This document shows, piece by piece, positions 1-64,000 of a stretch of 64,000 nucleotides of DNA. The stretch is from a virus. A model generated the notes under the pieces. That model searched no databases. It had not been told where the DNA came from and worked only from the letters and a program-made list of their open reading frames with translations. The DNA is taken from positions 1-64,000 of IMG/VR virus record IMGVR_UViG_3300017766_005465; one strand, written 5' to 3'. The translations under genes were made by a program, and so were the position numbers. The number at the start of each line of letters is the position of its first letter. The stretch's first letter is position 1.

Positions 1-228
1 ATCCCACCCAAGTCCCCTGACAAACTCTCAGGCCCCCCGAAAATCTCCGTGTAAGCCCGCACATTCAGGCTCACCGAGCGATGCTCCACAATCAGCCCAG
101 GCTGCCCCCTGCCCGTGGGCGGGGGGGATTTGGGCTGGTGGTTTTATGGGGTTTTTATAGGGGGGGGGGGGGGGGGAAGGACCCCCCTCACTCATTGTCA
201 CAGTTTGGGACCTGGCCCAGACCCCCTC

Positions 229-2091
229 TCACACTTTTTGAGGGTCGTAGGTTGGGTCGTAGATCCACTCCACGCTGGCCTTGGTAGTGTCTGAGAAGAT
301 CGGCTCCAACTCCGCCTCCGTCATCTGCTCCACGATGGATTCCGCGAGTTCGTAGATCTTGTTCTTCTCGCCTTTCACCGTCTCCCAGGTGCGGACGATG
401 TGCGTCATCTTCTTACCCATGGAGAAGCCGTCGCGAAGGCGAAGTACCTCGAACACGTTCTCTGTAGTCAGGGCCACGTCCTTATCGTTCTTGTAGGCGT
501 TGAAGATCTCGTAGGCTTTGTCAATGGACGTGATGAGGAGCTTGCGCTGTGCCCAGTAAGGGTGCCACTGCGACCTCTTACGGGCATTCCAGTCGTCCTT
601 GAGAAGGTTGCGGAAGTTGTTCGCTCTCTTGTCAATCATCAGGAAACGCGTAGCCTCCAGCACCTCGGCCAGTGACCCGAGAGTGAGCTCGGGCAACCAC
701 CCTCCCTTGGCCTGGCGCTGGCGGATGGCGTAGGCTAGGAAACCGAAGCGGATGAAGCACTCCAGCGAGTTCTTGTGGATCTGGATTCGCATGTAGGGGA
801 GCAGGGACTCGGAGTAGAAGTGGACGTCCTCGGATTCCTGGCACCTACTCATGAAGAAGTCCGTGCAGTCGCGGAGGACCCTAAGGTACAGGGACACGGG
901 GTCGGTATTGTACTTCTCACAGAGCCACCGGATGTGCGAGCCGGGGTGGACGTCGTGGCCCTCGTCCTCGCTGATCTCCTCCAGCTCGAAGAGTCGGTAG
1001 GTGGAGATGGGCGCCAGGCGACTGATCGCCCCACTATCGAGTGAGTAGGTGATCTCGGGTTTCCACTCGTTGCAGTTCGCCAGAATGACGGTGTTGGCGA
1101 CCACCTCGATGGCATCAACTCCTTTTTGCTCAACCTTCTCTGTCCCCCCAGTGACCACGGACTTGAAACTGTGCGCCTTCAACATCCGCTCCAGGCTATC
1201 GAGGGTGAGGTCGTCGTTGTAGGCGAGGTGGGAGGTGACTACGTTTCCCTGGTTGAAGCGGGCGCCGAAGTCGCCCATGGAGGAAACGTCATAACCGACG
1301 TACTTCATGGCGTTGAGGATGCCATTGAGGGTGAGAGTCTTGCCGACTCCGGGCTCACCGATCACCACACCGGCTTTCCTGAACCCGTGCTCGAGGAGCT
1401 TGTGGGTGCCGGGGTGGATGGCGCCGGTCCGGCCTACACACGCCCGGCCGATGATCAGTTTCATCATCTGCGCTTCGTGGTAGGGGAAGATGCGGATGAT
1501 CTCCTCAAACGTCAAGGACTGAAGCTCATCGGTGAACCACTCCTTCTCAGGGACGTAGGCGTAGGTCTCACGAACGGCGTCCTTCTTACCCTGCATGGTT
1601 GCCGGGGAGTGAGCGATACCGAGCTGGTACTGCCCACCACCCAACTTCCGGTGCCTCATGGCCTTGAGGTTCTCGACGCCGAGGACGTGGTCGGTGATCT
1701 CGCTGCTGCGCCCGGAGCGATATACGAAGAGCGGGGTGGCGAACTCCTGCTCGTCGGCACTGATCTCGTGGAGTACATCATCATCCAGGATTGTTTCCTG
1801 CGCGGTCTCCAGCCGGATCTCGGACGCCGGCACGAGGAACTGGAACCAGTCCGGGAACTTCACGGACTTGGGAGAGAGGGGGTCCTTGGCAGGGTTGTGC
1901 TCCTCGTAGAGGGAGTGGTAGCCTGTCAGTTTGGCGTCGTAGTTAAACCGGAGGTAGTAGCCGCGGTTCTCGGCCCAGGCCAGGATCCGCTTGTACATCC
2001 TTGAGGGGCCGATGGCCCCCGAGGCTAGGGTGTCCTTCGCGGAGGAGTGCCCTTGGTTTTTCGATTCCGCCATGTAGTAAAAAAGTCCCAC
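229..2091 (-). CDS. Superfamily 3 (D5-like) replicative helicase
   Basis: 620 aa. Walker A GEPGVGKT, Walker B-like LAYNDD and motif C ILANCN at SF3 spacing. TATAAT at 2105-2110 (minus) upstream. Confidence 0.75.
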   Translation of the reverse strand: MGLFYYMAESKNQGHSSAKDTLASGAIGPSRMYKRILAWAENRGYYLRFNYDAKLTGYHSLYEEHNPAKDPLSPKSVKFPDWFQFLVPASEIRLETAQETILDDDVLHEISADEQEFATPLFVYRSGRSSEITDHVLGVENLKAMRHRKLGGGQYQLGIAHSPATMQGKKDAVRETYAYVPEKEWFTDELQSLTFEEIIRIFPYHEAQMMKLIIGRACVGRTGAIHPGTHKLLEHGFRKAGVVIGEPGVGKTLTLNGILNAMKYVGYDVSSMGDFGARFNQGNVVTSHLAYNDDLTLDSLERMLKAHSFKSVVTGGTEKVEQKGVDAIEVVANTVILANCNEWKPEITYSLDSGAISRLAPISTYRLFELEEISEDEGHDVHPGSHIRWLCEKYNTDPVSLYLRVLRDCTDFFMSRCQESEDVHFYSESLLPYMRIQIHKNSLECFIRFGFLAYAIRQRQAKGGWLPELTLGSLAEVLEATRFLMIDKRANNFRNLLKDDWNARKRSQWHPYWAQRKLLITSIDKAYEIFNAYKNDKDVALTTENVFEVLRLRDGFSMGKKMTHIVRTWETVKGEKNKIYELAESIVEQMTEAELEPIFSDTTKASVEWIYDPTYDPQKV

Positions 2092-2129
2092 GCTAGATGG
2101 GACTATTATAGATCAGTTGGGGGCCCGAG

Positions 2130-3404
2130 TCAAGAACCCGTAACCAGTTGTGAAAGTTGCTCCTTGATGGAGGAGCGGAGGTCCTTGAGGCCGCGGAGCA
2201 GGGCCCGCAGTTCCTTGACGCACTTCTTGTCCGCGGCTTCGCGGCACTGCCGCAGGTTCTCCGTCTCCCTCTTTATCTCAGAGTGGGCCTTAGAGTCCTC
2301 GATAGCGAGATCTTTGCACTTCTCAAAAACCTCAATGTCGGAGACTCTCTCCATGCAAAGAGTCCGATTCCGCCCGGTGAGGTCGGGGTGGGAGTTCTCG
2401 AGTCGGGCTTTGCTGGCCCTCTTAAAGTAGGAGTTCTTATCCTCGTGCCAGGTAGCAGGGATCTCAGGGAGAAAGAGTCCTCTGCGAAGCAGGAAGACTC
2501 GCGCGGATTCCATGTGATCTGGCCGGTTGGATGGAGTTGTGCTGTTAAGTACTTTGAGTAGGCGCCGGGTATCTTTGTCCGTAAAACGCCATTCAGTGTC
2601 CTCGTCATATAGGTCGAAAAATCGTAAAGGTGTGCCTGGGTAGAGGTTGTCGCCAAGATCGCCGTACTCCACTTTGAAGTCGTAGCAGCCTCTGGCGGAG
2701 GTGATATGCATTCCCTCCTTACGGAGGTAGTAGTCGCAGACCTCGCGCTCCGAGCGAAGCCGCGGAAGCCAGGGGCCGGTATTGGCCCAGATGATGTCGT
2801 GGGGGTCGGAGACGAGCCCCTGCCAATCCCCGTCCAGAGTACCGAGAAGGATCTGGCGTTTGCCCAGCTTGGAACTCTTGCGGGCTTTGCGCTTCAGCCT
2901 GCAGACGTGGCCGGCGATGTCGTCCGCTTCGAAGAACTCCTTGGCGAAGTAGTGGAAGGTGGAGCCGGGGGAGTTGATGTACTTGTACCCCTCCTCCTGA
3001 ACAAGATCGAAGAAGGCCGTTTTTTCGCCCCTCCCGCCCTTGTACTCGGGCATGGAGAGCTTGTGCGCCTCGATATGCCTCCAGTACCCCTTGCCACTCA
3101 CCGCGGCCTCGGAGAAATCCTCCGACAACACTCCCTTGAAATCGTCCGCCAGCAGGCCCACGAAGGGCACAGGAGGGAGCATGTCAGGGCCTCGGTTGAG
3201 TCTGTAGGCCCACATTGCTCTCAGGATCTTCCTGAGCTCCTCCTCTGACCCACGCGAAGCATCCTCAGCCGCCTCCGCGTAATTACATACGAAGTGCGCA
3301 CAAACCTTGAAATCAATGACGTAGACCGGACAATGAGGATCGAGGAGGGGCTCAAATACATCTTCGAGTAGAGTGGTGGTGTGGTCGTATTCCGGTAGGG
3401 GCAT
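2130..3404 (-). CDS. 5'-3' exonuclease / flap endonuclease (T4 RNase H / T5 D15-like)
   Basis: 424 aa. FEN-family acidic motifs: VIDFK, YKGGR, FEADDIAG, LDGDWQGL, GDLGDNL. Confidence 0.8.
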   Translation of the reverse strand: MPLPEYDHTTTLLEDVFEPLLDPHCPVYVIDFKVCAHFVCNYAEAAEDASRGSEEELRKILRAMWAYRLNRGPDMLPPVPFVGLLADDFKGVLSEDFSEAAVSGKGYWRHIEAHKLSMPEYKGGRGEKTAFFDLVQEEGYKYINSPGSTFHYFAKEFFEADDIAGHVCRLKRKARKSSKLGKRQILLGTLDGDWQGLVSDPHDIIWANTGPWLPRLRSEREVCDYYLRKEGMHITSARGCYDFKVEYGDLGDNLYPGTPLRFFDLYDEDTEWRFTDKDTRRLLKVLNSTTPSNRPDHMESARVFLLRRGLFLPEIPATWHEDKNSYFKRASKARLENSHPDLTGRNRTLCMERVSDIEVFEKCKDLAIEDSKAHSEIKRETENLRQCREAADKKCVKELRALLRGLKDLRSSIKEQLSQLVTGS

Positions 3405-4249
3405 CAGTTAGCAACGTCCATCTTCGTGGCGGGATGGGAGGTGTAGTCGATGAGCTCGAAGTCGGTCTCCGGATCGAGGTCGAAGATGGGTTTGGTGTTG
3501 TTGATCCAGACGTCGCAAGAGGCCATGGGGGAGTTGGTGATGATGGACTTGATGGCGAGTTCGTTCTGGGAGTAGATGTGGTTGTTGGCCGAGGCGAACA
3601 TCACGTAGCGTGGTGCCAACTCGGCGTCCTGTGCCATCTTGGTAACAAGGAGGCCGTAGCGGAACATATCCAACGGCACCCCTGTGGCCATGTCGTTGCT
3701 CCGGGCATTGACCATCAGATCAAGATAAGTCCCATCGCTAGAAAAAGTGAGGTTAGGATGACAAGGAGGGCAGTGAAGAGAATCGTAAGCAGGGTTAAAA
3801 GTCTGAAGCACCAGTTGGCGATTCGTCGGGTTGGTGCAGAGCTGCTCCCAGATCCACTTGAGTTGGTCGAATGGTTCGGCACGGAAGTTCTCCCACTGCA
3901 TGTTCTGCTCGGGGCAGACTTGAGGCCAGGCTCGCCAGCTCCGTCCGTAGGCTCCGGCCAGGCGGCCCTCAGCGTCGGCGAGGAAGTCCCAGAAGTGCTT
4001 GGCGGGCCCGAGATTGCTGACCCTGTAGTCCCCATTGACGTCCCACATGAACTCCCGGAAGAGGTTGCGGACGGGCATCTTGCGCAGCGTGAGAGCGGGG
4101 AAGCCCAGTCGCAGGTCGACCTTGATGGTCTGGCCGAACATCTGCTTGTAGCGGAGGTTATTGCGGCCTACGACCTCAGTGCCCTCGTCGAGGATCTCTC
4201 GGGCGATCTTGATGTACTGGAGGTCGAAGGGGAGGAGGGGTTGGGGCAT
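3404..4249 (-). CDS. Thymidylate synthase-fold enzyme, probable dCMP hydroxymethylase/methylase
   Basis: 281 aa. PPCH (Cys163), RSNDMATGVPLD and NHIY. The residue 31 aa after the catalytic Cys is Asp194, where dUMP-specific ThyA has Asn. Confidence 0.8.
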   Translation of the reverse strand: MPQPLLPFDLQYIKIAREILDEGTEVVGRNNLRYKQMFGQTIKVDLRLGFPALTLRKMPVRNLFREFMWDVNGDYRVSNLGPAKHFWDFLADAEGRLAGAYGRSWRAWPQVCPEQNMQWENFRAEPFDQLKWIWEQLCTNPTNRQLVLQTFNPAYDSLHCPPCHPNLTFSSDGTYLDLMVNARSNDMATGVPLDMFRYGLLVTKMAQDAELAPRYVMFASANNHIYSQNELAIKSIITNSPMASCDVWINNTKPIFDLDPETDFELIDYTSHPATKMDVAN

Positions 4250-4302
4250 GGACTCACTTTAGGGGTTATGAGTCCATTCTATCACACCCCGGTAGGGTTT
4301 GT

Positions 4303-4542
4303 CTAGGCCCCGAAATACTTGTCAATGAGGAGGCGCTGGAGCTTAACGAACTTACGGAGAGGGTAGTCGTACTCCATGGCCCACTGGAGCAGGGACCGAC
4401 TCCCCATCTCGATGAGTTCCATCTGAGGGTCCTCGGCGATGACATCCTCCTTGGCGACGAAGAACTTCTCCCCGTCGTGGGCCACTACGAGCCATGGCAC
4501 ATCCTTATCAAAGCGGATGGGCTTTGTGATACGTTCGATCAT
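4303..4542 (-). CDS. Hypothetical protein
   Basis: 79 aa ORF whose start overlaps the upstream stop (ATGA), with genome-typical codon usage. Confidence 0.65.
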   Translation of the reverse strand: MIERITKPIRFDKDVPWLVVAHDGEKFFVAKEDVIAEDPQMELIEMGSRSLLQWAMEYDYPLRKFVKLQRLLIDKYFGA

Positions 4543-7082
4543 TGTCTATCTTGTTTTTGGTGAGCTTTGATAATATCGTCGGTGGACTTGGCTTTGGAGA
4601 GCGCCCTAACTTGGGCCAGAGTCAGTCCACCTAGGTCTGGGGTGTTGTACCCGGGGCCTTTCGGCGTGGCTGGGGCGCCAGGAACGCACGTCTTACCGGA
4701 GCGCGTTGTTCCTGCCGGGCAACGCCCCAGCACTTTCCCCTTATAGAATACCATGGAATCGGCGTAATCGGCACCCTGGCCCTCCGTGTATGCGGCACGT
4801 TTGGCCTTGAGGATTTCCATGTAGTCCTCGTAAGTGGGTTTTTTCTTTTCCATCTCTTCAAACTCTAGTTCAGAAAAAGTTCTTCCAGATCCGGCACCGT
4901 ATTCTTTCGCGTTTGCTCGGCGAAGTCTATTGGCAAAGTCTGGATGGAGCACCATCTCGTGTTTTATGTTAGAACCATAGCCGACCCCGTCCTCCCTTAC
5001 ATTTACTTTAGCAAGAGGAAGAAGAGGCCCATCGCCGGCTTTACCGATCCATCCGAGATAGGGAGACCCATTCTCATCTATGGATACCTTAAAACCGGTT
5101 TTAATCTCATCAAAGTTTGTTGTTCCAAAAATATCCCGGCAGGTTTGAGTATCAAAAGATAGATCTCCTATTGCCATAACCTCTTTACCCTCAGCAACAT
5201 CTCTGATCGGAAAATTATTTTTTAGCTCTGTTAACATTCCGTCTCTTAAATTAGGATCCGTGTTAATTGCTTCTACGGCGCTTGAAACGAAATCTTTATG
5301 CGCTTGTTGAACTTCATCTCTGTAGCCTTCTACTCTTTGGTTAATTGCTGCTAAGTGAATAAGCTTTCTAGTAGATCTATTTAGAGTTTTTGAGGACGCA
5401 ATTTTATCTACTAATCCAGCCCAGTCTGTATTAGCGTTTTTCATTTCTTTTTGGGCTTTTCTAACAAGTTCCGCGTTTTCGGTAGAAGTTTCTAGGGCTT
5501 CGGATTCTAGGTTTTTTGCCTTCTCCCTAGCCCCTAGAACTCTCTGCTTACTTTCAGCGTCTAAGTTTCTGAATTCTGTTCCTTTTATCTTTAGATCTTC
5601 AGGGTCAACACCGTCTCTTTGGAGGAGTGACGAAAATATCTTTGCCTTGTCAGTTGGAATAGAGGAAATGTCAAACTGTTTTATTTGGTCTATGTTCTCT
5701 GAGAGAACTTTTCTAAGTCTCTTGTTTTGATTTTCAGCATAAACTTGACTGTTGTAAGAATCTTCAGGTTTTGCCCACTGTTCAGATTCAACAGAGTTTA
5801 TAGTCTCTAAAGCTTTATTCCACTTTTGATTTATCTCTGGTCCATCTTTCTTGCGCGGAAATTGAACTCCCAGCTCGTTTATTATTGCCGTTCGTATTTT
5901 CTGCGCTTCTAAATAAGCTTTTGCTCGCTCATGATAAGGAGAATCGGGATTTTCCGCATGGGATGTTACAATAAACTGACCGTATTGACCAGCTCCAGAA
6001 TTCAAAAAATTTACGCGCGTGTCTTTTTTAAGGGAGGGCTGATGTAAGGATCCATCAGACAGCTTTAAATAGATATCCGTAGAGAACCCTTTCTCGCTAT
6101 CATAATCCTTCATTCCTAACTCTTCCACTTCATCTTTAGTATCCCAAGCGCCTCCTATAATTGATACACCACCTCCCTTATTTGATTTAATAGAGTTCAG
6201 TATGGCAGTGCGGTTGTCTTGAGCAGCTTGAAACCAGTCTGGGGTAATTATCTGATTTTTTACTTTATTCTCTTTCTGGAACTTTAAAGCGTCCGAAATA
6301 ACAGATTGAAGCTTTTTAGACTGCTGTTCAGGTAGGCCAGTGAATGCAAGAGTCATTAACTCTCCACCTTGAGCGAAGATTTTTCCGGCTCCTCCTGGAA
6401 CTTCGCCTCCAAAGTAGGACCAGCCAATTTTATCCGATCCTGAAGTTACTAGCATTCTTGACAAAGCATCAAGATGTCTTGGTGGTATAGCAGTTTGATT
6501 TCCAATAGCTGCTCTAAGATCAACAAATTCTGTTCCGTTCCACTTACCCTCAGCTTTTATTTTGTCTAGGAATTGCTGATTTGTCTCTGTAAGTTCTACT
6601 TTAAAGTTATCCCCGATCTCTCTAGATGCGCCAGTTGCTTTTTCGGTGGATGGTGAAGACTTTGTTTTTTGTTCCGAAGGTTCCGGTTTTGGCTCAGGCG
6701 CAGGTTCGGGTTTGGACTGAGGCTTAGGTTCTTGAGGTTTTTCTTTTACAGTAGGCCCTTTCCAAACTCCTGATTTTCTGGCCTGCTCCATACGTTGAGC
6801 GGGGGATGCCGGAGCTTGCTGAGGGGCTTTTCCTTGACGGCAGGTTCCTCTACCATCATCGTACCATCCAGAGGGGCACCTTTGAACCTGGTGGGCGGGC
6901 TTACCGTCGTGGGCGGGCATGGTTTTCATCTGACCCGCGGCAAAACTTGCTACTTCGGAAAACCCAACAACATCCCTACCCTCAAGGGCGGGCATCTTGG
7001 CCTCGCCCTCGAGCGGAGCCTCCGCCACCCACTCAGTTTTGTCCGCGATTCCCCAATCCGAGGGGGCATAGTCCCCAAGCAT
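4539..7082 (-). CDS. Large hypothetical protein with a putative PD-(D/E)xK-like nuclease core; possible internal virion protein
   Basis: About 847 aa. TDIYLKL...HQPSLKK motif in an AT-rich core, Pro/Glu/Lys linker, two small Cys motifs (CPSGW...TC, CPAGT...TC). GGGTTTAAAG upstream. Confidence 0.6.
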   Translation of the reverse strand: MLGDYAPSDWGIADKTEWVAEAPLEGEAKMPALEGRDVVGFSEVASFAAGQMKTMPAHDGKPAHQVQRCPSGWYDDGRGTCRQGKAPQQAPASPAQRMEQARKSGVWKGPTVKEKPQEPKPQSKPEPAPEPKPEPSEQKTKSSPSTEKATGASREIGDNFKVELTETNQQFLDKIKAEGKWNGTEFVDLRAAIGNQTAIPPRHLDALSRMLVTSGSDKIGWSYFGGEVPGGAGKIFAQGGELMTLAFTGLPEQQSKKLQSVISDALKFQKENKVKNQIITPDWFQAAQDNRTAILNSIKSNKGGGVSIIGGAWDTKDEVEELGMKDYDSEKGFSTDIYLKLSDGSLHQPSLKKDTRVNFLNSGAGQYGQFIVTSHAENPDSPYHERAKAYLEAQKIRTAIINELGVQFPRKKDGPEINQKWNKALETINSVESEQWAKPEDSYNSQVYAENQNKRLRKVLSENIDQIKQFDISSIPTDKAKIFSSLLQRDGVDPEDLKIKGTEFRNLDAESKQRVLGAREKAKNLESEALETSTENAELVRKAQKEMKNANTDWAGLVDKIASSKTLNRSTRKLIHLAAINQRVEGYRDEVQQAHKDFVSSAVEAINTDPNLRDGMLTELKNNFPIRDVAEGKEVMAIGDLSFDTQTCRDIFGTTNFDEIKTGFKVSIDENGSPYLGWIGKAGDGPLLPLAKVNVREDGVGYGSNIKHEMVLHPDFANRLRRANAKEYGAGSGRTFSELEFEEMEKKKPTYEDYMEILKAKRAAYTEGQGADYADSMVFYKGKVLGRCPAGTTRSGKTCVPGAPATPKGPGYNTPDLGGLTLAQVRALSKAKSTDDIIKAHQKQDRQ

Positions 7083-7153
7083 ACTCAAGCTCTACTACCT
7101 AGTCTTTAAACCCGTGTCTTTCAGTCTAAAGACCCCCGTAAACCAATTCTACC

Positions 7154-8353
7154 ATGTCATCATACACCCACGGCCACATCATCCCCCTGGTAGGAGGGAG
7201 CGTGGTCGGCACGACCCTGGCCCTGGAGAAGGATCCGGAGTGGATCGCGTCCTGGAGCGATTCCTTCGGCGCCAATGATCAGTACTGCCTGAAGTACTTC
7301 GACAAGACCCCCTTCCACAACCTCGATGAGGGTAACTACCCCACCAAGTACGTTGATATCGTCACCTCGCTGCCGCCCTGCGCCGGCCTCTCCATGGCCA
7401 ATACCACCTCTGGTGAGAAGGTGAACAACCCGCGTGGTTGCTCGGCGCCCAGCAACATGCACATGTACCACGCGGCGGAGTTCGCCATGACGAAGATCAA
7501 GCCCAAGGCCATGATGGTGGAGAATGCACCCGCTCTCTACTCGAAGATGGGAGAGGAGTTTGCCGAGCGGATCAACTCCCTAGCCGCCGAGCATGGCTAC
7601 TCCATGAGCCTGGTGAAGACCACCTCGATCAATCACGGGGTGCCCCAGGAACGGACTCGTTCGTTCTTCTTCCTATGGCAGGGTGACAAAGTCCCTGTGC
7701 TTGCGCCTGTAAAGCGGGACTTCGAGCCCCTCCATAAGTTCCTGAAAGCTGGCGGATTCGCTAAATCCGAGCCCGTCAACTCCAAGGGTGTGCCTAGCAC
7801 CGATCCGCTCTGGCAGTTTATCGAGGGGAAGTACGCTGGATGCACGAAGCAGGACATCCTCTCCAAGGTGGCGGCGAATCGCATGACGTCCGTCTGGAAC
7901 GTTATCTACGAGTCGGGATGGTTGGAGGAGGCCGCTAGAGTGGTCAAGGGTGAGAAGGCTAGTCGGTGGCTTAACTACACACTCGAGAAGAAGCGCGCCG
8001 GCAAGAACATCATGGACGGGAGCATGAAACTGGCGTGGTATAGAACGCAGAGCCTGATGTGGAAGTCACTCCCCTATCTCATGCATCCCCACGAGGACCG
8101 CTGGCTCACGGTGGCTGAGGGCCTCGCTCTGATGGGATTCCCGAAGGACTACGCGGCGAAAGTCCACATCCCCACCAAGCACAGCAACGTAATCTGCCAA
8201 AACGTCCCGTCCACAACTGCTCGGGATTGGGTGCTAGAAATTGTCGAGGCTTTAAACGGCAACAGAGAGTGGGTAGAAAGACCCAATGGCGCCATTCTGA
8301 GACAGAATAACACTGCCTCTAAGAATCCTATGGAGCCGATCTGGGCGCTCTGA
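7154..8353 (+). CDS. DNA cytosine-C5 methyltransferase-like protein with atypical cofactor-binding motifs
   Basis: 399 aa. Motif IV PPCAGLS, VI VENAP, VIII PQERTR, IX RWLTVAEGLALMGFP. Motif I reads IIPLVGG and motif X reads ICQNVP. Confidence 0.85.
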   Translation: MSSYTHGHIIPLVGGSVVGTTLALEKDPEWIASWSDSFGANDQYCLKYFDKTPFHNLDEGNYPTKYVDIVTSLPPCAGLSMANTTSGEKVNNPRGCSAPSNMHMYHAAEFAMTKIKPKAMMVENAPALYSKMGEEFAERINSLAAEHGYSMSLVKTTSINHGVPQERTRSFFFLWQGDKVPVLAPVKRDFEPLHKFLKAGGFAKSEPVNSKGVPSTDPLWQFIEGKYAGCTKQDILSKVAANRMTSVWNVIYESGWLEEAARVVKGEKASRWLNYTLEKKRAGKNIMDGSMKLAWYRTQSLMWKSLPYLMHPHEDRWLTVAEGLALMGFPKDYAAKVHIPTKHSNVICQNVPSTTARDWVLEIVEALNGNREWVERPNGAILRQNNTASKNPMEPIWAL

Positions 8354-8357
8354 GCGC

Positions 8358-8924
8358 TCAGTACACCAGTTTGTTTTTGATCTGCATCATCCCACCGAGC
8401 AGGGCCTGAGCCTCGCTCCCGTCCGGCTCGTGGAAGATGATCTCCGCGGTACTGGCCACGAACTCCTCTGGGGTCTGTGGCCTTTCCTCGTATGTCTTCT
8501 CGTAGAGCTCGATGGCCTGGTCCACTGTGGCTTCGACTCGCGCCTCGATGACCTCGTCGGTCATAGTGAAGGTCTTGTGAAGCGCCTCCGACTGCACCCA
8601 CTTGCGCTGGACAAAGTCCACAAGGGCGAGCAGTTCCTTCCGGGTGAGATTCTCGTCCTCCACGGCTTTCAGTAGCATGGAGATGATGAGCCGGGTCTGC
8701 GACTCGGAGTAGTTCTTGTGCTCGGCATTTCTCAACCAGAAGATGTCCAGCTCGTCGAAGAGCGTCTTGAGGTTCCTGGCGCCGATGCGCTTTATCGCCT
8801 TCCTGTTGACGAAGTCTAGGATGAGGTCGAGGGCGGGTTCGAGTAGGCCCCACAGCACGGCGGCCTGGATGACGAGGCCCCTCTCCGATGGTCTCTTCTT
8901 CCCGAACGAAAAGTAAAAATCCAT
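8358..8924 (-). CDS. Hypothetical protein
   Basis: 188 aa helical ORF with genome-typical codon usage, convergent with the MTase-like gene. Confidence 0.65.
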   Translation of the reverse strand: MDFYFSFGKKRPSERGLVIQAAVLWGLLEPALDLILDFVNRKAIKRIGARNLKTLFDELDIFWLRNAEHKNYSESQTRLIISMLLKAVEDENLTRKELLALVDFVQRKWVQSEALHKTFTMTDEVIEARVEATVDQAIELYEKTYEERPQTPEEFVASTAEIIFHEPDGSEAQALLGGMMQIKNKLVY

Positions 8925-8933
8925 TACTGGTAG

Positions 8934-8965
8934 AAAAAAGAAAGGAGGGAAGCGTACCTCCCTCC
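8934..8965 (-). terminator. Rho-independent terminator
   Basis: Minus strand GGAGGGAG-gtacg-CTTCCCTCC hairpin followed by TTTCTTTTTT, just after the small-peptide operon. Confidence 0.8.
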
Positions 8966-8976
8966 GAAGAACCGGT

Positions 8977-9072
8977 CTACTTGGACCGGATAAGTTGAGC
9001 TATAGAGGCTTCGTGGCGCCTATCCTGCTTTTGCTTCTGCTCCTTGATGAGCTGGAGGACGTTAATCTTCAT
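8977..9072 (-). CDS. Small peptide (31 aa, MKINVLQLIKEQKQKQDRRHEASIAQLIRSK), absent from the ORF track
   Basis: ATG overlaps the upstream stop (TGATG), GGAGG lies upstream, and a terminator follows. Confidence 0.7.
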   Translation of the reverse strand: MKINVLQLIKEQKQKQDRRHEASIAQLIRSK

Positions 9073-9197
9073 CACTTATCCTCCTTCACGAACTTGACTC
9101 CTCTGTACACTTCGGAGTGCTGAAGTTGCATCTGATGCTGGTACTGGAGACGCTTCTGGGTGTCGTAAGACACACCGCGATAGACTGCTTTGGACAT
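9072..9197 (-). CDS. DUF4278-like YRG peptide (41 aa)
   Basis: MSKAVYRGVSYD...VYRGVKFVKEDK with two YRGV motifs. AAAGGAG RBS. Lies directly downstream of the riboswitches. Confidence 0.8.
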   Translation of the reverse strand: MSKAVYRGVSYDTQKRLQYQHQMQLQHSEVYRGVKFVKEDK

Positions 9198-9230
9198 TAG
9201 GTTGGCTCCTTTACTTGTTAGGGTATTGGT

Positions 9231-9336
9231 GCGTTCCTTCAGTCGGCTTTTGCGGCCACGTAAGCTGTGGCTGAACGGTCCGTTCCGAGTCGGCCTACTT
9301 CCGTCGGAGAGGGGGGATGCCTCTCCGATGAACGAT
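9231..9336 (-). ncRNA. Tandem glutamine riboswitch aptamers (glnA / Downstream-peptide type)
   Basis: Aptamer 1 (9336-9281): ATCGTTCATC-hairpin-GACGGAAGTAGG...GGAACG. Aptamer 2 (9278-9231): CCGTTCA-hairpin-CGCAAAAGCCGACTGAAGGAACGC. Both have CGTTC/GAACG P1 pairing. Confidence 0.85.
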
Positions 9337-9346
9337 CTATGTTTCT

Positions 9347-9832
9347 TTAATCGAATGCGTACTGAAGCCACTCCGGAGACCCAGAGTCTATCAGACTTAA
9401 CAGGAACCTATTCGCGGGCGCGCTCGGCTTTCTAGTCAGTCTCATCCCAGTCTGCTCGAGTGGGATGTCTCCCTTACGCGTATTGCATGTCGAGCACGCC
9501 ACGACCAGATTCTCCCACGTGTCCTTGCCTCCCCTGCTCCTAGGGATCACGTGGTCGATGGTCAGGCGTCTTGTCGATCCGCAGTACTGGCACTTGTGCC
9601 CGTCGCGCTTGTATATGAGGCTGCGGGAGGGTTTGAGCGAGTTGATCCTGGAGAAGGGTATCCTTATGTACTCGGTGAGCCGGATGACTTTAGCCGATAC
9701 GATCAGGGCTTTCTCCTTGAGCAGGAGGATGATGGCTCTCTTCCAGCTCGTGACATGGAGAGGTTCGTAGGACGCGTTGAGCACTAGGACCTGGGTGTTA
9801 GGCCTGATCTGTTTGACGTTTTCCGGTGCCAT
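9347..9832 (-). CDS. HNH endonuclease (McrA-like, cyanobacterial type)
   Basis: VLVLNASYEPL, RDGHKCQYCG, TIDHVIPRSRGG, NLVVACSTCNTRKG. Confidence 0.9.
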   Translation of the reverse strand: MAPENVKQIRPNTQVLVLNASYEPLHVTSWKRAIILLLKEKALIVSAKVIRLTEYIRIPFSRINSLKPSRSLIYKRDGHKCQYCGSTRRLTIDHVIPRSRGGKDTWENLVVACSTCNTRKGDIPLEQTGMRLTRKPSAPANRFLLSLIDSGSPEWLQYAFD

Positions 9833-9980
9833 CGCAGACTCCACATTCTACTATTTCGTTGGGTAATACACGCCCGTCGGGCGAGTTTTTCTCGATAACG
9901 AGGAATCCCCTGCCAGCGCAGTTCCTACAGGATGATTTGTCGATCTTACTGATGAGGCGTTGGCGGGGGACGGGGGCCAT
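9798..9980 (-). CDS. Small DnaJ-type zinc-finger protein
   Basis: 60 aa with CRNCAGRG and CGVCDGTG (CxxCxGxG) repeats. Confidence 0.65.
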   Translation of the reverse strand: MAPVPRQRLISKIDKSSCRNCAGRGFLVIEKNSPDGRVLPNEIVECGVCDGTGKRQTDQA

Positions 9981-9984
9981 GGGT

Positions 9985-10467
9985 TTAGAACGATGCTGAG
10001 TCGCAGATACCCTGAAGCTCTTCGGAGGGGGACGCGGTGACGGAGGCGTCTCCGTTCACGTTATGATCCGGCCGGACTTGATTGTAGGCCTGCTTCTCCG
10101 CGGCGATGGCGGAGAACTCCTCGCCGGTCACGCCGGCGTAGGCCAGGATGGCTCGGTGGAAGAGAAGGATGTCATACATCTCAGCTATAAACTCCCGGCG
10201 GAGTTCGGGTGAGTCCATGTAACTCCGCTCTTTGTTCTTCCAAGAGCGGCGGGGGACGTACACCCGGGCTTCGATCGCTTCCTCCATGAGGTGGCCGAAG
10301 TACTCGATGACTTTCTCGTAGCGGTAGCAGAGCCAGTCCTCGTTGAGGTAACCGTGCGCCGCCTCGTACTTCATCAGCATCTCAGGCCCTACACCACCGA
10401 CCTTGGCGGCGTACTTCTCCTGCGCCTCGAAGCCATCGTTGATGAACTTGACGTAATCGAAATTCAT
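9985..10467 (-). CDS. All-alpha dimeric dNTP pyrophosphatase (dUTPase/dCTPase, T4 gp56-like)
   Basis: 160 aa. EEAIE...SWK...EFIAEMYDILLF...KQAYNQVR pattern typical of the dimeric dUTPase/gp56/MazG fold. Confidence 0.7.
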   Translation of the reverse strand: MNFDYVKFINDGFEAQEKYAAKVGGVGPEMLMKYEAAHGYLNEDWLCYRYEKVIEYFGHLMEEAIEARVYVPRRSWKNKERSYMDSPELRREFIAEMYDILLFHRAILAYAGVTGEEFSAIAAEKQAYNQVRPDHNVNGDASVTASPSEELQGICDSASF

Positions 10468-10516
10468 TGGCTTACAGAACTTTCTCTAGAGATCATATCA
10501 TGGATCGGGGAGGATG

Positions 10517-12430
10517 TCAACCCTCGCAGGCGGCACACTCGCTGTATGTCTTCTCCCCCTGACCTAGCTTCTCGGCGAGGTCGGTGTAGCCTCCAACGTA
10601 CTGGTCATTGAGCCAGATCTGGGGCACGGTCTTCCACACCCACTCGGAGTCGGGGACATCGGCCCTATCCACCTCGTTGATGGTCCAGCCCTGGCTACGG
10701 AGAAGGGACTTGGCCATGGAGCAGTAGGGGCACTCCTGCTTGGTGATGATCTTCGCGACCTTCTGCTGGCCAGGAGGCTTCTTCTTCACGAGCAGGGACG
10801 AACTCTTCAGATAGTAGAGGGACTTGAGGCCACCCTTCCAAGCGCTCAGGTGGAGCTTGAAGAGGTACTCCGGCGAGGACTCGGGATCGACGAAAAGGTT
10901 GATGGACTGACCCTGGCAGACGTACCTCTGCCGGTCCGCGGCCTGCCTGATGATCTCAAACTGGTCGATCTCACGCGCCGTCCTGAACACCTCCTTGGTG
11001 TGGTCGTCGATGAACTTGAGATGCTGGATCGATCCTCTGAACTCCAGAATCGACTCCCACGTCTCGTCGGTATTCTTTCCGATCCTTTCGAGGTGCTCCA
11101 CGAGATACTTGTTCTTGCGAACGAAGGTCCCCTTGGCCTGCTTTGCAACGTAGTAGTTCGCGTCGATGGGCTCGATGCCCTCGCTTCCCGCTCCGCAGAT
11201 TACGGAGTTGGATTTGGTGGGGGCGATGGCCATGAGGTGGGTGTGACGGAGCCCGGTACCCTGGCACCATTCCGGCTCGCCGTAGGTGACGGCCATCTCA
11301 CGGGAGGCTTTCTGCGCCTTCTCCTTGACGTACCTGTGAACCTTCTCGTTGAGTTGGCGTGCCTCGGCGGAGGCGAAGGGGAGGTTCTTGGACTGGTAGA
11401 GAGCGTGGAGGCCCATGGTCCCCAGGCCCAGTGCCCTGGACTTGCGGGCGAATCTCACCGCTCTTCCCATGGAGGTGATGCGATCGGCCTTGTGGCAGAA
11501 CTCCTCCACAACAGCGTCGAGGAGGTACACGGCCAGCTCGGGGACGGTTTTGCCAGTGGCCGGGCCGGTCCAGTCCTTCCACTCCTCCCAGCGTGCTAGG
11601 TTGAGAGAGGAGAGAACGCAGACGAAGGTGTGGTTCTCGTCGGTGTGCAGGAAGATCTCCGAGCAGAGATTGCTGAGCTTAACACTCAGTCCTCTCTGAG
11701 TGTAGCATTCCGGATTGGCCTTGTTGGCGTTGTCGATAAAGATGATGTATGGAGACCCTGACACCAGTCTAGATTTTAGCACCTCGCCGAACAACTTCTG
11801 CTTGTCCCTATCCCCAGCAAGCAGGCTCTCTACCCACTCATCGGTGATGGTGATGGCGATGTTACTGTCGATGAAGTCACGTGGGTCGCCCTGCGAGTGG
11901 TCCTTGGAGCGTAAAACCTCCGGAAGATCGGGGTGGTCGATGGGGAGGTAGAGAGCGAAACTGCCGCGCCTCACCCCACCCTGAGACACCACAGCGGCGC
12001 ACTGGTCGTACTGCCTCATCCACGGCACCACGCCAGTGCTCTTCCCACCGGACGAGATGGGTGCCCCGGAGGGTCTGATATTGCCGAAGTAAGTTCCCAC
12101 CCCACCACCGTACTGGGAGAGCGCCGCCGACTCCTTGAGGTGGGAGTAGATGGAGCGCACGGAGTCCGAAATATCATTCGAGTAGCAGCTGATAGGCAGG
12201 CCACGCGAGGTGCCGAAGTTACTAGCCACGGGAGTGGCAAGTCCCAGAAACCCACGCCAGAGCACCTCGAAGATGTCTCCGGAGATCTCGGGGTAGTTGA
12301 GCAGTTTGGCGGCCTGGTTGGCCACACGCTCGTACATCCCCCTGGGCGTCTCGCCCTGATACAGGTAGCCTTTTGAGAGAGTTTTGATGGCTTCCTTGGA
12401 CATCCACTCGGGGACTTGTAACTCGGACAT
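10517..12430 (-). CDS. nrdA: Class I ribonucleotide reductase alpha subunit with a C-terminal glutaredoxin domain
   Basis: ATPV, PISC, SQGGVRRG, SNLCSEI, IAPT, SLYY. These are followed by a Grx domain (CPYC...TVPQIW...VGGY) and terminal ECAACEG. No ATP cone. Confidence 0.95.
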   Translation of the reverse strand: MSELQVPEWMSKEAIKTLSKGYLYQGETPRGMYERVANQAAKLLNYPEISGDIFEVLWRGFLGLATPVASNFGTSRGLPISCYSNDISDSVRSIYSHLKESAALSQYGGGVGTYFGNIRPSGAPISSGGKSTGVVPWMRQYDQCAAVVSQGGVRRGSFALYLPIDHPDLPEVLRSKDHSQGDPRDFIDSNIAITITDEWVESLLAGDRDKQKLFGEVLKSRLVSGSPYIIFIDNANKANPECYTQRGLSVKLSNLCSEIFLHTDENHTFVCVLSSLNLARWEEWKDWTGPATGKTVPELAVYLLDAVVEEFCHKADRITSMGRAVRFARKSRALGLGTMGLHALYQSKNLPFASAEARQLNEKVHRYVKEKAQKASREMAVTYGEPEWCQGTGLRHTHLMAIAPTKSNSVICGAGSEGIEPIDANYYVAKQAKGTFVRKNKYLVEHLERIGKNTDETWESILEFRGSIQHLKFIDDHTKEVFRTAREIDQFEIIRQAADRQRYVCQGQSINLFVDPESSPEYLFKLHLSAWKGGLKSLYYLKSSSLLVKKKPPGQQKVAKIITKQECPYCSMAKSLLRSQGWTINEVDRADVPDSEWVWKTVPQIWLNDQYVGGYTDLAEKLGQGEKTYSECAACEG

Positions 12431-12503
12431 AATGGCTGGCTTCCTGGTCGTTTATTCTAACAAAAATAAGGCGTAGCGTAGCAGCTTGGTAACTAAATAG
12501 TTA

Positions 12504-13139
12504 CTATGCTGCACTATCTAGTTTGATTCTGTTTGATGTGCTAATTCCTCTTTTTCTTTGAAAAAGACTAAGTGCTCCAGCAGTTGAAATTTTGCCAGTA
12601 GTAGTGCACATCCATTTTTGAGAATTTAATTTGGACAAATGTCCAGATTCTACATTCTTTCTTCCTTGAGTTTTTCCTCCTACTTTTCCTCCCAAACTAG
12701 AGATTCTCTGCAGGTGTCCTGATTGTACGTTTCTCCTACCAACCTCTTTGCACTTTTCAATGTCTCTTATTTGATCTAGTTGTCCGGATTTTGCATTTTT
12801 TCTCCCTTGAATTCTCCCATTCTCCCTGCAACGTTCTGAACCTTTATTAAGTGGTCCGTAGATTCTACCTAAATTTTGGATAAATCCGGTCTCCTTATGC
12901 TTATTACCGGATGTCTTACCACCTTTAGAAGCTCCTAAAAGTTGAACTTCTTTGATAACTTCTTGCTTGTTGTACTGACCGGATAAACCCTTCCAAGCTA
13001 TAAAGTCCTCGCGCTTTTTATGTAAACACCAGTTAGCGTAATGCCACATTGCATGTTGAGTTATTGAAACTTCAATAATGTTGGATAACTCATTAGTGCC
13101 TCCAAGATGCTTAGGAATAATGTGATGCTTATGTTTCAT
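12504..13139 (-). CDS. Free-standing HNH homing endonuclease
   Basis: HKHHIIPKHLGG...N...HAMWH followed by G/K-rich repeats. Strongly AT-rich relative to its neighbours. Lies between nrdB and nrdA. Confidence 0.8.
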   Translation of the reverse strand: MKHKHHIIPKHLGGTNELSNIIEVSITQHAMWHYANWCLHKKREDFIAWKGLSGQYNKQEVIKEVQLLGASKGGKTSGNKHKETGFIQNLGRIYGPLNKGSERCRENGRIQGRKNAKSGQLDQIRDIEKCKEVGRRNVQSGHLQRISSLGGKVGGKTQGRKNVESGHLSKLNSQKWMCTTTGKISTAGALSLFQRKRGISTSNRIKLDSAA

Positions 13140-13545
13140 TTGATTTTTTAATCAGTCCGTCATCCCAAGCTTGTTGTACGTTTTCTGACCTGGTTCCCCA
13201 CTTTAGGTTAGAGATGGAGTTGTTGGTTCCGTCATTGTCCTTATGCAAAATGACAATATGCTCTCCCTGAGGCTTCGGAGGACCGAATAGTTGCATAACT
13301 AACTCGTGAACTTTCGGTTCCTCGCGTTTGCCATCCCAGGTGAGGTTCATTCTCTGGTGCTTGCGATCGTCGTCGCGTGGCTTACGGTTCTGGGTGTCTC
13401 CCTTACGACGAACTTTCCCCCCACTACTGACTTCGTAGGGGGAGTCCTTCCACTGCTTCCATTGTTCGCCAGAGTCGGCGTAGTTACGCCCTCCCTGATC
13501 CCGTCCTCTGACCCTCCAGCCATCGGGTCTTACAAAGTCACTCAT
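13129..13545 (-). CDS. HNH endonuclease (NUMOD4/HNH_3 type)
   Basis: EQWK...YEVSSGGKVR, VHELVMQLF, ILHKDNDGTNNSISNLKWGTRSEN. Start placed at the ATG coupled to the upstream stop. Confidence 0.85.
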   Translation of the reverse strand: MSDFVRPDGWRVRGRDQGGRNYADSGEQWKQWKDSPYEVSSGGKVRRKGDTQNRKPRDDDRKHQRMNLTWDGKREEPKVHELVMQLFGPPKPQGEHIVILHKDNDGTNNSISNLKWGTRSENVQQAWDDGLIKKSNET

Positions 13546-13744
13546 GCCATCTTTCCACGTAGTCGTCGAAACCACCCATCCCGCCGCAGGGTCTTGAGAA
13601 CCTGTCAGGCGGTGGGGAGGTGATCATGTTCTTTCTGTAGCGTTGGATGTAGAGGTCGGCTCTGCGGTCAGTGATGAGGCACACGGTGCCGTGATCGGCT
13701 ACCATAAGCTTGCTGTCTCTATCAGGGTTTGGGTGAATCGCCAT
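13538..13744 (-). CDS. Hypothetical protein
   Basis: 68 aa ORF overlapping both neighbours in the operon. Confidence 0.6.
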   Translation of the reverse strand: MAIHPNPDRDSKLMVADHGTVCLITDRRADLYIQRYRKNMITSPPPDRFSRPCGGMGGFDDYVERWHE

Positions 13745-13883
13745 GGGCTTTCTGGTCTTCTCTGTGCTTGTTTATCAGGTAGAAATCTTGGGCTGTCTCG
13801 CCATCCTCGAAGATCTTGTGGCCATTTGAGGTCTGCACCAACCACTTTCCGTTGGCTATGCTTACCGGCTTGGAGATAGACAT
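13722..13883 (-). CDS. Small hypothetical protein (53 aa, MSISKPVSIANGKWLV...), absent from the ORF track
   Basis: GGAGG RBS just upstream of the ATG. Fills the gap after nrdB. Confidence 0.65.
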   Translation of the reverse strand: MSISKPVSIANGKWLVQTSNGHKIFEDGETAQDFYLINKHREDQKAHGDSPKP

Positions 13884-13897
13884 GGATCCTCCTTACA

Positions 13898-14908
13898 TTA
13901 GTGGTAGGAGAGGCAGGAGTCCAGATCTAGCGCTGTGAGATCGACACTCATGTAGTCCTGAGTGGGTTTGGCAACGTAGTTGTCGCCCGACTTGCCCTGC
14001 GCGAAGAAATCCGAACTACTAGCCCCTTTGATCATGGGCTCGAACCAGGCACTGATGGACTTTGCTCTTGAGAGTTCCTCGGTGGACAGATGGAAGATCT
14101 GCCGAAGTCCGAGCGTGACGAGCTGTTCATTGGCGCGGTTGGTTATGTAAGCTTTCAACTCATCCGCATCGATTGAGCCAATATATGCAGCGTTAAAAAT
14201 GTGGTCAATAAAAGCGAACTCCTTATCCACCACGAGGCGGAAGCCCTCGTAAATCGCCTGCTCCTCAGCATCCGTGAGTCCCGTCTCGTTGACAAGATAG
14301 CGGAAAAGCTTGCACCCAGCCTCCGAGTGAGTCTGCTCGTCGATAGCGGACCACGAGATAATCTGCGCGAGGCCTTTGTAACGTCCATCCTTGTTAAAGC
14401 TCAGTAGTACGGCGAAGGAACTGAACAGGGAAACACCCTCGCCAGCTCCGGAGAAAACAGCTAGGGCGACCTTGTCGGGGTACTTCTGGAAGAAGGTGTC
14501 GATCTTAGAGCACGCCACGGGATCGTTGATGAACTCCTCGTAGTCCTTGAGGCCGAGGACGTCGTTGAGGTACGAGTAGGCGGCGGCGTGGATCGTCTCA
14601 AAAAACGAGAAGGCGCGGGCCATGGACTGGATCTCCGGCTTAGGGAAAATCCGGCAGACCTCGTCCGCCCAGTAACAACCTATACCCAATTCCGCGCTTA
14701 CAAAGCCCTTTAGAATCCCGGCTATAACCGCTCTTTCGTCGGGTGTTGAGTTGAATTGCCAATCTCGCAGATCTCCCTCCATAGGTACCTCCGCGTGCCG
14801 CCATACGGAGGCTACGGTGTTCTCGTAGTAGTCGTAGAACTCGGGGTAATCGAACCCGTCGTCCTTCTTGAAGACCATCTTGTTGTGCTCGAGGATGCTG
14901 ATGCTCAT
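13898..14908 (-). CDS. nrdB: Class I ribonucleotide reductase beta subunit
   Basis: 336 aa ferritin-like protein. Ligands SAE, ETIH, GEG, DEQTH. Radical-site Tyr in HAAAY. FPKPEI and DFF motifs. Confidence 0.93.
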   Translation of the reverse strand: MSISILEHNKMVFKKDDGFDYPEFYDYYENTVASVWRHAEVPMEGDLRDWQFNSTPDERAVIAGILKGFVSAELGIGCYWADEVCRIFPKPEIQSMARAFSFFETIHAAAYSYLNDVLGLKDYEEFINDPVACSKIDTFFQKYPDKVALAVFSGAGEGVSLFSSFAVLLSFNKDGRYKGLAQIISWSAIDEQTHSEAGCKLFRYLVNETGLTDAEEQAIYEGFRLVVDKEFAFIDHIFNAAYIGSIDADELKAYITNRANEQLVTLGLRQIFHLSTEELSRAKSISAWFEPMIKGASSSDFFAQGKSGDNYVAKPTQDYMSVDLTALDLDSCLSYH

Positions 14909-15642
14909 TTGTTTTCGTGGATGGTGAGGTTGTGGTTATCGCAGTCGAATACTCCTAGAGTTCCGTCGGTGGCGTCCCCGCCGGGGTCGTTCACAACGCA
15001 ATTGTCCTCGACAAGAACCCTGGCCCAGTGCCCCGAGCAGAGTACGTCGGTGCCAGTGGCACCCCACCGTTGTGGGTTACGCCAGAACCCCGTGCGCTTG
15101 GTTATCTTTTTACCCTGCCACAGCCACGATGACTCGCGACCACGTAGGGTGGAGTTGATCTCCGTGGGTGTGAGCCCACCCTCGGAGTACTTCGCCTCAA
15201 AATCCTTCTGGTAGAAGGCGTGAGCGGCTTTGTATGTTTTTCCGTTGCCGGAATTATAAGTAAATGTTAAAGGCCTTGAATCCAACCACAGGATCAGTTC
15301 GTCCCGAGTAGGTTCGTCCAAAGTCCGGATTTCATCTATAGTATTTTTGAAGCCCGCTATGCTCTTGCGAACATCCCTCCTCTCAAGAAACAGATCGGTT
15401 AGGTTCTGAGCGTGATTGGAGTGGAGGAGGGTAGCGTAACCCTCGTCGCAAAGCTGCCGCACAAGACGGTAGACTTTCAGAAAGGAGCACTTCGGCCTGT
15501 ACAATTTATCCCTGCAGTCCGACAGATCCCCCAGGAAGACAAGATGGGCGCCCTGGCTGAGTGGCTTTGAGAGCCGGTCCAGGAGGCGTTCCAGCGCGTC
15601 GTCGCGGGAGTGGATGTCGGAGATCAGCAGGACGTTCTGCAC
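14905..15642 (-). CDS. Calcineurin-like metallophosphoesterase
   Basis: SDIH, LGDLSD, SNH, AHA and SGH motifs. Confidence 0.85.
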   Translation of the reverse strand: MQNVLLISDIHSRDDALERLLDRLSKPLSQGAHLVFLGDLSDCRDKLYRPKCSFLKVYRLVRQLCDEGYATLLHSNHAQNLTDLFLERRDVRKSIAGFKNTIDEIRTLDEPTRDELILWLDSRPLTFTYNSGNGKTYKAAHAFYQKDFEAKYSEGGLTPTEINSTLRGRESSWLWQGKKITKRTGFWRNPQRWGATGTDVLCSGHWARVLVEDNCVVNDPGGDATDGTLGVFDCDNHNLTIHENK

Positions 15643-15706
15643 TACGGTTGGCGTCTGATTACCACCATTCTACCACGGGTGGGGTCCCATGGCGGGTTGG
15701 TGGTGG

Positions 15707-16261
15707 TCACATATGCTGCTGGCCGGCCGTGGACTTGACCACGATCTCGGTCTCTGGGTAGGTGTAGTGCATCTGGTCAGAGACGGACTCGGGGAGAGTG
15801 GCATTGAGCACCTTGTACGCCATCTCTAGCGCCTCGGAGCGGGTTCTCTTCCTCGGACTACGGTACTCCTCAGAAGTACTTTTCACTTTAGGAACCACGG
15901 AGTAGAAGTACTCCTCGTCGGGGTGGGTGACGAGGTAGTAGGGACGTCTGTGCTGCACACCCTGCTCCACAACGATCTCGCCGGGAGCGACATGGAGCTG
16001 CCCCACGTCGTATCCCGCCTTGCCTTCTGGATTCAGGTCTTTGTCGTGGGGACCCTCGTAGGATGAGGGTTCTCCGCCTCCCACGCTGGTGGCTCCGAAT
16101 TTTCCCTCAGGATCAACGTACTTGGAGTGGTAGTCATCCTCGCCAGTCTGAGGACCCGGCTCGACTAACCCTAGGTTTTTGTTGGTCTTCCCCGTGTCGG
16201 ATCCGGGCTCGGCGTAATTCGCCGCGACCCAGCCCTCGGGGATATGAAGTTCGTGATCCAT
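15707..16261 (-). CDS. Hypothetical protein (possible internal head protein)
   Basis: 184 aa, low-complexity acidic N-terminal half. Own GGGTTTAAAG motif upstream. PEGW...NYAE leader. Confidence 0.6.
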   Translation of the reverse strand: MDHELHIPEGWVAANYAEPGSDTGKTNKNLGLVEPGPQTGEDDYHSKYVDPEGKFGATSVGGGEPSSYEGPHDKDLNPEGKAGYDVGQLHVAPGEIVVEQGVQHRRPYYLVTHPDEEYFYSVVPKVKSTSEEYRSPRKRTRSEALEMAYKVLNATLPESVSDQMHYTYPETEIVVKSTAGQQHM

Positions 16262-16296
16262 TGAGAGATTAAGTACCGTGTTAGATCTTTAAACCC

Positions 16297-16331
16297 AAAA
16301 GAAAAACTCCCCTAGCCGAGGCCGGGGGAGT
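16297..16331 (-). terminator. Rho-independent terminator
   Basis: Minus strand ACTCCCCCGGCC-TC-GGCTAGGGGAGT hairpin followed by TTTTCTTTT. Confidence 0.75.
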
Positions 16332-16355
16332 AGTGGTTCTATGCCCGTGAGCGGG

Positions 16356-17294
16356 TCAGAAGTCCAGGTTGAGATCGTTTTCGCCGGTTTCCTGGCGGGA
16401 GAGCAGCAGAGTGGAGCGAATCCGGATCTTGTTGTTCTCCAGTTCCTCCTTGGAGCGCAGGGTCAGCGTCGCGGGTTTCTCGCGAGTGATCTCGGGCTTA
16501 GTGGAGAGGAGCGGACGAATGGAGGAGTGGGCCCATGCACCAGCAACCTGACCCTCTGCGGGGTAGTTGTTGATCATGATGCGGTAGGTCAGACCGTACG
16601 AGGTCTTGCACTGGTAGTAGTTGATCACCTCGTAGGGGACGTTCACATCCAGATCGCGGAAGTCGATCTCGCTATCGGCCTCGACGCGGGCCCCACCCGA
16701 TCCACCACCCTTCACGGTGACTTTCTGCACCAGGACGATGACGTCGTCGGGCTTCTTCTTCAGGAGGGCGTTGAGAGCCTTGGGTTCGGTGGGATTCTCC
16801 CAGTCGCTGAAGCGAACGGCCACCGGCAGGACGAGTTGGCCATCCTCGGTATCGACGCTCAGGAACAGAGCGGGGTCCTCTCCACGGCCGGAGAAGTTGT
16901 AGGAGCCGAACTCGGCCTCGATCTCGGTACCGTCGGGCTTGGTGAAACCACCCTTGACCACGTTCAGAGGAAGGTAGCGCGGGCCCCACTGGATGTAGAG
17001 CTTGCCATCCTCGGTGGCTTCGACGCCCTCAGCACCGGCCTTAAGCACAGGGCCGAAGAGGCGGAAGTAGACGCCATCGCGGGACTTGATGAGAAAGGTG
17101 TTCTCGTCGAGGGGGAGTTCCTCGCCGGTCAGGAACTGGAAGACGGTGTCCAGGTCCTTACGCATCGCCTTAGGCAGGTTAGCGTTGGGGAGCGAGGTGT
17201 ACTCGGAGGTGTATTCCCGGCCACTGAGGGGGGCAAGCTGCGGAGCGTTGGTGCTCAGGTCAATGGTCGTGACGGAAAATGTAGCTGTGGACAT
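16356..17294 (-). CDS. Hypothetical, probably highly expressed protein; putative ssDNA-binding protein
   Basis: 312 aa, beta-rich, acidic tail ending NDLNLDF. Has both promoter classes upstream and its own terminator. Start moved to ATG 17294 because TGGTATAAT lies in the upstream extension. Confidence 0.5.
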   Translation of the reverse strand: MSTATFSVTTIDLSTNAPQLAPLSGREYTSEYTSLPNANLPKAMRKDLDTVFQFLTGEELPLDENTFLIKSRDGVYFRLFGPVLKAGAEGVEATEDGKLYIQWGPRYLPLNVVKGGFTKPDGTEIEAEFGSYNFSGRGEDPALFLSVDTEDGQLVLPVAVRFSDWENPTEPKALNALLKKKPDDVIVLVQKVTVKGGGSGGARVEADSEIDFRDLDVNVPYEVINYYQCKTSYGLTYRIMINNYPAEGQVAGAWAHSSIRPLLSTKPEITREKPATLTLRSKEELENNKIRIRSTLLLSRQETGENDLNLDF

Positions 17295-17395
17295 TGTGGT
17301 TCTCACTGTGTAGGTGTCTCTTGGGAGTGAAGTTTCTCTCTTCGACTCTTTAGTATTATACCACGAAAACCCCACAACGGGGCAGTCGCTGTATG

Positions 17396-17719
17396 TTAGT
17401 CTTTAAACTGGCTACGGCCGGTTTGAAAAGTGGCAAGGTAGGTCTGGGCCTCAAGCCTGATGGAGTAGAGCTGGCCGGAGAATGGGTTTAGTGGGCAGAG
17501 CGGTGGAACGTAAAGCAGCAGTGTATCTCCCCACCACACTTGGCGCTCGAAGGGGCATTTTGAGGGCACGGAGTCTACCCACTTCTTAGCTAAGTCCTCC
17601 GTCCACGCGTGTGGCTCGAGCCACGGCACGGAGAAGGACGGAAGCAGGTCCACCATCCTCCCCCACCAACGCGGCGCTCTAGCCCTCTTGCCGGAGGCGG
17701 ATCTAGAGAAGCTGATCAT
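17396..17719 (-). CDS. Mo-dependent nitrogenase C-terminal domain family protein (cyanobacterial, function unknown)
   Basis: PSKCPFER...LYVPPLCPLNPF..QL..IR..A..YL matches the recalled family signature CPFER...IPPLCKLNP. Confidence 0.8.
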   Translation of the reverse strand: MISFSRSASGKRARAPRWWGRMVDLLPSFSVPWLEPHAWTEDLAKKWVDSVPSKCPFERQVWWGDTLLLYVPPLCPLNPFSGQLYSIRLEAQTYLATFQTGRSQFKD

Positions 17720-17724
17720 GTGAA

Positions 17725-20700
17725 TCAGACCTTGGCGACCACTATCATACCATGAGCTGGGTGCTCGTTGAGAAGATTACTGCCAGCTTGCTTGTAGAGG
17801 TAGTAGATCTCGTTCAGACCACTGCCCAGACTTTGAGCCCACTGACTACCCGATGTCTGGTTAAATCCGGAGCTTTCTCCGTAGAACGCGTCGGCCGGTG
17901 GACCTGCGGTTGAGTTAATACCTGGGGCTACGTAAGCGACGGTTTCGAAATCTCCGCTAGTAGACGGATTACTATAGACGTCTAAGAACGCCATAACGAG
18001 GGTGTTACCTGCTTGCACAAAACTGACTCTTGGAGCAGCAGCAAAACCCGGAGGAACCGCCCAGTTCGTTGAAGGAGAGTTCCAACCAGCCCCATCGGCA
18101 AAGAAATAGACGGCTCGTGCGTCGTAAGAGTTGTAAAGATTGGCGAGGTATATCTTGGGAAAATCGCCGGAACCAGTGCCGTACACCCCGCCCAGGGAGA
18201 TCTGACTCTGCCCCGACGCCGTGGTGCGAAGAACTCCCACGAATCTCTTTCTAACATCCCCTAGCTTGTGCTGGATACCGTCCTTTTTCCCCCTGCCAGG
18301 AGGGGTTAGGGCGGTGGGCCACGCCGAGAAGTCCATGGCCAGCACGGGCTGGCTTATAGTCCCCGAGTTCCACAGGTACACGTCGTAGACCGTATTGGCG
18401 CCGAGTCCCGCTAACGGGAACCCCGGTACCGTGTCAGCATTGAACTTGAGAACGTACCATCTCGGGTATGTTCCAGCGGGCTCATACAGAGCGATCTCGT
18501 TACCATTCCACGGATGGACGAAGATGCTCGTGCCGCTCTGATCCGAGTCGGGGACGGGGGATGTAGGGCTGAGACTCAGTCTCAGGTTCACAACGTTCTT
18601 GACGGAGTCTCCCAGGGCCTGGACCAGCGTCGCTGGCGTTACCGCGAGCGTGGCTGAGGCGAATTCCCGTACCTCCTCGGCCGTGGCGATCTCGATTATA
18701 CCTTGCTGGGTGCTGGAGGCCACCTTGGCCGATACCAGGAACTTGGTTACGTCGTCCGTCGGGTCTAGCGGGTCACCATCTTCCGGGTTCTGGACTACGG
18801 ACTGAACCTCTATTCCGGTACCCGCGACGACGGCATTGTCGAATCTTACGTTTAGTTCTCTAGAGAGGTCAGCGGCCGTTACCACGGCCTTGGCGGCTAC
18901 GCCCTGGCTATTGGTGGAACCCCTGGAGCCTCTGATAACAGACTCATCAGCCAACTGCACTAGTCCGGCTTTCTCCGTGCTAGCGTACACCTCGGGGAGG
19001 GGACTCTGGTTAGCGGTTATGGGACCGGAGGTCGTGTTAAATGTGGTGGAGGGGCCAAAGTAGATAGCGGTGTCGTTGCCGAAGAACATCGTAGCACCGT
19101 CTGTTAGCGCTAGGCTCTCCTTCACGAGCACATTATTCAGGATCTGGTTGGTAACGGTTCCGGGCTCGTTATCCGCCTCCAGAGGGATAGCGAACTGCTC
19201 GCCGGTTCTCAGATCGAAGACGGTGGTACCGATGTAGAAACTACCCTCCTCGTTCATTCCGGTGGCGTAAACCTTACCACCCATGTCCTCTACGATGATC
19301 TTGCCGAGGGCAAAGTCCTGCTCCAGGGGATCTCCCTGGAAGGTTGGGAAGGCTGTGTCGTAGTTCAGGTACCCAGTCCACTCCCACGTGTGGCCTGAGG
19401 CCCTGATCACGGACGGTCTGCGAAGACCAATCGGGATGCCGGAGACGGAGGAGCTCGAGCGTACCTTGAGTACTATCGGGTTGACGTTAGGCTCCAAGGA
19501 CGTGGAAAGGTGCACTCCGGGCCTATTGGCAAACTCCGCCGCGGCTACACGGGTGAAGGAGTCCAGAGGGTCGGAGGTCAGTTCGGGTTCGTCGAAGTCC
19601 AGTGAGGGGTAGATCTCACCGGCCGCAACTCTGCGAGCCTGCGAGGCCTGAGTCATGTAGCAGACAAATCTGCCATCGGACTCACCCTTACTCAGCCTTC
19701 TTGCTTTGTAAGCTTCGGGATCGAATACCTCGTCGTAGTCGCGGATCTGAGAGATCGTCAGGGGATCCTCGGAGAGGGTGGAGGAACCGTTAAGTGGGTA
19801 ACCACTCACACCGAGTTGCTTCTCAAGGATGTAGAAGTTCTGCGGTCTTCTCAGACCGTTGCTCTTGACAAACCCTTCCAGAACCACGCGGTATACGCGA
19901 TCATCGGCTCTTCTTCTATCCACGCCTCTCACTATGGTCAGAGGGGACTTCTTGTAGACGTAGTCCTGACTGGCGAGGAAAGTCTCGGTGGTGTTAGGCG
20001 AGGTTAGGATCTTGTACTTGAAGGCAAAGTCCACCCTCTTGAGCAGGTAACCGTCACCGTCGGTGTCCGTGGCCTCCTCGACAACGTTAGCTGTAGTGAC
20101 CTCAACGTACCAGCACGATCTCTGCTGATCCCACACGAAGATCTTGGAGGAGTCATTCAGTACAGAGAAGCCCGGTGAGGTTGTAGCTGTTACCAGTTTG
20201 ATGTCACCAGCGTACAGGACGGAGTTGCCATCTGAGTCGAAGCCTTTGAAGTAGATTCTCTTTCTGTTGGCTCTGGCCGCTCCGCCAGAGAGCATGTACG
20301 TCCCGTCCGATTTCTTCCTTGTGTAGGTGAACTGACCGGATCCCATAGAGGAGGCGGTCGGAACGGAACCGGTGGCTCCAAACGGGGCCTTCGAGTTGGA
20401 GTTATTGAAGTAGATCCTGATTACACTAGGACCGACTCCGTCGGAGGAGTTCGATACGTACCACTGCTTGGTCTTGTCGTAGTCGAATACCAGGCCGGTG
20501 TTGATCTCCGTGTCCACGAGAGTGGGCGATTCCCCGCTCAGTAGTGGAGTATAGGATAGCGGTTTGGGCGCGATGATCTCGGAGATCCTGGTCCCACCGT
20601 AGTTGCCCGAAGATACGCCCTCGTCCTGGCTGAATGACTTGGTCTTGTAACCTATGGATCTTAGCGATACGTCACCAAAGTCCGAGCAGGAGTTAGTGAT

Positions 20701-23364
20701 CGATAGATCGGCGCCGCCGATAGACACGAAGTGATCCGCGTTACCGATAACAAAGCAACTAACGATCTGGATGGTGGCGTTATTACTACCTCTGAAGCCA
20801 AAGTGGCGGTACTTAAGTGGGTCGGCTGGGCAGGGCTTGTACTGCTTGCCTGTTCCCTGATCCTTGTTTGTCGGAGGGTCCAGGTAGTAGGATTCCTCGG
20901 TGAAGCAAGTAGGGTCGGTCTGCAGTGACACCTGGGTGAAGTTAGCCGTCACCATCGACTTGAATCCTGCGACCAGGGCCCCGTCGGCGTGGAGACCGTT
21001 GAGACCGAAGATGGATCTCACGGAGCAGTTGAATATGTACGGAGACGACGATCTTGTGGAGTTGATGTCCGGGAGATCGAAGATTTTCTGGTCGCTGGAG
21101 GACTGATTTCTGATCCTTGTGGCTCCTGGGTAGGCCACCGGAGCGTTGGTGCGCGAGTCGCCTCCAGGGATACCGGTCTGGTTCTCCTCGGAGTCGGTCT
21201 GCCTCAGGTTCTTGGAGTCGTAGATCGGTGCTACGATAGTAGTCTCCGCCTGTATAGCCTCAAGACCCTCCGCTCCCCAGTTATCGTACTGACCAAAGAG
21301 ACTGTTAATCTTCGAGTAATAGGAGGTCTCCGACGATGTTCCGAACATCTCGGCCTGGGACGCGAATCCGACCGACTCCACGGTATTGTGGCTTCTGGAG
21401 ATCTGAGGGTTGTCGGTGAAGGTGATCAGGGAGATGTAGCTACCACCCGTAACCTTAAAGATCCCCGTCTTCTCCCTCTGCGGTTCGCTCTGCACCGGGT
21501 TGAGTTCGGGCACGTACATCGGGCGAACGCGCACCTTACGCAGGTCGACACCGTTGATGGAAACACCGCGGGGTACGATCAGACCACCGCCGGTCGGGTT
21601 TATGAGCGACAGTCCGTCGTAGTAGAGTTGGTCGTTCTGGGAGAAGTTACCGCGAACGTACTCGAGCGTGATCTTCCAGATCGAGGAGTTGAGACTCTCC
21701 TTCTCCACCTTGGCGATATTACCGACGCCACCGCTCTGGGAGTACAGGATCCTTCCGAGGTTGAAGACCCTGGGAGGTTGGCTCTGGGACGGACTGAGTG
21801 AATCTACCTGGATGACTGTGGCCCGGTCGAGCTTCTCTACGTTCAGGATGTCGAAGCCCGATGGGACACGCTGGATGAGGCCTTCGGCCGCGGTCAGGCC
21901 GGGAATGCTTCCGGATCCCGGGCTGTTGTCCACGTAGTAGTCGCCTGGAGCCAACTCGATAACAACTTTGTCGTAGCGGTCGTTGTACTGACCGGCTCTG
22001 CGGCTCTCCCGCACGGCCTCGATGATAGCCCGTTCGATGGAACGGAACGGAACGCTGTTGTCGAATCCGTTATTAGAGATGGAATCGTCGCCGGTAGCCG
22101 GGTCGACGTAGATGATATTCTTTACGGTCGGGTCAGCCGAGCGCCCCAGTCTATTGCAACGTGGAGCGTCCTGTACCTTGATGAGTCCGCCCTGACCGTC
22201 GGCGTACACCGCCACGCTCGAGTAGAATTCCTTGTAGCACTTGGAGGTGGAGGGTTCGTAACGGTAGACCCCGTCCGGTGCGTTGGGGTATACGGGAGGG
22301 ATGATCTGCCCGTCCACGCACTCACTGGGCAGTCTCTGGCCGATGAACTCACGCCCACCGCAGCTCAGGAAGCTTCCCAGTATGGGTGTGCACTCACCAC
22401 CCGGGGTCTCCTCAAACTTCCACTCCATGGTGGCAGCGTGGTAGAAGAGGTCGACGTGAGCGTCACGGATATTGATGATCCAGTCATCGACGGAGTTGGA
22501 GATCTTGGTTCCGTCACCGGGCCTGATGACCACGGGGAATCTGTCGAAAGTCCCGGAGATGTCGACGATGGCGATCCGGTCGGAGTCAGTGGGGGATTCC
22601 GGTAGGGATACGATGAGAGAGCCATTGGAGGTGTCGACAATCACTCTCTCCCAGCTCTGGGCAACGAGAGAGTCCCTCTTGATCTCGGTGTTGCGGAGGA
22701 TGCGTGGGTAGGTGTTCAGGTTGCCAACGTAGAGGCCCGGGCGAAGGTCAACGTACCCGGCCCCTACAACACTACCGTCCTCGTTCGTAGCTAGGGACGT
22801 TCCGTCGGCGTTGAGAGTGATCTTAGCAAGGGGGACGTGGGGGCGTGACGCCGAGGGCAGGGAGGATCCGATGGTCAGTCCCACCTCAGCGAGGGCGGTG
22901 ATGTCCCCCCTTGCGCTCTCCTCGTCGAGGTAGATATAGTTTACTTCCTGGCCGCTGAGCAGTTGCACGAACTGCGTACCCCAGGAGACGGGGAGGCCAT
23001 CGGTGAGGATGACACTGCCAGCCTCGACCCACACGCCGTACACACCGCTTCCGGCGCTCGTCTCCACGAGAGCGGGTGGGCCCCATACCTTCTCGAGTGT
23101 GGTAGGGTCGTAGGAGTTGAGAACGATACCGTCGTGAGCTAGACGACCGACGGAGGTCTCGTTGTCCTTACGTGGATCGGCGATCTCCCAGTCCTTAAGA
23201 CGATCGCGCTGGCCGATCTTCCAACCGCTGTGCTCGCCCTCCGTCGGCTCCGAGTAGTAGTCGTCACGGTCCGTCGTGGCGGAGAAACTCGTCCCCTTCT
23301 GCACCTCGTTGAGATATTCTTCTGTTACGATCGATCCGTTTTGGAACTGAATCTTGTCTAGCAT
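17725..23364 (-). CDS. Large tail fibre / virion structural protein
   Basis: 1879 aa. YVDPATGDD...PFRSIERA beta-helix entry motif and gp34-like repeats (ASTEKAGLVQLA, ASSTQQGIIEIAT). Confidence 0.75.
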   Translation of the reverse strand: MLDKIQFQNGSIVTEEYLNEVQKGTSFSATTDRDDYYSEPTEGEHSGWKIGQRDRLKDWEIADPRKDNETSVGRLAHDGIVLNSYDPTTLEKVWGPPALVETSAGSGVYGVWVEAGSVILTDGLPVSWGTQFVQLLSGQEVNYIYLDEESARGDITALAEVGLTIGSSLPSASRPHVPLAKITLNADGTSLATNEDGSVVGAGYVDLRPGLYVGNLNTYPRILRNTEIKRDSLVAQSWERVIVDTSNGSLIVSLPESPTDSDRIAIVDISGTFDRFPVVIRPGDGTKISNSVDDWIINIRDAHVDLFYHAATMEWKFEETPGGECTPILGSFLSCGGREFIGQRLPSECVDGQIIPPVYPNAPDGVYRYEPSTSKCYKEFYSSVAVYADGQGGLIKVQDAPRCNRLGRSADPTVKNIIYVDPATGDDSISNNGFDNSVPFRSIERAIIEAVRESRRAGQYNDRYDKVVIELAPGDYYVDNSPGSGSIPGLTAAEGLIQRVPSGFDILNVEKLDRATVIQVDSLSPSQSQPPRVFNLGRILYSQSGGVGNIAKVEKESLNSSIWKITLEYVRGNFSQNDQLYYDGLSLINPTGGGLIVPRGVSINGVDLRKVRVRPMYVPELNPVQSEPQREKTGIFKVTGGSYISLITFTDNPQISRSHNTVESVGFASQAEMFGTSSETSYYSKINSLFGQYDNWGAEGLEAIQAETTIVAPIYDSKNLRQTDSEENQTGIPGGDSRTNAPVAYPGATRIRNQSSSDQKIFDLPDINSTRSSSPYIFNCSVRSIFGLNGLHADGALVAGFKSMVTANFTQVSLQTDPTCFTEESYYLDPPTNKDQGTGKQYKPCPADPLKYRHFGFRGSNNATIQIVSCFVIGNADHFVSIGGADLSITNSCSDFGDVSLRSIGYKTKSFSQDEGVSSGNYGGTRISEIIAPKPLSYTPLLSGESPTLVDTEINTGLVFDYDKTKQWYVSNSSDGVGPSVIRIYFNNSNSKAPFGATGSVPTASSMGSGQFTYTRKKSDGTYMLSGGAARANRKRIYFKGFDSDGNSVLYAGDIKLVTATTSPGFSVLNDSSKIFVWDQQRSCWYVEVTTANVVEEATDTDGDGYLLKRVDFAFKYKILTSPNTTETFLASQDYVYKKSPLTIVRGVDRRRADDRVYRVVLEGFVKSNGLRRPQNFYILEKQLGVSGYPLNGSSTLSEDPLTISQIRDYDEVFDPEAYKARRLSKGESDGRFVCYMTQASQARRVAAGEIYPSLDFDEPELTSDPLDSFTRVAAAEFANRPGVHLSTSLEPNVNPIVLKVRSSSSVSGIPIGLRRPSVIRASGHTWEWTGYLNYDTAFPTFQGDPLEQDFALGKIIVEDMGGKVYATGMNEEGSFYIGTTVFDLRTGEQFAIPLEADNEPGTVTNQILNNVLVKESLALTDGATMFFGNDTAIYFGPSTTFNTTSGPITANQSPLPEVYASTEKAGLVQLADESVIRGSRGSTNSQGVAAKAVVTAADLSRELNVRFDNAVVAGTGIEVQSVVQNPEDGDPLDPTDDVTKFLVSAKVASSTQQGIIEIATAEEVREFASATLAVTPATLVQALGDSVKNVVNLRLSLSPTSPVPDSDQSGTSIFVHPWNGNEIALYEPAGTYPRWYVLKFNADTVPGFPLAGLGANTVYDVYLWNSGTISQPVLAMDFSAWPTALTPPGRGKKDGIQHKLGDVRKRFVGVLRTTASGQSQISLGGVYGTGSGDFPKIYLANLYNSYDARAVYFFADGAGWNSPSTNWAVPPGFAAAPRVSFVQAGNTLVMAFLDVYSNPSTSGDFETVAYVAPGINSTAGPPADAFYGESSGFNQTSGSQWAQSLGSGLNEIYYLYKQAGSNLLNEHPAHGMIVVAKV

Positions 23365-23375
23365 GGTGGGAAACT

Positions 23376-23939
23376 TTATTCTTGAGGGGTTGAGATTGAA
23401 CTAACCCAGAGTAGTCTTCCGATCCACTCCGTACTGGGGCCGAAGGAACTGAGCTCTATAAGTATCCTTCTTCCTTGGGCTTTATAGAAATCAACGGGGT
23501 TGGTGGCGGTAAAATCCAGCTGGTCGTAAGCCCCTCCCCACGTAATAACGGACGTTCCAAACTTCCACGACGACTCCACTCCCCAGTTCACCGGGTAGTC
23601 GAAGTAAGTCTGGAAGTTCTCGAGCGGGATCTGAGTGAATCTCAGGAGGATACGATGGCTTCTGTGGAACCCCACCGGTATATCGAGCGGATTCGTGTTA
23701 GCCACGGGTAGGTTGTCCGCGGATGTAATATCCACGTCAAGGTAGTTGGATGTGAGAAGAGGACCCATCGGGTGGTTCTTCACAGCCCCACCTAACTCCA
23801 CCGGGGTACCTATGGAATCCCCAGACCAGATTCTTCCGTCAGCAACGTTGATGGCGATCTCTCCCTCGTCCAGGTCGCCGATAAACGGCTCTTCTCCCGG
23901 AAGCGAGGTGGTGATCTGCTGGTGCGTTGCTTCAGCCAT
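23376..23939 (-). CDS. Tail-fibre-associated structural protein
   Basis: LDEGEIAINVADGRIW motif typical of fibre N-terminal modules. Co-transcribed with the 1879 aa gene. Confidence 0.55.
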   Translation of the reverse strand: MAEATHQQITTSLPGEEPFIGDLDEGEIAINVADGRIWSGDSIGTPVELGGAVKNHPMGPLLTSNYLDVDITSADNLPVANTNPLDIPVGFHRSHRILLRFTQIPLENFQTYFDYPVNWGVESSWKFGTSVITWGGAYDQLDFTATNPVDFYKAQGRRILIELSSFGPSTEWIGRLLWVSSISTPQE

Positions 23940-24016
23940 TGACAGCGGGTAATGCGTCTGATAACCTTTAACCTACCCTTCGCGGTTTAAATTATAGTAG
24001 AGAGGGATGTAAAACC

Positions 24017-25039
24017 TTGAAAACTGGATACATCACGGACAATTTTAGCACCCTGGGAGGGCTGGCGTCGGTGGCCTACGGCGACCCGGAGTACTTTCGC
24101 GAGGTGCAGAACCAGGTGTACTCTCAGTCCCCCTCCCGGTTCCTGGACCTGCAGAGACCGTCCGACGTACTCGAGAGTTTCTTCGGCTCGAGAAAGGTCC
24201 TCACCGACCTCATCATGGACGCTCTGGAGACTCAGTACTCTGACAACCCGGAGTTCACCGACTACGTTGATGTAAGGTACGGACCTAACTGGAGGCAGAG
24301 CGTGGCAACCGGGGCGGAAAGATCCTTCTTCGGTAACGTGGACTCGGTGGAGGGTTACGGGCTCTCGCTCTCCGACTACGTAGGGTTCGTGGTGGAGGGT
24401 CTGTTCGGAGCGGGTTCCGTGGCCGATGCGCTCACCTCGGCCGTGTGCGACAGAGTAACGGAGGAGCCTTTGAGAGGCGAGGACGCAAAACTCATGACAA
24501 GGTTGGTGTCCAATAACCCTCAGACGAAACTGTCGGTGCCCCCACTCAACTCCAGAGTGGATCTGGATAATTCGGTGGAGTTGGGGTACGACTACCGCGG
24601 AGTCGACATCCCCACCGGCTATATCACCCCCACCGACTACTGGAACGATGTGGCCTACCCAGGCATGACCGGTTCCGCGATGGAGGATAGTGTGAGAGAC
24701 TCCGTGGTGAATGGTTACACCGGGTACCTGTCATCCACCCCACTGGAGAGTCTGTACAACCCCTCGGGGGCGCTCTCCGTCTCCGACACAGCCGTCAACT
24801 CCCCCTACTCGTCCTCGCTCCTCAGTCAGTTCCCGGACAACCCGCAGGCTGACAGCAACGTCTTCTCCATCTCACTGATAGGGGAGCGGTTAAACGGATT
24901 CACCACCTTCGACCCCGCCACCATGTCAAATGGTGATCTACTGGATACGTCCCAGGTACCCAACTTCGAGGAGGATAACGCGGATCCTCAGGGTGGGCTT
25001 ATACCTTCCGCTCGCAAAGACTTCTCTCCGGCATTCTAA
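24017..25039 (+). CDS. Putative baseplate protein (gpX/LysM-like N terminus)
   Basis: TLGGLASVAYGDPEYFREV N terminus. First gene of the baseplate operon. Confidence 0.45.
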   Translation: MKTGYITDNFSTLGGLASVAYGDPEYFREVQNQVYSQSPSRFLDLQRPSDVLESFFGSRKVLTDLIMDALETQYSDNPEFTDYVDVRYGPNWRQSVATGAERSFFGNVDSVEGYGLSLSDYVGFVVEGLFGAGSVADALTSAVCDRVTEEPLRGEDAKLMTRLVSNNPQTKLSVPPLNSRVDLDNSVELGYDYRGVDIPTGYITPTDYWNDVAYPGMTGSAMEDSVRDSVVNGYTGYLSSTPLESLYNPSGALSVSDTAVNSPYSSSLLSQFPDNPQADSNVFSISLIGERLNGFTTFDPATMSNGDLLDTSQVPNFEEDNADPQGGLIPSARKDFSPAF

Positions 25040-26322
25040 TGGCTAACATCTACGGTCCAATTCTCCCGCTTCAGTTAGATAGTCGTAATACGGAGGCGCT
25101 GGTGCGCGCTCTGCAGTCGAGGATATTCCTGGAGTCGGATGGGAAGCTCAACGACTTCACCCCAGCCTCGCCCCTGTCGGCGATAGTGGAGGGGCAGGCT
25201 TTCGCCCAAGCCGAGCTTCTCTACTACCTCAACAACCTACCCGAGGCGTTCAGTTTGCAGTGGCTGAGGCAGTTGGGGGTGCAGAGGAAGATAGGTAGCA
25301 GGGCCCTGGCCGATGTCACCTTTTACAAAGTCCCCGGTTACCAGAGAGTGCTTATCATCCCGAGCGGGACGAAGCTTATCGCGAGTGGCGGGCAGGTGTT
25401 CGTGACACTCGCGGAAGTCCGCATATCGGAGACGGATAATTCGGTCACGGTGTCCTGCCAGTCGGAGAGGTGGGGATCGGCGTATAACGTCGGGGAGGGA
25501 GATATAAACAAGATCGAGAGGAACTTTGCGGGGTTGGAATTCCTGAGGAACGAATCGCCCGCTGTTGGAGGGACTGATACGGAGTCGGTGGCTGGCATGA
25601 AGTCCAGAGCGTTCGAGGTTCTCAGTAGGAGAAACCTGACCACCTCCCAGGATTTTGAGAACGAGGTGATCACCCTCGTGCCCGAAGCGAGCATAGTGAA
25701 AGCACTAACGTACGAGGAAAGGTACAGACTCACCAGCGCTCTCTCGGGGAACGTTGTGATTTGCGTGGGTGATAGTGATGGTGGGGGACTGAGCGCTTCC
25801 AACCTGGAGTACCTTGTAAGCTCCATGAGGTCCAGGGTGACTATGGGCACGAACATCTCCTTTGTTTCGCCGAACATTGTCCCGATGGACGTGTCCGTGG
25901 AGATCCTCTACGACCCAACTCAGGTGAGCGTTAGCACGGACTACCTGGCTTCGCAGGTACTTGAGACGCTGAGAAACTACATAAATCCCGCGAATATACC
26001 ACTCGGATCGGACCTGAACTACCAGGACATGCTCAAACTCCTCTACGAGTTCGATTTTGTGAGATCGGTCAATAACATGAACGCGAAGCTCATGCTCAGG
26101 GACGAGTCCGTGATTGAGGGATTCTGCGCTGGCTTCTCCGGTGAGGAGACAAGCACTGGATGCAATTACAACTACCTGGATGTGATTAACTTCGACAATC
26201 AGACCCTGCCCTCACCCTCCGCGATAACCTCGTACAAGCTTTACAGGGCGCAGATAGGATTCACCTCTATCAACGACTTCTCCCCGCTGACATTCTACTA
26301 CGATAATCTGTACACCCCATGA
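25039..26322 (+). CDS. Baseplate J-like wedge protein
   Basis: NDFTPASP, IIPSGT, GSAYNV, AVGGTDTES...RA and TSQDFE motifs. Confidence 0.9.
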   Translation: MANIYGPILPLQLDSRNTEALVRALQSRIFLESDGKLNDFTPASPLSAIVEGQAFAQAELLYYLNNLPEAFSLQWLRQLGVQRKIGSRALADVTFYKVPGYQRVLIIPSGTKLIASGGQVFVTLAEVRISETDNSVTVSCQSERWGSAYNVGEGDINKIERNFAGLEFLRNESPAVGGTDTESVAGMKSRAFEVLSRRNLTTSQDFENEVITLVPEASIVKALTYEERYRLTSALSGNVVICVGDSDGGGLSASNLEYLVSSMRSRVTMGTNISFVSPNIVPMDVSVEILYDPTQVSVSTDYLASQVLETLRNYINPANIPLGSDLNYQDMLKLLYEFDFVRSVNNMNAKLMLRDESVIEGFCAGFSGEETSTGCNYNYLDVINFDNQTLPSPSAITSYKLYRAQIGFTSINDFSPLTFYYDNLYTP

Positions 26323-28445
26323 ACTACTCAGCGTGGAACGGTTCGGCCGGTAGGAGACGTAATCCGGCGCTATCTCCAGCCCACCTCATCGTGGACTTCC
26401 CCCGGACGAGGAAGTCGAGGATATTTGCGCACAGGCTCGGGAAGGTGGACTTCTCCGAGAGGAGAGATATAGCCTCGGATAGGCAGAAGGTCATAGACTC
26501 GGAGATAGGAAACGTCTCATCGGAAGGATTCAAGTACAAGAACGTCGGGCACGTGTACACCTCCAGTGAGGTGGTCCCGCGGACCGGGGAGGAGTACTCC
26601 TACGAGATCTACGCTCACGGCCACCCGCTTGGTGGGGATAATGCCGGCATGGAGAGTTGCTCGAGATCGGGCCTTCGATGCAGGGCAGGCGCCGGTACGG
26701 ATTCCGTATGCGACCCGGGTGGTTGCGTTATAGGAACTCTGGAGCGTGTGAATGATAGTAAGTGGAGGTACACTTCCTCGAGTACATATGGCGACGACTC
26801 GCTCCCCATAACCTACTACCTACCCGCGGAGAAATCCGTCGCTCTCAGAACCATAGTTAGAGGCGACCACTACACCTACGGTCCGGAGGGCGAGGTTCGC
26901 ACAGTGAGCGTGACAAGCCCGGCGAGCGTAACGTGCAAAATCTACCTCCCGCCAAAATTCTACTACTCCGACGACTTCATCGACTCGGAGATAGATCGGA
27001 CCGACTCCAGGTTGGTGGATGTTGCCCGAAAACCAACAACGGACCTCGTGGGCGTGGAGAGCAGAAAGCCCAGATTCGTGCAGAGGATCCTGGCCTCGGC
27101 GTACCCCGGAGTCTCCGAGGGTTTCCTCAACAACCACCTACAGTCCCCCGCCTCCGAGGAGATCCGGGACGCCCTTGTGGGTGCTTTCGAGGGGCTCGAG
27201 GTCGAGTGGTCGAGTAGGTGTAACCAGATCGTGGAGGAGGAGTTCGGAGGCGGTTGGAGCGGGTTGGAGTTCGTCTCGGTGGTGTTTGACCGGGTCAAGA
27301 CACTGCTGGGGAGTGTGATCCAGGTCACGGGGAGTTCGCTCTCCGCCCCCAGAATCTCCTACGGCAGAGACAGTATATCCAGGCCCGTCTACTCACGTCT
27401 CCCAGGGCTCGCGGAAGCGTACCTCAAGTGGTCTGTTGAGGAGGGAGAGGACGAGCCGGCTCGGTGGTTGACCAGCGGCGCGGACGAGTTCCTATCCTCC
27501 AAGAAAGAAGAGGTGGCGGCGTTCTACTCCGATTACCTCGATCCCGACACGTGCAGTCCGGGCCTACTCGATTGGCTGGCCCAGCACGTAGGACTTTTTG
27601 GGGAACTGTGGAATCCCAACTGGGATAATAAGGTCAAGAGAGCGCTCATCAAGAACTCCTTTGGTTGGTGGGATAGGGAGGTCAGCGAGACCTTCCCCAC
27701 TCTGGGCGAGGTACTGACCATGAAGGGTGGGGCGCTGGAGCACCTTCCTTTCACAAACCCTGAGTGGAACGGAACCACGGACAATCTACTGGGCATAAAA
27801 CTGGACGAGATCGAGACTATAGACCTTCTCAGGGATCCAGGGTCGGGTCAGATAACCCGCATCGAGCCACTCAGCCTGCTGAAGGTAAAAACGTACTCCG
27901 ACACCGACGAGAAGGTATCTCTAACGCCTACGGACCAGGTGACAGTGGACAAGTCCCTCTGGAACGGACTGATGGAAGCCAAGGGAAGCCTGCTTGGTGC
28001 GGTGTTTCTTAGTTCGCTTTTCGGGTTAAAGTCTCACTCCTCCAAGGAGCTCGAGGTAGTGGACGCTGAAAGAAAGCTACTGAGGCCTAGGACCGGACTC
28101 AGATCCGCGGAGATAGACGCTCCGGTACTCCTCCCGTACAAGAGCGAGGTGTTGCAGGTGGGGAACCTCGTTGACGCCAGCGTTGGCAACTACACCAACC
28201 AACTCGTGGCGGGAGTGAGCAGAGTCAGTAGCGTTGAGGATAGCAAAAACGTATTCTTCAGAGTACCCTACTACTACAATAGGGACGGGAAGTCGTGGGA
28301 CGCGGTGACGTACATAGCCCAAAACTGGATGCCATCTAACCTGAACGTTCGGGTGCAGTACGCGTACCTGTCCGCCGGCCTGTGGAAGGTTGGGGACGCG
28401 TTCTTCGAGCCCGATGTCAACGTAAGCGATCTGCAGGCAGGGTAA
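26319..28445 (+). CDS. Baseplate wedge / tail protein (P2 gpI-like domain)
   Basis: YLDPDTC...LLDWLAQHVG...W...KRALI motif. Follows baseplate J. Confidence 0.75.
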   Translation: MNYSAWNGSAGRRRNPALSPAHLIVDFPRTRKSRIFAHRLGKVDFSERRDIASDRQKVIDSEIGNVSSEGFKYKNVGHVYTSSEVVPRTGEEYSYEIYAHGHPLGGDNAGMESCSRSGLRCRAGAGTDSVCDPGGCVIGTLERVNDSKWRYTSSSTYGDDSLPITYYLPAEKSVALRTIVRGDHYTYGPEGEVRTVSVTSPASVTCKIYLPPKFYYSDDFIDSEIDRTDSRLVDVARKPTTDLVGVESRKPRFVQRILASAYPGVSEGFLNNHLQSPASEEIRDALVGAFEGLEVEWSSRCNQIVEEEFGGGWSGLEFVSVVFDRVKTLLGSVIQVTGSSLSAPRISYGRDSISRPVYSRLPGLAEAYLKWSVEEGEDEPARWLTSGADEFLSSKKEEVAAFYSDYLDPDTCSPGLLDWLAQHVGLFGELWNPNWDNKVKRALIKNSFGWWDREVSETFPTLGEVLTMKGGALEHLPFTNPEWNGTTDNLLGIKLDEIETIDLLRDPGSGQITRIEPLSLLKVKTYSDTDEKVSLTPTDQVTVDKSLWNGLMEAKGSLLGAVFLSSLFGLKSHSSKELEVVDAERKLLRPRTGLRSAEIDAPVLLPYKSEVLQVGNLVDASVGNYTNQLVAGVSRVSSVEDSKNVFFRVPYYYNRDGKSWDAVTYIAQNWMPSNLNVRVQYAYLSAGLWKVGDAFFEPDVNVSDLQAG

Positions 28446-31339
28446 TGGGATTTTTTGAGGAACTTCAGCAGGTAAAGGAACTCTCCTCGCGCACGTCGGA
28501 GGCCATGGGGGGAGTGTACGCTGACCCATTCAACGAGATCGCCACGGTGGTCTCGGTAAGTGATCCTAAGAAGCTCGGTAGGGTGAAGGTGGAGTACCAG
28601 GACGGTACGACGAGCGACTGGGCCTACGTACTCGGTAGTGGCAAGGGACTGCTCAGCGCCCAGCTCATCGGCTCCAGTTGCCTCGTGGGGAAGGCCCATG
28701 GCAACTCCGGAGACGCTTTCATCCTAGGGTTTTTCAATAAGAACCCCAACGTAGGTTCGGGTGGGGCCCCGGTGCAGATCACCACGCTTAACGAGCAGGT
28801 AGCGCCCTACAGCGCCCCCTCCTCGCCAGGAGATCAGGGCCTGAGATGTAACAGGGGGAATGGGGGAAGAGTTTACCTACTCGAGAGCGAGATGAACCAG
28901 GATGTTGTCGTCTGCATGCGACGCAACAACCCGCAGGAGGGGGGCGAGGAGGTATGGAACTGGAAATCCCTCACCAGCAGCAAGTGGATAGAGAAGGGTT
29001 TCGATCCAGGAGTCCAGGACGCCACCGTCACCGACCTCTCTCAGAAGAAGGGCATACCGCAGTGCAACCAGGCCCAGGAAGGGGATGTTAGGGACTTTGC
29101 CGAGGACCGGAAGTTCAGAACCTTCCAGATAAAGTGCGGAAGAGATGAGAACGGAAACTTCACCTGGAAGCCGGCGGGTGCCACTCCTATATTCATCAGA
29201 AGCCTACTACCGGATTGTACAGACGCCATTCACGGGATGGACGCTGTACTGGACGACGGGATCAACTCCCAGCGCATAAGCTGCCTGAGGTACCAGGGCG
29301 CGCTGAAGTGGGTCAATCCTGGCAAACGAGAACCCATCCAACTCCACTCAAAGGACGCTCCTATGACGAAGGAGGAGGTTCTGAATAGTGCCAAGCCCAT
29401 ACCCGCGCTCAAGGACGGGAGTTCGGGGATGGGAGGCGGGGATTTTGTGGGCAATTCGGCCCCGGATGTCCTCAAGATGGCGGCTAAGGCCATACCAGCC
29501 GCCCTGGAGACAACTCCCCTGGGCGTAGCGCTCAAGGCCGCCAATGCTCTGTCCGGCAGTTTCGACGGAGCTAAACTTCTGACCGACATCGCCAAGACCG
29601 TCATAGTCAATAACTCCACTCTGCCGGTGGGTAGCATAGTCTCCCAGATCACGTCCGCGCTCGACTCCTCGGGGGTCATAGATGACGACACTTCAGCGGT
29701 GCTTAGGACACTCGGAGGAGTGGGGGATCAGTTGCTGAGAGGCGCGAGGAATAATACAGTGGATGATTCGCTGGAGATCATAGGTCGCAAGGCTCTCAAC
29801 CAGAGCATAAAAACCCTATCCCCAGAGGCCTCCTCGGTGTACTTCGGGTACATGGCGGGGGGCATAGCCGGGGCCATGGACGTTGCCTCGGCCCTCAAGC
29901 TCTCCGTCATCCCCGAGGAGGTGAACAGCGTGATCAGACCGGCTCTGGAGGCCGGTGCTGACGTGATCAGACGGCAACCCAAGGCCGTGGAGAAGCTCGT
30001 GGGTAGCGCGACAGGGGGGCCTGGAGCGGCCCCATTCGACCAGGCCATCTCCACACTCCAGAAGGTGGTTCCCATGGTCCCTGGGGTGGTCTCGGGGGTC
30101 ACCAGCGCACTCAATTCCGAGGAGCTTGGGGAGGTGGCCTCGACCCTGGCATCCTTCTCCGGCCTTCCCAGCATACCAAAGTTCGACGGGGTAGCGGACC
30201 TTCCCCAGATCGCCTCCACAGCCCTACAGGCGCTGGAGTTGGGCAAGCAGTTCCTCGATGTGTTCAAGGGTGGTATCTCGCTGGAGGGTTTGGGCAAACT
30301 TCTAGGTGGTAATCCTGTGGTGGGATTGCTCGGAGGACTGACGTCAGGTCTCTTCGGTGGAGGAGGCGGTGAGTGCCCCTGTGACCCCAAGTGCCGGAAG
30401 ACCGAGCACTTCAAGGACTCCGATGGCAACAACTTGCTGGAGAAGTGTGGCAATGTGGTGGCGAATAGCGCCAGCGCCTACTCGCCCGAGGGCGATCCTA
30501 CTCGCAACAACGAGAACGAGGTAGCGGAAACGCTGGGGAAAATTGCCACTAAGGTGGGTGAGGAGCTCTGCATTCCTAACACCTGGGATCTTACGGAGAT
30601 GATCCAGGACGTAAAAAGGCTCGGGGAGATGGCCGACAGGCTCAACAGTGCCAAAGACGCCGACTGGCCCGAGTTGTGGTCGGAGTTGGTCTACACCTTC
30701 GAGACGGTGGAGAAGGCCTTTAAGAAGACCGATAACAACATAACCAAGGTGGAGTCGGTTGAAAGAAAACTCATAGACGCCCAGCATCGCCTCATCAACA
30801 AACTGATGGTGGGAAATGAGTCCTTTCTATCCCAGACCCTACTGAGCATAGTAACAACCTCCAAGGCCATACGTGACGTCTACACGTACGTGAGAAGACT
30901 CGATGCAGTGAAGAAGGGCGGAGGGGCAGGGGTCACGGTCACCGAAAACCTATCCAACGTCTTCGACAACATCATCAGGATCGCCAAACTCAACGGCGTC
31001 TCCAAGAAAGAGGCAACCTTCATAACCGAGAGGTTTCTAAAATCCGCCGATGCGGAGTGGAAAGATCTCAACCCCGCCAAGGGACTGGTTGATCTGACGG
31101 ACTTCGTGCTAGGCATCGTGCCGAAGGACCTGCCCGCCGTATTCGACAAGTGCCTCACTAAGAACAACAAGGATAAGGTACTGAGCGATTCCCTCGAGTC
31201 CAAGATCAACTCCCCGTTCCCCCAAGCTCCCCAGTCCCTCCTCGACTCCAAGCTACCCCAATCGCCCAGAATCCCCTCCCTACTCGATCAGATAACTTAT
31301 GAACAAGGCCGAGCTCAAAGCGGAGAAGCAAACTGTTAA
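28445..31339 (+). CDS. Baseplate central spike (gp5/VgrG OB-fold) with a long C-terminal extension
   Basis: ATVVSVSDPKKLGRVKV...SDWA OB-fold motif. Start placed at the ATG overlapping the upstream TAA. Confidence 0.75.
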   Translation: MGFFEELQQVKELSSRTSEAMGGVYADPFNEIATVVSVSDPKKLGRVKVEYQDGTTSDWAYVLGSGKGLLSAQLIGSSCLVGKAHGNSGDAFILGFFNKNPNVGSGGAPVQITTLNEQVAPYSAPSSPGDQGLRCNRGNGGRVYLLESEMNQDVVVCMRRNNPQEGGEEVWNWKSLTSSKWIEKGFDPGVQDATVTDLSQKKGIPQCNQAQEGDVRDFAEDRKFRTFQIKCGRDENGNFTWKPAGATPIFIRSLLPDCTDAIHGMDAVLDDGINSQRISCLRYQGALKWVNPGKREPIQLHSKDAPMTKEEVLNSAKPIPALKDGSSGMGGGDFVGNSAPDVLKMAAKAIPAALETTPLGVALKAANALSGSFDGAKLLTDIAKTVIVNNSTLPVGSIVSQITSALDSSGVIDDDTSAVLRTLGGVGDQLLRGARNNTVDDSLEIIGRKALNQSIKTLSPEASSVYFGYMAGGIAGAMDVASALKLSVIPEEVNSVIRPALEAGADVIRRQPKAVEKLVGSATGGPGAAPFDQAISTLQKVVPMVPGVVSGVTSALNSEELGEVASTLASFSGLPSIPKFDGVADLPQIASTALQALELGKQFLDVFKGGISLEGLGKLLGGNPVVGLLGGLTSGLFGGGGGECPCDPKCRKTEHFKDSDGNNLLEKCGNVVANSASAYSPEGDPTRNNENEVAETLGKIATKVGEELCIPNTWDLTEMIQDVKRLGEMADRLNSAKDADWPELWSELVYTFETVEKAFKKTDNNITKVESVERKLIDAQHRLINKLMVGNESFLSQTLLSIVTTSKAIRDVYTYVRRLDAVKKGGGAGVTVTENLSNVFDNIIRIAKLNGVSKKEATFITERFLKSADAEWKDLNPAKGLVDLTDFVLGIVPKDLPAVFDKCLTKNNKDKVLSDSLESKINSPFPQAPQSLLDSKLPQSPRIPSLLDQITYEQGRAQSGEANC

Positions 31340-32912
31340 GGAGATGGAGGGGGAAGTACTCTCCCTCTCACCCTCTGACAAACAGGAGTTGCTAAGGCTG
31401 AAATGCCGCACGGACTTTCTCACCTTCGCGCGTTACATCACATCCGAGGTCCCAGTCGCTGGGACATTCAAACCGTTCAAAGTCCACTACAAGATCGGGG
31501 ATTTCCTGCAGCGCATCGGCGACGGGGAGGAGGACTACAAGCAGACGGCGGTCTCCCTTCCTCCGCGTACGGGAAAGTCCCTGCTCATCTCCAAGATCTT
31601 TCCGGCCTGGCAGATGGGCCGGAGTCCGTCGGCTCAGTTTATCATGAGTTCGTACGCTCTCCAGCTTACAAACGAGAACTCCAGGGCGGTTATAGAGTAC
31701 ATCTCCCACGAGCAGTTCAAGTGGATCTTTCCGGAGTGCGAGGTGGATAGGGATAAATGCAATCTAGGGGCGATCCGTAGTGGCAATGGCGGGCTTATCA
31801 AGATCGCCTCGGCTGGGGGTAATGTCACAGGCTTTGGTTTTGGAGTGATTAGCGATGAGGAATTGCCGGGTGTCGGGATCCTGGACGACCTTCTCGCGGA
31901 TGGTAACTCTCCAACCATCATGGAGTCTACGTTCGCCTGGACGCAGACGCAGTTCCTTACCCGTGGTCTGCCCAACCACGCCATCATCTCCATGGGCACG
32001 AGGTTTCACGTTGACGATGTCATAGGCAGGTTGCTGAAAGCCGACCCAGAGGGCTGGAGGGAGCTCAACGTTCCGGCGCTGTGCATCGACGAGGAGAACG
32101 ACGTGCTCGGGCGGGAGCTCGGGGAGTCGCACTGGCCTGAGTTCTTCCCAGTGCAGAACCTCCATGCCATACGCAAGTCTATCGGGGACAGGGATTTCAA
32201 CTCTCTGTATCAGGGGAGACCGGCAGGTGAGCAGGGGGCCATCTTCAAGGAGACGTGGTTCGATTACCACTCGAAGAATCTCGGGAAATACGGATTCATC
32301 TACGCCACCATAGATACCGCGTACAAGGCGGAGAGGATGAACGACTACACCGCGATATGTATCTGGGGTTACGACAGAGCGAATACCAAACTCCACCTCA
32401 TCCACTACATCCTTGAGAGGCTGGAATTCCCCGATCTTGAGAAGATCTTCCCGCAACTCATCAAGCAGTGGAAGATACGGTGCATATACATCGAGGGCAG
32501 GGCTCAGGGCGTACCTCTTATCCAGACCCTGAAACGCTCGGTTAACATCTCCATCAAGGAGCTGGTTCCTAACAAGGACAAGGTGCTGAGAGCGAATGCT
32601 ATCGCCCCCGTGGTGGAGGGTGGCGCCGTCTCCCTGTACGAGAATCTGCCCAACCTAGCGGATAGGATTGCCGAACTTACATCCTTCCCGTACATCAAAA
32701 ACGACGACTTCGTGGACGCTTTCGTCTACGGTGTCACCGTGTACAGGGACGAGATTATGGGAGGGAAGGCGGTAAGCGGTGGGGAGAGGCGTAGACTGCC
32801 ACAGTTGGTCCATGATCCCTACTACCGTGGGGGAAGTAGGAGAGTCTCTACCGACATAGGATTGGTGGGAACCAGGATGGATCGCGGGTACAGCGGCACT
32901 CGTTACCTATAA
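31299..32912 (+). CDS. terL: Terminase large subunit
   Basis: PPRTGKS Walker A, GILDD Walker B, MGTRFH, LYQGRP, TIDTA, IEGRAQG and DDFVDA nuclease motifs. Confidence 0.95.
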   Translation: MNKAELKAEKQTVKEMEGEVLSLSPSDKQELLRLKCRTDFLTFARYITSEVPVAGTFKPFKVHYKIGDFLQRIGDGEEDYKQTAVSLPPRTGKSLLISKIFPAWQMGRSPSAQFIMSSYALQLTNENSRAVIEYISHEQFKWIFPECEVDRDKCNLGAIRSGNGGLIKIASAGGNVTGFGFGVISDEELPGVGILDDLLADGNSPTIMESTFAWTQTQFLTRGLPNHAIISMGTRFHVDDVIGRLLKADPEGWRELNVPALCIDEENDVLGRELGESHWPEFFPVQNLHAIRKSIGDRDFNSLYQGRPAGEQGAIFKETWFDYHSKNLGKYGFIYATIDTAYKAERMNDYTAICIWGYDRANTKLHLIHYILERLEFPDLEKIFPQLIKQWKIRCIYIEGRAQGVPLIQTLKRSVNISIKELVPNKDKVLRANAIAPVVEGGAVSLYENLPNLADRIAELTSFPYIKNDDFVDAFVYGVTVYRDEIMGGKAVSGGERRRLPQLVHDPYYRGGSRRVSTDIGLVGTRMDRGYSGTRYL

Positions 32913-32924
32913 CGGGCGTTTGTA

Positions 32925-32933
32925 TGGTATAAT
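32925..32933 (+). promoter_or_regulatory. Extended -10 (sigma70-type) promoter
   Basis: TGGTATAAT upstream of the thioredoxin-sigma operon. The same element occurs upstream of several replication and metabolism genes. Confidence 0.7.
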
Positions 32934-32965
32934 GCGTTCGTATCACCTTGCAAGGATTACAAATT

Positions 32966-33283
32966 ATGACAGATCAACAGTTCAAGTACCGGGTGGTCTT
33001 CTTTCAACAACCCGGTTGCGTTGCGTGCAACACCATGAAGCCGGTATGGTCGGCGGCGGCTAACGAGCTCTCTGAGGAGTACCCTCACTACTCCATAGGT
33101 TTTGGCGAGTGGGACGTTACAACCGACGAGTGGGAGTTCTGCGACCAGATCGAGTGCGATGGCACTCCGAACTTCGCCGTGTTCGACGAAGACTCGGAGC
33201 TCCTAGGTATAAATACCGATGGCATTCTTGCTAAGTCCCAACTCAAGGACTTCATCGTGGGCGCCATAGAAACCAACAACTAA
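32966..33283 (+). CDS. Thioredoxin-like protein
   Basis: FFQQPGCVACNTMKP and GTPNF (cis-Pro) motifs. Confidence 0.85.
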   Translation: MTDQQFKYRVVFFQQPGCVACNTMKPVWSAAANELSEEYPHYSIGFGEWDVTTDEWEFCDQIECDGTPNFAVFDEDSELLGINTDGILAKSQLKDFIVGAIETNN

Positions 33284-34035
33284 TGAACACGAACTTTACA
33301 ACAACGCCCCGCCGTGGCTCTAGAAAGGAGACAGAGCGGGACCGTCAGATCATCTCGCAGATGTGGAAGGCCAACCAGGTCGCGAGACGGATCTCCAGTT
33401 TTACCGGGTTGCCCTACGAGGAGCTTAGGGACGCGGCTCTCGAGTACATTGTCAGGATCTACGACTCGTGGGATCAGAGTAAGGGAGCCAATTTCTCCAC
33501 GTGGGTGAATAGGTGCCTCCAGTTCCACATGCTTAACTACCTCCGGGACAATAGCCGGCTCGTAAAGATCCCCCGCTCCTACTCCGATCTCTACCTGAAG
33601 ATCCGTAAGTACCTCATAGAGGACCCCGATATAACCGACGACAAGATCTCCGAGAAGATCCAGGTGTCGGCGAAAAAGATCCGGGCGGTGCGCCAGGCTT
33701 TCTCCATGAGCTTCTCGCAGATAACGGAGTACTCAAATGTCATCGAACCCGACTACGAGACGGAACTGACCTTCGCGGACCTTCTGGGGTCGCATAACGA
33801 CCTGCTGTGCAGGATCACCGAACTGGAGCCCGGGGACGAGGCGTTCCTCACCGACTACCTGGTGAAGAAGAGAAGCGTATCCACGTTGGTTCGTAAGAAC
33901 CCCCACCTACGCAACGCCGAGGACATCAAGCGCTACTCGGAACAACTGATAGAATTTATCCTATGCGACGGACCGTTACCATCCAAGAAACCCCCTACAG
34001 TAAAGGCGGCTTCGAAAAAAAGTGGAGTGAAGTAA
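33283..34035 (+). CDS. Phage RNA polymerase sigma factor (sigma70 family, SigF-like)
   Basis: Region 2: YEELRDAA...WDQSKGANFSTWV...LNYLRDNSRLVKIPR. Region 4 appears degenerate. Confidence 0.85.
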   Translation: MNTNFTTTPRRGSRKETERDRQIISQMWKANQVARRISSFTGLPYEELRDAALEYIVRIYDSWDQSKGANFSTWVNRCLQFHMLNYLRDNSRLVKIPRSYSDLYLKIRKYLIEDPDITDDKISEKIQVSAKKIRAVRQAFSMSFSQITEYSNVIEPDYETELTFADLLGSHNDLLCRITELEPGDEAFLTDYLVKKRSVSTLVRKNPHLRNAEDIKRYSEQLIEFILCDGPLPSKKPPTVKAASKKSGVK

Positions 34036-34661
34036 CTTCCGCGACGGAGTGCAATTACTTCGTGAGGGGGGAGGACGAGGCCTTTCTGAACTCCGTTGTC
34101 GACCTCATTCCCCGGTGGAAGGTGACGAAGGATCGCGGGCCCGTGAGGTACAAGATCCGCAGTAAGAAGTTCCAGGGCAAGGCCGTGAGAGGGATCGTCA
34201 TGATTACGTCTAAGTCTAAACGCGAGGTCTGGTTGGGCAAGGGCAAGGTGGTCGACGAACTATTCCCCAGGAAGATCGAGTTGCCCGAGTACAAGAGGAA
34301 TAAGAAGGATGCTCTGGTCGCTATGAGGCAGATCATCGATCCTCAGATCAAGACGTTCCGCGCGAGTGTCAACAGGCAGCTCAAAAAGAAGCCGTTGAAA
34401 TGCTCCCTAAGTGGCGAGTTCATCAACTCGGGCGAATTTCACATAGACCACCGATACCCCTTCAAGAACCTTGTGGAGGAGTGGTGCAGGGATGAGAGGG
34501 TGGATCTTGAGAACGTTGACGTGTACTGCAGGGGGACGAAGTGTTACTTTAAGGACACGGATCTGGCGGAGAGCTGGTTCGATTATCACATGATGAACGC
34601 TCAGCTGCAGGCGCTCAGCGCCAAGGCCAATCTTGAGAAGGGCGCCAAGTACTACGGTTAG
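33963..34661 (+). CDS. Putative HNH-like nuclease
   Basis: KCSLSG...FHIDHRYPF...W..YH...LQALSAKANL. Basic protein. Confidence 0.5.
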   Translation: MRRTVTIQETPYSKGGFEKKWSEVTSATECNYFVRGEDEAFLNSVVDLIPRWKVTKDRGPVRYKIRSKKFQGKAVRGIVMITSKSKREVWLGKGKVVDELFPRKIELPEYKRNKKDALVAMRQIIDPQIKTFRASVNRQLKKKPLKCSLSGEFINSGEFHIDHRYPFKNLVEEWCRDERVDLENVDVYCRGTKCYFKDTDLAESWFDYHMMNAQLQALSAKANLEKGAKYYG

Positions 34662-35356
34662 CGCTTCTTTTTCTTGGAGCTTTTCTTAGGCTTGGAGGGG
34701 GCTTTGCCCTCCACGGCGAATCCGGAGCCACTGCGCTCGGCTATCTCGTCCCCGAGCCCTGTGAACTTCAACCCGGCCAGCTCCGAGCTGAGATCCACGT
34801 CATCGAACATCACCTCGAAGATCTCCGTGGCGGCGTCGGCGATAATACTCTCCACCCCCTCCGCGGTCTTCCGCCCGGTGAGCCACGGCTTACGCTTATC
34901 CACAGCACCGGCGTAGCCCATCTTGTTCGTCATCTCGTACACGCCCTGCGACTTGCGGTTGACGTAGTGGGAGCCGTAGAGCCTACCCGATATGATTCTC
35001 ACACCCTCCTCCTTGTACCTACGCTTGAGGAACTGGATGACGGCGCCGTCGGGATTCTGCGCCTCTATGTACCCCTCGAGTTCCTTCACGGCGCTCTCAG
35101 CGCGCATGATGAGAGCCTCGCCAGGCTTGCCCTCAAACTCGATCTCCACGCTGGACTCTTGCAGCGCCCTGATGTACTGCGAGAGGTTGTACTCAACCTC
35201 CTCCGTGTACTTCTCCGCAACGTGGGCGAGAGTGGCCTTCCTCACACCCTCCATCTGGGAGCGGAGGATCTGGTTCCTGGCCATATCCATGACCTCCTTC
35301 TTGGAGGAGGAGAGCACCGCTCCCATTACCACACCGGCGAGCGCTTTGTAGATCAT
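34658..35356 (-). CDS. Hypothetical protein (possible virion morphogenesis)
   Basis: 232 aa coupled (ATGA) to the hub gene, with a basic C-terminal tail. Confidence 0.55.
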   Translation of the reverse strand: MIYKALAGVVMGAVLSSSKKEVMDMARNQILRSQMEGVRKATLAHVAEKYTEEVEYNLSQYIRALQESSVEIEFEGKPGEALIMRAESAVKELEGYIEAQNPDGAVIQFLKRRYKEEGVRIISGRLYGSHYVNRKSQGVYEMTNKMGYAGAVDKRKPWLTGRKTAEGVESIIADAATEIFEVMFDDVDLSSELAGLKFTGLGDEIAERSGSGFAVEGKAPSKPKKSSKKKKR

Positions 35357-38300
35357 GAGGGTTTATCGCACTTGATCTGGTTGAAGTACTTTCTTGCCGC
35401 TGGACTACGATTACCCACTTCAAATTCGGGATCGCGCGGAACCTCAAACTCTCTCATGAACCACTCCATCGCTTTTTCGGGGGTTTTTGAGTTATTCATT
35501 TTGTCTATAGTGGATTTATACTTACCCTCTAACTCTTTCTTTAGGAAGCTTAGTTGCTGATCTAAGGAGCAATTTCTTCCGCATTTGTAAGTGTTAGCGA
35601 GATCGTCCGCCCTGCTTCCGCACCACTGAACGAGTCCGTAACCCGTGGTTCCCAGGACCCTAGATGGCGTACTACCACACCCTCTACCGGGACTCGAACC
35701 GTTGTGCACGTTAAAATTAACTCCGCTCTCCTTCTCCATGTTTGCCAGAGCTCCCGCCAGGGCTTCTCGAGTCTTCAAACCGGCTGACATAAGACCATTT
35801 ATAATGGAGTCTTTTGCTGGATCTCCTATCTTGCAGGTTCCAGGAGGGAAGGATGCTGCCACGTCCGTAGGTGAGGTGGAGTCACTGCCCTGGCTGAGGA
35901 ACTCGCTGAGGTTCTGGGCCTCGGGGCAGTAGAGTTCGGTGGAGTCCTTACCATCCACCTTCCAGTTCAACCCGCCCAAAGACCTGATGTAGTCGTAGTA
36001 GTTGCTGGTTATTTTGGCGTCACCGGAATCCCTCATACTCTTGAGGTAGTTTGTGAAGGTAGGTACGCGGGTCAGCTGAGTCCCCCACGCGCTTACGGCC
36101 TCTATCTGCACGCGCAGGTCCCCCTCCCTCCAGCGATACTCGCACTCATTAACGAACCAGTTCTTAAACCGGTTGGGGATCCAGACGCCGGGATCCCTGC
36201 TCGCGGGCCTGCCCTCCTCCACCCAGGCGTCGTAGTCGGTGATAAACGAGAGGATGGTTCTGCCCGGGATGATGCGCAGGGACCTTGGAATGCCCTTAAA
36301 GCTTGTTTCCATTGTCAGGCCCTGGGTGGCGGGGGAGCCGGATATTGTCGGTTTGCTCTTACCTCCACCGGAGGAAACACTCATTCCGGCCAGGTTGGGT
36401 GGTATAGATTTATCCTGAAGATGGCATATCAGTAATTCGGGTCCTTCGGGAGGTTTGAAAGCAACACCGTTTCCGCAGTCGCTTCCACCCACTCCGGGGC
36501 CAGCGGCTACAATTGTACCGGTCACGCTTACTGGTTCTCCAGCTTTTATGGGGTAGTCTATTCCAGCATGATCTCTTCCAGCGCCGAATCCTTGGCCCTG
36601 CGTATAGGACGTAAGTGACTTGCCAGCTACAGTAACGTACTTGGATGCTAGTGAGCGTAATTGCTGCTCGGAGAGAGTTCTGCTGGTGGATTCCTGGATA
36701 TGAACGTGGGGTCCTGAGGATTGCCCAGTAGACCCCACTCTGCCGACGATGAATCCTTCCGATGGTGCCGATGACGAAGCGGAGGAGGCCGGGGCGGTTG
36801 CAGTGCCCGCCTTGCGGGCTTTCTCCGCGGCGATAGCTCTCATTGTTGGATCCATCAGCTGCTTATAGAGCGCTTCCTTCTGAGCGGGGGTTCCCGACGT
36901 AAAGATCCGAGAGGTCGGATCGTCCATCCTTCCCACCTCGAGTATCGTCCCGCCGCGCTTAGGAACCGCTAGACCATCTCTCCAATTTTTATTGAAAGCC
37001 CCATACTGGGACGCAAGAGCGTCATCTAACGGCCAGATTTGCTTACCTCCGGTCGGTGGAATAACACCACTGTTTCCCGATTTTTGGTCGTTGTGTATCT
37101 CTATAACCTGTCTACCTCCCGATACTCCAGCGCTAGTTTTAGCGTACTGGGATCTAGGATCAGTCTCGGGTATACTTCCTGACGAGGGTAAATAAAATTC
37201 TACAAAGTCCGAGACACCGTACGCGCTAGCGTTTCGCTGCGCCCACTTAACAAGTTCGACGTTTAACTTCGCTTCATTGGGAGCGCCTGAGGAAGTAAAA
37301 TCGGCGTGACCCGCCATCAATAGTATTTTGGAAGGTTTATTGGTTGTAGTAGCCTTCCAGTCTTTAAGATTCTGCTTGGGGGCTGACGGTACTACACCAC
37401 CACCAGACCCCACTACAGCGGGACTTTGGGTGGTTGGTATATCAGTCTCAGGGAACGCCCACTCCCACACGATCTTAGGATTGATGACGGTGAGTTGGTC
37501 GTTATGCCCCATGATGTAGAATCTGACAAACTCGGGCTTATCGGAGGTGGAGGAGCCGAGCTCCTGACTGATCTCCACCTTATCCTTGGGCTTCACCTTC
37601 ACCGACGATAGGTTGGTGGACTCCTGAAACACAGGCCTAAAGAAGCACTTCTGGCTCCCTTCCTTCTCACAGATCTGCAGGGCAAATTTTGTCTTGATGA
37701 GTACCCGCCCGCTCCCCTCGATGGCCTCCTGAACCACCCCGCTCAGAAACGAGATGGAGGTGGTGCCGTTGGGCGCCGTGCCAAAGAGCTTCAGGCCATC
37801 CTTCTGGATCTTTGTGGCCTCCTCGTTGGTCACCTGCGCGCTCTTCGCGTTGGAGGAAGCCGGCTTAGCCTCCCGCCACACGTACCCAGTCGTCGAGGGG
37901 GCGTTCTTTACGTGCTTGGGGGCCTTCTCGAAGAGACCGGGGAAGGCGACCTTTTTGACCTTCTCCATGGCCTTCTTTCTCTTCTGGGGCACCATGTCCC
38001 CCAGGACGTAGGTGGAAGCTTTGAAAGCCTCGGAGAGGTACGGGTCGGCGTTATTCCGATTGGAGCCGGACTCGGCGTTGAGGGCCAGGATGGTCAGTTC
38101 CGGTTGGCCGTTGATCTCGTACCCTTCGTAGAGGCCTTTGCCGAGGTAGAATACGGAACACCCTTGATTGATCTCGCCCCTGGAGCACATGGAGATCTTA
38201 TTCGCGTAATCGCGTGTTGGCATGGAGAGGAAGTTACCACTGACCGAGTCGAGGACTTTCTTAATCGCCTCGTCGACAGTCACCCCGGTGTAACGCACCG

Positions 38301-38994
38301 TGCGGGGGAGTATCCTCTTCTTGGTCGGATCGGAGTTGGTATTGGAGCAGAAGGACACCGAGTACCCCTGGCCTTCCGCTAGGTCCTTCAGGGCCTTGTC
38401 GATGGGCAGGCCCTCGTCCAGGGAGATGTTGACCAGCGACTGATTGAATAGTATGGAGCGGGCTTCCTGCCCGCGAATGGTCACGCTCGGGTACCTAGCT
38501 CCGTGGGAGATGGAGAGGCCATTGACCCTGAAGTAGAAGTCGGAGCCGAATGACGTCCCCTTGACATCGTACCACAGCGACAGGACGAGGAAGGGGAATT
38601 TGCTTACGGAGGTGGTTCCGTCCGACTCACTATCAACGTACTTGAAGCACTTGTCGGTGTAGGGATCCTGCCCCTCCCCACACGGGGGAAGGAGTATGTT
38701 GTTCGCGGAGAAGATATTGGACTGCGTGTACAGGCTGGCGGCGTCGAAGAGCGCTGGCCAGGCCAGTCCCGTGAGGTAGGGATCGCTGATCGTTACGGAG
38801 CAGGTGGAGGCTGAGAGCGCGTTGGTGCTGACGGAAGCCTCCGTCGAGGAGTCCGCGTTAGCGAACGCCGCGTTAGGCTTCCACTTCAGTTTTACGTTTA
38901 GCTCCTGTATCTGCCTTTCGTCGAAGACGATAAGCTGCTCCGATCCGGAGGGACGGTAGCCTACGCGGGCTCTGCAACGGTACAGACTCGACAC
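35353..38994 (-). CDS. Baseplate hub / tail-associated lysin with amidase_3, M23 peptidase and phage tail lysozyme domains
   Basis: gpD/gp27-like N terminus. Amidase ILLMAGH...E...IEIHND...ILEVG. M23 motifs GPHVH and HAGID. Lysozyme GALANMEKESG...GYGLVQW...FEVP. Confidence 0.85.
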   Translation of the reverse strand: MSSLYRCRARVGYRPSGSEQLIVFDERQIQELNVKLKWKPNAAFANADSSTEASVSTNALSASTCSVTISDPYLTGLAWPALFDAASLYTQSNIFSANNILLPPCGEGQDPYTDKCFKYVDSESDGTTSVSKFPFLVLSLWYDVKGTSFGSDFYFRVNGLSISHGARYPSVTIRGQEARSILFNQSLVNISLDEGLPIDKALKDLAEGQGYSVSFCSNTNSDPTKKRILPRTVRYTGVTVDEAIKKVLDSVSGNFLSMPTRDYANKISMCSRGEINQGCSVFYLGKGLYEGYEINGQPELTILALNAESGSNRNNADPYLSEAFKASTYVLGDMVPQKRKKAMEKVKKVAFPGLFEKAPKHVKNAPSTTGYVWREAKPASSNAKSAQVTNEEATKIQKDGLKLFGTAPNGTTSISFLSGVVQEAIEGSGRVLIKTKFALQICEKEGSQKCFFRPVFQESTNLSSVKVKPKDKVEISQELGSSTSDKPEFVRFYIMGHNDQLTVINPKIVWEWAFPETDIPTTQSPAVVGSGGGVVPSAPKQNLKDWKATTTNKPSKILLMAGHADFTSSGAPNEAKLNVELVKWAQRNASAYGVSDFVEFYLPSSGSIPETDPRSQYAKTSAGVSGGRQVIEIHNDQKSGNSGVIPPTGGKQIWPLDDALASQYGAFNKNWRDGLAVPKRGGTILEVGRMDDPTSRIFTSGTPAQKEALYKQLMDPTMRAIAAEKARKAGTATAPASSASSSAPSEGFIVGRVGSTGQSSGPHVHIQESTSRTLSEQQLRSLASKYVTVAGKSLTSYTQGQGFGAGRDHAGIDYPIKAGEPVSVTGTIVAAGPGVGGSDCGNGVAFKPPEGPELLICHLQDKSIPPNLAGMSVSSGGGKSKPTISGSPATQGLTMETSFKGIPRSLRIIPGRTILSFITDYDAWVEEGRPASRDPGVWIPNRFKNWFVNECEYRWREGDLRVQIEAVSAWGTQLTRVPTFTNYLKSMRDSGDAKITSNYYDYIRSLGGLNWKVDGKDSTELYCPEAQNLSEFLSQGSDSTSPTDVAASFPPGTCKIGDPAKDSIINGLMSAGLKTREALAGALANMEKESGVNFNVHNGSSPGRGCGSTPSRVLGTTGYGLVQWCGSRADDLANTYKCGRNCSLDQQLSFLKKELEGKYKSTIDKMNNSKTPEKAMEWFMREFEVPRDPEFEVGNRSPAARKYFNQIKCDKPS

Positions 38995-39006
38995 ATCGGG
39001 CGCTTA

Positions 39007-39738
39007 TCAGACTACGGCGACGACTTTGGCCAGAGCCGCGGTCTTCTGGGTGGCGCCGGTGGAAACGGCGGTGTTGACGTTGAGAGCGACGATCTGACCG
39101 ACTTTGAACCCACCACCGGCGGTTGTGATCGCGCCGAGCGCGGTAACCTTGCCCGCTGTGAGAGTTGCGGTCGCAACACCGAAGGCATAACCCGCGGGAT
39201 TGGTTGTCTCGGTCGACTCGATCTTGATTGACACGGTGCCTGACGTCAGAGTGCCGTTGGTGGTGTAGCCACTTCCCGCCTTCTCCAAGGAGAGTGTCAC
39301 GAGCCCACCCACAGGGGCCTGAGGAGCCGGAACGACCTCGGCGATGATCGCTGAGATCACTTCGGCCAGGTTGAAGCTTGCCACCATGAAGTGGAAGTCC
39401 TCGTCGCCCTCCATACCAACGTACCTGATGACGTTAAAGAGGCCCTCGTCGAGCAGCGCTTTGTCCTCGGCGGGCACGTCGGCGCTGGCGTTAAGCGCGT
39501 CACCGATGTACTTGAGTAGGCTGTAGGCGATCCTCTTGGCTTCGAAGCCCATCGTCGGACCCGCCTTCACGAAGCTATTGTATAGAGCGAGTCTGCTGGC
39601 GGAGGTGTTGTCACCGTTGCTGTACGACGCGACGAGGGTGTCCGTGCGGGCTTCGTCTAGAAACTCCTGGAATTTGATCTTGTATTCAAACTGGATTCCC
39701 AGGGTACGGTACAGGCCCTGGTTGAGGATATTGGCCAT
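39007..39738 (-). CDS. Hypothetical virion protein
   Basis: 243 aa with a Thr/Ala/Gly-rich C terminus (AGSGYT, AGGGFKVG). GTTTAAAG upstream. Confidence 0.55.
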   Translation of the reverse strand: MANILNQGLYRTLGIQFEYKIKFQEFLDEARTDTLVASYSNGDNTSASRLALYNSFVKAGPTMGFEAKRIAYSLLKYIGDALNASADVPAEDKALLDEGLFNVIRYVGMEGDEDFHFMVASFNLAEVISAIIAEVVPAPQAPVGGLVTLSLEKAGSGYTTNGTLTSGTVSIKIESTETTNPAGYAFGVATATLTAGKVTALGAITTAGGGFKVGQIVALNVNTAVSTGATQKTAALAKVVAVV

Positions 39739-39784
39739 GGTGAAGTAATACTTCTAGAGCCCTTATAGGGCGGATCGACTATCT

Positions 39785-40372
39785 TTAAACAGAGACAAGG
39801 TGATCGAGCAGGTTAAAGTCCTTGTCAGTGTCGCGAAGAACGGTGTGCGGGAGGAGGGAGTAGCGGTTGAGGTAGTTATGCATGTAGCCGTAGTAGGCGT
39901 AATGCTCGGCCTCCCGCGCCTTCATCTTATTCTTGATCCACCAGGCCGTGGCCTCAGGATACTCCTCCCGTACCTCGATGAGGTGATGGGGTTGACTCCA
40001 CTTCCATTCCCGCTCGAGGAGGAATACCTTCACGTCCGAACTGCGCTCCAGGAAGTAGGATTCGGCGGCTTGAGCCCACTCGTGGGAGATGGAGATACGC
40101 CTACGAAACTCGTCGTAGAAGCAGACCTCGGAGAACCCACGATCGCATAGCACGAATTCTGGCGTCCTCTCTAGGACGGAGTTGAAGGGCCCGATGTACT
40201 GCTCGATGGGGCTGGAGTGGTGGGGTTGAGGCTCGGAGAAGTGCAGGGCGGTGGCGTGAATGTTCCGGTGCCGAAATCTCCTGAGGGTGTTCTCGATGAT
40301 GGTAGATTTGCCGACTCTGTCAGCTCCAAGCAGAACTACTGTGACGGGCTTGGACATTGGAAGTGAGATCAT
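39785..40372 (-). CDS. Deoxynucleoside monophosphate kinase (thymidylate kinase-like)
   Basis: P-loop GADRVGKST and LCDRGFSE (DR motif). TGATATAAT at 40382-40390 upstream. Confidence 0.75.
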   Translation of the reverse strand: MISLPMSKPVTVVLLGADRVGKSTIIENTLRRFRHRNIHATALHFSEPQPHHSSPIEQYIGPFNSVLERTPEFVLCDRGFSEVCFYDEFRRRISISHEWAQAAESYFLERSSDVKVFLLEREWKWSQPHHLIEVREEYPEATAWWIKNKMKAREAEHYAYYGYMHNYLNRYSLLPHTVLRDTDKDFNLLDHLVSV

Positions 40373-40525
40373 AGTACTCGTATTATATCACGGATTCCGG
40401 CCCGCAGTCAAGAGCGCGCTCGAGCGCAGGCGCCCGCGCCCCGTGCACCGTAACTTTTCTACTATTACTTTTCACTAACGTACTAGAGTTTAAAGTACTT
40501 GTACATACTTGAACAGAGCAGGAAC

Positions 40526-40867
40526 ATGCCCGCAGCTCCCGTGCCTCCCTACCATCGCTGGGGAGTCAGATTTACATCCGACACTACCCACAACCTACCC
40601 TACCTCCAGATCCAGCACGACGAGGACGAGAACTCAGCCTACAGAGGCGAGCTGTTCCTCAACGAGGCGCTCGACGAGATGTACTACGTAGATCTGAGCG
40701 GGACGGCCAGAAGGTTCGGGGACAGGGCCTCCGTCCCGTTCTCCCGGCTGAGCTTCACCGGCCTGAGGGAGTTCACCGATGACGCCTCGGCCGCGGCGGC
40801 CGTGCCCCCGGTGGCCATTGGGGGTATGTATAGGACCGGAAACCTACTAAAAGTCAGAGTGGTTTAA
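40526..40867 (+). CDS. Hypothetical virion-associated protein
   Basis: GELFLNEA and DDASAAAA...IGGMYRTG fibre-like motifs. GTTTAAAG at 40488-40495. Confidence 0.55.
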   Translation: MPAAPVPPYHRWGVRFTSDTTHNLPYLQIQHDEDENSAYRGELFLNEALDEMYYVDLSGTARRFGDRASVPFSRLSFTGLREFTDDASAAAAVPPVAIGGMYRTGNLLKVRVV

Positions 40868-40993
40868 AGTCTGTCAGGATGCGAAAACAATAGCGCATGT
40901 CCAAACAGCCAGGCGCTTCACCACTACCAGGACCCTAGGAGTTATTACGCTCCCCTGGGTCCTTTTTCGTATCCGTACCCAGACGCAAATCTC

Positions 40994-41737
40994 ATGGCTA
41001 GAAAATCAACACGGAAACAACGCCAACTAGAGGACAACCACCTTCTTTCGACGGAGAGCGCCCCCGCCCAGCCCAAATTCCAGGAGAATAGGACGCTGAT
41101 GCCCCGCAACCCAAACCAGGTGGATGCAATGAGATACCTGCGTACCAAGACTCTCACGATGCTCTCGGGACCGCCTGGCACCGCTAAGACCCTTCTCGCG
41201 ACGTACGTAGCCTGCGAGAAGCTGGCAAAGCGCGAGATCGACAAGATCTACTACGTAAAGCCCGTGGTCGATGTCCCCGGAGAACAGGGGCTTGGCTTCC
41301 TACCCGGTAACCTCGAAGAGAAGATCGCACCGCACATCTGCCCGGTTCGCGACTCGTTGGAGGTGTTCATGCCCAAAGGCAAAGCGGAGTACCTCCTCTC
41401 GAAGAAGTACATCGAGTTCCTGCCGATCGACCACCTGAGAGGACGTTCGCTGCGCCGCTGCGTAATCATCGCCGACGAGATGCAGAACACCACCACCCAC
41501 AGCCTCATGACGATTCTCACACGTCTAGGTGACGGATCGAGCATCGCCCTGCTCGGGGACGTGGTGCAGAGGGATTTGTCGGGCAAGTTCGGCGGGGATG
41601 GTCTTTCCGACGCCCTAAGACGGCTCAAACTCCTCCCAGAGGTGGGTCACGTGGAGTTTGGGTTCGATGACATAGAGAGGTCGAGTTTCGTCCAGTCGGT
41701 GATCCGGGCCTACTCGGACCTGTACGTCTCCAGGTGA
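40994..41737 (+). CDS. phoH: PhoH-like ATPase
   Basis: GPPGTAKT, LGFLPG, LRGRSL, IADEMQN, LTRLG, GDVVQRD, DIERS. Confidence 0.95.
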   Translation: MARKSTRKQRQLEDNHLLSTESAPAQPKFQENRTLMPRNPNQVDAMRYLRTKTLTMLSGPPGTAKTLLATYVACEKLAKREIDKIYYVKPVVDVPGEQGLGFLPGNLEEKIAPHICPVRDSLEVFMPKGKAEYLLSKKYIEFLPIDHLRGRSLRRCVIIADEMQNTTTHSLMTILTRLGDGSSIALLGDVVQRDLSGKFGGDGLSDALRRLKLLPEVGHVEFGFDDIERSSFVQSVIRAYSDLYVSR

Positions 41738-41779
41738 TAGAGGAGGTTTAAGGTATACTAGAAGTAGTGCTTTGAGAAG

Positions 41780-44700
41780 ATGCCTAAGCAAAAGACCGGC
41801 GGAAGACTGAGAGTTTCCCGCACCCAGCCTCAACTGTTCCTGCAGAAGGACCGTGCTGAGACCGAGGTGAAGTACTTCGGTCTGCTTAGGGACGAAGCGC
41901 TCGGCGACCTGACCTCCAACGACGAGGCGCTGGCCGGAGTACTGAAGGACATCCAGGACTCGGCCGAGGCCTCCACCCTCGGTAACTTCGGGCCCCCGGA
42001 CATACAGATCCTCGACGGTATTTTCAGATTCGGTCTGAAGCGGGAGGATTTTGAGGTGCTGAGCGGCGCCTCCATCAACGCTCTGGACGAGCAGGGCGTG
42101 TCTGCACCGTTGGTCAGCCCACGACAGCGTATCGCCGACCGCATAACCCAGGCCGAGGGATTTGCCGGAAGGGGGACGATCTACCAGGGCCAGGGATCGG
42201 TGCTCTTCAAGTACTACGTTCCGGCAGACCAACCTACCGGCTCGACGAACAAGTACTCCCACACCAACCTACCGCCATTTTTCACTGAGGCCATCACCTC
42301 CACGGCATTCAACTCCGCGGACTTTGTGCCCCTTACGGATACGCAGATCGCCGAGACTCACCGTGTAGGGTATGTCAAGGACGGAGCATTCGTGCCTGAT
42401 GTCGAGAATGAGTACTGGTGGAGTGGGGAGTACAACTACGACTTTCTCAGCGCCAACGAGTACGGCAGTCAGACGGAATCCGCTCTGACAAACCCCAAGT
42501 TCCCGATCGTTCGCGACGGTAACATGAAATTCGACCAGATCCCCCTGCGTGGTATCAACACCAAGTACAACTGGGGGTTGAGGTTTGATATGTGGATGGC
42601 GAAGGGAGCCATCTTGGGTACCACTCTGAGGAGGCTGTCGGCTCAGGTAAACGGGCACATCCGCGTCGATTACTTCGATAAGACTGGCTATAACCCCACC
42701 ACTGGGGCCGTGGAGGGTACCTGGAGAACCGCGGTAAATACCGCCGATCCCTCCACCTACTACGTCCAGGTCTCCAAGGAGGTGGCCGCACCCAACGCCC
42801 TAGGTAGCCAGATCCACTACATCCAGGGCGGACCGACGATGCCCCTGGGCTCTGGAACGGGAACCCTCCCAGCTCAGAGAAGCCTGGCGGACGGCTCGGC
42901 GTTTGACTTCAGCAAGACCTACTCCGATAGGGAGGGGAATCCCGTATCGAACTTCGATGGGGATTACGTTCCCGTGGTTGTGAGGTTCTGGTACGGTCAG
43001 CCATCCACCGACCCGGCCCAGACAAACATACTTACCAACAAACCCCTAGGCCCTGCGGGTTTCTTCATCCGGTCCATAGAGACCAATATCAACCCGGTGG
43101 ATCTTCCGAGCTGGAATGATTACTCCTCGCAACTCAGAGTTACTTGGAGTACTGCGCAGAGTGCCTGGGAGGTGGATACGTCAGCTGGTGGTAGCGCTGC
43201 CGCCGAGGCCAACTTTGTTAACTTCAGCAAATTCTTCGAGATCGTAGGCTACACTTTTATCGGCGCTTCCCAACCCGGAAGTGTATTGGGATACAACGTA
43301 CCCTCGGCTCTCACCATCGCCACCAAGACGGCCCCCGTGCTCGGAGTCACCTACTCCCAGTTCTCCATCTCTGGCCTATCACCCACCAACGGGCAGAAGA
43401 TCTGGGTGCTGGTGAAGAACCGTCCCCGCACCGTCATACCAACCACAGAGCTGAGGTACGACGAGCCGCTCTGGCAGAGATTCCTCTTCAATCCCAACCA
43501 GACCGGGAAGTACAAATCCGTCTACGACATGCTGGACGGGGTGGGGGCGAACTTCGTCAACCCCGACCCCTCCAAAATACCCTTTGAGCAGAATCTGGGC
43601 CTGTACAAAGCCAAATTCGGAAATCTACCAGAGCTGAATACCTACGGCACTGACCGGTACGATGGAATGCTTCCCAACTCCATCACAACCGCGGCCGCTC
43701 AGAGGGACTACGACTACAACCACTCCAAGCTTCTGATGATCGGGAGGCAGAGGAAGGGCACCGTTGCCGAGATCGGCACCACCTCTCCCTACTCCGGCAA
43801 GAACCTAGTGCCCGGGGAGGTTCGCAAGGACGGCGCCAACTACACCTTTATAGAGGTGATAGAGGATCAGGCCGGGTTTGGCGGTAACGTGATAATCGCC
43901 GGGTTCCCCACAAACGACCTAGGGGTTATAGACACCGCAACCCTCACCAACTACGGTAAGGCCCTGCACATGGCGGACAACTCCACAACATTCTCCAACA
44001 TCTCCAGGCAGAATATCTCCACCCTCACCCCCACCAAACTACCCTCCGATCCCGACTTCAACCCCGGCACGATCAGAGTCCTCTACGAGGAGGTGGATGG
44101 TCAGGGTCGTTTATACTACGGATCGTGGGATGGTACCACCTTCACCCGCGATACCACTGGGGTGGTGGCTCAGTTGGCGCTCGGAGGTTCCGTCAGAAAC
44201 CACCTCTCCAAGTCGGCCTTCACGGTGGCCTTCAGGAAGGGGACGACGGACTACAGTTTCTACTGTCTGATAGGTGTGCAGAGAACCTCGTTCGCTAGCG
44301 TTACGCTAACAGTGAACTCTGGAGATACTACGATCACCACGTCGGGGGGTGTATTCTCCCCGGACTCCGCCGGTAGCAACAACAGTCAGTATATCGGTTC
44401 CGAGATCTACTTCGCGGGTGACGCGACGGTAAGAAGAGTCACCTCGTACAACGCATCGACCGGCAGAGTGACCTTCACCCCGTCAAAGCCCGCGGGAGTG
44501 TACAGTAACTGCCAGGTGTACTACAACCACTTCCAGCTCGGTGGAACGCTTCCGTCCTTCATCACCGACTCCTCAGGTGCCAGGGTGAGCCGGGCGGGTG
44601 TCATCCCCTCCCCCACAGGTGGCAACGTTGCCGATCGGCTCGTGCAGATAAAACTGGTCATGAATGGAGCCTACCAGTACCTGCGAGTCGATCAGGGCGC

Positions 44701-45325
44701 TGGGTTGAGTTTCGGAGAGACCCTGTACGTTAAGGCTTCGTCCTCGCCCTCTCCAGGTAGTCCGTTCTCGCAGGATACGGAACTTCCTGCCCCACCGGCG
44801 GACATTGTTGTGCCATTCGGCTACGATAATACACCTGGGTCATCGGACCCCGGTCTTGGTGGCCTGTGCTACCCTCCCTACTCTATACAGAACATCGATC
44901 TCCAGGGACTGGTGAAGACCGACGCCGTTCTTTACAACTCCGGCCTCACGCCAGAGGGTCAGTTTGACGTCTGGTGGGGTGGAAGGATCAGTAATGTCTC
45001 CGACATGGGACAGAAGTTCCTCCATGTCACCGATAAACTGATGTTCGATTTCTCCGCGGCGGAGCGGACAAACCTTCTCTCCACTCTCCTAGCGTCGCAG
45101 AAACCCGTATTCACTGGAGCGGAGTACACTCACAAACTAGAGGTGGAGTTGGGCGTGGGCCTACCCACCGACTCCGCCACGGCCATCAACGCCAACATCT
45201 ACAACGACGCTCGCCTTCACTCCAACAACAAGCCAGTGAAGGATAAGTACTATCTCTTCATCCAGAAGCAGGAAGGGGGCCGGCAGTTGAGAGTCCTCTC
45301 CGCTAACAACCCCTCCTGGACCTGA
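41780..45325 (+). CDS. Large virion structural protein
   Basis: 1181 aa, Ser/Thr/Gly-rich and beta-rich. GGTTTAAGG upstream. Confidence 0.6.
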   Translation: MPKQKTGGRLRVSRTQPQLFLQKDRAETEVKYFGLLRDEALGDLTSNDEALAGVLKDIQDSAEASTLGNFGPPDIQILDGIFRFGLKREDFEVLSGASINALDEQGVSAPLVSPRQRIADRITQAEGFAGRGTIYQGQGSVLFKYYVPADQPTGSTNKYSHTNLPPFFTEAITSTAFNSADFVPLTDTQIAETHRVGYVKDGAFVPDVENEYWWSGEYNYDFLSANEYGSQTESALTNPKFPIVRDGNMKFDQIPLRGINTKYNWGLRFDMWMAKGAILGTTLRRLSAQVNGHIRVDYFDKTGYNPTTGAVEGTWRTAVNTADPSTYYVQVSKEVAAPNALGSQIHYIQGGPTMPLGSGTGTLPAQRSLADGSAFDFSKTYSDREGNPVSNFDGDYVPVVVRFWYGQPSTDPAQTNILTNKPLGPAGFFIRSIETNINPVDLPSWNDYSSQLRVTWSTAQSAWEVDTSAGGSAAAEANFVNFSKFFEIVGYTFIGASQPGSVLGYNVPSALTIATKTAPVLGVTYSQFSISGLSPTNGQKIWVLVKNRPRTVIPTTELRYDEPLWQRFLFNPNQTGKYKSVYDMLDGVGANFVNPDPSKIPFEQNLGLYKAKFGNLPELNTYGTDRYDGMLPNSITTAAAQRDYDYNHSKLLMIGRQRKGTVAEIGTTSPYSGKNLVPGEVRKDGANYTFIEVIEDQAGFGGNVIIAGFPTNDLGVIDTATLTNYGKALHMADNSTTFSNISRQNISTLTPTKLPSDPDFNPGTIRVLYEEVDGQGRLYYGSWDGTTFTRDTTGVVAQLALGGSVRNHLSKSAFTVAFRKGTTDYSFYCLIGVQRTSFASVTLTVNSGDTTITTSGGVFSPDSAGSNNSQYIGSEIYFAGDATVRRVTSYNASTGRVTFTPSKPAGVYSNCQVYYNHFQLGGTLPSFITDSSGARVSRAGVIPSPTGGNVADRLVQIKLVMNGAYQYLRVDQGAGLSFGETLYVKASSSPSPGSPFSQDTELPAPPADIVVPFGYDNTPGSSDPGLGGLCYPPYSIQNIDLQGLVKTDAVLYNSGLTPEGQFDVWWGGRISNVSDMGQKFLHVTDKLMFDFSAAERTNLLSTLLASQKPVFTGAEYTHKLEVELGVGLPTDSATAINANIYNDARLHSNNKPVKDKYYLFIQKQEGGRQLRVLSANNPSWT

Positions 45326-45328
45326 GTC

Positions 45329-47704
45329 TTACGGTGCCAGGGTGAATAGCGGGACAGCGTATATAGTCGCCGGCAACCCATTTCTGATGACGCTCACATT
45401 GCCCACTGCCGGAGCGGTGGGGATGTGGTAGTAGAAGGCGCCGTCGCGACCGTTAGTGTGGATACGTTGTGCCAACTCGGAGATGGTCGTGTTGTACGAG
45501 TACCAGTTTGTTATCGCGGGGTCGTTCGTGGTCAGAGTGCCCTCAGCGCTCAGGGCGCCGAAACTCTGCCCGGTGAAACTAGCACCGCTCCCCGCGACGG
45601 TAGGGTTGGCAGAAGCCGCAGCTCCAGCGGAGTCCGTGATGGATTGGAAGAAGGGCTTATCGGTTGTCGAGAATGCCCGCCTGTACTCAGAACCCACTTT
45701 AAGGAATAGGCCCGGCGTACGTATCTGGAAGTTAGGGTCGGGTACGATGAGGCTCAGTGTCCCAGAGCTGACAGTATTTAGACCGGTGGCGATAGAGAAC
45801 GCCGACGGACTCACGTACGTAGCAACGTAGTTCCCGGCAGGGAAATTATTGCCCGCCAAGGCGGTAACCTCCGACACTCTCACAACATTCCCGGTCTGCA
45901 CGGAGTGACCGACCAGCGTGATAGTAACCGCCCCGGACGCCGTGGAGGACCAGGAGACAAGAGGCCCCATCACGAACTCGGAGACAGAGGTTCTTAGCCT
46001 ATCCCCCGTTATAGAGTTGGCTCCCAGGGTGGTGTCATTCGGATCGAGTATGAAGTCCTGATCGCGCATCACCACTCTCTGCCATATCACAACGTCCTTA
46101 CCCGCGAAGGAGTTGTAGGTGTAGCCGAAGATATTCTCCTCGGAGTCCGCGGGAGTTGGCCTTCTCGTATTCTGGATGGCTGTTCTGGAACTGTCCTTCA
46201 GTCCCTGAGCTCCGTTGCTGAGGTTGTTAATAGCCTCGGACACGGAAGCTCCCAGGGAGATCACATCTTCGGTGTAACTGCGAAGGTACAGGGGAGACTG
46301 GGCAAACTTAAACTGAAGGAGGTTATTGACATTCACTCCGTCAAATCTCCTGATGCGGATGCTCTGCTCCTCGGTCAGGCCAGTCGCCGGCGTGTTCCTA
46401 TCCACGAACAGGTACTCGCCCCGCTCATCGTCGAATAGGAAGAACCCCTCGTTAGTGGCGTTCTTGACAGTGTACGTAAAGACTTTGGTGCGGATCGCCT
46501 CGGGCATGCCCTCGAAGAACGGGCCGCGTTGCTTGCGAATCTTCACCACCTGACCGGTTCTGGAGTCGTTAAAGGTCCCCTCGACAACTTCCAAGTCCTC
46601 GGGTATGATGTAGTTCTGCCCCTCGTCAGTGAGTTGGATGCTCTTAACTCTGAACCTGGAGCCGGAACCGGCTGTGAATCTTGTCAGTTCCTCCGTCGAG
46701 CATACCTCGCAACTCTGAGTGGTATTCACCGAGCCTACGGGAAGGATAACGGAGAACTGGTTCTGATCGACCACCGTCACAGAACTCACAAATCCGCTCT
46801 TCAGTGTGCCTGTGAGCACTCTGATGTAGACCGATAAGCCGTTACTAAGCCCGTGGTTGTTTAACGTAATTGTGGTCGGGGCGGTGGAGCCTAACTGAAG
46901 CCCGAATGACGTATTCGAGTACGTGGCCGCGGTTCCTGGCAGGTAGTCGTAGGAAAGTCTGCCAAAGACCACATCGGCTCGTGCCGACGTGCTCCCGCTC
47001 GACTTGCCCTTCAGCTGGACATTGCTGAGAACGATGTCGGAGCTGACCACCTGCACAGCTCCGGAGCCCGAGATCGACCCCCCGGCATTCACCACGGTGA
47101 AAGTAGACGGGGAGGGCACGGACTGCACAGTGTACTCCCCGTACGTAGCGTTGGTACCCCCACCGGAGTTTTCAAATCTGAGCAGAACACCCTGCCCCAC
47201 CTTGAATCCATGGGCGGCGAGGGTGATAGTGACGGTGGATGAGGCGCTCACCGCCCACGTCCCGGAGAAAGTATCTATGTTCGACGGAGCGTCCTGCGAA
47301 TTCAGGAAGTAAAAACCACCGCCCCCCAGAATAACCTCCAGGCCCGGAATCGATCCCGAGACGGAGTACTTGGGAGATCTAGCGGTCTGATCACTGCCGG
47401 TACCCGCGAGGTACTCGGAGAAATACACTTTGTTCTCGTCGGTGTAGGTGAAGTAGAGAGTGGAGAACTTTGTCCTCTTCAGAACGCTACCTGTGATGGT
47501 GCGTAGTTTCTCCGTTGTCAGTCTGAAGATCTGAGTGTCCTCGTTATCCTTCAGGCCCGAGAAGCATGAGGACTCGATGGTCGAGGATAGCGAGAACAAC
47601 TCGATGTCTCTTTCTATACCAGGAGCGTACAGCTTCTGCAGAGCGGTCTTGAGGTTGAGATTAGATTCGGATAGATTCTTCGATCTAGCTAGGCCGATTG
47701 CCAT
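45329..47704 (-). CDS. Virion structural / fibre protein with repeated beta modules
   Basis: 791 aa with three TITL..H(G/S)...G repeats. GLARSKNLSE N terminus. Confidence 0.6.
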   Translation of the reverse strand: MAIGLARSKNLSESNLNLKTALQKLYAPGIERDIELFSLSSTIESSCFSGLKDNEDTQIFRLTTEKLRTITGSVLKRTKFSTLYFTYTDENKVYFSEYLAGTGSDQTARSPKYSVSGSIPGLEVILGGGGFYFLNSQDAPSNIDTFSGTWAVSASSTVTITLAAHGFKVGQGVLLRFENSGGGTNATYGEYTVQSVPSPSTFTVVNAGGSISGSGAVQVVSSDIVLSNVQLKGKSSGSTSARADVVFGRLSYDYLPGTAATYSNTSFGLQLGSTAPTTITLNNHGLSNGLSVYIRVLTGTLKSGFVSSVTVVDQNQFSVILPVGSVNTTQSCEVCSTEELTRFTAGSGSRFRVKSIQLTDEGQNYIIPEDLEVVEGTFNDSRTGQVVKIRKQRGPFFEGMPEAIRTKVFTYTVKNATNEGFFLFDDERGEYLFVDRNTPATGLTEEQSIRIRRFDGVNVNNLLQFKFAQSPLYLRSYTEDVISLGASVSEAINNLSNGAQGLKDSSRTAIQNTRRPTPADSEENIFGYTYNSFAGKDVVIWQRVVMRDQDFILDPNDTTLGANSITGDRLRTSVSEFVMGPLVSWSSTASGAVTITLVGHSVQTGNVVRVSEVTALAGNNFPAGNYVATYVSPSAFSIATGLNTVSSGTLSLIVPDPNFQIRTPGLFLKVGSEYRRAFSTTDKPFFQSITDSAGAAASANPTVAGSGASFTGQSFGALSAEGTLTTNDPAITNWYSYNTTISELAQRIHTNGRDGAFYYHIPTAPAVGNVSVIRNGLPATIYAVPLFTLAP

Positions 47705-47723
47705 GTTCTACTGCGCTCCTGAT

Positions 47724-50700
47724 TTAGAAGAGTTGGATGGTGATGGTGGAGTAGGTATTTCCTACACCGAGCTGATTGAACTTAGTCTCCAGTGGATCGG
47801 GGACCGTCACGGTCTCGCCGGCGGCGTTAACGTACGTTGAGGTCTGGTCGAAGATCTCGCCCCTTGTCCAGTTCTGATACTCCTTGTTGGCGGAGTTGTA
47901 CTTTGTGGAGAGGATGTTGACAATGAAATTGGGGCGGATGTTCTTCGTGCGGAAGTACACCGCGATGTCGTGGACGTCATTGATAATGCGTTTGACCGAC
48001 TCCTTGGTGAGAACATTGCCCTCGAGCATGAATCTCAGGAGGGGCGGGGGCGAGGACGATCCGGTGCTCATGCCGGTGATATTCTTCAGGGTCCCCGACT
48101 GGTACTCCGAGAGGAGGTTGTTGTCAAGGTAGACGAATCTCAGCGCCCTGCAGTTTGTAAATAGGGGTATGGTGCCCGTCAGTTTTGCCGATCTGATATA
48201 CACCTGGTCCAGTGACACGTGGTTGTTAAAGAACTCCGAGATGTTCTGCCCCGCCCGGCGGAACGTGAGCGAGGCGGAGGTCACCGAGACCGGCGCATTG
48301 ATGTAGAGGAATAGATTGTCCCTGTCGATCTGGGTCACCCGACCGATGAAGCTCGTACCGCTATACACCTCGTCTCCGACCATGGCCTGGGAGTCTATTC
48401 TGAAGCCGCCCGGATTGCTCTGGTACAGTTTGTCGGACAGAGCGTTGGAGGTGTTGTTGTTGTTCCGTGACGTCCATGTCACACCCGGAGTATTCTCCTC
48501 CAGGGCGCCTGTCACGAGAGGCGCGATAAGCTTACCGCGATCGGCAACTGCTCCCCAGTTTCCTGGGTATCGCTGGGATAGTGTGCTATCCAGATTGACG
48601 TAACCAAGACCCTGGTTGACGGACGTTGTCTTGAAGTTGGGAAGCAGGGAACCACCGACCCCGTTGCCATTAGACGGGCCGTAGATAGACCCCACTCTGT
48701 TGGTATTAGTCGAGCCCAAGGCGGAGAGGTCCCTGAACCTGCAGTTGTGTATCCAGGTGTTAAACCCAACCCCTGCGGTGTTATTCGCGGTGAACACGGT
48801 TGGGAACACCCCTGTGAGGTAGGAGTCGCCTACGTAGAAGGTCGATACTCTGGGGAGGTTCTTTAGGTCATCGGGCCTGAACTCCATGTTCCTCGCCCCG
48901 CCATTGAAAATGTTGTGGAGGTAGAGAGCTGAGATAGTGTTATAGGACGTGGCCGTGGCCGGAGCGACAAAATTCTCCGGTAGTAAGTACTGACGCCCGT
49001 CCGAGGTCTCGTAGGGTTCCCAGTTATTAGCTCCCAGGTTGGCGTATGAGAGCTTAGGCGCGCCGGAAATCGAGAAGATCTTCCCCCACCACCCGGAGTA
49101 CCAAGCGTCTATACCGCCTAGGTTGGGAGCCTGAAGGATGTCATCCGAGAGCATAGTACCCACACCCACTCCGGTGTTGTACTTGGTTTTATTGCTCGTC
49201 TGAGCCACGCCGCAGTAGGTGCAGTTTACATTACCGAGCTTGGCCCAGGTAAGGCTTGTGCCATTCGCGATTCTGAAGGCCATGTCCCTGTAGTATATGC
49301 CCAGGTACTGGGCCTCCGCCAACCATCCGCTCCACGCCTGAGCCGCTGTACCCGTCCCCACAAAACTGTACTTGGGGATCCCGTCGACAGTGGTGTTGGG
49401 GATAGAGACTCCCAGATCGGCATTGGTGGTGCAGATACCACCAAACCATCCGCCAGCATCCGATCCGTTATTGATATCGAAGCCCGAGAACTTGAACTGT
49501 CCGATAAACTGCTGCTTGACGGCTCCGCTATCCGCCGTGTTCCAGGTAATGGTGTTTCCTAAGTACCTGATCGAGCCATTGACCTCACCGCGGTGCCCGC
49601 TAAGCCCTAGAGACATCGGGGCATTGTTGTTTTTCAGTTTGGGGATGAGGCCATAGAGGACTCTGGGACTAGTTCCACCGGTGTTTATATTGAGGGATCT
49701 GAGGTTCGGGAAGAGAGTAGTGAAGTCGGGGTTGGTAAGTCTGACCGTTGGCCCTAGATTGAGTTCCTCAAGGAGGATGAATGGTCTGAAGCCATTAGCG
49801 ATATCTACTACCGGAGCTGTGCCCCCATTCACGGAGATATTTCTCTGGTTCTTATACAGTGCGCCGGCGGAGTCCTGGGCGGTGGCTAGGTTACCACCGT
49901 ACGCTGTAATCGCTCCTGAGTTTGTCCAGCCACTATACCCTAGGACTTGGGCCAGAGTGATGTTGGGGATAGCACCCGCCGAACTGGCGCCGGTAACCCC
50001 GACGGGAGGCTCCTGCCAGTCGAAGTAGGATACTATACCATTGAGCCAGAACGCGTTGCCGGAGATATTTAGCTTCTTGAGTTTGCTGTGTAGGGTCTTT
50101 AGCCAGACCGGTAGCGTGGAGAAGTTGTTGTTGGAGATGTTCAGATCTTCCAACGAGGTGAATCCGATCAGTCCCAGGTCCCTGCCCGCCAGCTCTGTCA
50201 TCCCCAACCCGGAGAGGTTAGCGGCCACCACAACCGACGGATCCAGATATATGTACAGCAGGGCATCCACACCATTACATATGGTACCCGAGGTGCTTAC
50301 GTTGATATTGACCGTATTTACCGCACCTGACGACTGCACCGCCCCGCTCCTAGCCAGTCTCAGATCCGACAGCCTCTTAAGCTCCCATCCGTACACGAAA
50401 GCGGGGGATAAGGAGTTAGCGCCTATTCTGGAGAAGGATAGGGTGGCACCGCCGAAGATCCTCACGGGGAGGACGAGCGGGGAGTTCTTGGTGGCGTAGC
50501 ACTGCAGGTTGGTGACGCTTGGAGAGGTGTTTGTGGAGGTCCTCATGTACACCGGGATCTTCAGCGTGTCCGTTGGAGACTCCACGATCGAGCTCCTCTC
50601 TATGAGCAACTTGGAGGATAGTCTTAGCTCGTGGAGGTGGGAGCGCTTCCTGATCCTGAAGAGTCCGGGGTAGGACGCTGAGGTGTAAGCGCCGGCTCCG

Positions 50701-51173
50701 TTCTTCGACGCGCCGAAAAGACTCTCGCGCGAAGTGGGGACGGTGGTGGTTCTCACGTCTCCGTTCTCGTCGAGGAATCTGTATTCGATCCTCTTAGCCG
50801 CCAGACCTCCCTGGAAGACGATGATGTTATCCGACTGGAGATCGGTCACGAAGGACTGCTTTCCTGGCTCGCCTATTGCCTTATCGGTCGTGATGTTACC
50901 CAGCAGGGAGTAGTTGGCGTCTCCGAGTGTCCACGTCGAGATACCTACGGAGTGGATGATGGGTTTATCCAGTCCTCCGACCGTTCTAACGTCCTCCTTA
51001 GTAATCCCCTTGTCCGCGAGTCCATAGATCTGGTCCAGGCCCTCCGGCTCGAGGAGCAGGTTGGTGAGGGCGAGACGCTCGTCGGAGTCGTAGATCTCGC
51101 TGAGATCGTACCTGTCGACCAGACCGATGTCAGGACGATTCTGCTGAAGAAAGCTAAAAGATTCTACCATCAC
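47724..51173 (-). CDS. Leucine-rich-repeat-containing structural protein
   Basis: LEDLNISNNNFSTLP, LKKLNISGN, LEELNLG, LRSLNI, LSYANLGANN, LRFVYLDNNLLS. Confidence 0.75.
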   Translation of the reverse strand: MMVESFSFLQQNRPDIGLVDRYDLSEIYDSDERLALTNLLLEPEGLDQIYGLADKGITKEDVRTVGGLDKPIIHSVGISTWTLGDANYSLLGNITTDKAIGEPGKQSFVTDLQSDNIIVFQGGLAAKRIEYRFLDENGDVRTTTVPTSRESLFGASKNGAGAYTSASYPGLFRIRKRSHLHELRLSSKLLIERSSIVESPTDTLKIPVYMRTSTNTSPSVTNLQCYATKNSPLVLPVRIFGGATLSFSRIGANSLSPAFVYGWELKRLSDLRLARSGAVQSSGAVNTVNINVSTSGTICNGVDALLYIYLDPSVVVAANLSGLGMTELAGRDLGLIGFTSLEDLNISNNNFSTLPVWLKTLHSKLKKLNISGNAFWLNGIVSYFDWQEPPVGVTGASSAGAIPNITLAQVLGYSGWTNSGAITAYGGNLATAQDSAGALYKNQRNISVNGGTAPVVDIANGFRPFILLEELNLGPTVRLTNPDFTTLFPNLRSLNINTGGTSPRVLYGLIPKLKNNNAPMSLGLSGHRGEVNGSIRYLGNTITWNTADSGAVKQQFIGQFKFSGFDINNGSDAGGWFGGICTTNADLGVSIPNTTVDGIPKYSFVGTGTAAQAWSGWLAEAQYLGIYYRDMAFRIANGTSLTWAKLGNVNCTYCGVAQTSNKTKYNTGVGVGTMLSDDILQAPNLGGIDAWYSGWWGKIFSISGAPKLSYANLGANNWEPYETSDGRQYLLPENFVAPATATSYNTISALYLHNIFNGGARNMEFRPDDLKNLPRVSTFYVGDSYLTGVFPTVFTANNTAGVGFNTWIHNCRFRDLSALGSTNTNRVGSIYGPSNGNGVGGSLLPNFKTTSVNQGLGYVNLDSTLSQRYPGNWGAVADRGKLIAPLVTGALEENTPGVTWTSRNNNNTSNALSDKLYQSNPGGFRIDSQAMVGDEVYSGTSFIGRVTQIDRDNLFLYINAPVSVTSASLTFRRAGQNISEFFNNHVSLDQVYIRSAKLTGTIPLFTNCRALRFVYLDNNLLSEYQSGTLKNITGMSTGSSSPPPLLRFMLEGNVLTKESVKRIINDVHDIAVYFRTKNIRPNFIVNILSTKYNSANKEYQNWTRGEIFDQTSTYVNAAGETVTVPDPLETKFNQLGVGNTYSTITIQLF

Positions 51174-54100
51174 TGCTCCTTGTAGTTGAGTGTCACGGAC
51201 ATGGTTCCGTTCACGCCTGGGGCGAGGTTTCTCGCGATCATGAAGAGCGCCTTATTGTTCCAGAAACTGGGTCCTATGGACTCGGTGTTGATGTTGAAGA
51301 TGTCCGAGAGATCTATCTCCGTAGGTTTATTTTCCGAGACGAAGAATGAAGCTACAGGGTCCCCTGACTCTTTAAACTCCAGCCATCTCACCGGGTAGTC
51401 GCCAACACCGGAGAAGCCCGCGCCCGAGAGGATATTGTTGCTGACAAAGCTGGGGCATTTCTTGCGTCGGTCCAGGCCACTAACTCCGCTAACGTCGTAG
51501 TAGGAGTAGTTGTCCGGGGTGAGGGTATCGGCGTGGTTGTAGGCAATCATCGACTTCTTCGCGGAAGTCACTGTATCCGAGGAACCACCGTCATGGAGGT
51601 CCAGGTTTCCGTCGATGTTATTCACGCTCAGAGTGCAGCCGTGTGGGGTGAATGGGGTTTGGATGACGCCATTAGGAGTTACCTGGCCCACAGTCATGCC
51701 TCCGATCTTGGCCCCCTCCCTCATCCTGATAAAGAATCTGATGGGGAAGAGGTTCTGGCCCACGATCTTCTGCGCTAGGAGGGTGGCGTCAGGCCTTAGA
51801 AGGCTCGGGACGTAGAGCGCTATGGCGCGGTACTTGGCCACGATGGCTGTGTCATTGCTAAACGGGGAGCCAGATATAATTGTCACTGGAAGCAGGTAGA
51901 GTTGGACGCTGGTGCCGGAGGGGGTGAAGACCTGCTGGGCCGCGCCGGGCGTCGTGCTTACGGTGATACTCGCTTCGTCGGAGTCCCTCTCCACAAATAG
52001 GGAGTTAGAGGCGCTCCAGAGGTCCGCTGGCCAGGGTGATGTCTTGGAGAGGTAGTAGGTCCCAGCCGTAGCTGTTCCGTCGATGCCGATATCCGTGAAG
52101 GAGGCCAGGGCCTGAATCTCCCCGGCTTTTCCGTAAATGGCGTGGCAACTTCCGCCCTCCGAACCCGGAACTCCGGGAAGTTGGGCGTCGATAAGACCCA
52201 TGGATTGCGACAGTCCCTCTGCTACCTCGAGTCCGCCATCTCCCACTGCCAGATAGGCCGGTTGATTTACAGCGAGAACGTTCTTCTTCAACTCGTTGGA
52301 GTCGAAGTTCACCGGCAGTCCTTCATAGTAGCGATAGTTGGAGCTGTTGGGGATCGACTTATCGACAACGTAGTAATTGCTTCCGTCCTGCAGTACCCGA
52401 ACGCTCTCCCCGTCACCACTCAGTCCGGTCCGATCAGCGGGGTTCTTAGGGTCTATGATGCCAAAATTAGGACCTACCCTACTCCGTGATACGATCGAGT
52501 TGGGGTACGTGTACGATCCAGGATTCTCCAGAGGCCAGATCACGCCGATCTGCATCTCCCCCATGTGGTTGCCATCGCAACCAAACTCGGCACTATTAAT
52601 ACCGCACCTCAAGTCGTAGGAGTCCTGGGACTCAGGAGTGATCCTCGTGTACAGGAGGTAGAACTCCTCGGTCGTAATGTCCACGGTGGATAGGAGCGAG
52701 GTATCCTGGCGGTACCTGGAGAGTTTTAGCGAGACGTCCTCCTTAAACCTAAACAGGAGTTCGGCGTCAGACCACGGGCGGTCCTTCGACTGCCCGACGT
52801 AGTACGCGCCATTACTACCCAGGGATCTCTGCACCACGATCTCCGGGCCACTGACACCCGTTGGGGACGTGGCGTACTCCTGCGTCGGATTGACGTACGT
52901 GGCGTACACCTTATCCCCGATCAGGTGGGAGCCGATCAGCGCCGACTCGTAAGCTTCCCAGCCTACAAACACCCCGCCGCTTATCAGGTTGCTAGAGGAT
53001 ACCGGGTAGGCGGAATCGGGTCCTACGTAGGAGAGCGTAGGAACCGGGGACTGCTCGTCGCGGTCTAGGAAGGAGAGCGATGTTACGTCTTTCTGGAGTC
53101 GGTTGATGCTGAAGAGGCCACGTAGCCGTTGTTCCTCTGGCAGAATGCACGTGTACCCCTCCTGGAAAGTAAAAGCGTTCTCCCGGCATCCGTACTGATT
53201 GACAAACTTCACCTCCGTCGCGGTTGTGGAGATGATGGACATGGAGATGGGAAAGACCTCTTTCTTGTTGGGGAAGGAGTTGCCCTCGGAGTTGATAATG
53301 TACTGTTTGGGTTTTAGGCCTAGGACGCTTGCCCAGTTGTAAATGGGAACCTCGATGGTGTCCGACGTGATGTCCGGAATCTGCCTATTCACCGACCTAC
53401 CGCTGGACAGCGACACAGTACCCTCGTCGCCACCGTCGATGTAGTAGGACGCTCCGTACTTCTCCACGAACTGGGGCAGGCGGATGCGGCTCGGGCTATC
53501 GACGTAGGCTCTGTACTTGAAGAAGAAGAACGGATCCTCAAGGCACGGTTGGCCGATCTGGTTCTCGATGACGAGAGTGTGCACCGTCACCCACCTTGAC
53601 GAGCCATTGCTCTGCGGGATATACATGTAGAACCGAGCACCGATGGCACCGTACCATCCGAACTCGATCTTGTACATGGTTACAGTGTCGGGGTTGAAGA
53701 TGTAACCACTCTTACCCTGGCCGTTGAGCCCGTCTCCATTCATCTGGTTCTGCTGGATGACGGTCTCGTAGACCTTGGTCACCGTCCTGTTTCTGACTCC
53801 GGCCTCGAGCTGGAGTACCTGGGAGTCGGTAAGCAGATCCTTGTACCTTACAACCCCCGTCAGCTGGGAGATGTACGCCTCGCGCTCCCTGTACTCAGCC
53901 TGGATGAATAGGTCGGTCTGCCCAAGCGGGATCGTGGACCTTCTGACCACGGAGAAGTCCGTGCCATCCTGGAGCCTGAAGAAGTAACCGTCGGTGTAGT
54001 TCTCCACCCCCCACTCGAGCAGGGATCCCGGGCCCGCTCCTTCTTCGGAGACACGGACGCCGTAGGTGAAGCCACTAATCCTACCGGGTTGGTAGCGGAA

Positions 54101-55405
54101 CGCCCTGAGAGACGTGAGAGTGATCACGGCAAGGCCGCACTCCCGCCCGCCGATCAGGTTACCGTCGGAGATTATATTGGTGATTTGGGGAATGGATATG
54201 TCGGAGAAGCTCTGGGGCCAGCTCTGGCCAAAGATGAGCGATTCCGACGGTGTGGTAGACGTGATGAGGAAGTAGGGAAGTTTGTAGTCGATCACAAACT
54301 GCGGGACTTCGCTCGGCGACGAGTACACCTGAAACTCCCAGTTTCTCAGATCGGCGGGAAGGGAGCTGTAGTCTATGCCCCAGTACTCGTCCCACAGTTC
54401 CGGGTTACTGTTTGTCGCGATAACGTAGTGGCCCTGGTTCGGCTCGCGCCAGGTGTAACGGGTGGAGGCGAAGAAGAACTTGTTGAAGTTTACGGATACG
54501 TTGGCTTCCTCGGCGGGCAGGTCGGCTCCGAACAGAGCCGTGAGGTCTATGGTGTCCTCGCCGGCATCCGGGGCGAAGTTGAACATGGTGCCGCGCGGGA
54601 TGATGGGGATATTACCCGAGGACTCAAAACGACCCTGGTTAATATCCAGCCAGATCTGATCCCAGTAGAGGCGATTGAATTTCCCGTCGGAGGTCTTGGG
54701 GTACTTTCTCTCGATGAAGTTGAGACGGAAGGCGTTTCTCTGCTCAGGCGTAAAGTTATTGACCATGTACTCGATGATGTACATAGCCACGAGGGACTGG
54801 ATGTAGCGCCCCCACCCAGGCCCAGGATTGTCGGTGATGCCCTTGATTTTGTTATAGACGGGCGGGTTGCTGGGGTCGGTGTAGGGTACGGGGTAGGAGT
54901 CAATGACGATGGACGAACCCTCGGAGTAGTCCCGGTCCCTCACTGGGATATGCGGTCCGGCCGGAGAGTTCTTACTGTCCCAGTCCTCATTCTGGACCCG
55001 CTGCTCCGCCCAGCCTGCGTACACCACCCAGTCCTTTCTATCCAGACCGTACGTACTAACATCGTCGAAGATCCCCTGCTGGGTCTCCGCTCTATCTATA
55101 CCGAGGAGCGACCTGGAGACGGCGCTCTGCTCGGCGAAACGCTCCTTAATCGGAAGGGCCGCTGGCCGGCCCTTGCTGTAGATGTTCCGTGTTGACAACC
55201 CATTCTTCTTGTAGGATTTGGGGTCCATGTTCACGGCCACCGACCCCTTTGAGAGGTAGTCGGGTGGGTAGTAAACGTCTTTCTTAGAGATCAGGGTGTT
55301 GCCTTCCTCGGAGAAGAGCGAGCTTCCCTGATAGCTGATCATCTGAAGCTCCTTCTCGTAGGTCCTAACGCCCGTCTTCTGGGCTCTAATGCTATACTGA
55401 GCCAT
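51170..55405 (-). CDS. Large virion structural protein (paralogue of 55412-58510)
   Basis: 1411 aa with FRYQPGRIS, TMYKIEFGWYGAIGA and KYGASYYIDGGDEGTV. Confidence 0.7.
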   Translation of the reverse strand: MAQYSIRAQKTGVRTYEKELQMISYQGSSLFSEEGNTLISKKDVYYPPDYLSKGSVAVNMDPKSYKKNGLSTRNIYSKGRPAALPIKERFAEQSAVSRSLLGIDRAETQQGIFDDVSTYGLDRKDWVVYAGWAEQRVQNEDWDSKNSPAGPHIPVRDRDYSEGSSIVIDSYPVPYTDPSNPPVYNKIKGITDNPGPGWGRYIQSLVAMYIIEYMVNNFTPEQRNAFRLNFIERKYPKTSDGKFNRLYWDQIWLDINQGRFESSGNIPIIPRGTMFNFAPDAGEDTIDLTALFGADLPAEEANVSVNFNKFFFASTRYTWREPNQGHYVIATNSNPELWDEYWGIDYSSLPADLRNWEFQVYSSPSEVPQFVIDYKLPYFLITSTTPSESLIFGQSWPQSFSDISIPQITNIISDGNLIGGRECGLAVITLTSLRAFRYQPGRISGFTYGVRVSEEGAGPGSLLEWGVENYTDGYFFRLQDGTDFSVVRRSTIPLGQTDLFIQAEYREREAYISQLTGVVRYKDLLTDSQVLQLEAGVRNRTVTKVYETVIQQNQMNGDGLNGQGKSGYIFNPDTVTMYKIEFGWYGAIGARFYMYIPQSNGSSRWVTVHTLVIENQIGQPCLEDPFFFFKYRAYVDSPSRIRLPQFVEKYGASYYIDGGDEGTVSLSSGRSVNRQIPDITSDTIEVPIYNWASVLGLKPKQYIINSEGNSFPNKKEVFPISMSIISTTATEVKFVNQYGCRENAFTFQEGYTCILPEEQRLRGLFSINRLQKDVTSLSFLDRDEQSPVPTLSYVGPDSAYPVSSSNLISGGVFVGWEAYESALIGSHLIGDKVYATYVNPTQEYATSPTGVSGPEIVVQRSLGSNGAYYVGQSKDRPWSDAELLFRFKEDVSLKLSRYRQDTSLLSTVDITTEEFYLLYTRITPESQDSYDLRCGINSAEFGCDGNHMGEMQIGVIWPLENPGSYTYPNSIVSRSRVGPNFGIIDPKNPADRTGLSGDGESVRVLQDGSNYYVVDKSIPNSSNYRYYEGLPVNFDSNELKKNVLAVNQPAYLAVGDGGLEVAEGLSQSMGLIDAQLPGVPGSEGGSCHAIYGKAGEIQALASFTDIGIDGTATAGTYYLSKTSPWPADLWSASNSLFVERDSDEASITVSTTPGAAQQVFTPSGTSVQLYLLPVTIISGSPFSNDTAIVAKYRAIALYVPSLLRPDATLLAQKIVGQNLFPIRFFIRMREGAKIGGMTVGQVTPNGVIQTPFTPHGCTLSVNNIDGNLDLHDGGSSDTVTSAKKSMIAYNHADTLTPDNYSYYDVSGVSGLDRRKKCPSFVSNNILSGAGFSGVGDYPVRWLEFKESGDPVASFFVSENKPTEIDLSDIFNINTESIGPSFWNNKALFMIARNLAPGVNGTMSVTLNYKEQ

Positions 55406-55411
55406 GAGGAA

Positions 55412-58400
55412 TCACTGCTCCTCCCAGGTCAGGGCGTTATTGACTTTGAACGGTGAGGTGGCGGGAGTGGTTGAGCCTAACGCCTGGACCGATATATCGT
55501 AGTGGCCCTGGAGGGTGATGATGTCCACCTCGTCGGTGAGAGGGAAGGACAGATACTCCTTATTGTAGGCGAAGTAATCCTGGAGGTCGAATTGGTAACC
55601 CCCGGCGTTCGCGTAGTAGGAGAGGATCTCGTTGCCGGTATCGGAGATGGGGGTAAGGTCCAGGTCCTGGGCGATCTGCACACCTGAGAGACGGGTGATG
55701 TCCTCCCAGGTTGCCAGACCATCGGCCTCAAGGCGATTCCACTTAGTCTGGTCGGTGGAGGCGGTCGATCCGAGAATACCTCCGCCGGCGGAGAGCACGG
55801 CCTCCGAGAGCACTCCGGCAGAGCTAAGAGTGAGGTGCCGCTCTGGGATGAAGAGTCCGACGATGTAGATGTCCTCAGGATAGGAGAAGAACTTCTCGAA
55901 GAAGTACCCGGCTGAGGTCTGGAATAGTTTTCCGAGGATGGGGGTGTAAGCCGCGGGCGAGGTGGATCCGATGGTCCAGCCGGTGGAAGCCGTGGACTGG
56001 GACGTGGTGCCCAGGAAGTAACCGTAACGGTACTTTCCTACTCCGATAGTCGGAGGGGAGGCGAAGCCCACTTGCACGGGCAGAGTCGAGTTCTTAGTAT
56101 TGACGTAGTTGTTGGAGGTGGTTACAGGATCACGGACGATACCCGCTCCGGTGTAAGCCACCGAGGTACCAAGAGATGTCGAGGTATTAGTTACGATGAA
56201 GAGTGGGTTCTTAAAGGCTCTCAGGGTGAGAAGTTCACCTGAAGTCCCCCCGGTCACGCCCGCTCCGTACTTGATGGGGTAGATCTGGAGGCGGTTGCGG
56301 ACGGGTTTACCATCTCTGTTGTAGATGAAGTCCTTGGCGCGGACTGTTAGGAGGGAGCGCTGGGTCCTGGGGGTGACGAGTCTTACGCCTGTGGCGTTGG
56401 TCGCCGGAAGCGCGGAGTTGGTGAAGTGGAGGGTAATGTCATTACCACTCTGCGTCACCCACTTGACCTTGGCGGTGGAGTCGGATGCCAGGTACGCTCC
56501 CATCAGACCAACAGCCACTCCACCGGCCACGTTGGGATGGGTTACGGCGGAGTAGGTTAGCTCGGAGGCTGATGTCCTCGTCCAGTTAGTAGCGGTGAAG
56601 TCGTAGAAGCCCTTGGGCACCTCACGCTGGAAATCGGAGGCCTTTGAGAGCAGGCGGACGGTACCTTTATCCCCTCCGTCAATGTAGTAGGAAGCACCGT
56701 ACTTGACCAGGGTGTTGCCGATGTCCGTCGACTCGAGTCCGCTCTCCGGACCCCCGTGGATGAGGTAGGTGATGGGGAGGGTGGCATTACCCAGAGAAGC
56801 GACCGAGTGCTGGTTGGAGGCTCGGATGTGATGGACTCTCACCCACCTCGCCTCGTTGTTGCCAACGGGCACGTAGCAGAGGAAGATGGCGCCAACAGCG
56901 CCGTACCACGAGAACTCGATCTTCCACATTGTTACCTTTGTGAAATCGATGTTGTAGGCCGACTGTACTTTTATAACTTCAGCGTTTGCGTCTTTAATAG
57001 GCTCTCCAGGAAGGTTGATAACGGAACCGCCTCCTACTGTGGTGTCCTCAGCGGCGGTGTTTACGTCACTCCAGCGTAACACCGACTCAGCGCCATCGAG
57101 TTTGTCGCCGGAGAACATCGCTCTCACAGGTCTCCACTCGTATACCATGCGGTAGGGCTTGGGAACGCACAGGTTGAACCACTCCTTGAGGGTTACGTTG
57201 CCGTTGGTGACTGTGCGGGCTTTAACGTTTGCTGGGAGGCTGGGGGAGGCCGAGTGCTGGGCGTCGGAGATACGATAGCCGGCATCAACACCCTGGGTAT
57301 TCACCATCAGGTGCCACACCTTCTTCTCACTATTGGAGGTGGAGGGAGCGGTGTCCCAGGTATTGGCGATGATCGTGGAGTTGTAGGAACTGATCGATGA
57401 TCCGGCGATGCCCCACTCCGAAGCCTCCAGAGATGTTTTGTCCGAAGGGAACGTGGTATACGAAGCTTTACGGTTTAAGTTGGAGATAATCTGGTAGAAA
57501 TTACAGTGAGCGTCAAGGCGAATATAACCGTTAGAAAGAGTGTCTGAGTGAGTCTGACCGGGGGTATAGACCGGGCCGCTCTTTTTCTGGTCGAATGGGA
57601 ACTGGAATTTACGATCGGCCATAACCTCCGACCAGACTGTTCCGTTGAAAGTCGCGAGGCGAACGGCGTAACCGGAGTCGGACTGGTAGTTCTTCAGAGC
57701 TCCGGAGGGGTCTCCTGACGCATCAATAGCGGCAACGCTCTCGGGAGCGTAGACGAGGGAGGGGTCGTAGATCGCAGCGGCGGTGTAGACTAGGCCGTCT
57801 CTCACGATAACCGGGTCGAGTCCCGCCACGCCGAAGTTGGTCGCTGGAGTGAAGTCGGTGTCGTCGCTGTTCTGGAACCAGCTCAGAGCCCCGGCGTAGC
57901 CGGAGGGCTCGGAGGGGATGATGGCCTGCGTCCGACGAACGCAGCGGAAGTCGTTGCCCTTTCCGGCGTTAGCCGTCTCGAAGTAGTAGCCGTCGAATTT
58001 GTCGAAGATGCCCCACTTCTTCAGCGATGGAGCTCCCTTCATCTTGGCCTGGAGGGCGGAGGTCTGCTCCTCTGGGTCGCGAGTGATGTTCATCTTCACA
58101 CCCATTGTGGAGGCGGAGACGCGTCCAGGCTGGTAGCGGAAGAAGCGCTTGGAGGTCAGTACGGTGGTCTTGACGTCCGGAGCCACGAGTCTCGCCCCGG
58201 CTTCCTCAGGGATGTGCTCCACACCGTAGTCGATGCCCTCGCCGCTAGGATCGGGAGTGTTCTCGGGCGGGAACTGAGCCCACTCGGACGGGTTGACGTC
58301 GTAGGTGTTAACGTCAGCGAAGATACCCAGCGCCACCTCGGCTCTAGGGATACCCAGCAGGCTCAGCGCCACTTCCGACTGGATCTTATTCTGCTCCTCT

Positions 58401-58510
58401 ACGGGTATAGGTGCCTGATCCTCGGCAAATACCACTGGGAGAGAGTTAGCGGCCGGTTGTTGGCCTAGAGGTACCGGTGAGGTCTTTCCAACGCTGACTT
58501 TTGATGCCAT
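55412..58510 (-). CDS. Large virion structural protein (paralogue of 51170-55405)
   Basis: 1032 aa with FRYQPGRVS, TMWKIEFSWYGAVGA and KYGASYYIDGGDKGTV. GTTTAAAG upstream. Confidence 0.7.
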   Translation of the reverse strand: MASKVSVGKTSPVPLGQQPAANSLPVVFAEDQAPIPVEEQNKIQSEVALSLLGIPRAEVALGIFADVNTYDVNPSEWAQFPPENTPDPSGEGIDYGVEHIPEEAGARLVAPDVKTTVLTSKRFFRYQPGRVSASTMGVKMNITRDPEEQTSALQAKMKGAPSLKKWGIFDKFDGYYFETANAGKGNDFRCVRRTQAIIPSEPSGYAGALSWFQNSDDTDFTPATNFGVAGLDPVIVRDGLVYTAAAIYDPSLVYAPESVAAIDASGDPSGALKNYQSDSGYAVRLATFNGTVWSEVMADRKFQFPFDQKKSGPVYTPGQTHSDTLSNGYIRLDAHCNFYQIISNLNRKASYTTFPSDKTSLEASEWGIAGSSISSYNSTIIANTWDTAPSTSNSEKKVWHLMVNTQGVDAGYRISDAQHSASPSLPANVKARTVTNGNVTLKEWFNLCVPKPYRMVYEWRPVRAMFSGDKLDGAESVLRWSDVNTAAEDTTVGGGSVINLPGEPIKDANAEVIKVQSAYNIDFTKVTMWKIEFSWYGAVGAIFLCYVPVGNNEARWVRVHHIRASNQHSVASLGNATLPITYLIHGGPESGLESTDIGNTLVKYGASYYIDGGDKGTVRLLSKASDFQREVPKGFYDFTATNWTRTSASELTYSAVTHPNVAGGVAVGLMGAYLASDSTAKVKWVTQSGNDITLHFTNSALPATNATGVRLVTPRTQRSLLTVRAKDFIYNRDGKPVRNRLQIYPIKYGAGVTGGTSGELLTLRAFKNPLFIVTNTSTSLGTSVAYTGAGIVRDPVTTSNNYVNTKNSTLPVQVGFASPPTIGVGKYRYGYFLGTTSQSTASTGWTIGSTSPAAYTPILGKLFQTSAGYFFEKFFSYPEDIYIVGLFIPERHLTLSSAGVLSEAVLSAGGGILGSTASTDQTKWNRLEADGLATWEDITRLSGVQIAQDLDLTPISDTGNEILSYYANAGGYQFDLQDYFAYNKEYLSFPLTDEVDIITLQGHYDISVQALGSTTPATSPFKVNNALTWEEQ

Positions 58511-58564
58511 TGTAAACGCATGCTCTGTATGTATCTACTTTAAACATCACAGGGCCGAACAGCG

Positions 58565-58601
58565 AAAAAAGCCAGGGAGGAGGGGAAAGCTCCGCCCCGG
58601 C
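58565..58601 (-). terminator. Rho-independent terminator
   Basis: Minus strand GCCGGGGCGGAG-loop-CTCCTCCCTGGC followed by TTTTTT. Confidence 0.65.
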
Positions 58602-58623
58602 CAGTCGCCGTGTCAGGATCTCA

Positions 58624-60963
58624 TCACTCGGAAACGTAGATATTTCCGTCGGCGATGAAGTAGTTGTTCTTGATCAGGCCTAGGTACCCCGTCGGGGTGC
58701 TGTAGACGTCCGTCGAGGCCGTGAACTTGGAGGCCACGGTGGATGGCGTTGAGATCACGACGGCGGCGTTGCTCGTGTCCACCTCGATGATGCTGATGGT
58801 GGTGGAGTCGGGCCAGTTGGACAGTTCGGCTCCGGTGACTCCGATGCCTGTCGTCTTGATAAAGTCGTTTGACGGATTGCCCGCAGCGAAGAACAGCAGT
58901 GAGAGGATGTCGGAGGAGCTGCGGAAGTAGATCTTAACGGTTGTCGGGGAGGCGTAGGCGATACGGTCGATGGCGTATCTTCCCAGAGCGGCGGTTGCCG
59001 TGATCCTGTACCCGTAGCCGTAATTGGCCGAACCCGAACCGTCGGGTTTGAGCAGGTCGTAACCATTAGTACCACGGATCGAGCGGCCCTGGTTCGATCC
59101 GCCAACTCCCGTCATCGAAGAGACCGGTGCTGTGAGGGCGAATATGCCCGCCTCGAGCTGTGGCCTGCTCTCCACCACCTGGAGGTAGGTGGCCGGCGCC
59201 GACGTATTGTACTGGTAACTCGAGTTGAGCGGGTACACTCTGGCCACGATCGAGCCCGGGGTGACGGAGACAGGGAACCCACTGTCGGTCACCGTGAAGT
59301 AGGTCGGGGTCATGACCACGTCTCTCTTCACATCCAGACTCACCCGACTGTACTCGTTCTGGTACAGGTCGATGTTACGGATCACGGACCCGTTCTCGTT
59401 GAAGGTGAGGTTGCCCTCAGCGCTCCAGGTGTCGGACGCGTTGAGCCTGATCCCTGTCTCCCCGCAGTTGTCGACAATGTTGCTGTTGATGAGGGAAGCG
59501 TCGATGCCGGTAAAATCCACGGCGCCGGAGCAGTTCTGGAAGAGGTTGCCCTGGGCGATGATGCGGCTCGACTCGCGGATCTTGAGAGGCGAGATGTTCA
59601 TCTCGAAGGGTTTGGAGAGCTCGAATACTCTATTACCGGTGAAGTTGATCTTGTCCGAATCGAGGGAGTAGAGAGCGGCACCGGTTCCGTTGTAGAACGA
59701 GCAGTTAGAAACGCGGACGCCGTCGGCGTACTCGAGGGCGAGGGCGTCGTGGTACTTGTCACCGACTCCGTAGGTGTCGTTCTCAGGGAGGTTGATGGGG
59801 AAGGTCTCCGTCTTGTTCCCGTCGAATGCCAGTTCGCGAACGGTCACACCGCTTACACGGTTGGTTACGCCGGAGCCGAGCATGCCGATAAATCCGAACT
59901 GACCGGGCGGGTTGATGTGTGTGGGCATGCGCTTGAGCACCGAGGAGTCCCCGGAGCCTCTGAGCGTCACCCCACTATACTGGCTGGCCGGGATCTCGGA
60001 TCCGTACAGGGCAACGTTGCGCACCGAGTAGGTGCCGGTCGGGACGAATACGTCCTTGATGTTGTTGACGGCAGCGTAGTCTAGTGCCTCCTGGAGGGGC
60101 TTGGTGTCGTCGAATCTGAACTTGACGCGGATGGAGAGGTTGTCCAGGCCGGTAAAAACCCCGGACTCGGAGGCGGCGTCGGAGCACTCCAGGGTTCCTG
60201 AGATGCTCTTGCTGAGGATCTTGAGTCTGCGCTTGACGATGATCGTCTTCGCGGATATCGACCCAGCGGACACGGAGATGATGCCATCGAAGAGTTCGGG
60301 GCTGAACTCGCCTCCGAGCATACGGGCCTCGTCCCACGACGGGATCTGCAGGGACCCGCGGTCGTTAAAGGTGATGGAGGTGTTACCGCCGAGGATGTTG
60401 TTGCTGGGGATCCCGAGGAACTGGATCTGCCCTGGCCCCCACTGCCTGTAGATGACGGGCACCCACTCCGACGTGAGTCTGTTCAGGGAGAAGCGGACGT
60501 AGTTGTTCTCGTCGAACTGTGTCTGCGGGTCCTTGAAGACGTCGGAGAGCGTGAGCGTCTTAGCGTACGGGGAGAACTTGCCCGTGACTACGTTGAAGGC
60601 GTAGACGTAGTACTGAAGAGTCTTGCTGGTGGAGGTGCCGGACTGGACGACCGCTCCCACTCCCTCCGGGGCTCCGATGTTGGTGAGGATTCCGTCGTAC
60701 TCGCTCACCGACGGATTGGATGTATCCAGGTAGAAGAAAGCGTAGAGTTCCTGACCGACCTGGAAGTAGTCCTTCTCGTACTGTGTGTAGTCGGGGATCT
60801 CGCCGATGCTGATCACGGACCCGAATCCGTTAAGCCCTCTCACCCTGCCCTCGAAGTACTTATCCAGGCCAGCGGCTCCGAAGGACTTCACGTTGACGTA
60901 GGAGTTCCTGTCAGGGTCTACCTGAATGAGAGTCGATGTCTGTGTACGACCGATGTATCTCAT
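58624..60963 (-). CDS. Right-handed beta-helix (pectate-lyase-like) tailspike/structural protein
   Basis: NVKSFGAAG, DDTKPLQEALD, VFVPTGTY, LRGSG, FDGNK and parallel beta-helix repeats. Confidence 0.8.
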   Translation of the reverse strand: MRYIGRTQTSTLIQVDPDRNSYVNVKSFGAAGLDKYFEGRVRGLNGFGSVISIGEIPDYTQYEKDYFQVGQELYAFFYLDTSNPSVSEYDGILTNIGAPEGVGAVVQSGTSTSKTLQYYVYAFNVVTGKFSPYAKTLTLSDVFKDPQTQFDENNYVRFSLNRLTSEWVPVIYRQWGPGQIQFLGIPSNNILGGNTSITFNDRGSLQIPSWDEARMLGGEFSPELFDGIISVSAGSISAKTIIVKRRLKILSKSISGTLECSDAASESGVFTGLDNLSIRVKFRFDDTKPLQEALDYAAVNNIKDVFVPTGTYSVRNVALYGSEIPASQYSGVTLRGSGDSSVLKRMPTHINPPGQFGFIGMLGSGVTNRVSGVTVRELAFDGNKTETFPINLPENDTYGVGDKYHDALALEYADGVRVSNCSFYNGTGAALYSLDSDKINFTGNRVFELSKPFEMNISPLKIRESSRIIAQGNLFQNCSGAVDFTGIDASLINSNIVDNCGETGIRLNASDTWSAEGNLTFNENGSVIRNIDLYQNEYSRVSLDVKRDVVMTPTYFTVTDSGFPVSVTPGSIVARVYPLNSSYQYNTSAPATYLQVVESRPQLEAGIFALTAPVSSMTGVGGSNQGRSIRGTNGYDLLKPDGSGSANYGYGYRITATAALGRYAIDRIAYASPTTVKIYFRSSSDILSLLFFAAGNPSNDFIKTTGIGVTGAELSNWPDSTTISIIEVDTSNAAVVISTPSTVASKFTASTDVYSTPTGYLGLIKNNYFIADGNIYVSE

Positions 60964-60972
60964 TTTCTATCC

Positions 60973-61365
60973 TCAGAGGGTGGGGGAGCCGACAACGGCC
61001 GGGGTGTAGATAACGTAGGAGACTACCATGTCCGCGGAGTTAGCTCCACCGGCACTGTCCATCCACGCCTTGAGCGAGTCGCCTCTCTTCAGCACGAACT
61101 TGTTACCATCGATGACCTCGAAAGATACCTGGGAGGGGATGGCTACGTCGTAGAGCATGTAGGCCGCGGTTGCGCTGCCCGACTTCTGGAGCGTCATATT
61201 GAGCCCTCTTGTCGTCGAGGACTTGTTGGCCACCATCACCGACAGTATCATGGCGTAGCCATCGGCCGGGATGAGGGTACTATCGAAAACTGTCGTGGGT
61301 GAGCCTCCATTCGCCGAGATGCCGGAGTAGGTGGAGGAGTAGAAATTATTAACGGGATAGGTCAT
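60973..61365 (-). CDS. Small virion protein
   Basis: 130 aa beta-sandwich-like sequence (VANK...KFVLKRGDSL) in the structural operon. Confidence 0.6.
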   Translation of the reverse strand: MTYPVNNFYSSTYSGISANGGSPTTVFDSTLIPADGYAMILSVMVANKSSTTRGLNMTLQKSGSATAAYMLYDVAIPSQVSFEVIDGNKFVLKRGDSLKAWMDSAGGANSADMVVSYVIYTPAVVGSPTL

Positions 61366-61367
61366 GG

Positions 61368-61658
61368 TCAGCCGAAGATTAGGGAAGCTGTCTGGAAGTA
61401 GGTGATGCCCTCAAGCACCTCCTGCTTTCTCACGATGGACGCGAGGGTCTGGGGAACGGCCGAGCATTCCACCGATGACGCCGAGAGAAACAGGGGGGCG
61501 GAGTTCCCCAGGCCATCCTGAAGTTGCCCCTGTGACCGTCTCGTAGTCGTACTGAGATCGAATGGAATACCGTCGGTGTCCGGTTGGGCGTTGATGTTCG
61601 AGACTATAACGTTCGCGAACGTTTTTGATATCTCGAAGTCTTTGATGTTCGAGGCCAT
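61368..61658 (-). CDS. Hypothetical virion protein
   Basis: 96 aa, LQDGLGN motif. First gene after GTTTAAAG at 61702-61709. Confidence 0.6.
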   Translation of the reverse strand: MASNIKDFEISKTFANVIVSNINAQPDTDGIPFDLSTTTRRSQGQLQDGLGNSAPLFLSASSVECSAVPQTLASIVRKQEVLEGITYFQTASLIFG

Positions 61659-61694
61659 GGGGCGGTAAACTCCGGATTTTTAGTTTATAGAGCT

Positions 61695-61961
61695 ATGAGA
61701 ACTTTAAACGACTTGATAAGGATGACCAAAGCAGAACTCGCCCAACTGATCGAAGCTTACGCCGACTCCAAAGCCTCGGGGAATCGGTACCTCGTCCAGA
61801 AGATGATCGAGGAGCTGGAGCAGGCCCTCGACGAGGTCTGTGGCGGAACGGAGATTCCCCAACCCCCACTTCCTCCCCACGACCTGCCACCCCTCACCCC
61901 ACCGACCCACCCGGCACCTCCTCACCGCCCAGAGGAGATCCCCGCGATGGCGGGAGTCTGA
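61695..61961 (+). CDS. Hypothetical protein with Pro-rich tail
   Basis: 88 aa divergent ORF with genome-typical codon usage. Confidence 0.55.
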   Translation: MRTLNDLIRMTKAELAQLIEAYADSKASGNRYLVQKMIEELEQALDEVCGGTEIPQPPLPPHDLPPLTPPTHPAPPHRPEEIPAMAGV

Positions 61962-61968
61962 TACCACC

Positions 61969-62337
61969 ATGGTGATCACGAGACTGCGCGCGGGCAACAC
62001 CCAGTTCCCAGAGTCGAAGGAGGTCGGGGATGCCGTCGTCCTCGCCTCCGGCGACATACTCTGCTGGGACGGAGGGATGTGGCAGCTCGTGGGAGGGAGG
62101 TTCCTGCTCAAGGAGGTCCGGGACCTCTTCCTCGACTACATCAGAGGTGGGTGGCCGGATAGGAGCAGTGCGCTCTTCGACCTTCCCACCATGCTGGATC
62201 TTAGCGTATTTCTGGTAGACGGAGCCCCCACCGAGAAGATCCTAACCGACCCGAAAATGGTTGAAAGGTTTATCAGCAGAGTCGTTGAGGTTAGCGAGAG
62301 ATGCGAGAAAAGCCTCCAGGCTCTAAGATCAGAGTAG
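61969..62337 (+). CDS. Hypothetical protein
   Basis: Start placed at the ATG just after the upstream stop, with GGGAG upstream. Confidence 0.55.
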   Translation: MVITRLRAGNTQFPESKEVGDAVVLASGDILCWDGGMWQLVGGRFLLKEVRDLFLDYIRGGWPDRSSALFDLPTMLDLSVFLVDGAPTEKILTDPKMVERFISRVVEVSERCEKSLQALRSE

Positions 62338-62567
62338 TAGCGGAACACGTCGATCTTCCCTCTCTTGATAAGAAGTACCTGACCAACGACGTCTACGCCA
62401 TCTCCTACGAGGATGACGGGAGGGGGTACGTTGATCTAGCGCGGGGGAGGATGGTAGATGTCTTCGACGCCTACTACGATACTGGGTTCGTGGTGAAGCG
62501 GATCTGGCACGCTGGGGGGTACAGAAACCCCAAGCTCCACGAGTGCGAGCTCAGGGTCAAGGTCTGA
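62301..62567 (+). CDS. Hypothetical protein
   Basis: 88 aa (VDLARG.MVDVFDAYYD) overlapping the upstream gene. Confidence 0.55.
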   Translation: MREKPPGSKIRVVAEHVDLPSLDKKYLTNDVYAISYEDDGRGYVDLARGRMVDVFDAYYDTGFVVKRIWHAGGYRNPKLHECELRVKV

Positions 62568-62573
62568 GAGCTA

Positions 62574-62759
62574 CTAGTTCACGTGCTCGCTCACCGGCTG
62601 GGGGAGTGAAGAGAGTTGGAAATCCATCGCCTCGACGGCGCCCTCAAGCTTCAGTACGTGGGCCTCGCGTTGCGCCACGGCTTTGCGAAGCCGGTCGAGT
62701 TCCGAGCGGGCCTTGTCCAGCTGGGAGGAGAAGTTGTCTTTTAGTTCCTGGGGGTCCAT
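62574..62759 (-). CDS. Small coiled-coil protein
   Basis: 61 aa heptad pattern (LKLEGAVEAM). GGTTAAGG at 62791-62798 upstream. Confidence 0.6.
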   Translation of the reverse strand: MDPQELKDNFSSQLDKARSELDRLRKAVAQREAHVLKLEGAVEAMDFQLSSLPQPVSEHVN

Positions 62760-62792
62760 AGGGTAGTGGTTGGGTTGACGTACACTAGTACC

Positions 62793-63547
62793 TTAACCTG
62801 GACTTGGGTTATATGTCTGTCCTGGCGCCAGAGCGTAAAACTCCGAGATCAGCACGTAGTTCCCACCGACTGCTCCTTTTGAGAACCTGATGTAACGGGC
62901 GGTGAAATCTACGGGGTAAGTATAAATACCATCGGCCGGAAAAACATTGGGAAAGGCCTGACTTCCGTGGATTCCCGGAGTCGTAAACGCATAGGTCCAA
63001 TTTGTTCCATCGCCTGAATACTCAATATCTCTATTTTCTGACCACGTCCTGTTCCATCCTCCCGGAACATTCGAAGTGCCCGTTCCCGTAAAGCTGTACG
63101 AGGTGGCCACGCCAACAAGAACCAGGCCTGGGCTGCCGTCTCCGTTAACTATCTGGCCCTGACCAAACGTAGCGGTCAGCACTCGAGCCACGCAGCGTAA
63201 GAGCAACGGTGTCGTTGGTGCCCGGGTTTATGATATTGGGTTTTGCTACGCTCGGTACTCTAAGTACGAAGCCTTCAAGGCTCAGATTTATACTATCGAG
63301 TAGGTCATCGATCTCGTTCCGTGTGTATACTGTATTCTTGTCCGCCTTAACACTCAGCAGGGTCAGTATCTCTGACTTGGTGTAGAAATCCTGAAAACTG
63401 TACTCCGCGACCAACGACCCCCGACACCGACCCCCGGTACACGTTAGGGTTCAACTGGAACGGTTGCTGGAAGGGGTTCTGGTTTAGCGCCTGGGAGGAC
63501 GTGGGAAGGATCCTGCTCACCCCACTGTCATTGCATGAGTTTGGCAT
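62793..63547 (-). pseudogene. Fragmented fibre-like gene in three overlapping frames
   Basis: ORFs 63347-63547, 63145-63414 and 62793-63206 overlap. Only the first has an ATG start. Contains YTKSEI/YTRNEID fibre repeats and a discoidin-like C terminus. Confidence 0.5.
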
Positions 63548-63550
63548 AGG

Positions 63551-64000
63551 TTACTCCGTGGGGGGTTGCGGGAGGGCGTTGATCTCGGCTTGAGTGAGAA
63601 CACGCGGGGGAGGTTCGAGTTCCGCTCTCTCGTCCAGCGAGGGCGTTGGAGGCTTCAGTCTGTAGGGTGCCGGGACCTCGACAAAGTGCCCCTTCGAGCC
63701 GATCTGTACAACATCGTAGCCTAGCGCCGGATCCTTCTCCCTCTGGTACTCCAGGCATCTATTCACTCCGGTGGGTACGCAGTATACGCGTTGCCAGGCC
63801 GGGTCGTTGTGGTCGAAGTTGGAATTGGATTCCAGGGTTTCCTGGGTGGCGGGGATGTCCTGCTTGGCTATGTACAAGCAGACCGCATCGCCACACTCCC
63901 CGTCCACCAGGACCTCGTCCCCCTCGCGGTAGAAGAACTGTCTTCTCACCCGGGCCTCTTTCCACTTATCGGACGAGTTGTCCCTGAGGCACTTCTCCAG
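63551..64000 (-). CDS. Hypothetical Cys-containing protein (5' end probably outside the window)
   Basis: Frame continues upstream of 63949 toward the window edge. FYREGDEV...CLYIA motif. Confidence 0.55.
   Translation of the reverse strand: MEKCLRDNSSDKWKEARVRRQFFYREGDEVLVDGECGDAVCLYIAKQDIPATQETLESNSNFDHNDPAWQRVYCVPTGVNRCLEYQREKDPALGYDVVQIGSKGHFVEVPAPYRLKPPTPSLDERAELEPPPRVLTQAEINALPQPPTE

Follow-up and report, generated by a model that had tools for sequence, protein, structure and literature searches.

Phage T4 makes its hydroxymethylated cytosine nucleotide with gp42, a homologue of thymidylate synthase (ThyA) whose D145N mutant is reported to produce no 5hm-dCMP (PMC6400193); its dTMP comes from a second enzyme, td. 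Asp in place of Asn at residue 177 is described as switching the substrate from dUMP to dCMP (PMC8670742; PMC13326640). Such enzymes need not hydroxymethylate: a thymidylate synthase with a plain N177D change is a dCMP methylase, according to work cited in PMC8670742, and five of the seven Asp177 homologues assayed in one preprint are given there as yielding 5mdCMP (bioRxiv 10.1101/2024.12.05.627091). The Xanthomonas phage Xp12 has a 5-methylcytosine pathway of this kind, with a ThyA-like dCMP methylase. Its pathway genes cluster with DHFR, and none in 50 kb of the Xp12 record was seen annotated as a glycosyltransferase. Phages RB69, DLP3 and RL38JI are described as glycosylating 5-hydroxycytosine instead, by means of a flavin-dependent ThyA homologue that carries D169N, a dNMP kinase of their own and DNA glycosyltransferases, joined in RL38JI-type clusters by an NDP-sugar mutase (PMC13326640).

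The window analyzed here is the first 64 kb (64,000 nucleotides) of a 118.5-kb contig from lake metagenomes, 73% complete, whose source is a TIM5-like cyanomyovirus. Its gene order is syntenic with that of S-TIM5 (Aurunvirus) and other TIM5-like cyanophages, at a G+C content of 55.7% versus about 41% in S-TIM5. The initial annotation proposed that genes scattered through the window together make up a coherent pathway that produces and uses C5-modified dCMP, as in T4. Every gene it named lies where it was placed, and the coherence of the set is supported. It is a full set, and it probably lets the phage exchange the cytosine of its DNA for a modified base that bears a sugar, through enzymes distinct from those of T4. 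Five T4 roles can be filled from the contig—Asp-type ThyA, all-alpha pyrophosphatase, P-loop dNMP-type kinase, dCMP deaminase and alpha-glucosyltransferase—and the analogy holds for this logic but not for the membership, since the ThyA homologue departs from its T4 counterpart and homology to gp56 or gp1 is undetectable.

The ThyA homologue

The ThyA homologue (3404..4249, minus strand; PF00303, E 8.4e-54) is a predicted C5 modifier of dCMP, with a CPPCH active-site motif. Alignments that took in E. coli ThyA, T4 gp42, Xp12 and RB69 place Asp at the position of E. coli Asn177, as first annotated, and Cys146, His147, Arg166, Asp169, His207 and Tyr209 are all retained. In the tree, the protein falls within a clade of 18 Asp177 tips (support 0.925), a separate ‘CPPCH’ (Asp177/Cys143) clade. 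According to the T4 dCH paper, the thymidylate synthase site is sealed by residues that this clade has lost: Trp83 is retained in one of the 18 clade members, compared with 88 of 108 Asn177 sequences, and Leu143 has become Cys in 13 of the 18.

The initial comparison with T4 does not extend to the enzyme itself. Identity to gp42 is only 19% (E 8e-6), Asp145 and Ser94 of gp42 are missing, and the T4 dCMP-hydroxymethylase signature is absent at three of its four features: the position three residues ahead of the catalytic Cys is occupied by another Cys where the signature has Asp or Glu, the one two residues ahead of the Tyr by Gly where it has Ser or Thr, and a C-terminal region of 34 residues is kept where the signature lacks the tail. 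RB69 gp48 lacks this region, too. Asp169 is retained, so the D169N signature of 5-hydroxy-dCMP formation, as in the RB69-type enzymes, is absent. The Xp12 methylase shares Asp177, the C-terminal region and a dCMP deaminase alongside, but it lies outside the 18-tip clade and has Asn143, Pro147 and Phe83.

The start codon of a flap-endonuclease/5'-exonuclease-like gene (2130..3404, minus strand; phrog_26716, E 1.9e-95; phrog_107 exonuclease, E 6.3e-7) overlaps the ThyA stop codon (TGATG), so the two are probably co-transcribed; the S-TIM5 counterpart is annotated as a flap endonuclease.

The S-TIM5 counterpart of the ThyA homologue is 81% identical. S-TIM5 itself, in a stretch that is missing from the contig, and four of five relatives' records also carry ThyX. 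As the lineage has this separate enzyme, dTMP does not depend on the ThyA homologue, and a dUMP-specific role for it is unnecessary. A dCMP deaminase gene, 73% identical to that of S-TIM5, lies elsewhere on the contig, outside the window.

Pyrophosphatase, kinase and ribonucleotide reductase

The product of 9985..10467 (minus strand) was first annotated as a gp56-like pyrophosphatase. The pyrophosphatase part of this stands, as a MazG-like all-alpha NTP pyrophosphohydrolase and candidate dCTPase; kinship with gp56 is not detectable (hhalign probability 4.7% for the family). Sequence searches with the protein gave no Pfam, PHROG or PDB match, and for its family no sequence tool gave a significant one, the best Pfam E-values being 0.099–0.16, in three of 36 members. 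The case for a MazG-like enzyme comes instead from four weaker lines. The AF2 model is all-helical and confident (pLDDT 90.5); MazG, dCTPase and PRA-PH structures occupy the top Foldseek and VIA rows, none of them significant, with a VIA Z of about 7 that unrelated helical bundles tie; all ten of the best named Atlas clusters belong to the MazG/dCTPase/PRA-PH clan; and an EExxE…ExxD pattern is preserved without exception across 36 of 36 homologues.

The kinase (39785..40372, minus strand) fared similarly. Annotated as a dNMP kinase, it does have the thymidylate-kinase fold with a P-loop (AF2 pLDDT 92.4; best Foldseek matches thymidylate kinases, E 1.7e-5, probability 1.00), but it is not a detectable homologue of gp1, to which its family aligns at the P-loop only (hhalign probability 3.6%). 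A role in phosphorylating modified dCMP is suggested by a second phage lineage, in which the same kinase family (hhalign 99.5%, E 6e-23) is found immediately upstream of a gene from this ThyA clade at six of seven loci, the seventh ending at a contig edge. One of these loci also encodes a UDP-galactopyranose mutase (PF03275, E 8e-52), reminiscent of the NDP-sugar mutase of RL38JI-type clusters. Both the MazG-like protein and the kinase have S-TIM5 counterparts (59% and 49% identity), labeled ‘hypothetical protein’ in that record.

Both subunits of the ribonucleotide reductase are confirmed by Pfam: NrdA (10517..12430, minus strand; PF02867, E 4e-104), with a C-terminal glutaredoxin domain at residues 561–612 (PF00462, E 3.3e-8), and NrdB (13898..14908, minus strand; PF00268, E 2.2e-48). 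NrdB overlaps an upstream gene of 245 aa (14905–15642), and this gene bears the promoter TGGTAGAAT at 15667–15675. A thioredoxin gene (32948..33283, plus strand; PF00085, E 3.9e-7) has TGGTATAAT at 32925–32933.

These promoters belong to a common set, and the suggestion that most of the metabolic genes share an extended -10 promoter is borne out. The window has 11 copies of the box TGnTA(G/T)(A/G)AT (TGNTAKRAT) where 3.6 ± 2.0 would be expected, a number reached in none of 100 shuffles, and eight of the 11 lie 18–66 nt upstream of a start codon on the same strand. The genes behind them are ThyA (TGATAGAAT, 4276..4284, minus strand, 35 nt upstream), an 849-aa ORF, the MazG-like gene (TGATATGAT, 10492..10500, minus strand, 33 nt), NrdA (TGTTAGAAT, 12454..12462, minus strand, 32 nt), the gene that leads NrdB, a Mo-nitro_C gene, thioredoxin and the kinase (TGATATAAT, 40382..40390, minus strand, 18 nt, with TTGACT further upstream). 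The dCMP deaminase also has the box, at 34 nt upstream. An early-type promoter common to the pathway genes is supported by this pattern.

Proposed glycosylation and the probable modified base

The window was said to show no glycosyltransferase, and none was found among the 30 ORFs scanned with Pfam. The further guess, that any hypermodification might be unlike T4's, is undercut by what lies beyond the window: at 111247–112521 of the same contig is a full-length and true homologue of the T4 DNA alpha-glucosyltransferase (BLASTP E 8e-15 over residues 5–412). T4 AGT is its sole significant PDB sequence match (phmmer E 1.5e-9), and it is 65% identical to the ‘DNA alpha-GT’ of S-TIM5. Against PF11440 it scores 20.6 bits, below the cut-off of 25, and a tblastn search of the contig with T4 a-gt missed this gene, although it matched the one in S-TIM5. 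The homologue is present in the one relative that is 100% complete and absent from the records of four of the five, those being 53–86% complete. Upstream of it, at 22 nt, GGTTTAAAG takes the place of the extended -10 box.

It seems somewhat better than an even bet that a 5-substituted cytosine, probably 5hmC, takes the place of cytosine in the nucleotide pool, ahead of replication, and is glycosylated afterwards. Gene identities at the level of fold or family, active-site residues, the common promoter, and the way the genes co-occur and adjoin one another in relatives are matters of observation; from them we infer substrates, product and the completeness of the replacement. Early in infection, host-type extended -10 promoters would switch on the reductase and its redoxins, the pyrophosphatase, the Asp177 ThyA, the kinase and the dCMP deaminase. 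The pyrophosphatase would convert dCTP to dCMP, and the ThyA homologue would add a one-carbon group at C5, most likely giving 5-hydroxymethyl-dCMP and less likely 5-methyl-dCMP. This nucleotide would be phosphorylated by the kinase and incorporated by the phage's own polymerase, which is pol-gamma-like and of family A rather than of family B as in T4. Meanwhile dTMP would be supplied separately by the deaminase and ThyX, the latter seen in the relatives, and the alpha-glucosyltransferase homologue, behind a late GTTTAAAG motif, would glycosylate the base in DNA.

The main rival casts the ThyA homologue as a methyltransferase for dCMP, like that of Xp12; cytosine would become 5-methylcytosine, and the glucosyltransferase homologue would act elsewhere, or on nothing in DNA. 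The absence of three of the four T4 features, the Xp12-like C-terminal region and accompanying deaminase, the methylase made by N177D by itself and the preponderance of 5mdCMP among assayed homologues all favor it, and the first and third of these count against 5hmC. We nonetheless consider it rather unlikely. Xp12 is not a member of the clade, and where it has Pro147 and Phe83 the ThyA homologue has His and Leu. The DHFR gene that adjoins the Xp12 gene has no equivalent here, for there is no DHFR_1 match in the contig or in any of five relatives—a Synechococcus elongatus control does match, so the host may supply the activity. With ThyX at hand, an Xp12-style route to dTTP is unnecessary. The conserved T4-type alpha-glucosyltransferase homologue requires a hydroxyl acceptor, and the contig has no TET/JBP or 2OG-Fe(II)_Oxy_3 match.

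Improbable, finally, is the absence of any wholesale base replacement, with these being ordinary nucleotide-pool helpers—reductase for precursors, MazG-like protein for recycling or cleaning dNTPs, a thymidylate kinase, a ThyA homologue with a minor product and a methyltransferase marking the DNA—as the kinase's structural matches to true thymidylate kinases and the dGTP- and dCTP-preferring MazG of cyanophage S-PM2, read by its authors as pool-balancing (PMC6850273), would allow, but which leaves an Asp177 ThyA beside ThyX without an ordinary role, and sits poorly with the kinase–ThyA adjacency in the second lineage and with the conserved glucosyltransferase homologue.

Methyltransferase, restriction sites and nucleases

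A further difference from T4 is a C5-cytosine DNA methyltransferase homologue (7154..8353, plus strand; PF00145, E 6.9e-19). Apparently intact and 69% identical to its S-TIM5 counterpart, it is a conserved member of the same block of genes; by eye it retains the PPC, ENA and QERTR motifs. Its conservation fits the nucleotide-pool alternative and counts against full replacement, because the enzyme would be left without a substrate if every C were replaced.

GATC, CTAG, CTCGAG and GGATCC had been called common by eye, consistent with little avoidance of restriction sites. Counted against expectation in the window, GATC (440 versus 447), CTCGAG (36 versus 35.7) and GGATCC (28 versus 27.5) are indeed near it, but CTAG, the only one of the four to be depleted, is not (110 versus 164, O/E 0.67, z -5.7). 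The 64 six-base palindromes have a median O/E of 0.93 in the window, and seven of the 64 have z below -3 in the contig. The weakness of palindrome avoidance is thus real, but it says little in favor of modification; even the slight overall avoidance that is seen would be superfluous in a fully protected genome, which again suits ordinary pool helpers.

Nuclease-like genes are present, as annotated, in the form of HNH genes and the flap-endonuclease-like gene, but no C-specific nuclease was found. With tblastn, T4 denB, gp46 and gp47 gave nothing below E 0.028, and neither these nor the T4 beta-glucosyltransferase had matches in the contig. The HNH genes flank the nrd genes and look like homing endonucleases. 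They comprise an HNH endonuclease (9347..9844, minus strand; PF01844, E 1.3e-17), a weak HNH gene (12504–13139) and a gene with HNH_3 and NUMOD4 domains (13129–13575; PF13392, E 3.3e-9; PF07463), with a phrog_959 match (E 6.1e-27) among the evidence for the three.

The thymidylate synthase homologue and its clade

These genes are best explained by a pathway that modifies cytosine before replication, an explanation that we hold with modest confidence, a little above even. The initial annotation had proposed a T4-style replacement of cytosine. Its logic, modification before replication, stands, but the enzymes lie outside the T4 families and the nucleases do not belong to the pathway. All the genes that it named lie where it placed them.

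Encoded on the minus strand at 3404-4249, the ThyA homologue has the thymidylate synthase fold (PF00303, E 8.4e-54), with the catalytic Cys146 aligned. In E. coli numbering it keeps Arg21, Glu58, Trp80, Tyr94, Cys146, His147, Arg166, Ser167, Asp169, His207 and Tyr209, and in alignments with E. coli ThyA and the other references it has Asp in place of Asn177, the position of T4 Asp179. Excerpts from two papers state that Asn177 to Asp shifts the substrate to dCMP (PMC8670742; PMC13326640), and one of them that Asp169 to Asn is the mark of 5-hydroxy-dCMP synthases (PMC13326640). The dCMP-substrate signature is present in this protein; the Asn169 of the RB69 gp48-type synthases is absent, Asp169 being retained.

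Hydroxymethylases of the T4 type have a signature of their own, described in excerpts from a third paper: Asp or Glu three residues before the catalytic Cys (T4 Asp145), Ser or Thr two residues before Tyr (T4 Ser94), and no C-terminal tail. According to the same excerpts, the T4 substitution D145N abolishes 5hm-dCMP formation (PMC6400193). The homologue has Cys three residues before the catalytic Cys (HCPPCH) and Gly two residues before the catalytic Tyr, and its C-terminal tail is retained: 34 residues align past E. coli position 230, as in E. coli itself, compared with 12 in T4 and one in RB69. Three of the four features of the T4 dCMP hydroxymethylase (gp42) family are thus missing, and we reject membership.

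We also reject assignment to the Xp12-type dCMP methyltransferases, judged by grouping with Xp12, by Pro147 and by a bulky residue at position 83, which together are not a curated family definition. The Xp12 enzyme has Asn143, Pro147 and Phe83, whereas this one has Cys143, His147 and Leu83, and Xp12 falls outside its 18-tip clade. Xp12 supplied the only matches when a set of phage queries was run against the contig by tblastn: its TS at 1.5e-16 and its dCD at 0.008. Nothing below E 0.028 was found for Xp12 DHFR, RB69 p045, RB69 gp48, or T4 gp1, denB, gp56, gp42, a-gt, b-gt, dexA, gp46, gp47 and endoVII. A pathway ending in 5-methylcytosine seems doubtful to us.

A search of the full library returned 7130 ThyA relatives, of which the best 150 were aligned with the references; 142 could be scored. 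Among these best-ranked sequences 108 have Asn177 and 34 have Asp177; 11 of the 34, and none of the 108, carry Cys143. A single clade of 18 tips (FastTree support 0.925) holds every Cys143 sequence together with this protein and that of the cultured phage S-TIM5; E. coli, T4, RB69 and Xp12 all fall outside it. Asp177 is present in all 18 members and Cys143 in 13. Trp83 is retained by one of the 18 but by 88 of the 108 Asn177 sequences, Gln165 by none compared with 84, and the usual hydrophobic C-terminal end by one compared with 91.

Excerpts of the same hydroxymethylase paper describe Trp83, Leu143 and the C-terminus as closing off the thymidylate synthase site so that hydride can be transferred (PMC6400193). 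The clade's loss of these parts fits, by inference, a product formed when water attacks, a hydroxymethylation with another set of residues than in T4. An Asp177/Cys143 enzyme might make a glycosylatable 5-substituted dCMP without the water activated in T4 by Asp145, and His142 and Cys143 may take over that residue's role. A library protein related to this type, P0216 (447 aa), is an HNH/NUMOD4 endonuclease fused to ThyA; it is uninformative on function.

Pyrophosphatase and kinase

The 160-aa protein encoded at 9985-10467 has no sequence match in Pfam, PHROG or, by phmmer, the PDB, and has 375 metagenomic homologues. In all 36 that were aligned, E62, E63, E66, E92, E96 and D99 are invariant, a pattern that we take to be the EExxE...ExxD acidic metal-binding motif of MazG-type enzymes. 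The AF2 model is all-helical (pLDDT 90.5), and its top Foldseek rows are all MazG-like (DR2231, DCTPP1, iMazG, PRA-PH), though weak, at E 0.3-1.4. VIA gives Z 6.7-7.3 for 2a3q, 2yeu, 1yvw, 1vmg, 4qgp and 2oie, scores that unrelated helical bundles equal, and Pfam matches to the 36 homologues are weak as well: PF04447 in two (best E 0.099) and PF01503 in one (E 0.16). The ten best named clusters in an Atlas feature search all belong to the MazG/PRA-PH/dATP-dGTP_PPHyd/dUTPase_2 group, with scores of 0.91-0.93. No line is decisive alone, but all agree, and we accept the protein as a probable MazG-like NTP pyrophosphatase. The label 'gp56-like' finds no support: hhalign against T4 gp56 returns a probability of only 4.7%.

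Might these be ordinary enzymes of the nucleotide pool? Excerpts from a study of cyanophage MazG report a preference for dGTP and dCTP and interpret the enzyme as balancing the pool (PMC6850273); by analogy, pool balancing would be the ordinary alternative role for the pyrophosphatase. For the set as a whole we regard this explanation, which draws on the same precedent, as improbable.

A P-loop, GADRVGKST, is present in the 195-aa kinase (39785-40372), and the best Foldseek matches to its AF2 model (pLDDT 92.4) are thymidylate kinases (E 1.7e-5, probability 1.00, TM 0.50-0.58; 122 matches at E <= 0.001). Identification from sequence with Pfam, PHROGs and PDB phmmer was unsuccessful, no Pfam match rising above threshold. 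Assignment to the T4 gp1 family is rejected, hhalign giving 3.6%, over the P-loop only, and tblastn a best E of 3.1. The kinase belongs to an unannotated family: of the 36 names given to it in source records, 34 are 'hypothetical protein', one is 'GTPase SAR1 family protein' and one is blank. In records of the cyanophage lineage the ThyA is named 'thymidylate synthase' and two of the other genes 'hypothetical'.

One member of the ThyA clade, P0214, has relatives on seven IMG/VR fragments from a second phage lineage, characterized by a Mu-type portal and a pol-gamma-like polymerase. A profile search places a member of the kinase family immediately upstream of the ThyA gene in six of the seven loci; the seventh begins inside ThyA. 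The second-lineage kinase matches the 195-aa kinase family over 171 columns (hhalign 99.5%, E 6e-23). Separated by 36 kb in the window, ThyA and kinase are neighbours in the second lineage, and once they lie next to a sugar-nucleotide enzyme. In that locus (L033:479-4769) a UDP-galactopyranose mutase gene (PF03275, E 8e-52) precedes the kinase, and a 355-aa unknown and then an 89-aa ORF separate the kinase from a ThyA of the Asp177/Cys143 clade; the compact cluster looks like one for DNA glycosylation. We found no support for reading the 355-aa gene as a glycosyltransferase. The mutase occurs in one of five second-lineage records searched; the MazG-like family and the glucosyltransferase were not found in the records searched, which are only 9-20% complete (five records checked). 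The adjacency of ThyA and kinase is the best evidence that the set, which the initial annotation called dispersed but coherent, is a real functional unit, and as gene order it leans towards a glycosylated product.

Promoters, glucosyltransferase and neighbouring genes

The extended -10 promoter attributed to most of the metabolic genes is real. TGNTAKRAT, the early box, occurs 11 times in the window, compared with 3.6 +/- 2.0 in shuffles, none of which reaches 11 in 100. Eight of the 11 precede a start codon on their own strand by 18-66 nt, that of ThyA, an 849-aa ORF, the MazG-like gene, NrdA, a 245-aa gene that both overlaps and leads NrdB, a Mo-nitro_C gene, thioredoxin or the kinase; a ninth, at 33947, is 16 nt ahead of an ORF starting at 33963. 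NrdA (10517-12430) has a glutaredoxin domain in its C-terminal part (residues 561-612), and NrdB and thioredoxin are encoded at 13898-14908 and 32948-33283. The Mo-nitro_C gene (17396-17719), which also follows an early box, encodes 107 aa that match the Mo-dependent nitrogenase C-terminal domain (PF06967, E 1.1e-14). The methyltransferase and HNH genes have no early box upstream, the start of the flap-endonuclease-like gene falls on the ThyA stop codon, and the primase-like gene is preceded by a TTGACT...TATAAT that lacks the TG.

Beyond the window, a dCMP deaminase gene (contig 74645-75052; PF00383, E 1e-22), closely related to the solved S-TIM5 enzyme 4p9c (E 1.4e-67), has an early box 34 nt upstream. 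The glucosyltransferase gene described below has instead GGTTTAAAG, 22 nt upstream. The early box sets the early nucleotide-metabolism genes apart from late genes. The motif GTTTAAAG, unlike the early box, is found at contig 112522-112560 and at 7089-7153, 16262-16340 and 39739-39784 in the window, and precedes the glucosyltransferase homologue and several structural or unknown genes.

The expectation that any hypermodification might differ from that of T4 had been based on the absence of a glycosyltransferase from the window, and that basis is gone. A 424-aa protein encoded at contig 111247-112521 aligns over its full length with T4 alpha-glucosyltransferase (BLASTP E 8e-15, residues 5-412 with 2-387), and T4 AGT is its sole significant match by PDB phmmer (E 1.5e-9). 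Its identity to the S-TIM5 'DNA alpha-GT' is 65%, and its score on Pfam AGT PF11440 is 20.6 bits, below the cut-off of 25. We identify it from these alignments as a homologue of T4-type DNA alpha-glucosyltransferase, with putative transfer of glucose, from UDP-glucose, to 5hmC in DNA. When T4 a-gt was used as tblastn query, the S-TIM5 gene was found and 111247-112521 was not reported. A 'DNA alpha glucosyl transferase' is among the genes labelled in a figure legend of PMC10087341.

Midway through the block lies a C5-cytosine DNA methyltransferase gene (7154-8353; PF00145, E 6.9e-19), kept in S-TIM5 at 69% identity; its catalytic motifs, recognised by eye, appear to be intact. On fully substituted DNA the enzyme would be idle. 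Replacement may accordingly be incomplete; alternatively, the methyltransferase may have other DNA as its target or a different chemistry.

HNH-type genes at 9347-9844, 12504-13139 and 13129-13575 surround nrdA and nrdB; that encoding 211 aa has a weak, partial HNH match only. The nuclease-like genes had been taken for T4-style C-specific nucleases, a role that their sequences do not bear out: they appear to be homing-type HNH genes beside the nrd genes and a flap-endonuclease-like replication gene, not members of the pathway, and denB and gp46/47 are unmatched by tblastn.

Palindromes, said to show little avoidance, were compared with maximal-order Markov expectation. GATC (440 observed, 447 expected), CTCGAG (36, 35.7) and GGATCC (28, 27.5) do occur as expected in the window, but CTAG is depleted (110 observed, 164 expected; z -5.7). 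The 64 palindromes of six bases have a median O/E of 0.93 in the window and 0.90 in the contig; z < -3 is reached by two of them in the former and by seven in the latter. Avoidance is weak, not nil, and says little for or against modification.

Significance, relatives and distribution

The novelty lies in the Asp177/Cys143 ThyA clade and its private kinase, and in a pathway predicted for a cyanophage lineage. Having Cys where T4 has the Asp that activates water, this ThyA clade is, by its sequence, a candidate new type of enzyme. We put forward, tentatively and with appreciably less assurance than the pathway itself, that 'CPPCH' ThyA proteins form a further functional class of thymidylate synthase, always accompanied by a private family of thymidylate-kinase fold, that yields a glycosylatable 5-substituted dCMP independently of T4 Asp145. 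If so, TIM5-like cyanophages of ocean and lake would be the first lineage of cyanophages to carry sugar-decorated cytosine in their DNA. Replacement and glycosylation of cytosine would change how host restriction and CRISPR systems see these phages, would alter their recovery by sequencing and PCR-based counting, and would inform the evolution of the cytosine-modifying branch of thymidylate synthases. The literature searched, which excluded the 2012 description of S-TIM5, yielded no statement on modified cytosine in TIM5-like phages; an earlier mention is possible. The prediction is directly testable, as S-TIM5 exists as a cultured isolate.

The contig is a single sequence of 118,537 bases, 55.7% G+C, whose first 64,000 bases form the window; TIM5-like isolates are about 41% G+C and common across the sea, according to excerpts of one paper (PMC10087341). 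Classed as linear by IMG/VR and 73% complete by CheckV, it gave no match in family searches for TET/JBP, 2OG-FeII_Oxy_3, DHFR_1 or ThyX. At the protein level it is syntenic with S-TIM5 along almost its whole length (30-89% amino-acid identity). The contig is incomplete where S-TIM5 encodes ThyX and a helicase, since nothing on it corresponds to that region, S-TIM5 ~145-172 kb. Among five relatives' records ThyX occurs in four, DHFR in none, and the glucosyltransferase homologue in one, the sole record that is 100% complete; the rest are 53-86% complete.

With a 10-kb query, megablast found a single 126-base match among 50,697 phage records; protein searches were needed to reveal the relationship to S-TIM5. 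Eighteen studies, with 20 lake or freshwater metagenome runs between them, contain the 10-kb stretch 3001-13000, and four of these may be the contig's own source. G+C dips to 49.7% at 4001-8000, compared with 52-58% in the remaining 4-kb stretches of the window, and the dip spans the start of the methyltransferase gene and the middle of the 849-aa ORF (4539-7088), which has no match in Pfam or PHROG. Farther along, the contig carries an OprB/SLH porin-like gene at 102962-104467 (locus L008:2962-4467) and a ferredoxin-dependent bilin reductase gene at 107207-107866 (L008:7207-7866).

Follow-up and report, generated by a model that had tools for sequence, protein, structure and literature searches.

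Sequence and fold comparisons confirm that one gene of a TIM5-like cyanophage encodes an enzyme with the C5-cytosine methyltransferase fold in which the catalytic motifs are intact and the motifs on the cofactor side are systematically altered (Table 1). The gene lies in the window, by which we mean the whole stretch of 64,000 nucleotides that was analysed, and its product belongs to a subfamily of this fold for which we coin the label MTL ('PLxGG / S-aromatic / QNVP'). As read from the sequences, MTL genes are strictly associated with ThyA homologues of the dCMP type, and the enzyme probably does more than plain methylation. It is close to an even call, if slightly on the doubtful side of it, that MTL constitutes a natural class of this fold that no longer methylates from SAM and whose covalent C6 catalysis would derivatise 5hmC or install a non-methyl group.

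Table 1. Features of the MTL gene and of related elements (nucleotide positions refer to the window).
Feature	Nucleotides	Residues	Strand	Basis or remark
MTL gene, C5-cytosine-methyltransferase-fold enzyme, 399 aa	7154-8353		+	ORF call and motifs
Motif I variant IPLVGG, replacing FxGxGG	7181-7198	10-15	+	translation
PPC (motif IV)	7379-7381 (Cys76)	74-76	+	translation
ENAP (motif VI)	7520-7531	123-126	+	translation
QERTR (motif VIII)	7646-7660	165-169	+	translation
Motif X variant CQNVP	8195-8209	348-352	+	Asn kept, Gly before Asn replaced by Gln
Inverted repeat GTCTTTAAAC (7102-7111) / GTCTAAAGAC (7124-7133)	7102-7133		no strand	divergent intergenic region 5' of MTL; includes GTCTAAAG
dCMP-type ThyA homologue	3404-4249		-	aligned with E. 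coli ThyA; PLD in place of PFN
MazG-like all-alpha-fold protein, 160 aa, candidate dCTP pyrophosphatase	9985-10467		-	E61, E62, E65, E91, E95, D98 invariant

The Dcm-like identity proposed in an earlier note on this DNA is borne out by the Pfam profile PF00145 (6.9e-19, 68.9 bits, cut-off 22) together with the fold: the protein has the two domains of C5-methyltransferases, SAM-dependent enzymes were matched over the full fold, and the best Foldseek match is 8YF3 (CmoX). TIGR00675 scored 50.9 bits, under its cut-off of 100.65. The PC, EN and QxRxR motifs were correctly described in that note as intact, and the residues Cys76, Glu123, Arg167 and Arg169 would evidently suit the flipping of a cytosine, attack on its C6 by Cys76 and holding of the base by the other three. 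The PF00145 match is limited to profile positions 44-312 and so leaves motifs I-III of the profile uncovered. Residues 1-65 gave no alignment to canonical methyltransferases, either in the profile search against PDB sequences or in profile-profile comparison (aligned at 66-363 only); the fold search aligns the protein from residue 1 onward. IPLVGG and CQNVP, also noticed earlier, stand in the places of F-x-G-x-G-G, which we take to define motif I of the SAM site and used as the test for MTL, and of motif X, where hhalign set Q-N opposite G-M of a canonical family. An acidic motif II residue is near-universal among C5-methyltransferases; at its usual position the protein carries Ser-Trp (strand 2 of the model comprises residues 30-33).

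These deviations recur throughout the family, which comprises 379 cluster representatives at E<=1e-30 and is viral in all sources examined. Compared with canonical enzymes (M.HhaI, M.HaeIII, DNMT1; PF00145), F-x-G-x-G-G is replaced by P-L-x-G-G (in 153 aligned members, P11 in 145, L12 in 147, G14 in 149 and G15 in 147), with I, V, Q or M at the position of the Phe and Leu at that of the first Gly of GxGG. The acidic residue after strand 2 is replaced by Ser-aromatic: column 33, placed from strand 2 of the predicted model rather than by residue-level superposition on a SAM complex, holds Ser in 133 of 153 members, with Thr in a further 10 and Asp in one; acidic residues are not conserved in any column close by, and residue 34 is aromatic in 139. 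Near the target C5, PC-Q has become PC-A/S (A in 115, S in 30 of 153), and the G-N of G-N-x-V has likewise become the Q-N of Q-N-V-P (Q349 in 150, N350 in 146). MTL proteins moreover possess extra conserved motifs (F-x-x-N-D/E, N-x-W/H-M and H-G-x-P-Q; N41 is found in 144 and D/E42 in 148 of 153). A lineage-specific decay of motif I was considered and rejected, since the deviant motifs are near-invariant across all 153 sequences, down to about 27% identity; the SAM-side motifs have been replaced in a conserved, not a decayed, fashion.

Such replacements bear on the doubtful but far from negligible alternative that MTL is a SAM-dependent C5-methyltransferase with a divergent SAM pocket, which would place 5mC on unmodified cytosines, either residual phage C or host DNA; in one variant, methylated host DNA could be marked for host type IV nucleases to which glucosylated phage DNA is resistant. 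Against it stand the missing acidic residue of motif II (Ser or Thr in 143 of 153), the Leu at the first Gly of GxGG (147 of 153) and the N-terminal 65 residues that cannot be aligned to canonical profiles, while the PF00145 score above threshold, the full fold match to SAM-dependent enzymes, the intact catalytic residues and the kept Asn of motif X speak in its favour, as does its being the simplest chemistry. The presumed adenine-flanking positions also fit, as they stay hydrophobic or aromatic (I/V10, W/Y/F34, M/I/L104), and because they seem retained, SAM use by MTL is quite possible. Likewise, Ser33 could still bond the ribose, so that SAM may bind, an observation that counts against the 5hmC mechanism outlined below. 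One member, P0230, carries an additional zf-CXXC domain (6.6e-7), the single fusion partner found among the long MTL members. In other proteins this domain reads unmodified CpG, and the fusion thus points to unmodified cytosine as substrate, in agreement with a SAM methyltransferase and against action on 5hmC.

The best fold match offers an instructive comparison. CmoX, which carboxymethylates C5 of DNA cytosine in Synechococcus phage S-B43 (PDB 8YF3), retains Phe25, Glu47-Phe48 and Asp69 for the adenosine part, has Arg350 in place of the motif X Asn, and is accompanied by CmoA (a Cx-SAM synthase) and an amide ligase (PMC12783734). MTL presents the opposite picture, with the motif X Asn kept (N350), LPPC rather than SPPC, altered adenosine-side motifs and a dCMP hydroxymethylase as companion; among its annotated neighbours, no CmoA-like gene was found. 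A carboxymethyltransferase of CmoX type was accordingly rejected, since MTL lacks the exchange of Asn for Arg and has other residues on the adenosine side.

The genomic context was surveyed at 260 IMG/VR loci, an interrelated and non-random sample made up of the 80 top-ranking loci from each of three wide scans, to which 23 close relatives were added. The fetched flanks of 133 of these contain a ThyA-family gene, and the residue corresponding to E. coli N177 is Asp, as in the dCMP type, in all 133, with Asn in none; as the loci are related to one another, these counts are not independent events. Asp is likewise kept at the D169 position in 132 of the 133, the remaining sequence being truncated there, on which ground the 5-hydroxycytosine pathway was rejected for these homologues, and 113 carry an acidic residue (Asp) at the L143 position, the hydroxymethylase signature (diagnostic positions 143, 169 and 177 as given in PMC13326640). 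One of the 113 matches T4 dCMP hydroxymethylase (PDB 1B49) at 1e-83. The share of loci with ThyA grows with locus length, from 4 of 38 below 6 kb to 46 of 68 at 20 kb or more, and a search of 31 whole records yielded 7 further Asp-type genes, including one in the sole complete record (360 kb). Homologues of dCMP type were also found at 5 of 6 loci from MAGs and in the cultured phage XG4. By comparison, when 80 loci centred on a canonical phage C5-methyltransferase served as a control, drawn from one lineage and chiefly from small temperate-type phage contigs, no ThyA-family gene was present at any of them. The co-occurrence with Asp-type ThyA that the earlier note had put forward as a check is thereby strongly confirmed, and on several unrelated viral backbones; an absence of co-occurrence, which the note had named as refuting its idea, was not observed.

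For a SAM methyltransferase this pattern is unfavourable: if MTL occurs in the flanks only beside ThyA of dCMP type (Asn-type 0 of 133), unmodified phage cytosine should be scarce there, and the canonical methyltransferases of the control lack the link altogether. On the other side, the fetched DNA of 127 of the 260 loci, most of them short contigs or fragments estimated at 6-30% completeness, contains no ThyA homologue, and one 26%-complete record has an Asn-type ThyA only; both observations count against the 5hmC mechanism. The dependence also appears to run in one direction. Of 42 loci that were seeded with hydroxymethylases, using sequences drawn from MTL loci, and that extend 6 kb or more downstream, only 14 carry MTL, an asymmetry which argues that MTL depends on the hydroxymethylase pathway and not vice versa.

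In T4-like viruses, the gene occupies a variable island between dCMP hydroxymethylase/dCMP deaminase on one side and gp45 on the other, in the company of DNA glucosyltransferases and sugar-nucleotide genes, and the placement of MTL inside hmC glycosylation islands is evident from these annotations. Neighbours include a DNA alpha-glucosyltransferase (PF11440, 1.9e-79), a 5-hmdU-DNA-kinase-like helical domain, an NTP-transferase+kinase, an epimerase and a cytidylyltransferase. The resemblance to the hmC system of T4 (gp42, gp56 dCTPase, alpha/beta-glucosyltransferases) extends to the gp42-like enzyme (1e-83 to 1B49), dCMP deaminase, a MazG-like pyrophosphatase, alpha-GT and gp43/44/45/62/RegA. 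MTL fills the variable slot beside gene 42, which in T4 itself is presumably taken by beta-gt; T4 is not known to have any C5-methyltransferase-fold gene, and MTL comes on top of such a system as a dispensable element, present in 14 of the 42 hydroxymethylase-seeded loci. MTL adjoins dCMP hydroxymethylase genes and not, like canonical enzymes, restriction genes. Phage clusters of C5-MT, TET and glycosyltransferase are related in placing an enzyme of this fold within a pathway that ends in glycosylated 5hmC; in their case, 5hmC is formed on DNA by methylation and subsequent TET oxidation, unlike at MTL loci, where it would be supplied at the nucleotide level via the ThyA homologue (PMC8256090). 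No TET dioxygenase was found among the annotated neighbour clusters of MTL, several clusters having stayed without annotation.

The hydroxymethylase is the only constant partner of MTL, and no fixed co-substrate-making gene accompanies it, which counts against the 5hmC mechanism. The same constancy would suit MTL as a DNA-level cytosine hydroxymethylase that converts residual C to 5hmC with formaldehyde or methylene-tetrahydrofolate and backs up the nucleotide-level enzyme, so that all cytosines would end up as substrates for glucosylation. We consider this improbable: we know of no natural enzyme of this kind, a folate-binding signature was not identified in MTL, and PRA-PH/MazG-like genes, present in 53 of 260 loci (cluster c18) and adjoining MTL in XG4, weigh against it, since with a dCTPase present little C would be left to convert. 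Nevertheless, the altered pocket could fit a non-SAM donor, the CXXC fusion suggests an unmodified C as target, and M.HhaI can hydroxymethylate its own GCGC sites in vitro (PMC7176277). The same source describes an engineered M.SssI that couples thiols to 5hmC, and the two examples substantiate the earlier note's appeal to SAM-free chemistry of C5-methyltransferases on 5hmC in vitro (PMC7176277).

Our preferred explanation, held tentatively and a clear step short of an even chance, is that MTL is a virus-restricted branch of the C5-methyltransferase fold, accessory to the pathway of 5hmC replacement, which acts after replication on phage DNA with cytosines already bearing 5-CH2OH. Cys76 would attack C6 of a flipped-out 5hmC and thereby activate the exocyclic carbon, in a manner reminiscent of thymidylate-synthase chemistry and of the known side reactions that C5-methyltransferases carry out without SAM. 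The hydroxyl, or a group put on it, might then be swapped for a co-substrate bound in the remodelled former SAM pocket, and a second type of C5-modified cytosine would arise where the glucosyltransferase leaves sites bare. The interpretation in the earlier note, namely an enzyme that uses another cofactor or acts on 5hmC after replication, is partly supported.

In this phage, an alpha-glucosyltransferase homologue and a MazG-like fold near the MTL gene count in favour of such a mechanism. Its Asp-type ThyA neighbour, alluded to earlier, is real and has, in E. coli numbering, Cys146, Asp169 and Asp at 177, as expected for dCMP as substrate, and it is presumed to be the source of 5-substituted dCMP. 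Position 143, however, is Cys, not the Asp/Glu of hydroxymethylases, both here and in 17 TIM5-like loci; this Cys together with a retained TS-like C-terminus means that the enzyme might yield 5-methyl-dCMP rather than 5-hydroxymethyl-dCMP, which counts against the 5hmC mechanism. The candidate dCTP pyrophosphatase sits 1.6 kb from the MTL gene; Foldseek returned no significant match for it (best E 0.095), and the MazG family PF03819 gave no match in the phage's own record, S-TIM54 or XG4. Beyond the window, the same genome encodes an alpha-glucosyltransferase homologue (L003:652-1923) that matches phrog_2888 at 2.7e-96 and a PF11440 protein at 1e-13, as expected for a DNA glucosyltransferase, with a PF11440 profile score of its own of 20.6 bits, below the cut-off of 25; PF09198 beta-glucosyltransferases were not matched in this record. 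From the Asp-type ThyA, the alpha-GT homologue and the MazG-like fold, we infer complete replacement of C in this phage.

As described earlier, MTL stands alone on its strand: from about 229 to 23939 there is no other credible + gene (a + ORF at 16341-17330 is overlapped by a - ORF matching phrog_25892 at 4e-102), and the gene is inverted relative to its neighbours in the annotation of S-TIM54 too. The octamer GTCTAAAG, which the earlier note had taken for a variant of a late motif, does lie upstream at 7124-7131 and forms part of a conserved inverted repeat, but the window has a single copy of it where shuffling leads one to expect 1.79, with at least one match in 82 of 100 shuffles, and is thus by itself not above chance. 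GTCTTTARAC with at most one mismatch is weakly enriched (11 occurrences against 6.0 expected; 5 of 100 shuffles reach 11), and the late-promoter reading was rejected. Of the 11 TIM5-like upstream regions that were aligned, 10 preserve the repeat itself, with A/G variation (L025 is the exception), and it probably acts as a promoter or operator; a search of 6900-8600 gave no sigma-70-like promoter. In the TIM5-like lineage, solitary transcription of the gene from this conserved region, opposite to the neighbours, would be in line with the quite improbable notion that MTL is non-catalytic on DNA, being either a base-flipping protein that binds modified DNA as its reader or regulator, or else an RNA-directed enzyme. 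However, every one of the 153 members has Cys76, Glu123, Arg167 and Arg169, and the pocket is near-invariant, which would be surprising in a protein that only binds DNA; MTL also conserves its target-recognition region and motif IX in the way DNA enzymes do.

Among isolates, the phage database contains MTL in five TIM5-like records and Pseudoalteromonas phage XG4 only, with a distant match in Bacillus phage G whose N-terminus is unaligned. A cluster look-up of the family returned no names, and a literature search, with supplementary tables outside its scope, retrieved no paper on the family or its link to dCMP hydroxymethylase. The cultured carriers S-TIM5, S-TIM54, S-TIM61 and S-TIM66 (marine Synechococcus) and vB_Psh_XG4 (Pseudoalteromonas) make the question directly testable.

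Hypermodifications of phage DNA determine the outcome of restriction, CRISPR and other defences. They have also been a recurrent source of new enzymes used to sequence the epigenome, among them the T4 glucosyltransferases, phage TETs, CmoX and 5mC-selective deaminases. MTL is a very large, conserved and virus-only branch of a textbook family, located where unmodified phage cytosine should be missing. Should it prove to use SAM in the ordinary way, the set of residues that the SAM site of this family is held to need would have to be revised, and this would raise the question of what role a 5mC writer plays in hmC phages. New chemistry on 5hmC or a new donor would instead mean a new DNA base pathway and a potential tool for 5hmC-specific labelling. 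If MTL indeed no longer methylates from SAM, it would represent a new post-replicative step of cytosine hypermodification, probably leading to a new DNA base, that would span abundant marine T4-like phages, TIM5-like cyanophages and large uncultured viruses.

The window derives from a 118.5 kb IMG/VR virus record with an estimated completeness of 73 % and is syntenic with TIM5-like cyanophages (genus Aurunvirus), with which it shares the order primase, flap endonuclease, ThyA, large hypothetical protein, methylase (opposite strand), HNH, NrdA, and NrdB. Its Dcm-like protein is 69 % identical to the product of an S-TIM54 gene annotated as 'DNA methyase', contains every motif named in the earlier note, each where it had been placed, and matches PF00145 (6.9e-19), beginning only at profile position 44. 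In the consulted part of a TIM5 comparative paper, the gene is merely labelled 'DNA meth' in a figure legend (PMC10087341), and a literature search found no paper on the family concerned (a virus-restricted family with a C5-cytosine methyltransferase fold, here MTL) or on its association with dCMP hydroxymethylases.

The variant motifs proved to be a family trait. Among 120 close homologues, [IVL]-P-L-[VI]-G-G was present in every full-length sequence inspected, and a simple motif pattern matched 101, those looked at among the remaining 19 being N-terminally truncated. When 1.84 billion cluster representatives were searched with a profile, 3280 proteins passed E ≤ 0.001, 642 of them also 1e-10 and 379 also 1e-30, and alignments started at the first residues for most of the top 150 matches. 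An alignment of 153 sequences, made up of 146 representatives, the query, and six close relatives, shows near-invariance of P-L-x-G-G, a Ser-aromatic pair, F-x-x-N-D/E, C-A/S-G-L-S, N-x-W/H-M, E-N-A-P, H-G-x-P-Q-x-R-x-R-T/S-F, H-P-x-E-D-R, and Q-N-V-P-x-x-T-A. The catalytic Cys, Glu, and both Arg occur in all 153; a non-catalytic or RNA-directed role seems very improbable. Residues 1-65 could not be aligned with canonical enzymes by profile methods, which together with the near-invariant variant motifs indicates that the cofactor side was rebuilt and then kept constant. As far as sequences can tell, this constancy speaks for a conserved ligand site and against decay. PC-A (for PC-Q) and Q-N (for G-N) belong to motifs that, judging from M.HhaI, we take to lie near the target C5. 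A CmoX-type solution was ruled out for MTL, as CmoX, in the portion of the report considered, retains the adenosine-binding Phe, Glu-Phe, and Asp and replaces the motif X Asn by Arg (PMC12783734).

Features of the window and its parent record
Feature	Position	Strand	Remarks
ThyA homologue	3404-4249	-	2.9 kb from MTL
849-aa protein	4539-7088	-	divergent from MTL; low-complexity Pro/Lys/Glu-rich N-terminal region
MTL gene	7154-8353	+	ORF, 399 aa
HNH-type endonuclease ORFs (three)	9347-9844, 12504-13139, 13129-13575	-	one with partial HNH match only
Candidate dCTPase	9985-10467	-	160 aa, no annotation; kept in TIM5-like phages; MazG/DCTPP1-like fold
Ribonucleotide reductase large subunit	10517-12430	-	C-terminal glutaredoxin-like CPYC segment
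Alpha-glucosyltransferase homologue	L003 (fetched locus):652-1926, about 111247-112521 of own record, outside window	-	424 aa; phrog_2888, 2.7e-96

In the window's ThyA, Asp stands where E. coli has Asn177 (Asp-type, as opposed to canonical Asn-type), Asp169 is present, Cys replaces L143, and the C-terminal tail resembles that of thymidylate synthase, a combination common to 17 TIM5-like loci and the record behind locus L025. According to partly consulted sources, Asp177 marks a dCMP substrate, an acidic residue 143 hydroxymethylation, and Asn169 5-hydroxy-dCMP synthases (PMC13326640), while Asp-type enzymes of the Xp12 kind produce 5-methyl-dCMP (bioRxiv 10.1101/2024.12.05.627091). The window's enzyme may accordingly yield either 5-hydroxymethyl-dCMP or 5-methyl-dCMP. 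The alpha-glucosyltransferase homologue, which a 386-aa ORF adjoins, implies a putative sugar-modified cytosine, and the candidate dCTPase folds as a MazG-like helical bundle with invariant EE..E and E...E..D clusters. Together, these three proteins suggest glucosylated 5-hydroxymethylcytosine (5hmC) DNA in this phage; 5mC is also possible, given Cys143 and the ThyA C-terminus. Elsewhere in the window, the three HNH-type ORFs, possibly homing endonucleases, flank the ribonucleotide reductase gene, whose homologue in locus L015 scores for both Pfam Ribonuc_red_lgC and Glutaredoxin, and the 849-aa protein gave no Pfam or PHROG match. (G/A)TCTTTAAAC-like decamers (11 observed versus 6.0 expected with at most one mismatch), found at 7102, 16285, 17399, 39781, 40862 (-), and other positions, several just beyond ORF ends, may be a phage promoter element.

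The test for co-occurrence with Asp-type ThyA suggested in the earlier note was positive. Six-frame ORFs of 260 MTL loci (up to 10 kb fetched per side) were searched with an iterated profile seeded on the window's ThyA, which revealed a ThyA-family gene in 133, all with Asp at the Asn177 position; no ThyA-family gene of any type was found in 80 control loci (1.21 Mb) at canonical C5-methyltransferases of the Bacillus phage BMBtp14 type. Asp169 was present in 132 (the other being truncated there), and position 143 held Asp in 113 and Cys in 17 (TIM5-like loci), with three truncated. The column assignment recovers Cys148, Asp145, Asp171, and Asp179 of T4, and one T4-like homologue matched the T4 dCMP hydroxymethylase at 1e-83. 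Detection rose with the DNA available (4/38, 24/52, 26/55, 33/47, and 46/68 from shortest to longest loci). Whole-record searches for 31 long loci lacking a flanking match gave nine records with ThyA-family genes, seven of them Asp-type, one truncated, and one, 26 % complete, with Asn-type ThyA alone; the 22 others are fragments of 6-30 % estimated completeness. The sole complete record (G024, 360 kb, direct terminal repeats) encodes, like T4, an Asn-type ThyA plus an Asp-type enzyme. Many MTL-bearing contigs (records behind loci L109-L185) are 20-90 kb long at only 6-30 % estimated completeness, so their source is very large viral genomes. The association occurs on at least three different backbones and ThyA subtypes, namely TIM5-like (long, TS-like, Cys143), T4-like (short, gp42-like), and large-genome viruses (long Asp143 forms), the loci not being independent samples. 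Conversely, MTL was present in 22 of 80 loci seeded on T4-like hydroxymethylases and in 14/42 with at least 6 kb downstream, so hydroxymethylase phages can do without it; as far as fragmentary contigs allow one to judge, it is itself not seen without a hydroxymethylase.

Carriers among 50,697 isolate phage records comprise only five TIM5-like records and Pseudoalteromonas phage vB_Psh_XG4; a distant match in Bacillus phage G leaves out the N-terminal part. Three IMG/VR scans by sub-family alignments each gave from 505 to at least 594 confirmed matches, the closest ESM Atlas clusters are 100 % viral, and the six loci found by scanning 185,579 prokaryotic species, each represented by one genome, all lie on MAG contigs. 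The Asp-type enzyme adjoins MTL in XG4 and in five of these six. T4-like loci run gp47 and gp46, PRA-PH/MazG-like pyrophosphatase, hydroxymethylase, dCMP deaminase, a variable island containing MTL (other genes in MTL-less relatives), DexA-like exonuclease or DUF3310 protein, a conserved protein of unknown function (phrog_1574), gp45, gp44, gp62, RegA, and dUTPase with Hsp20. Island companions, in varying combinations, include a DNA alpha-glucosyltransferase (PF11440, 1.9e-79), a weakly glycosyltransferase-like 420-aa protein (118 loci; directly upstream of MTL in mapped loci), an NTP-transferase+kinase fusion, a kinase-like protein, a cytidylyltransferase, an epimerase, an inositol-1-phosphate-synthase-like protein (PF01658, 4.3e-22), and a protein with the helical domain of 5-hmdU DNA kinase (PF18723, 2.3e-11). 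The latter two, from loci L031, L160, L151, L158, and L166 (T4-like and large viral contigs), hint at hmC hypermodifications other than glucosylation. XG4 encodes hydroxymethylase, kinase-like, NTP-transferase+kinase, GT-like, and GT47-like proteins, MTL, and an NTP pyrophosphohydrolase (phrog_173, 2.8e-24), in this order.

MTL, with its rebuilt cofactor side, occurs in phages whose DNA should contain little ordinary cytosine. C5-methyltransferases deprived of SAM can hydroxymethylate cytosine and exchange the 5hmC hydroxyl for thiols, as stated in the part of the source consulted (PMC7176277). Our preferred, albeit tentative, explanation is that MTL would perform chemistry directed at 5hmC; that it is itself a hydroxymethylase at the DNA level appears unlikely. 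Speaking against 5hmC-directed chemistry, residues presumed to lie beside the adenine ring are kept, no co-substrate gene constantly accompanies MTL, and one metagenomic member (P0230, 598 aa) is fused to a C-terminal zf-CXXC domain (6.6e-7), which in other proteins reads unmodified CpG. A divergent yet SAM-dependent methylase, targeting residual or host cytosine, is a serious if less favored alternative. Should the SAM-independent reading be true, MTL would represent categorically new chemistry.
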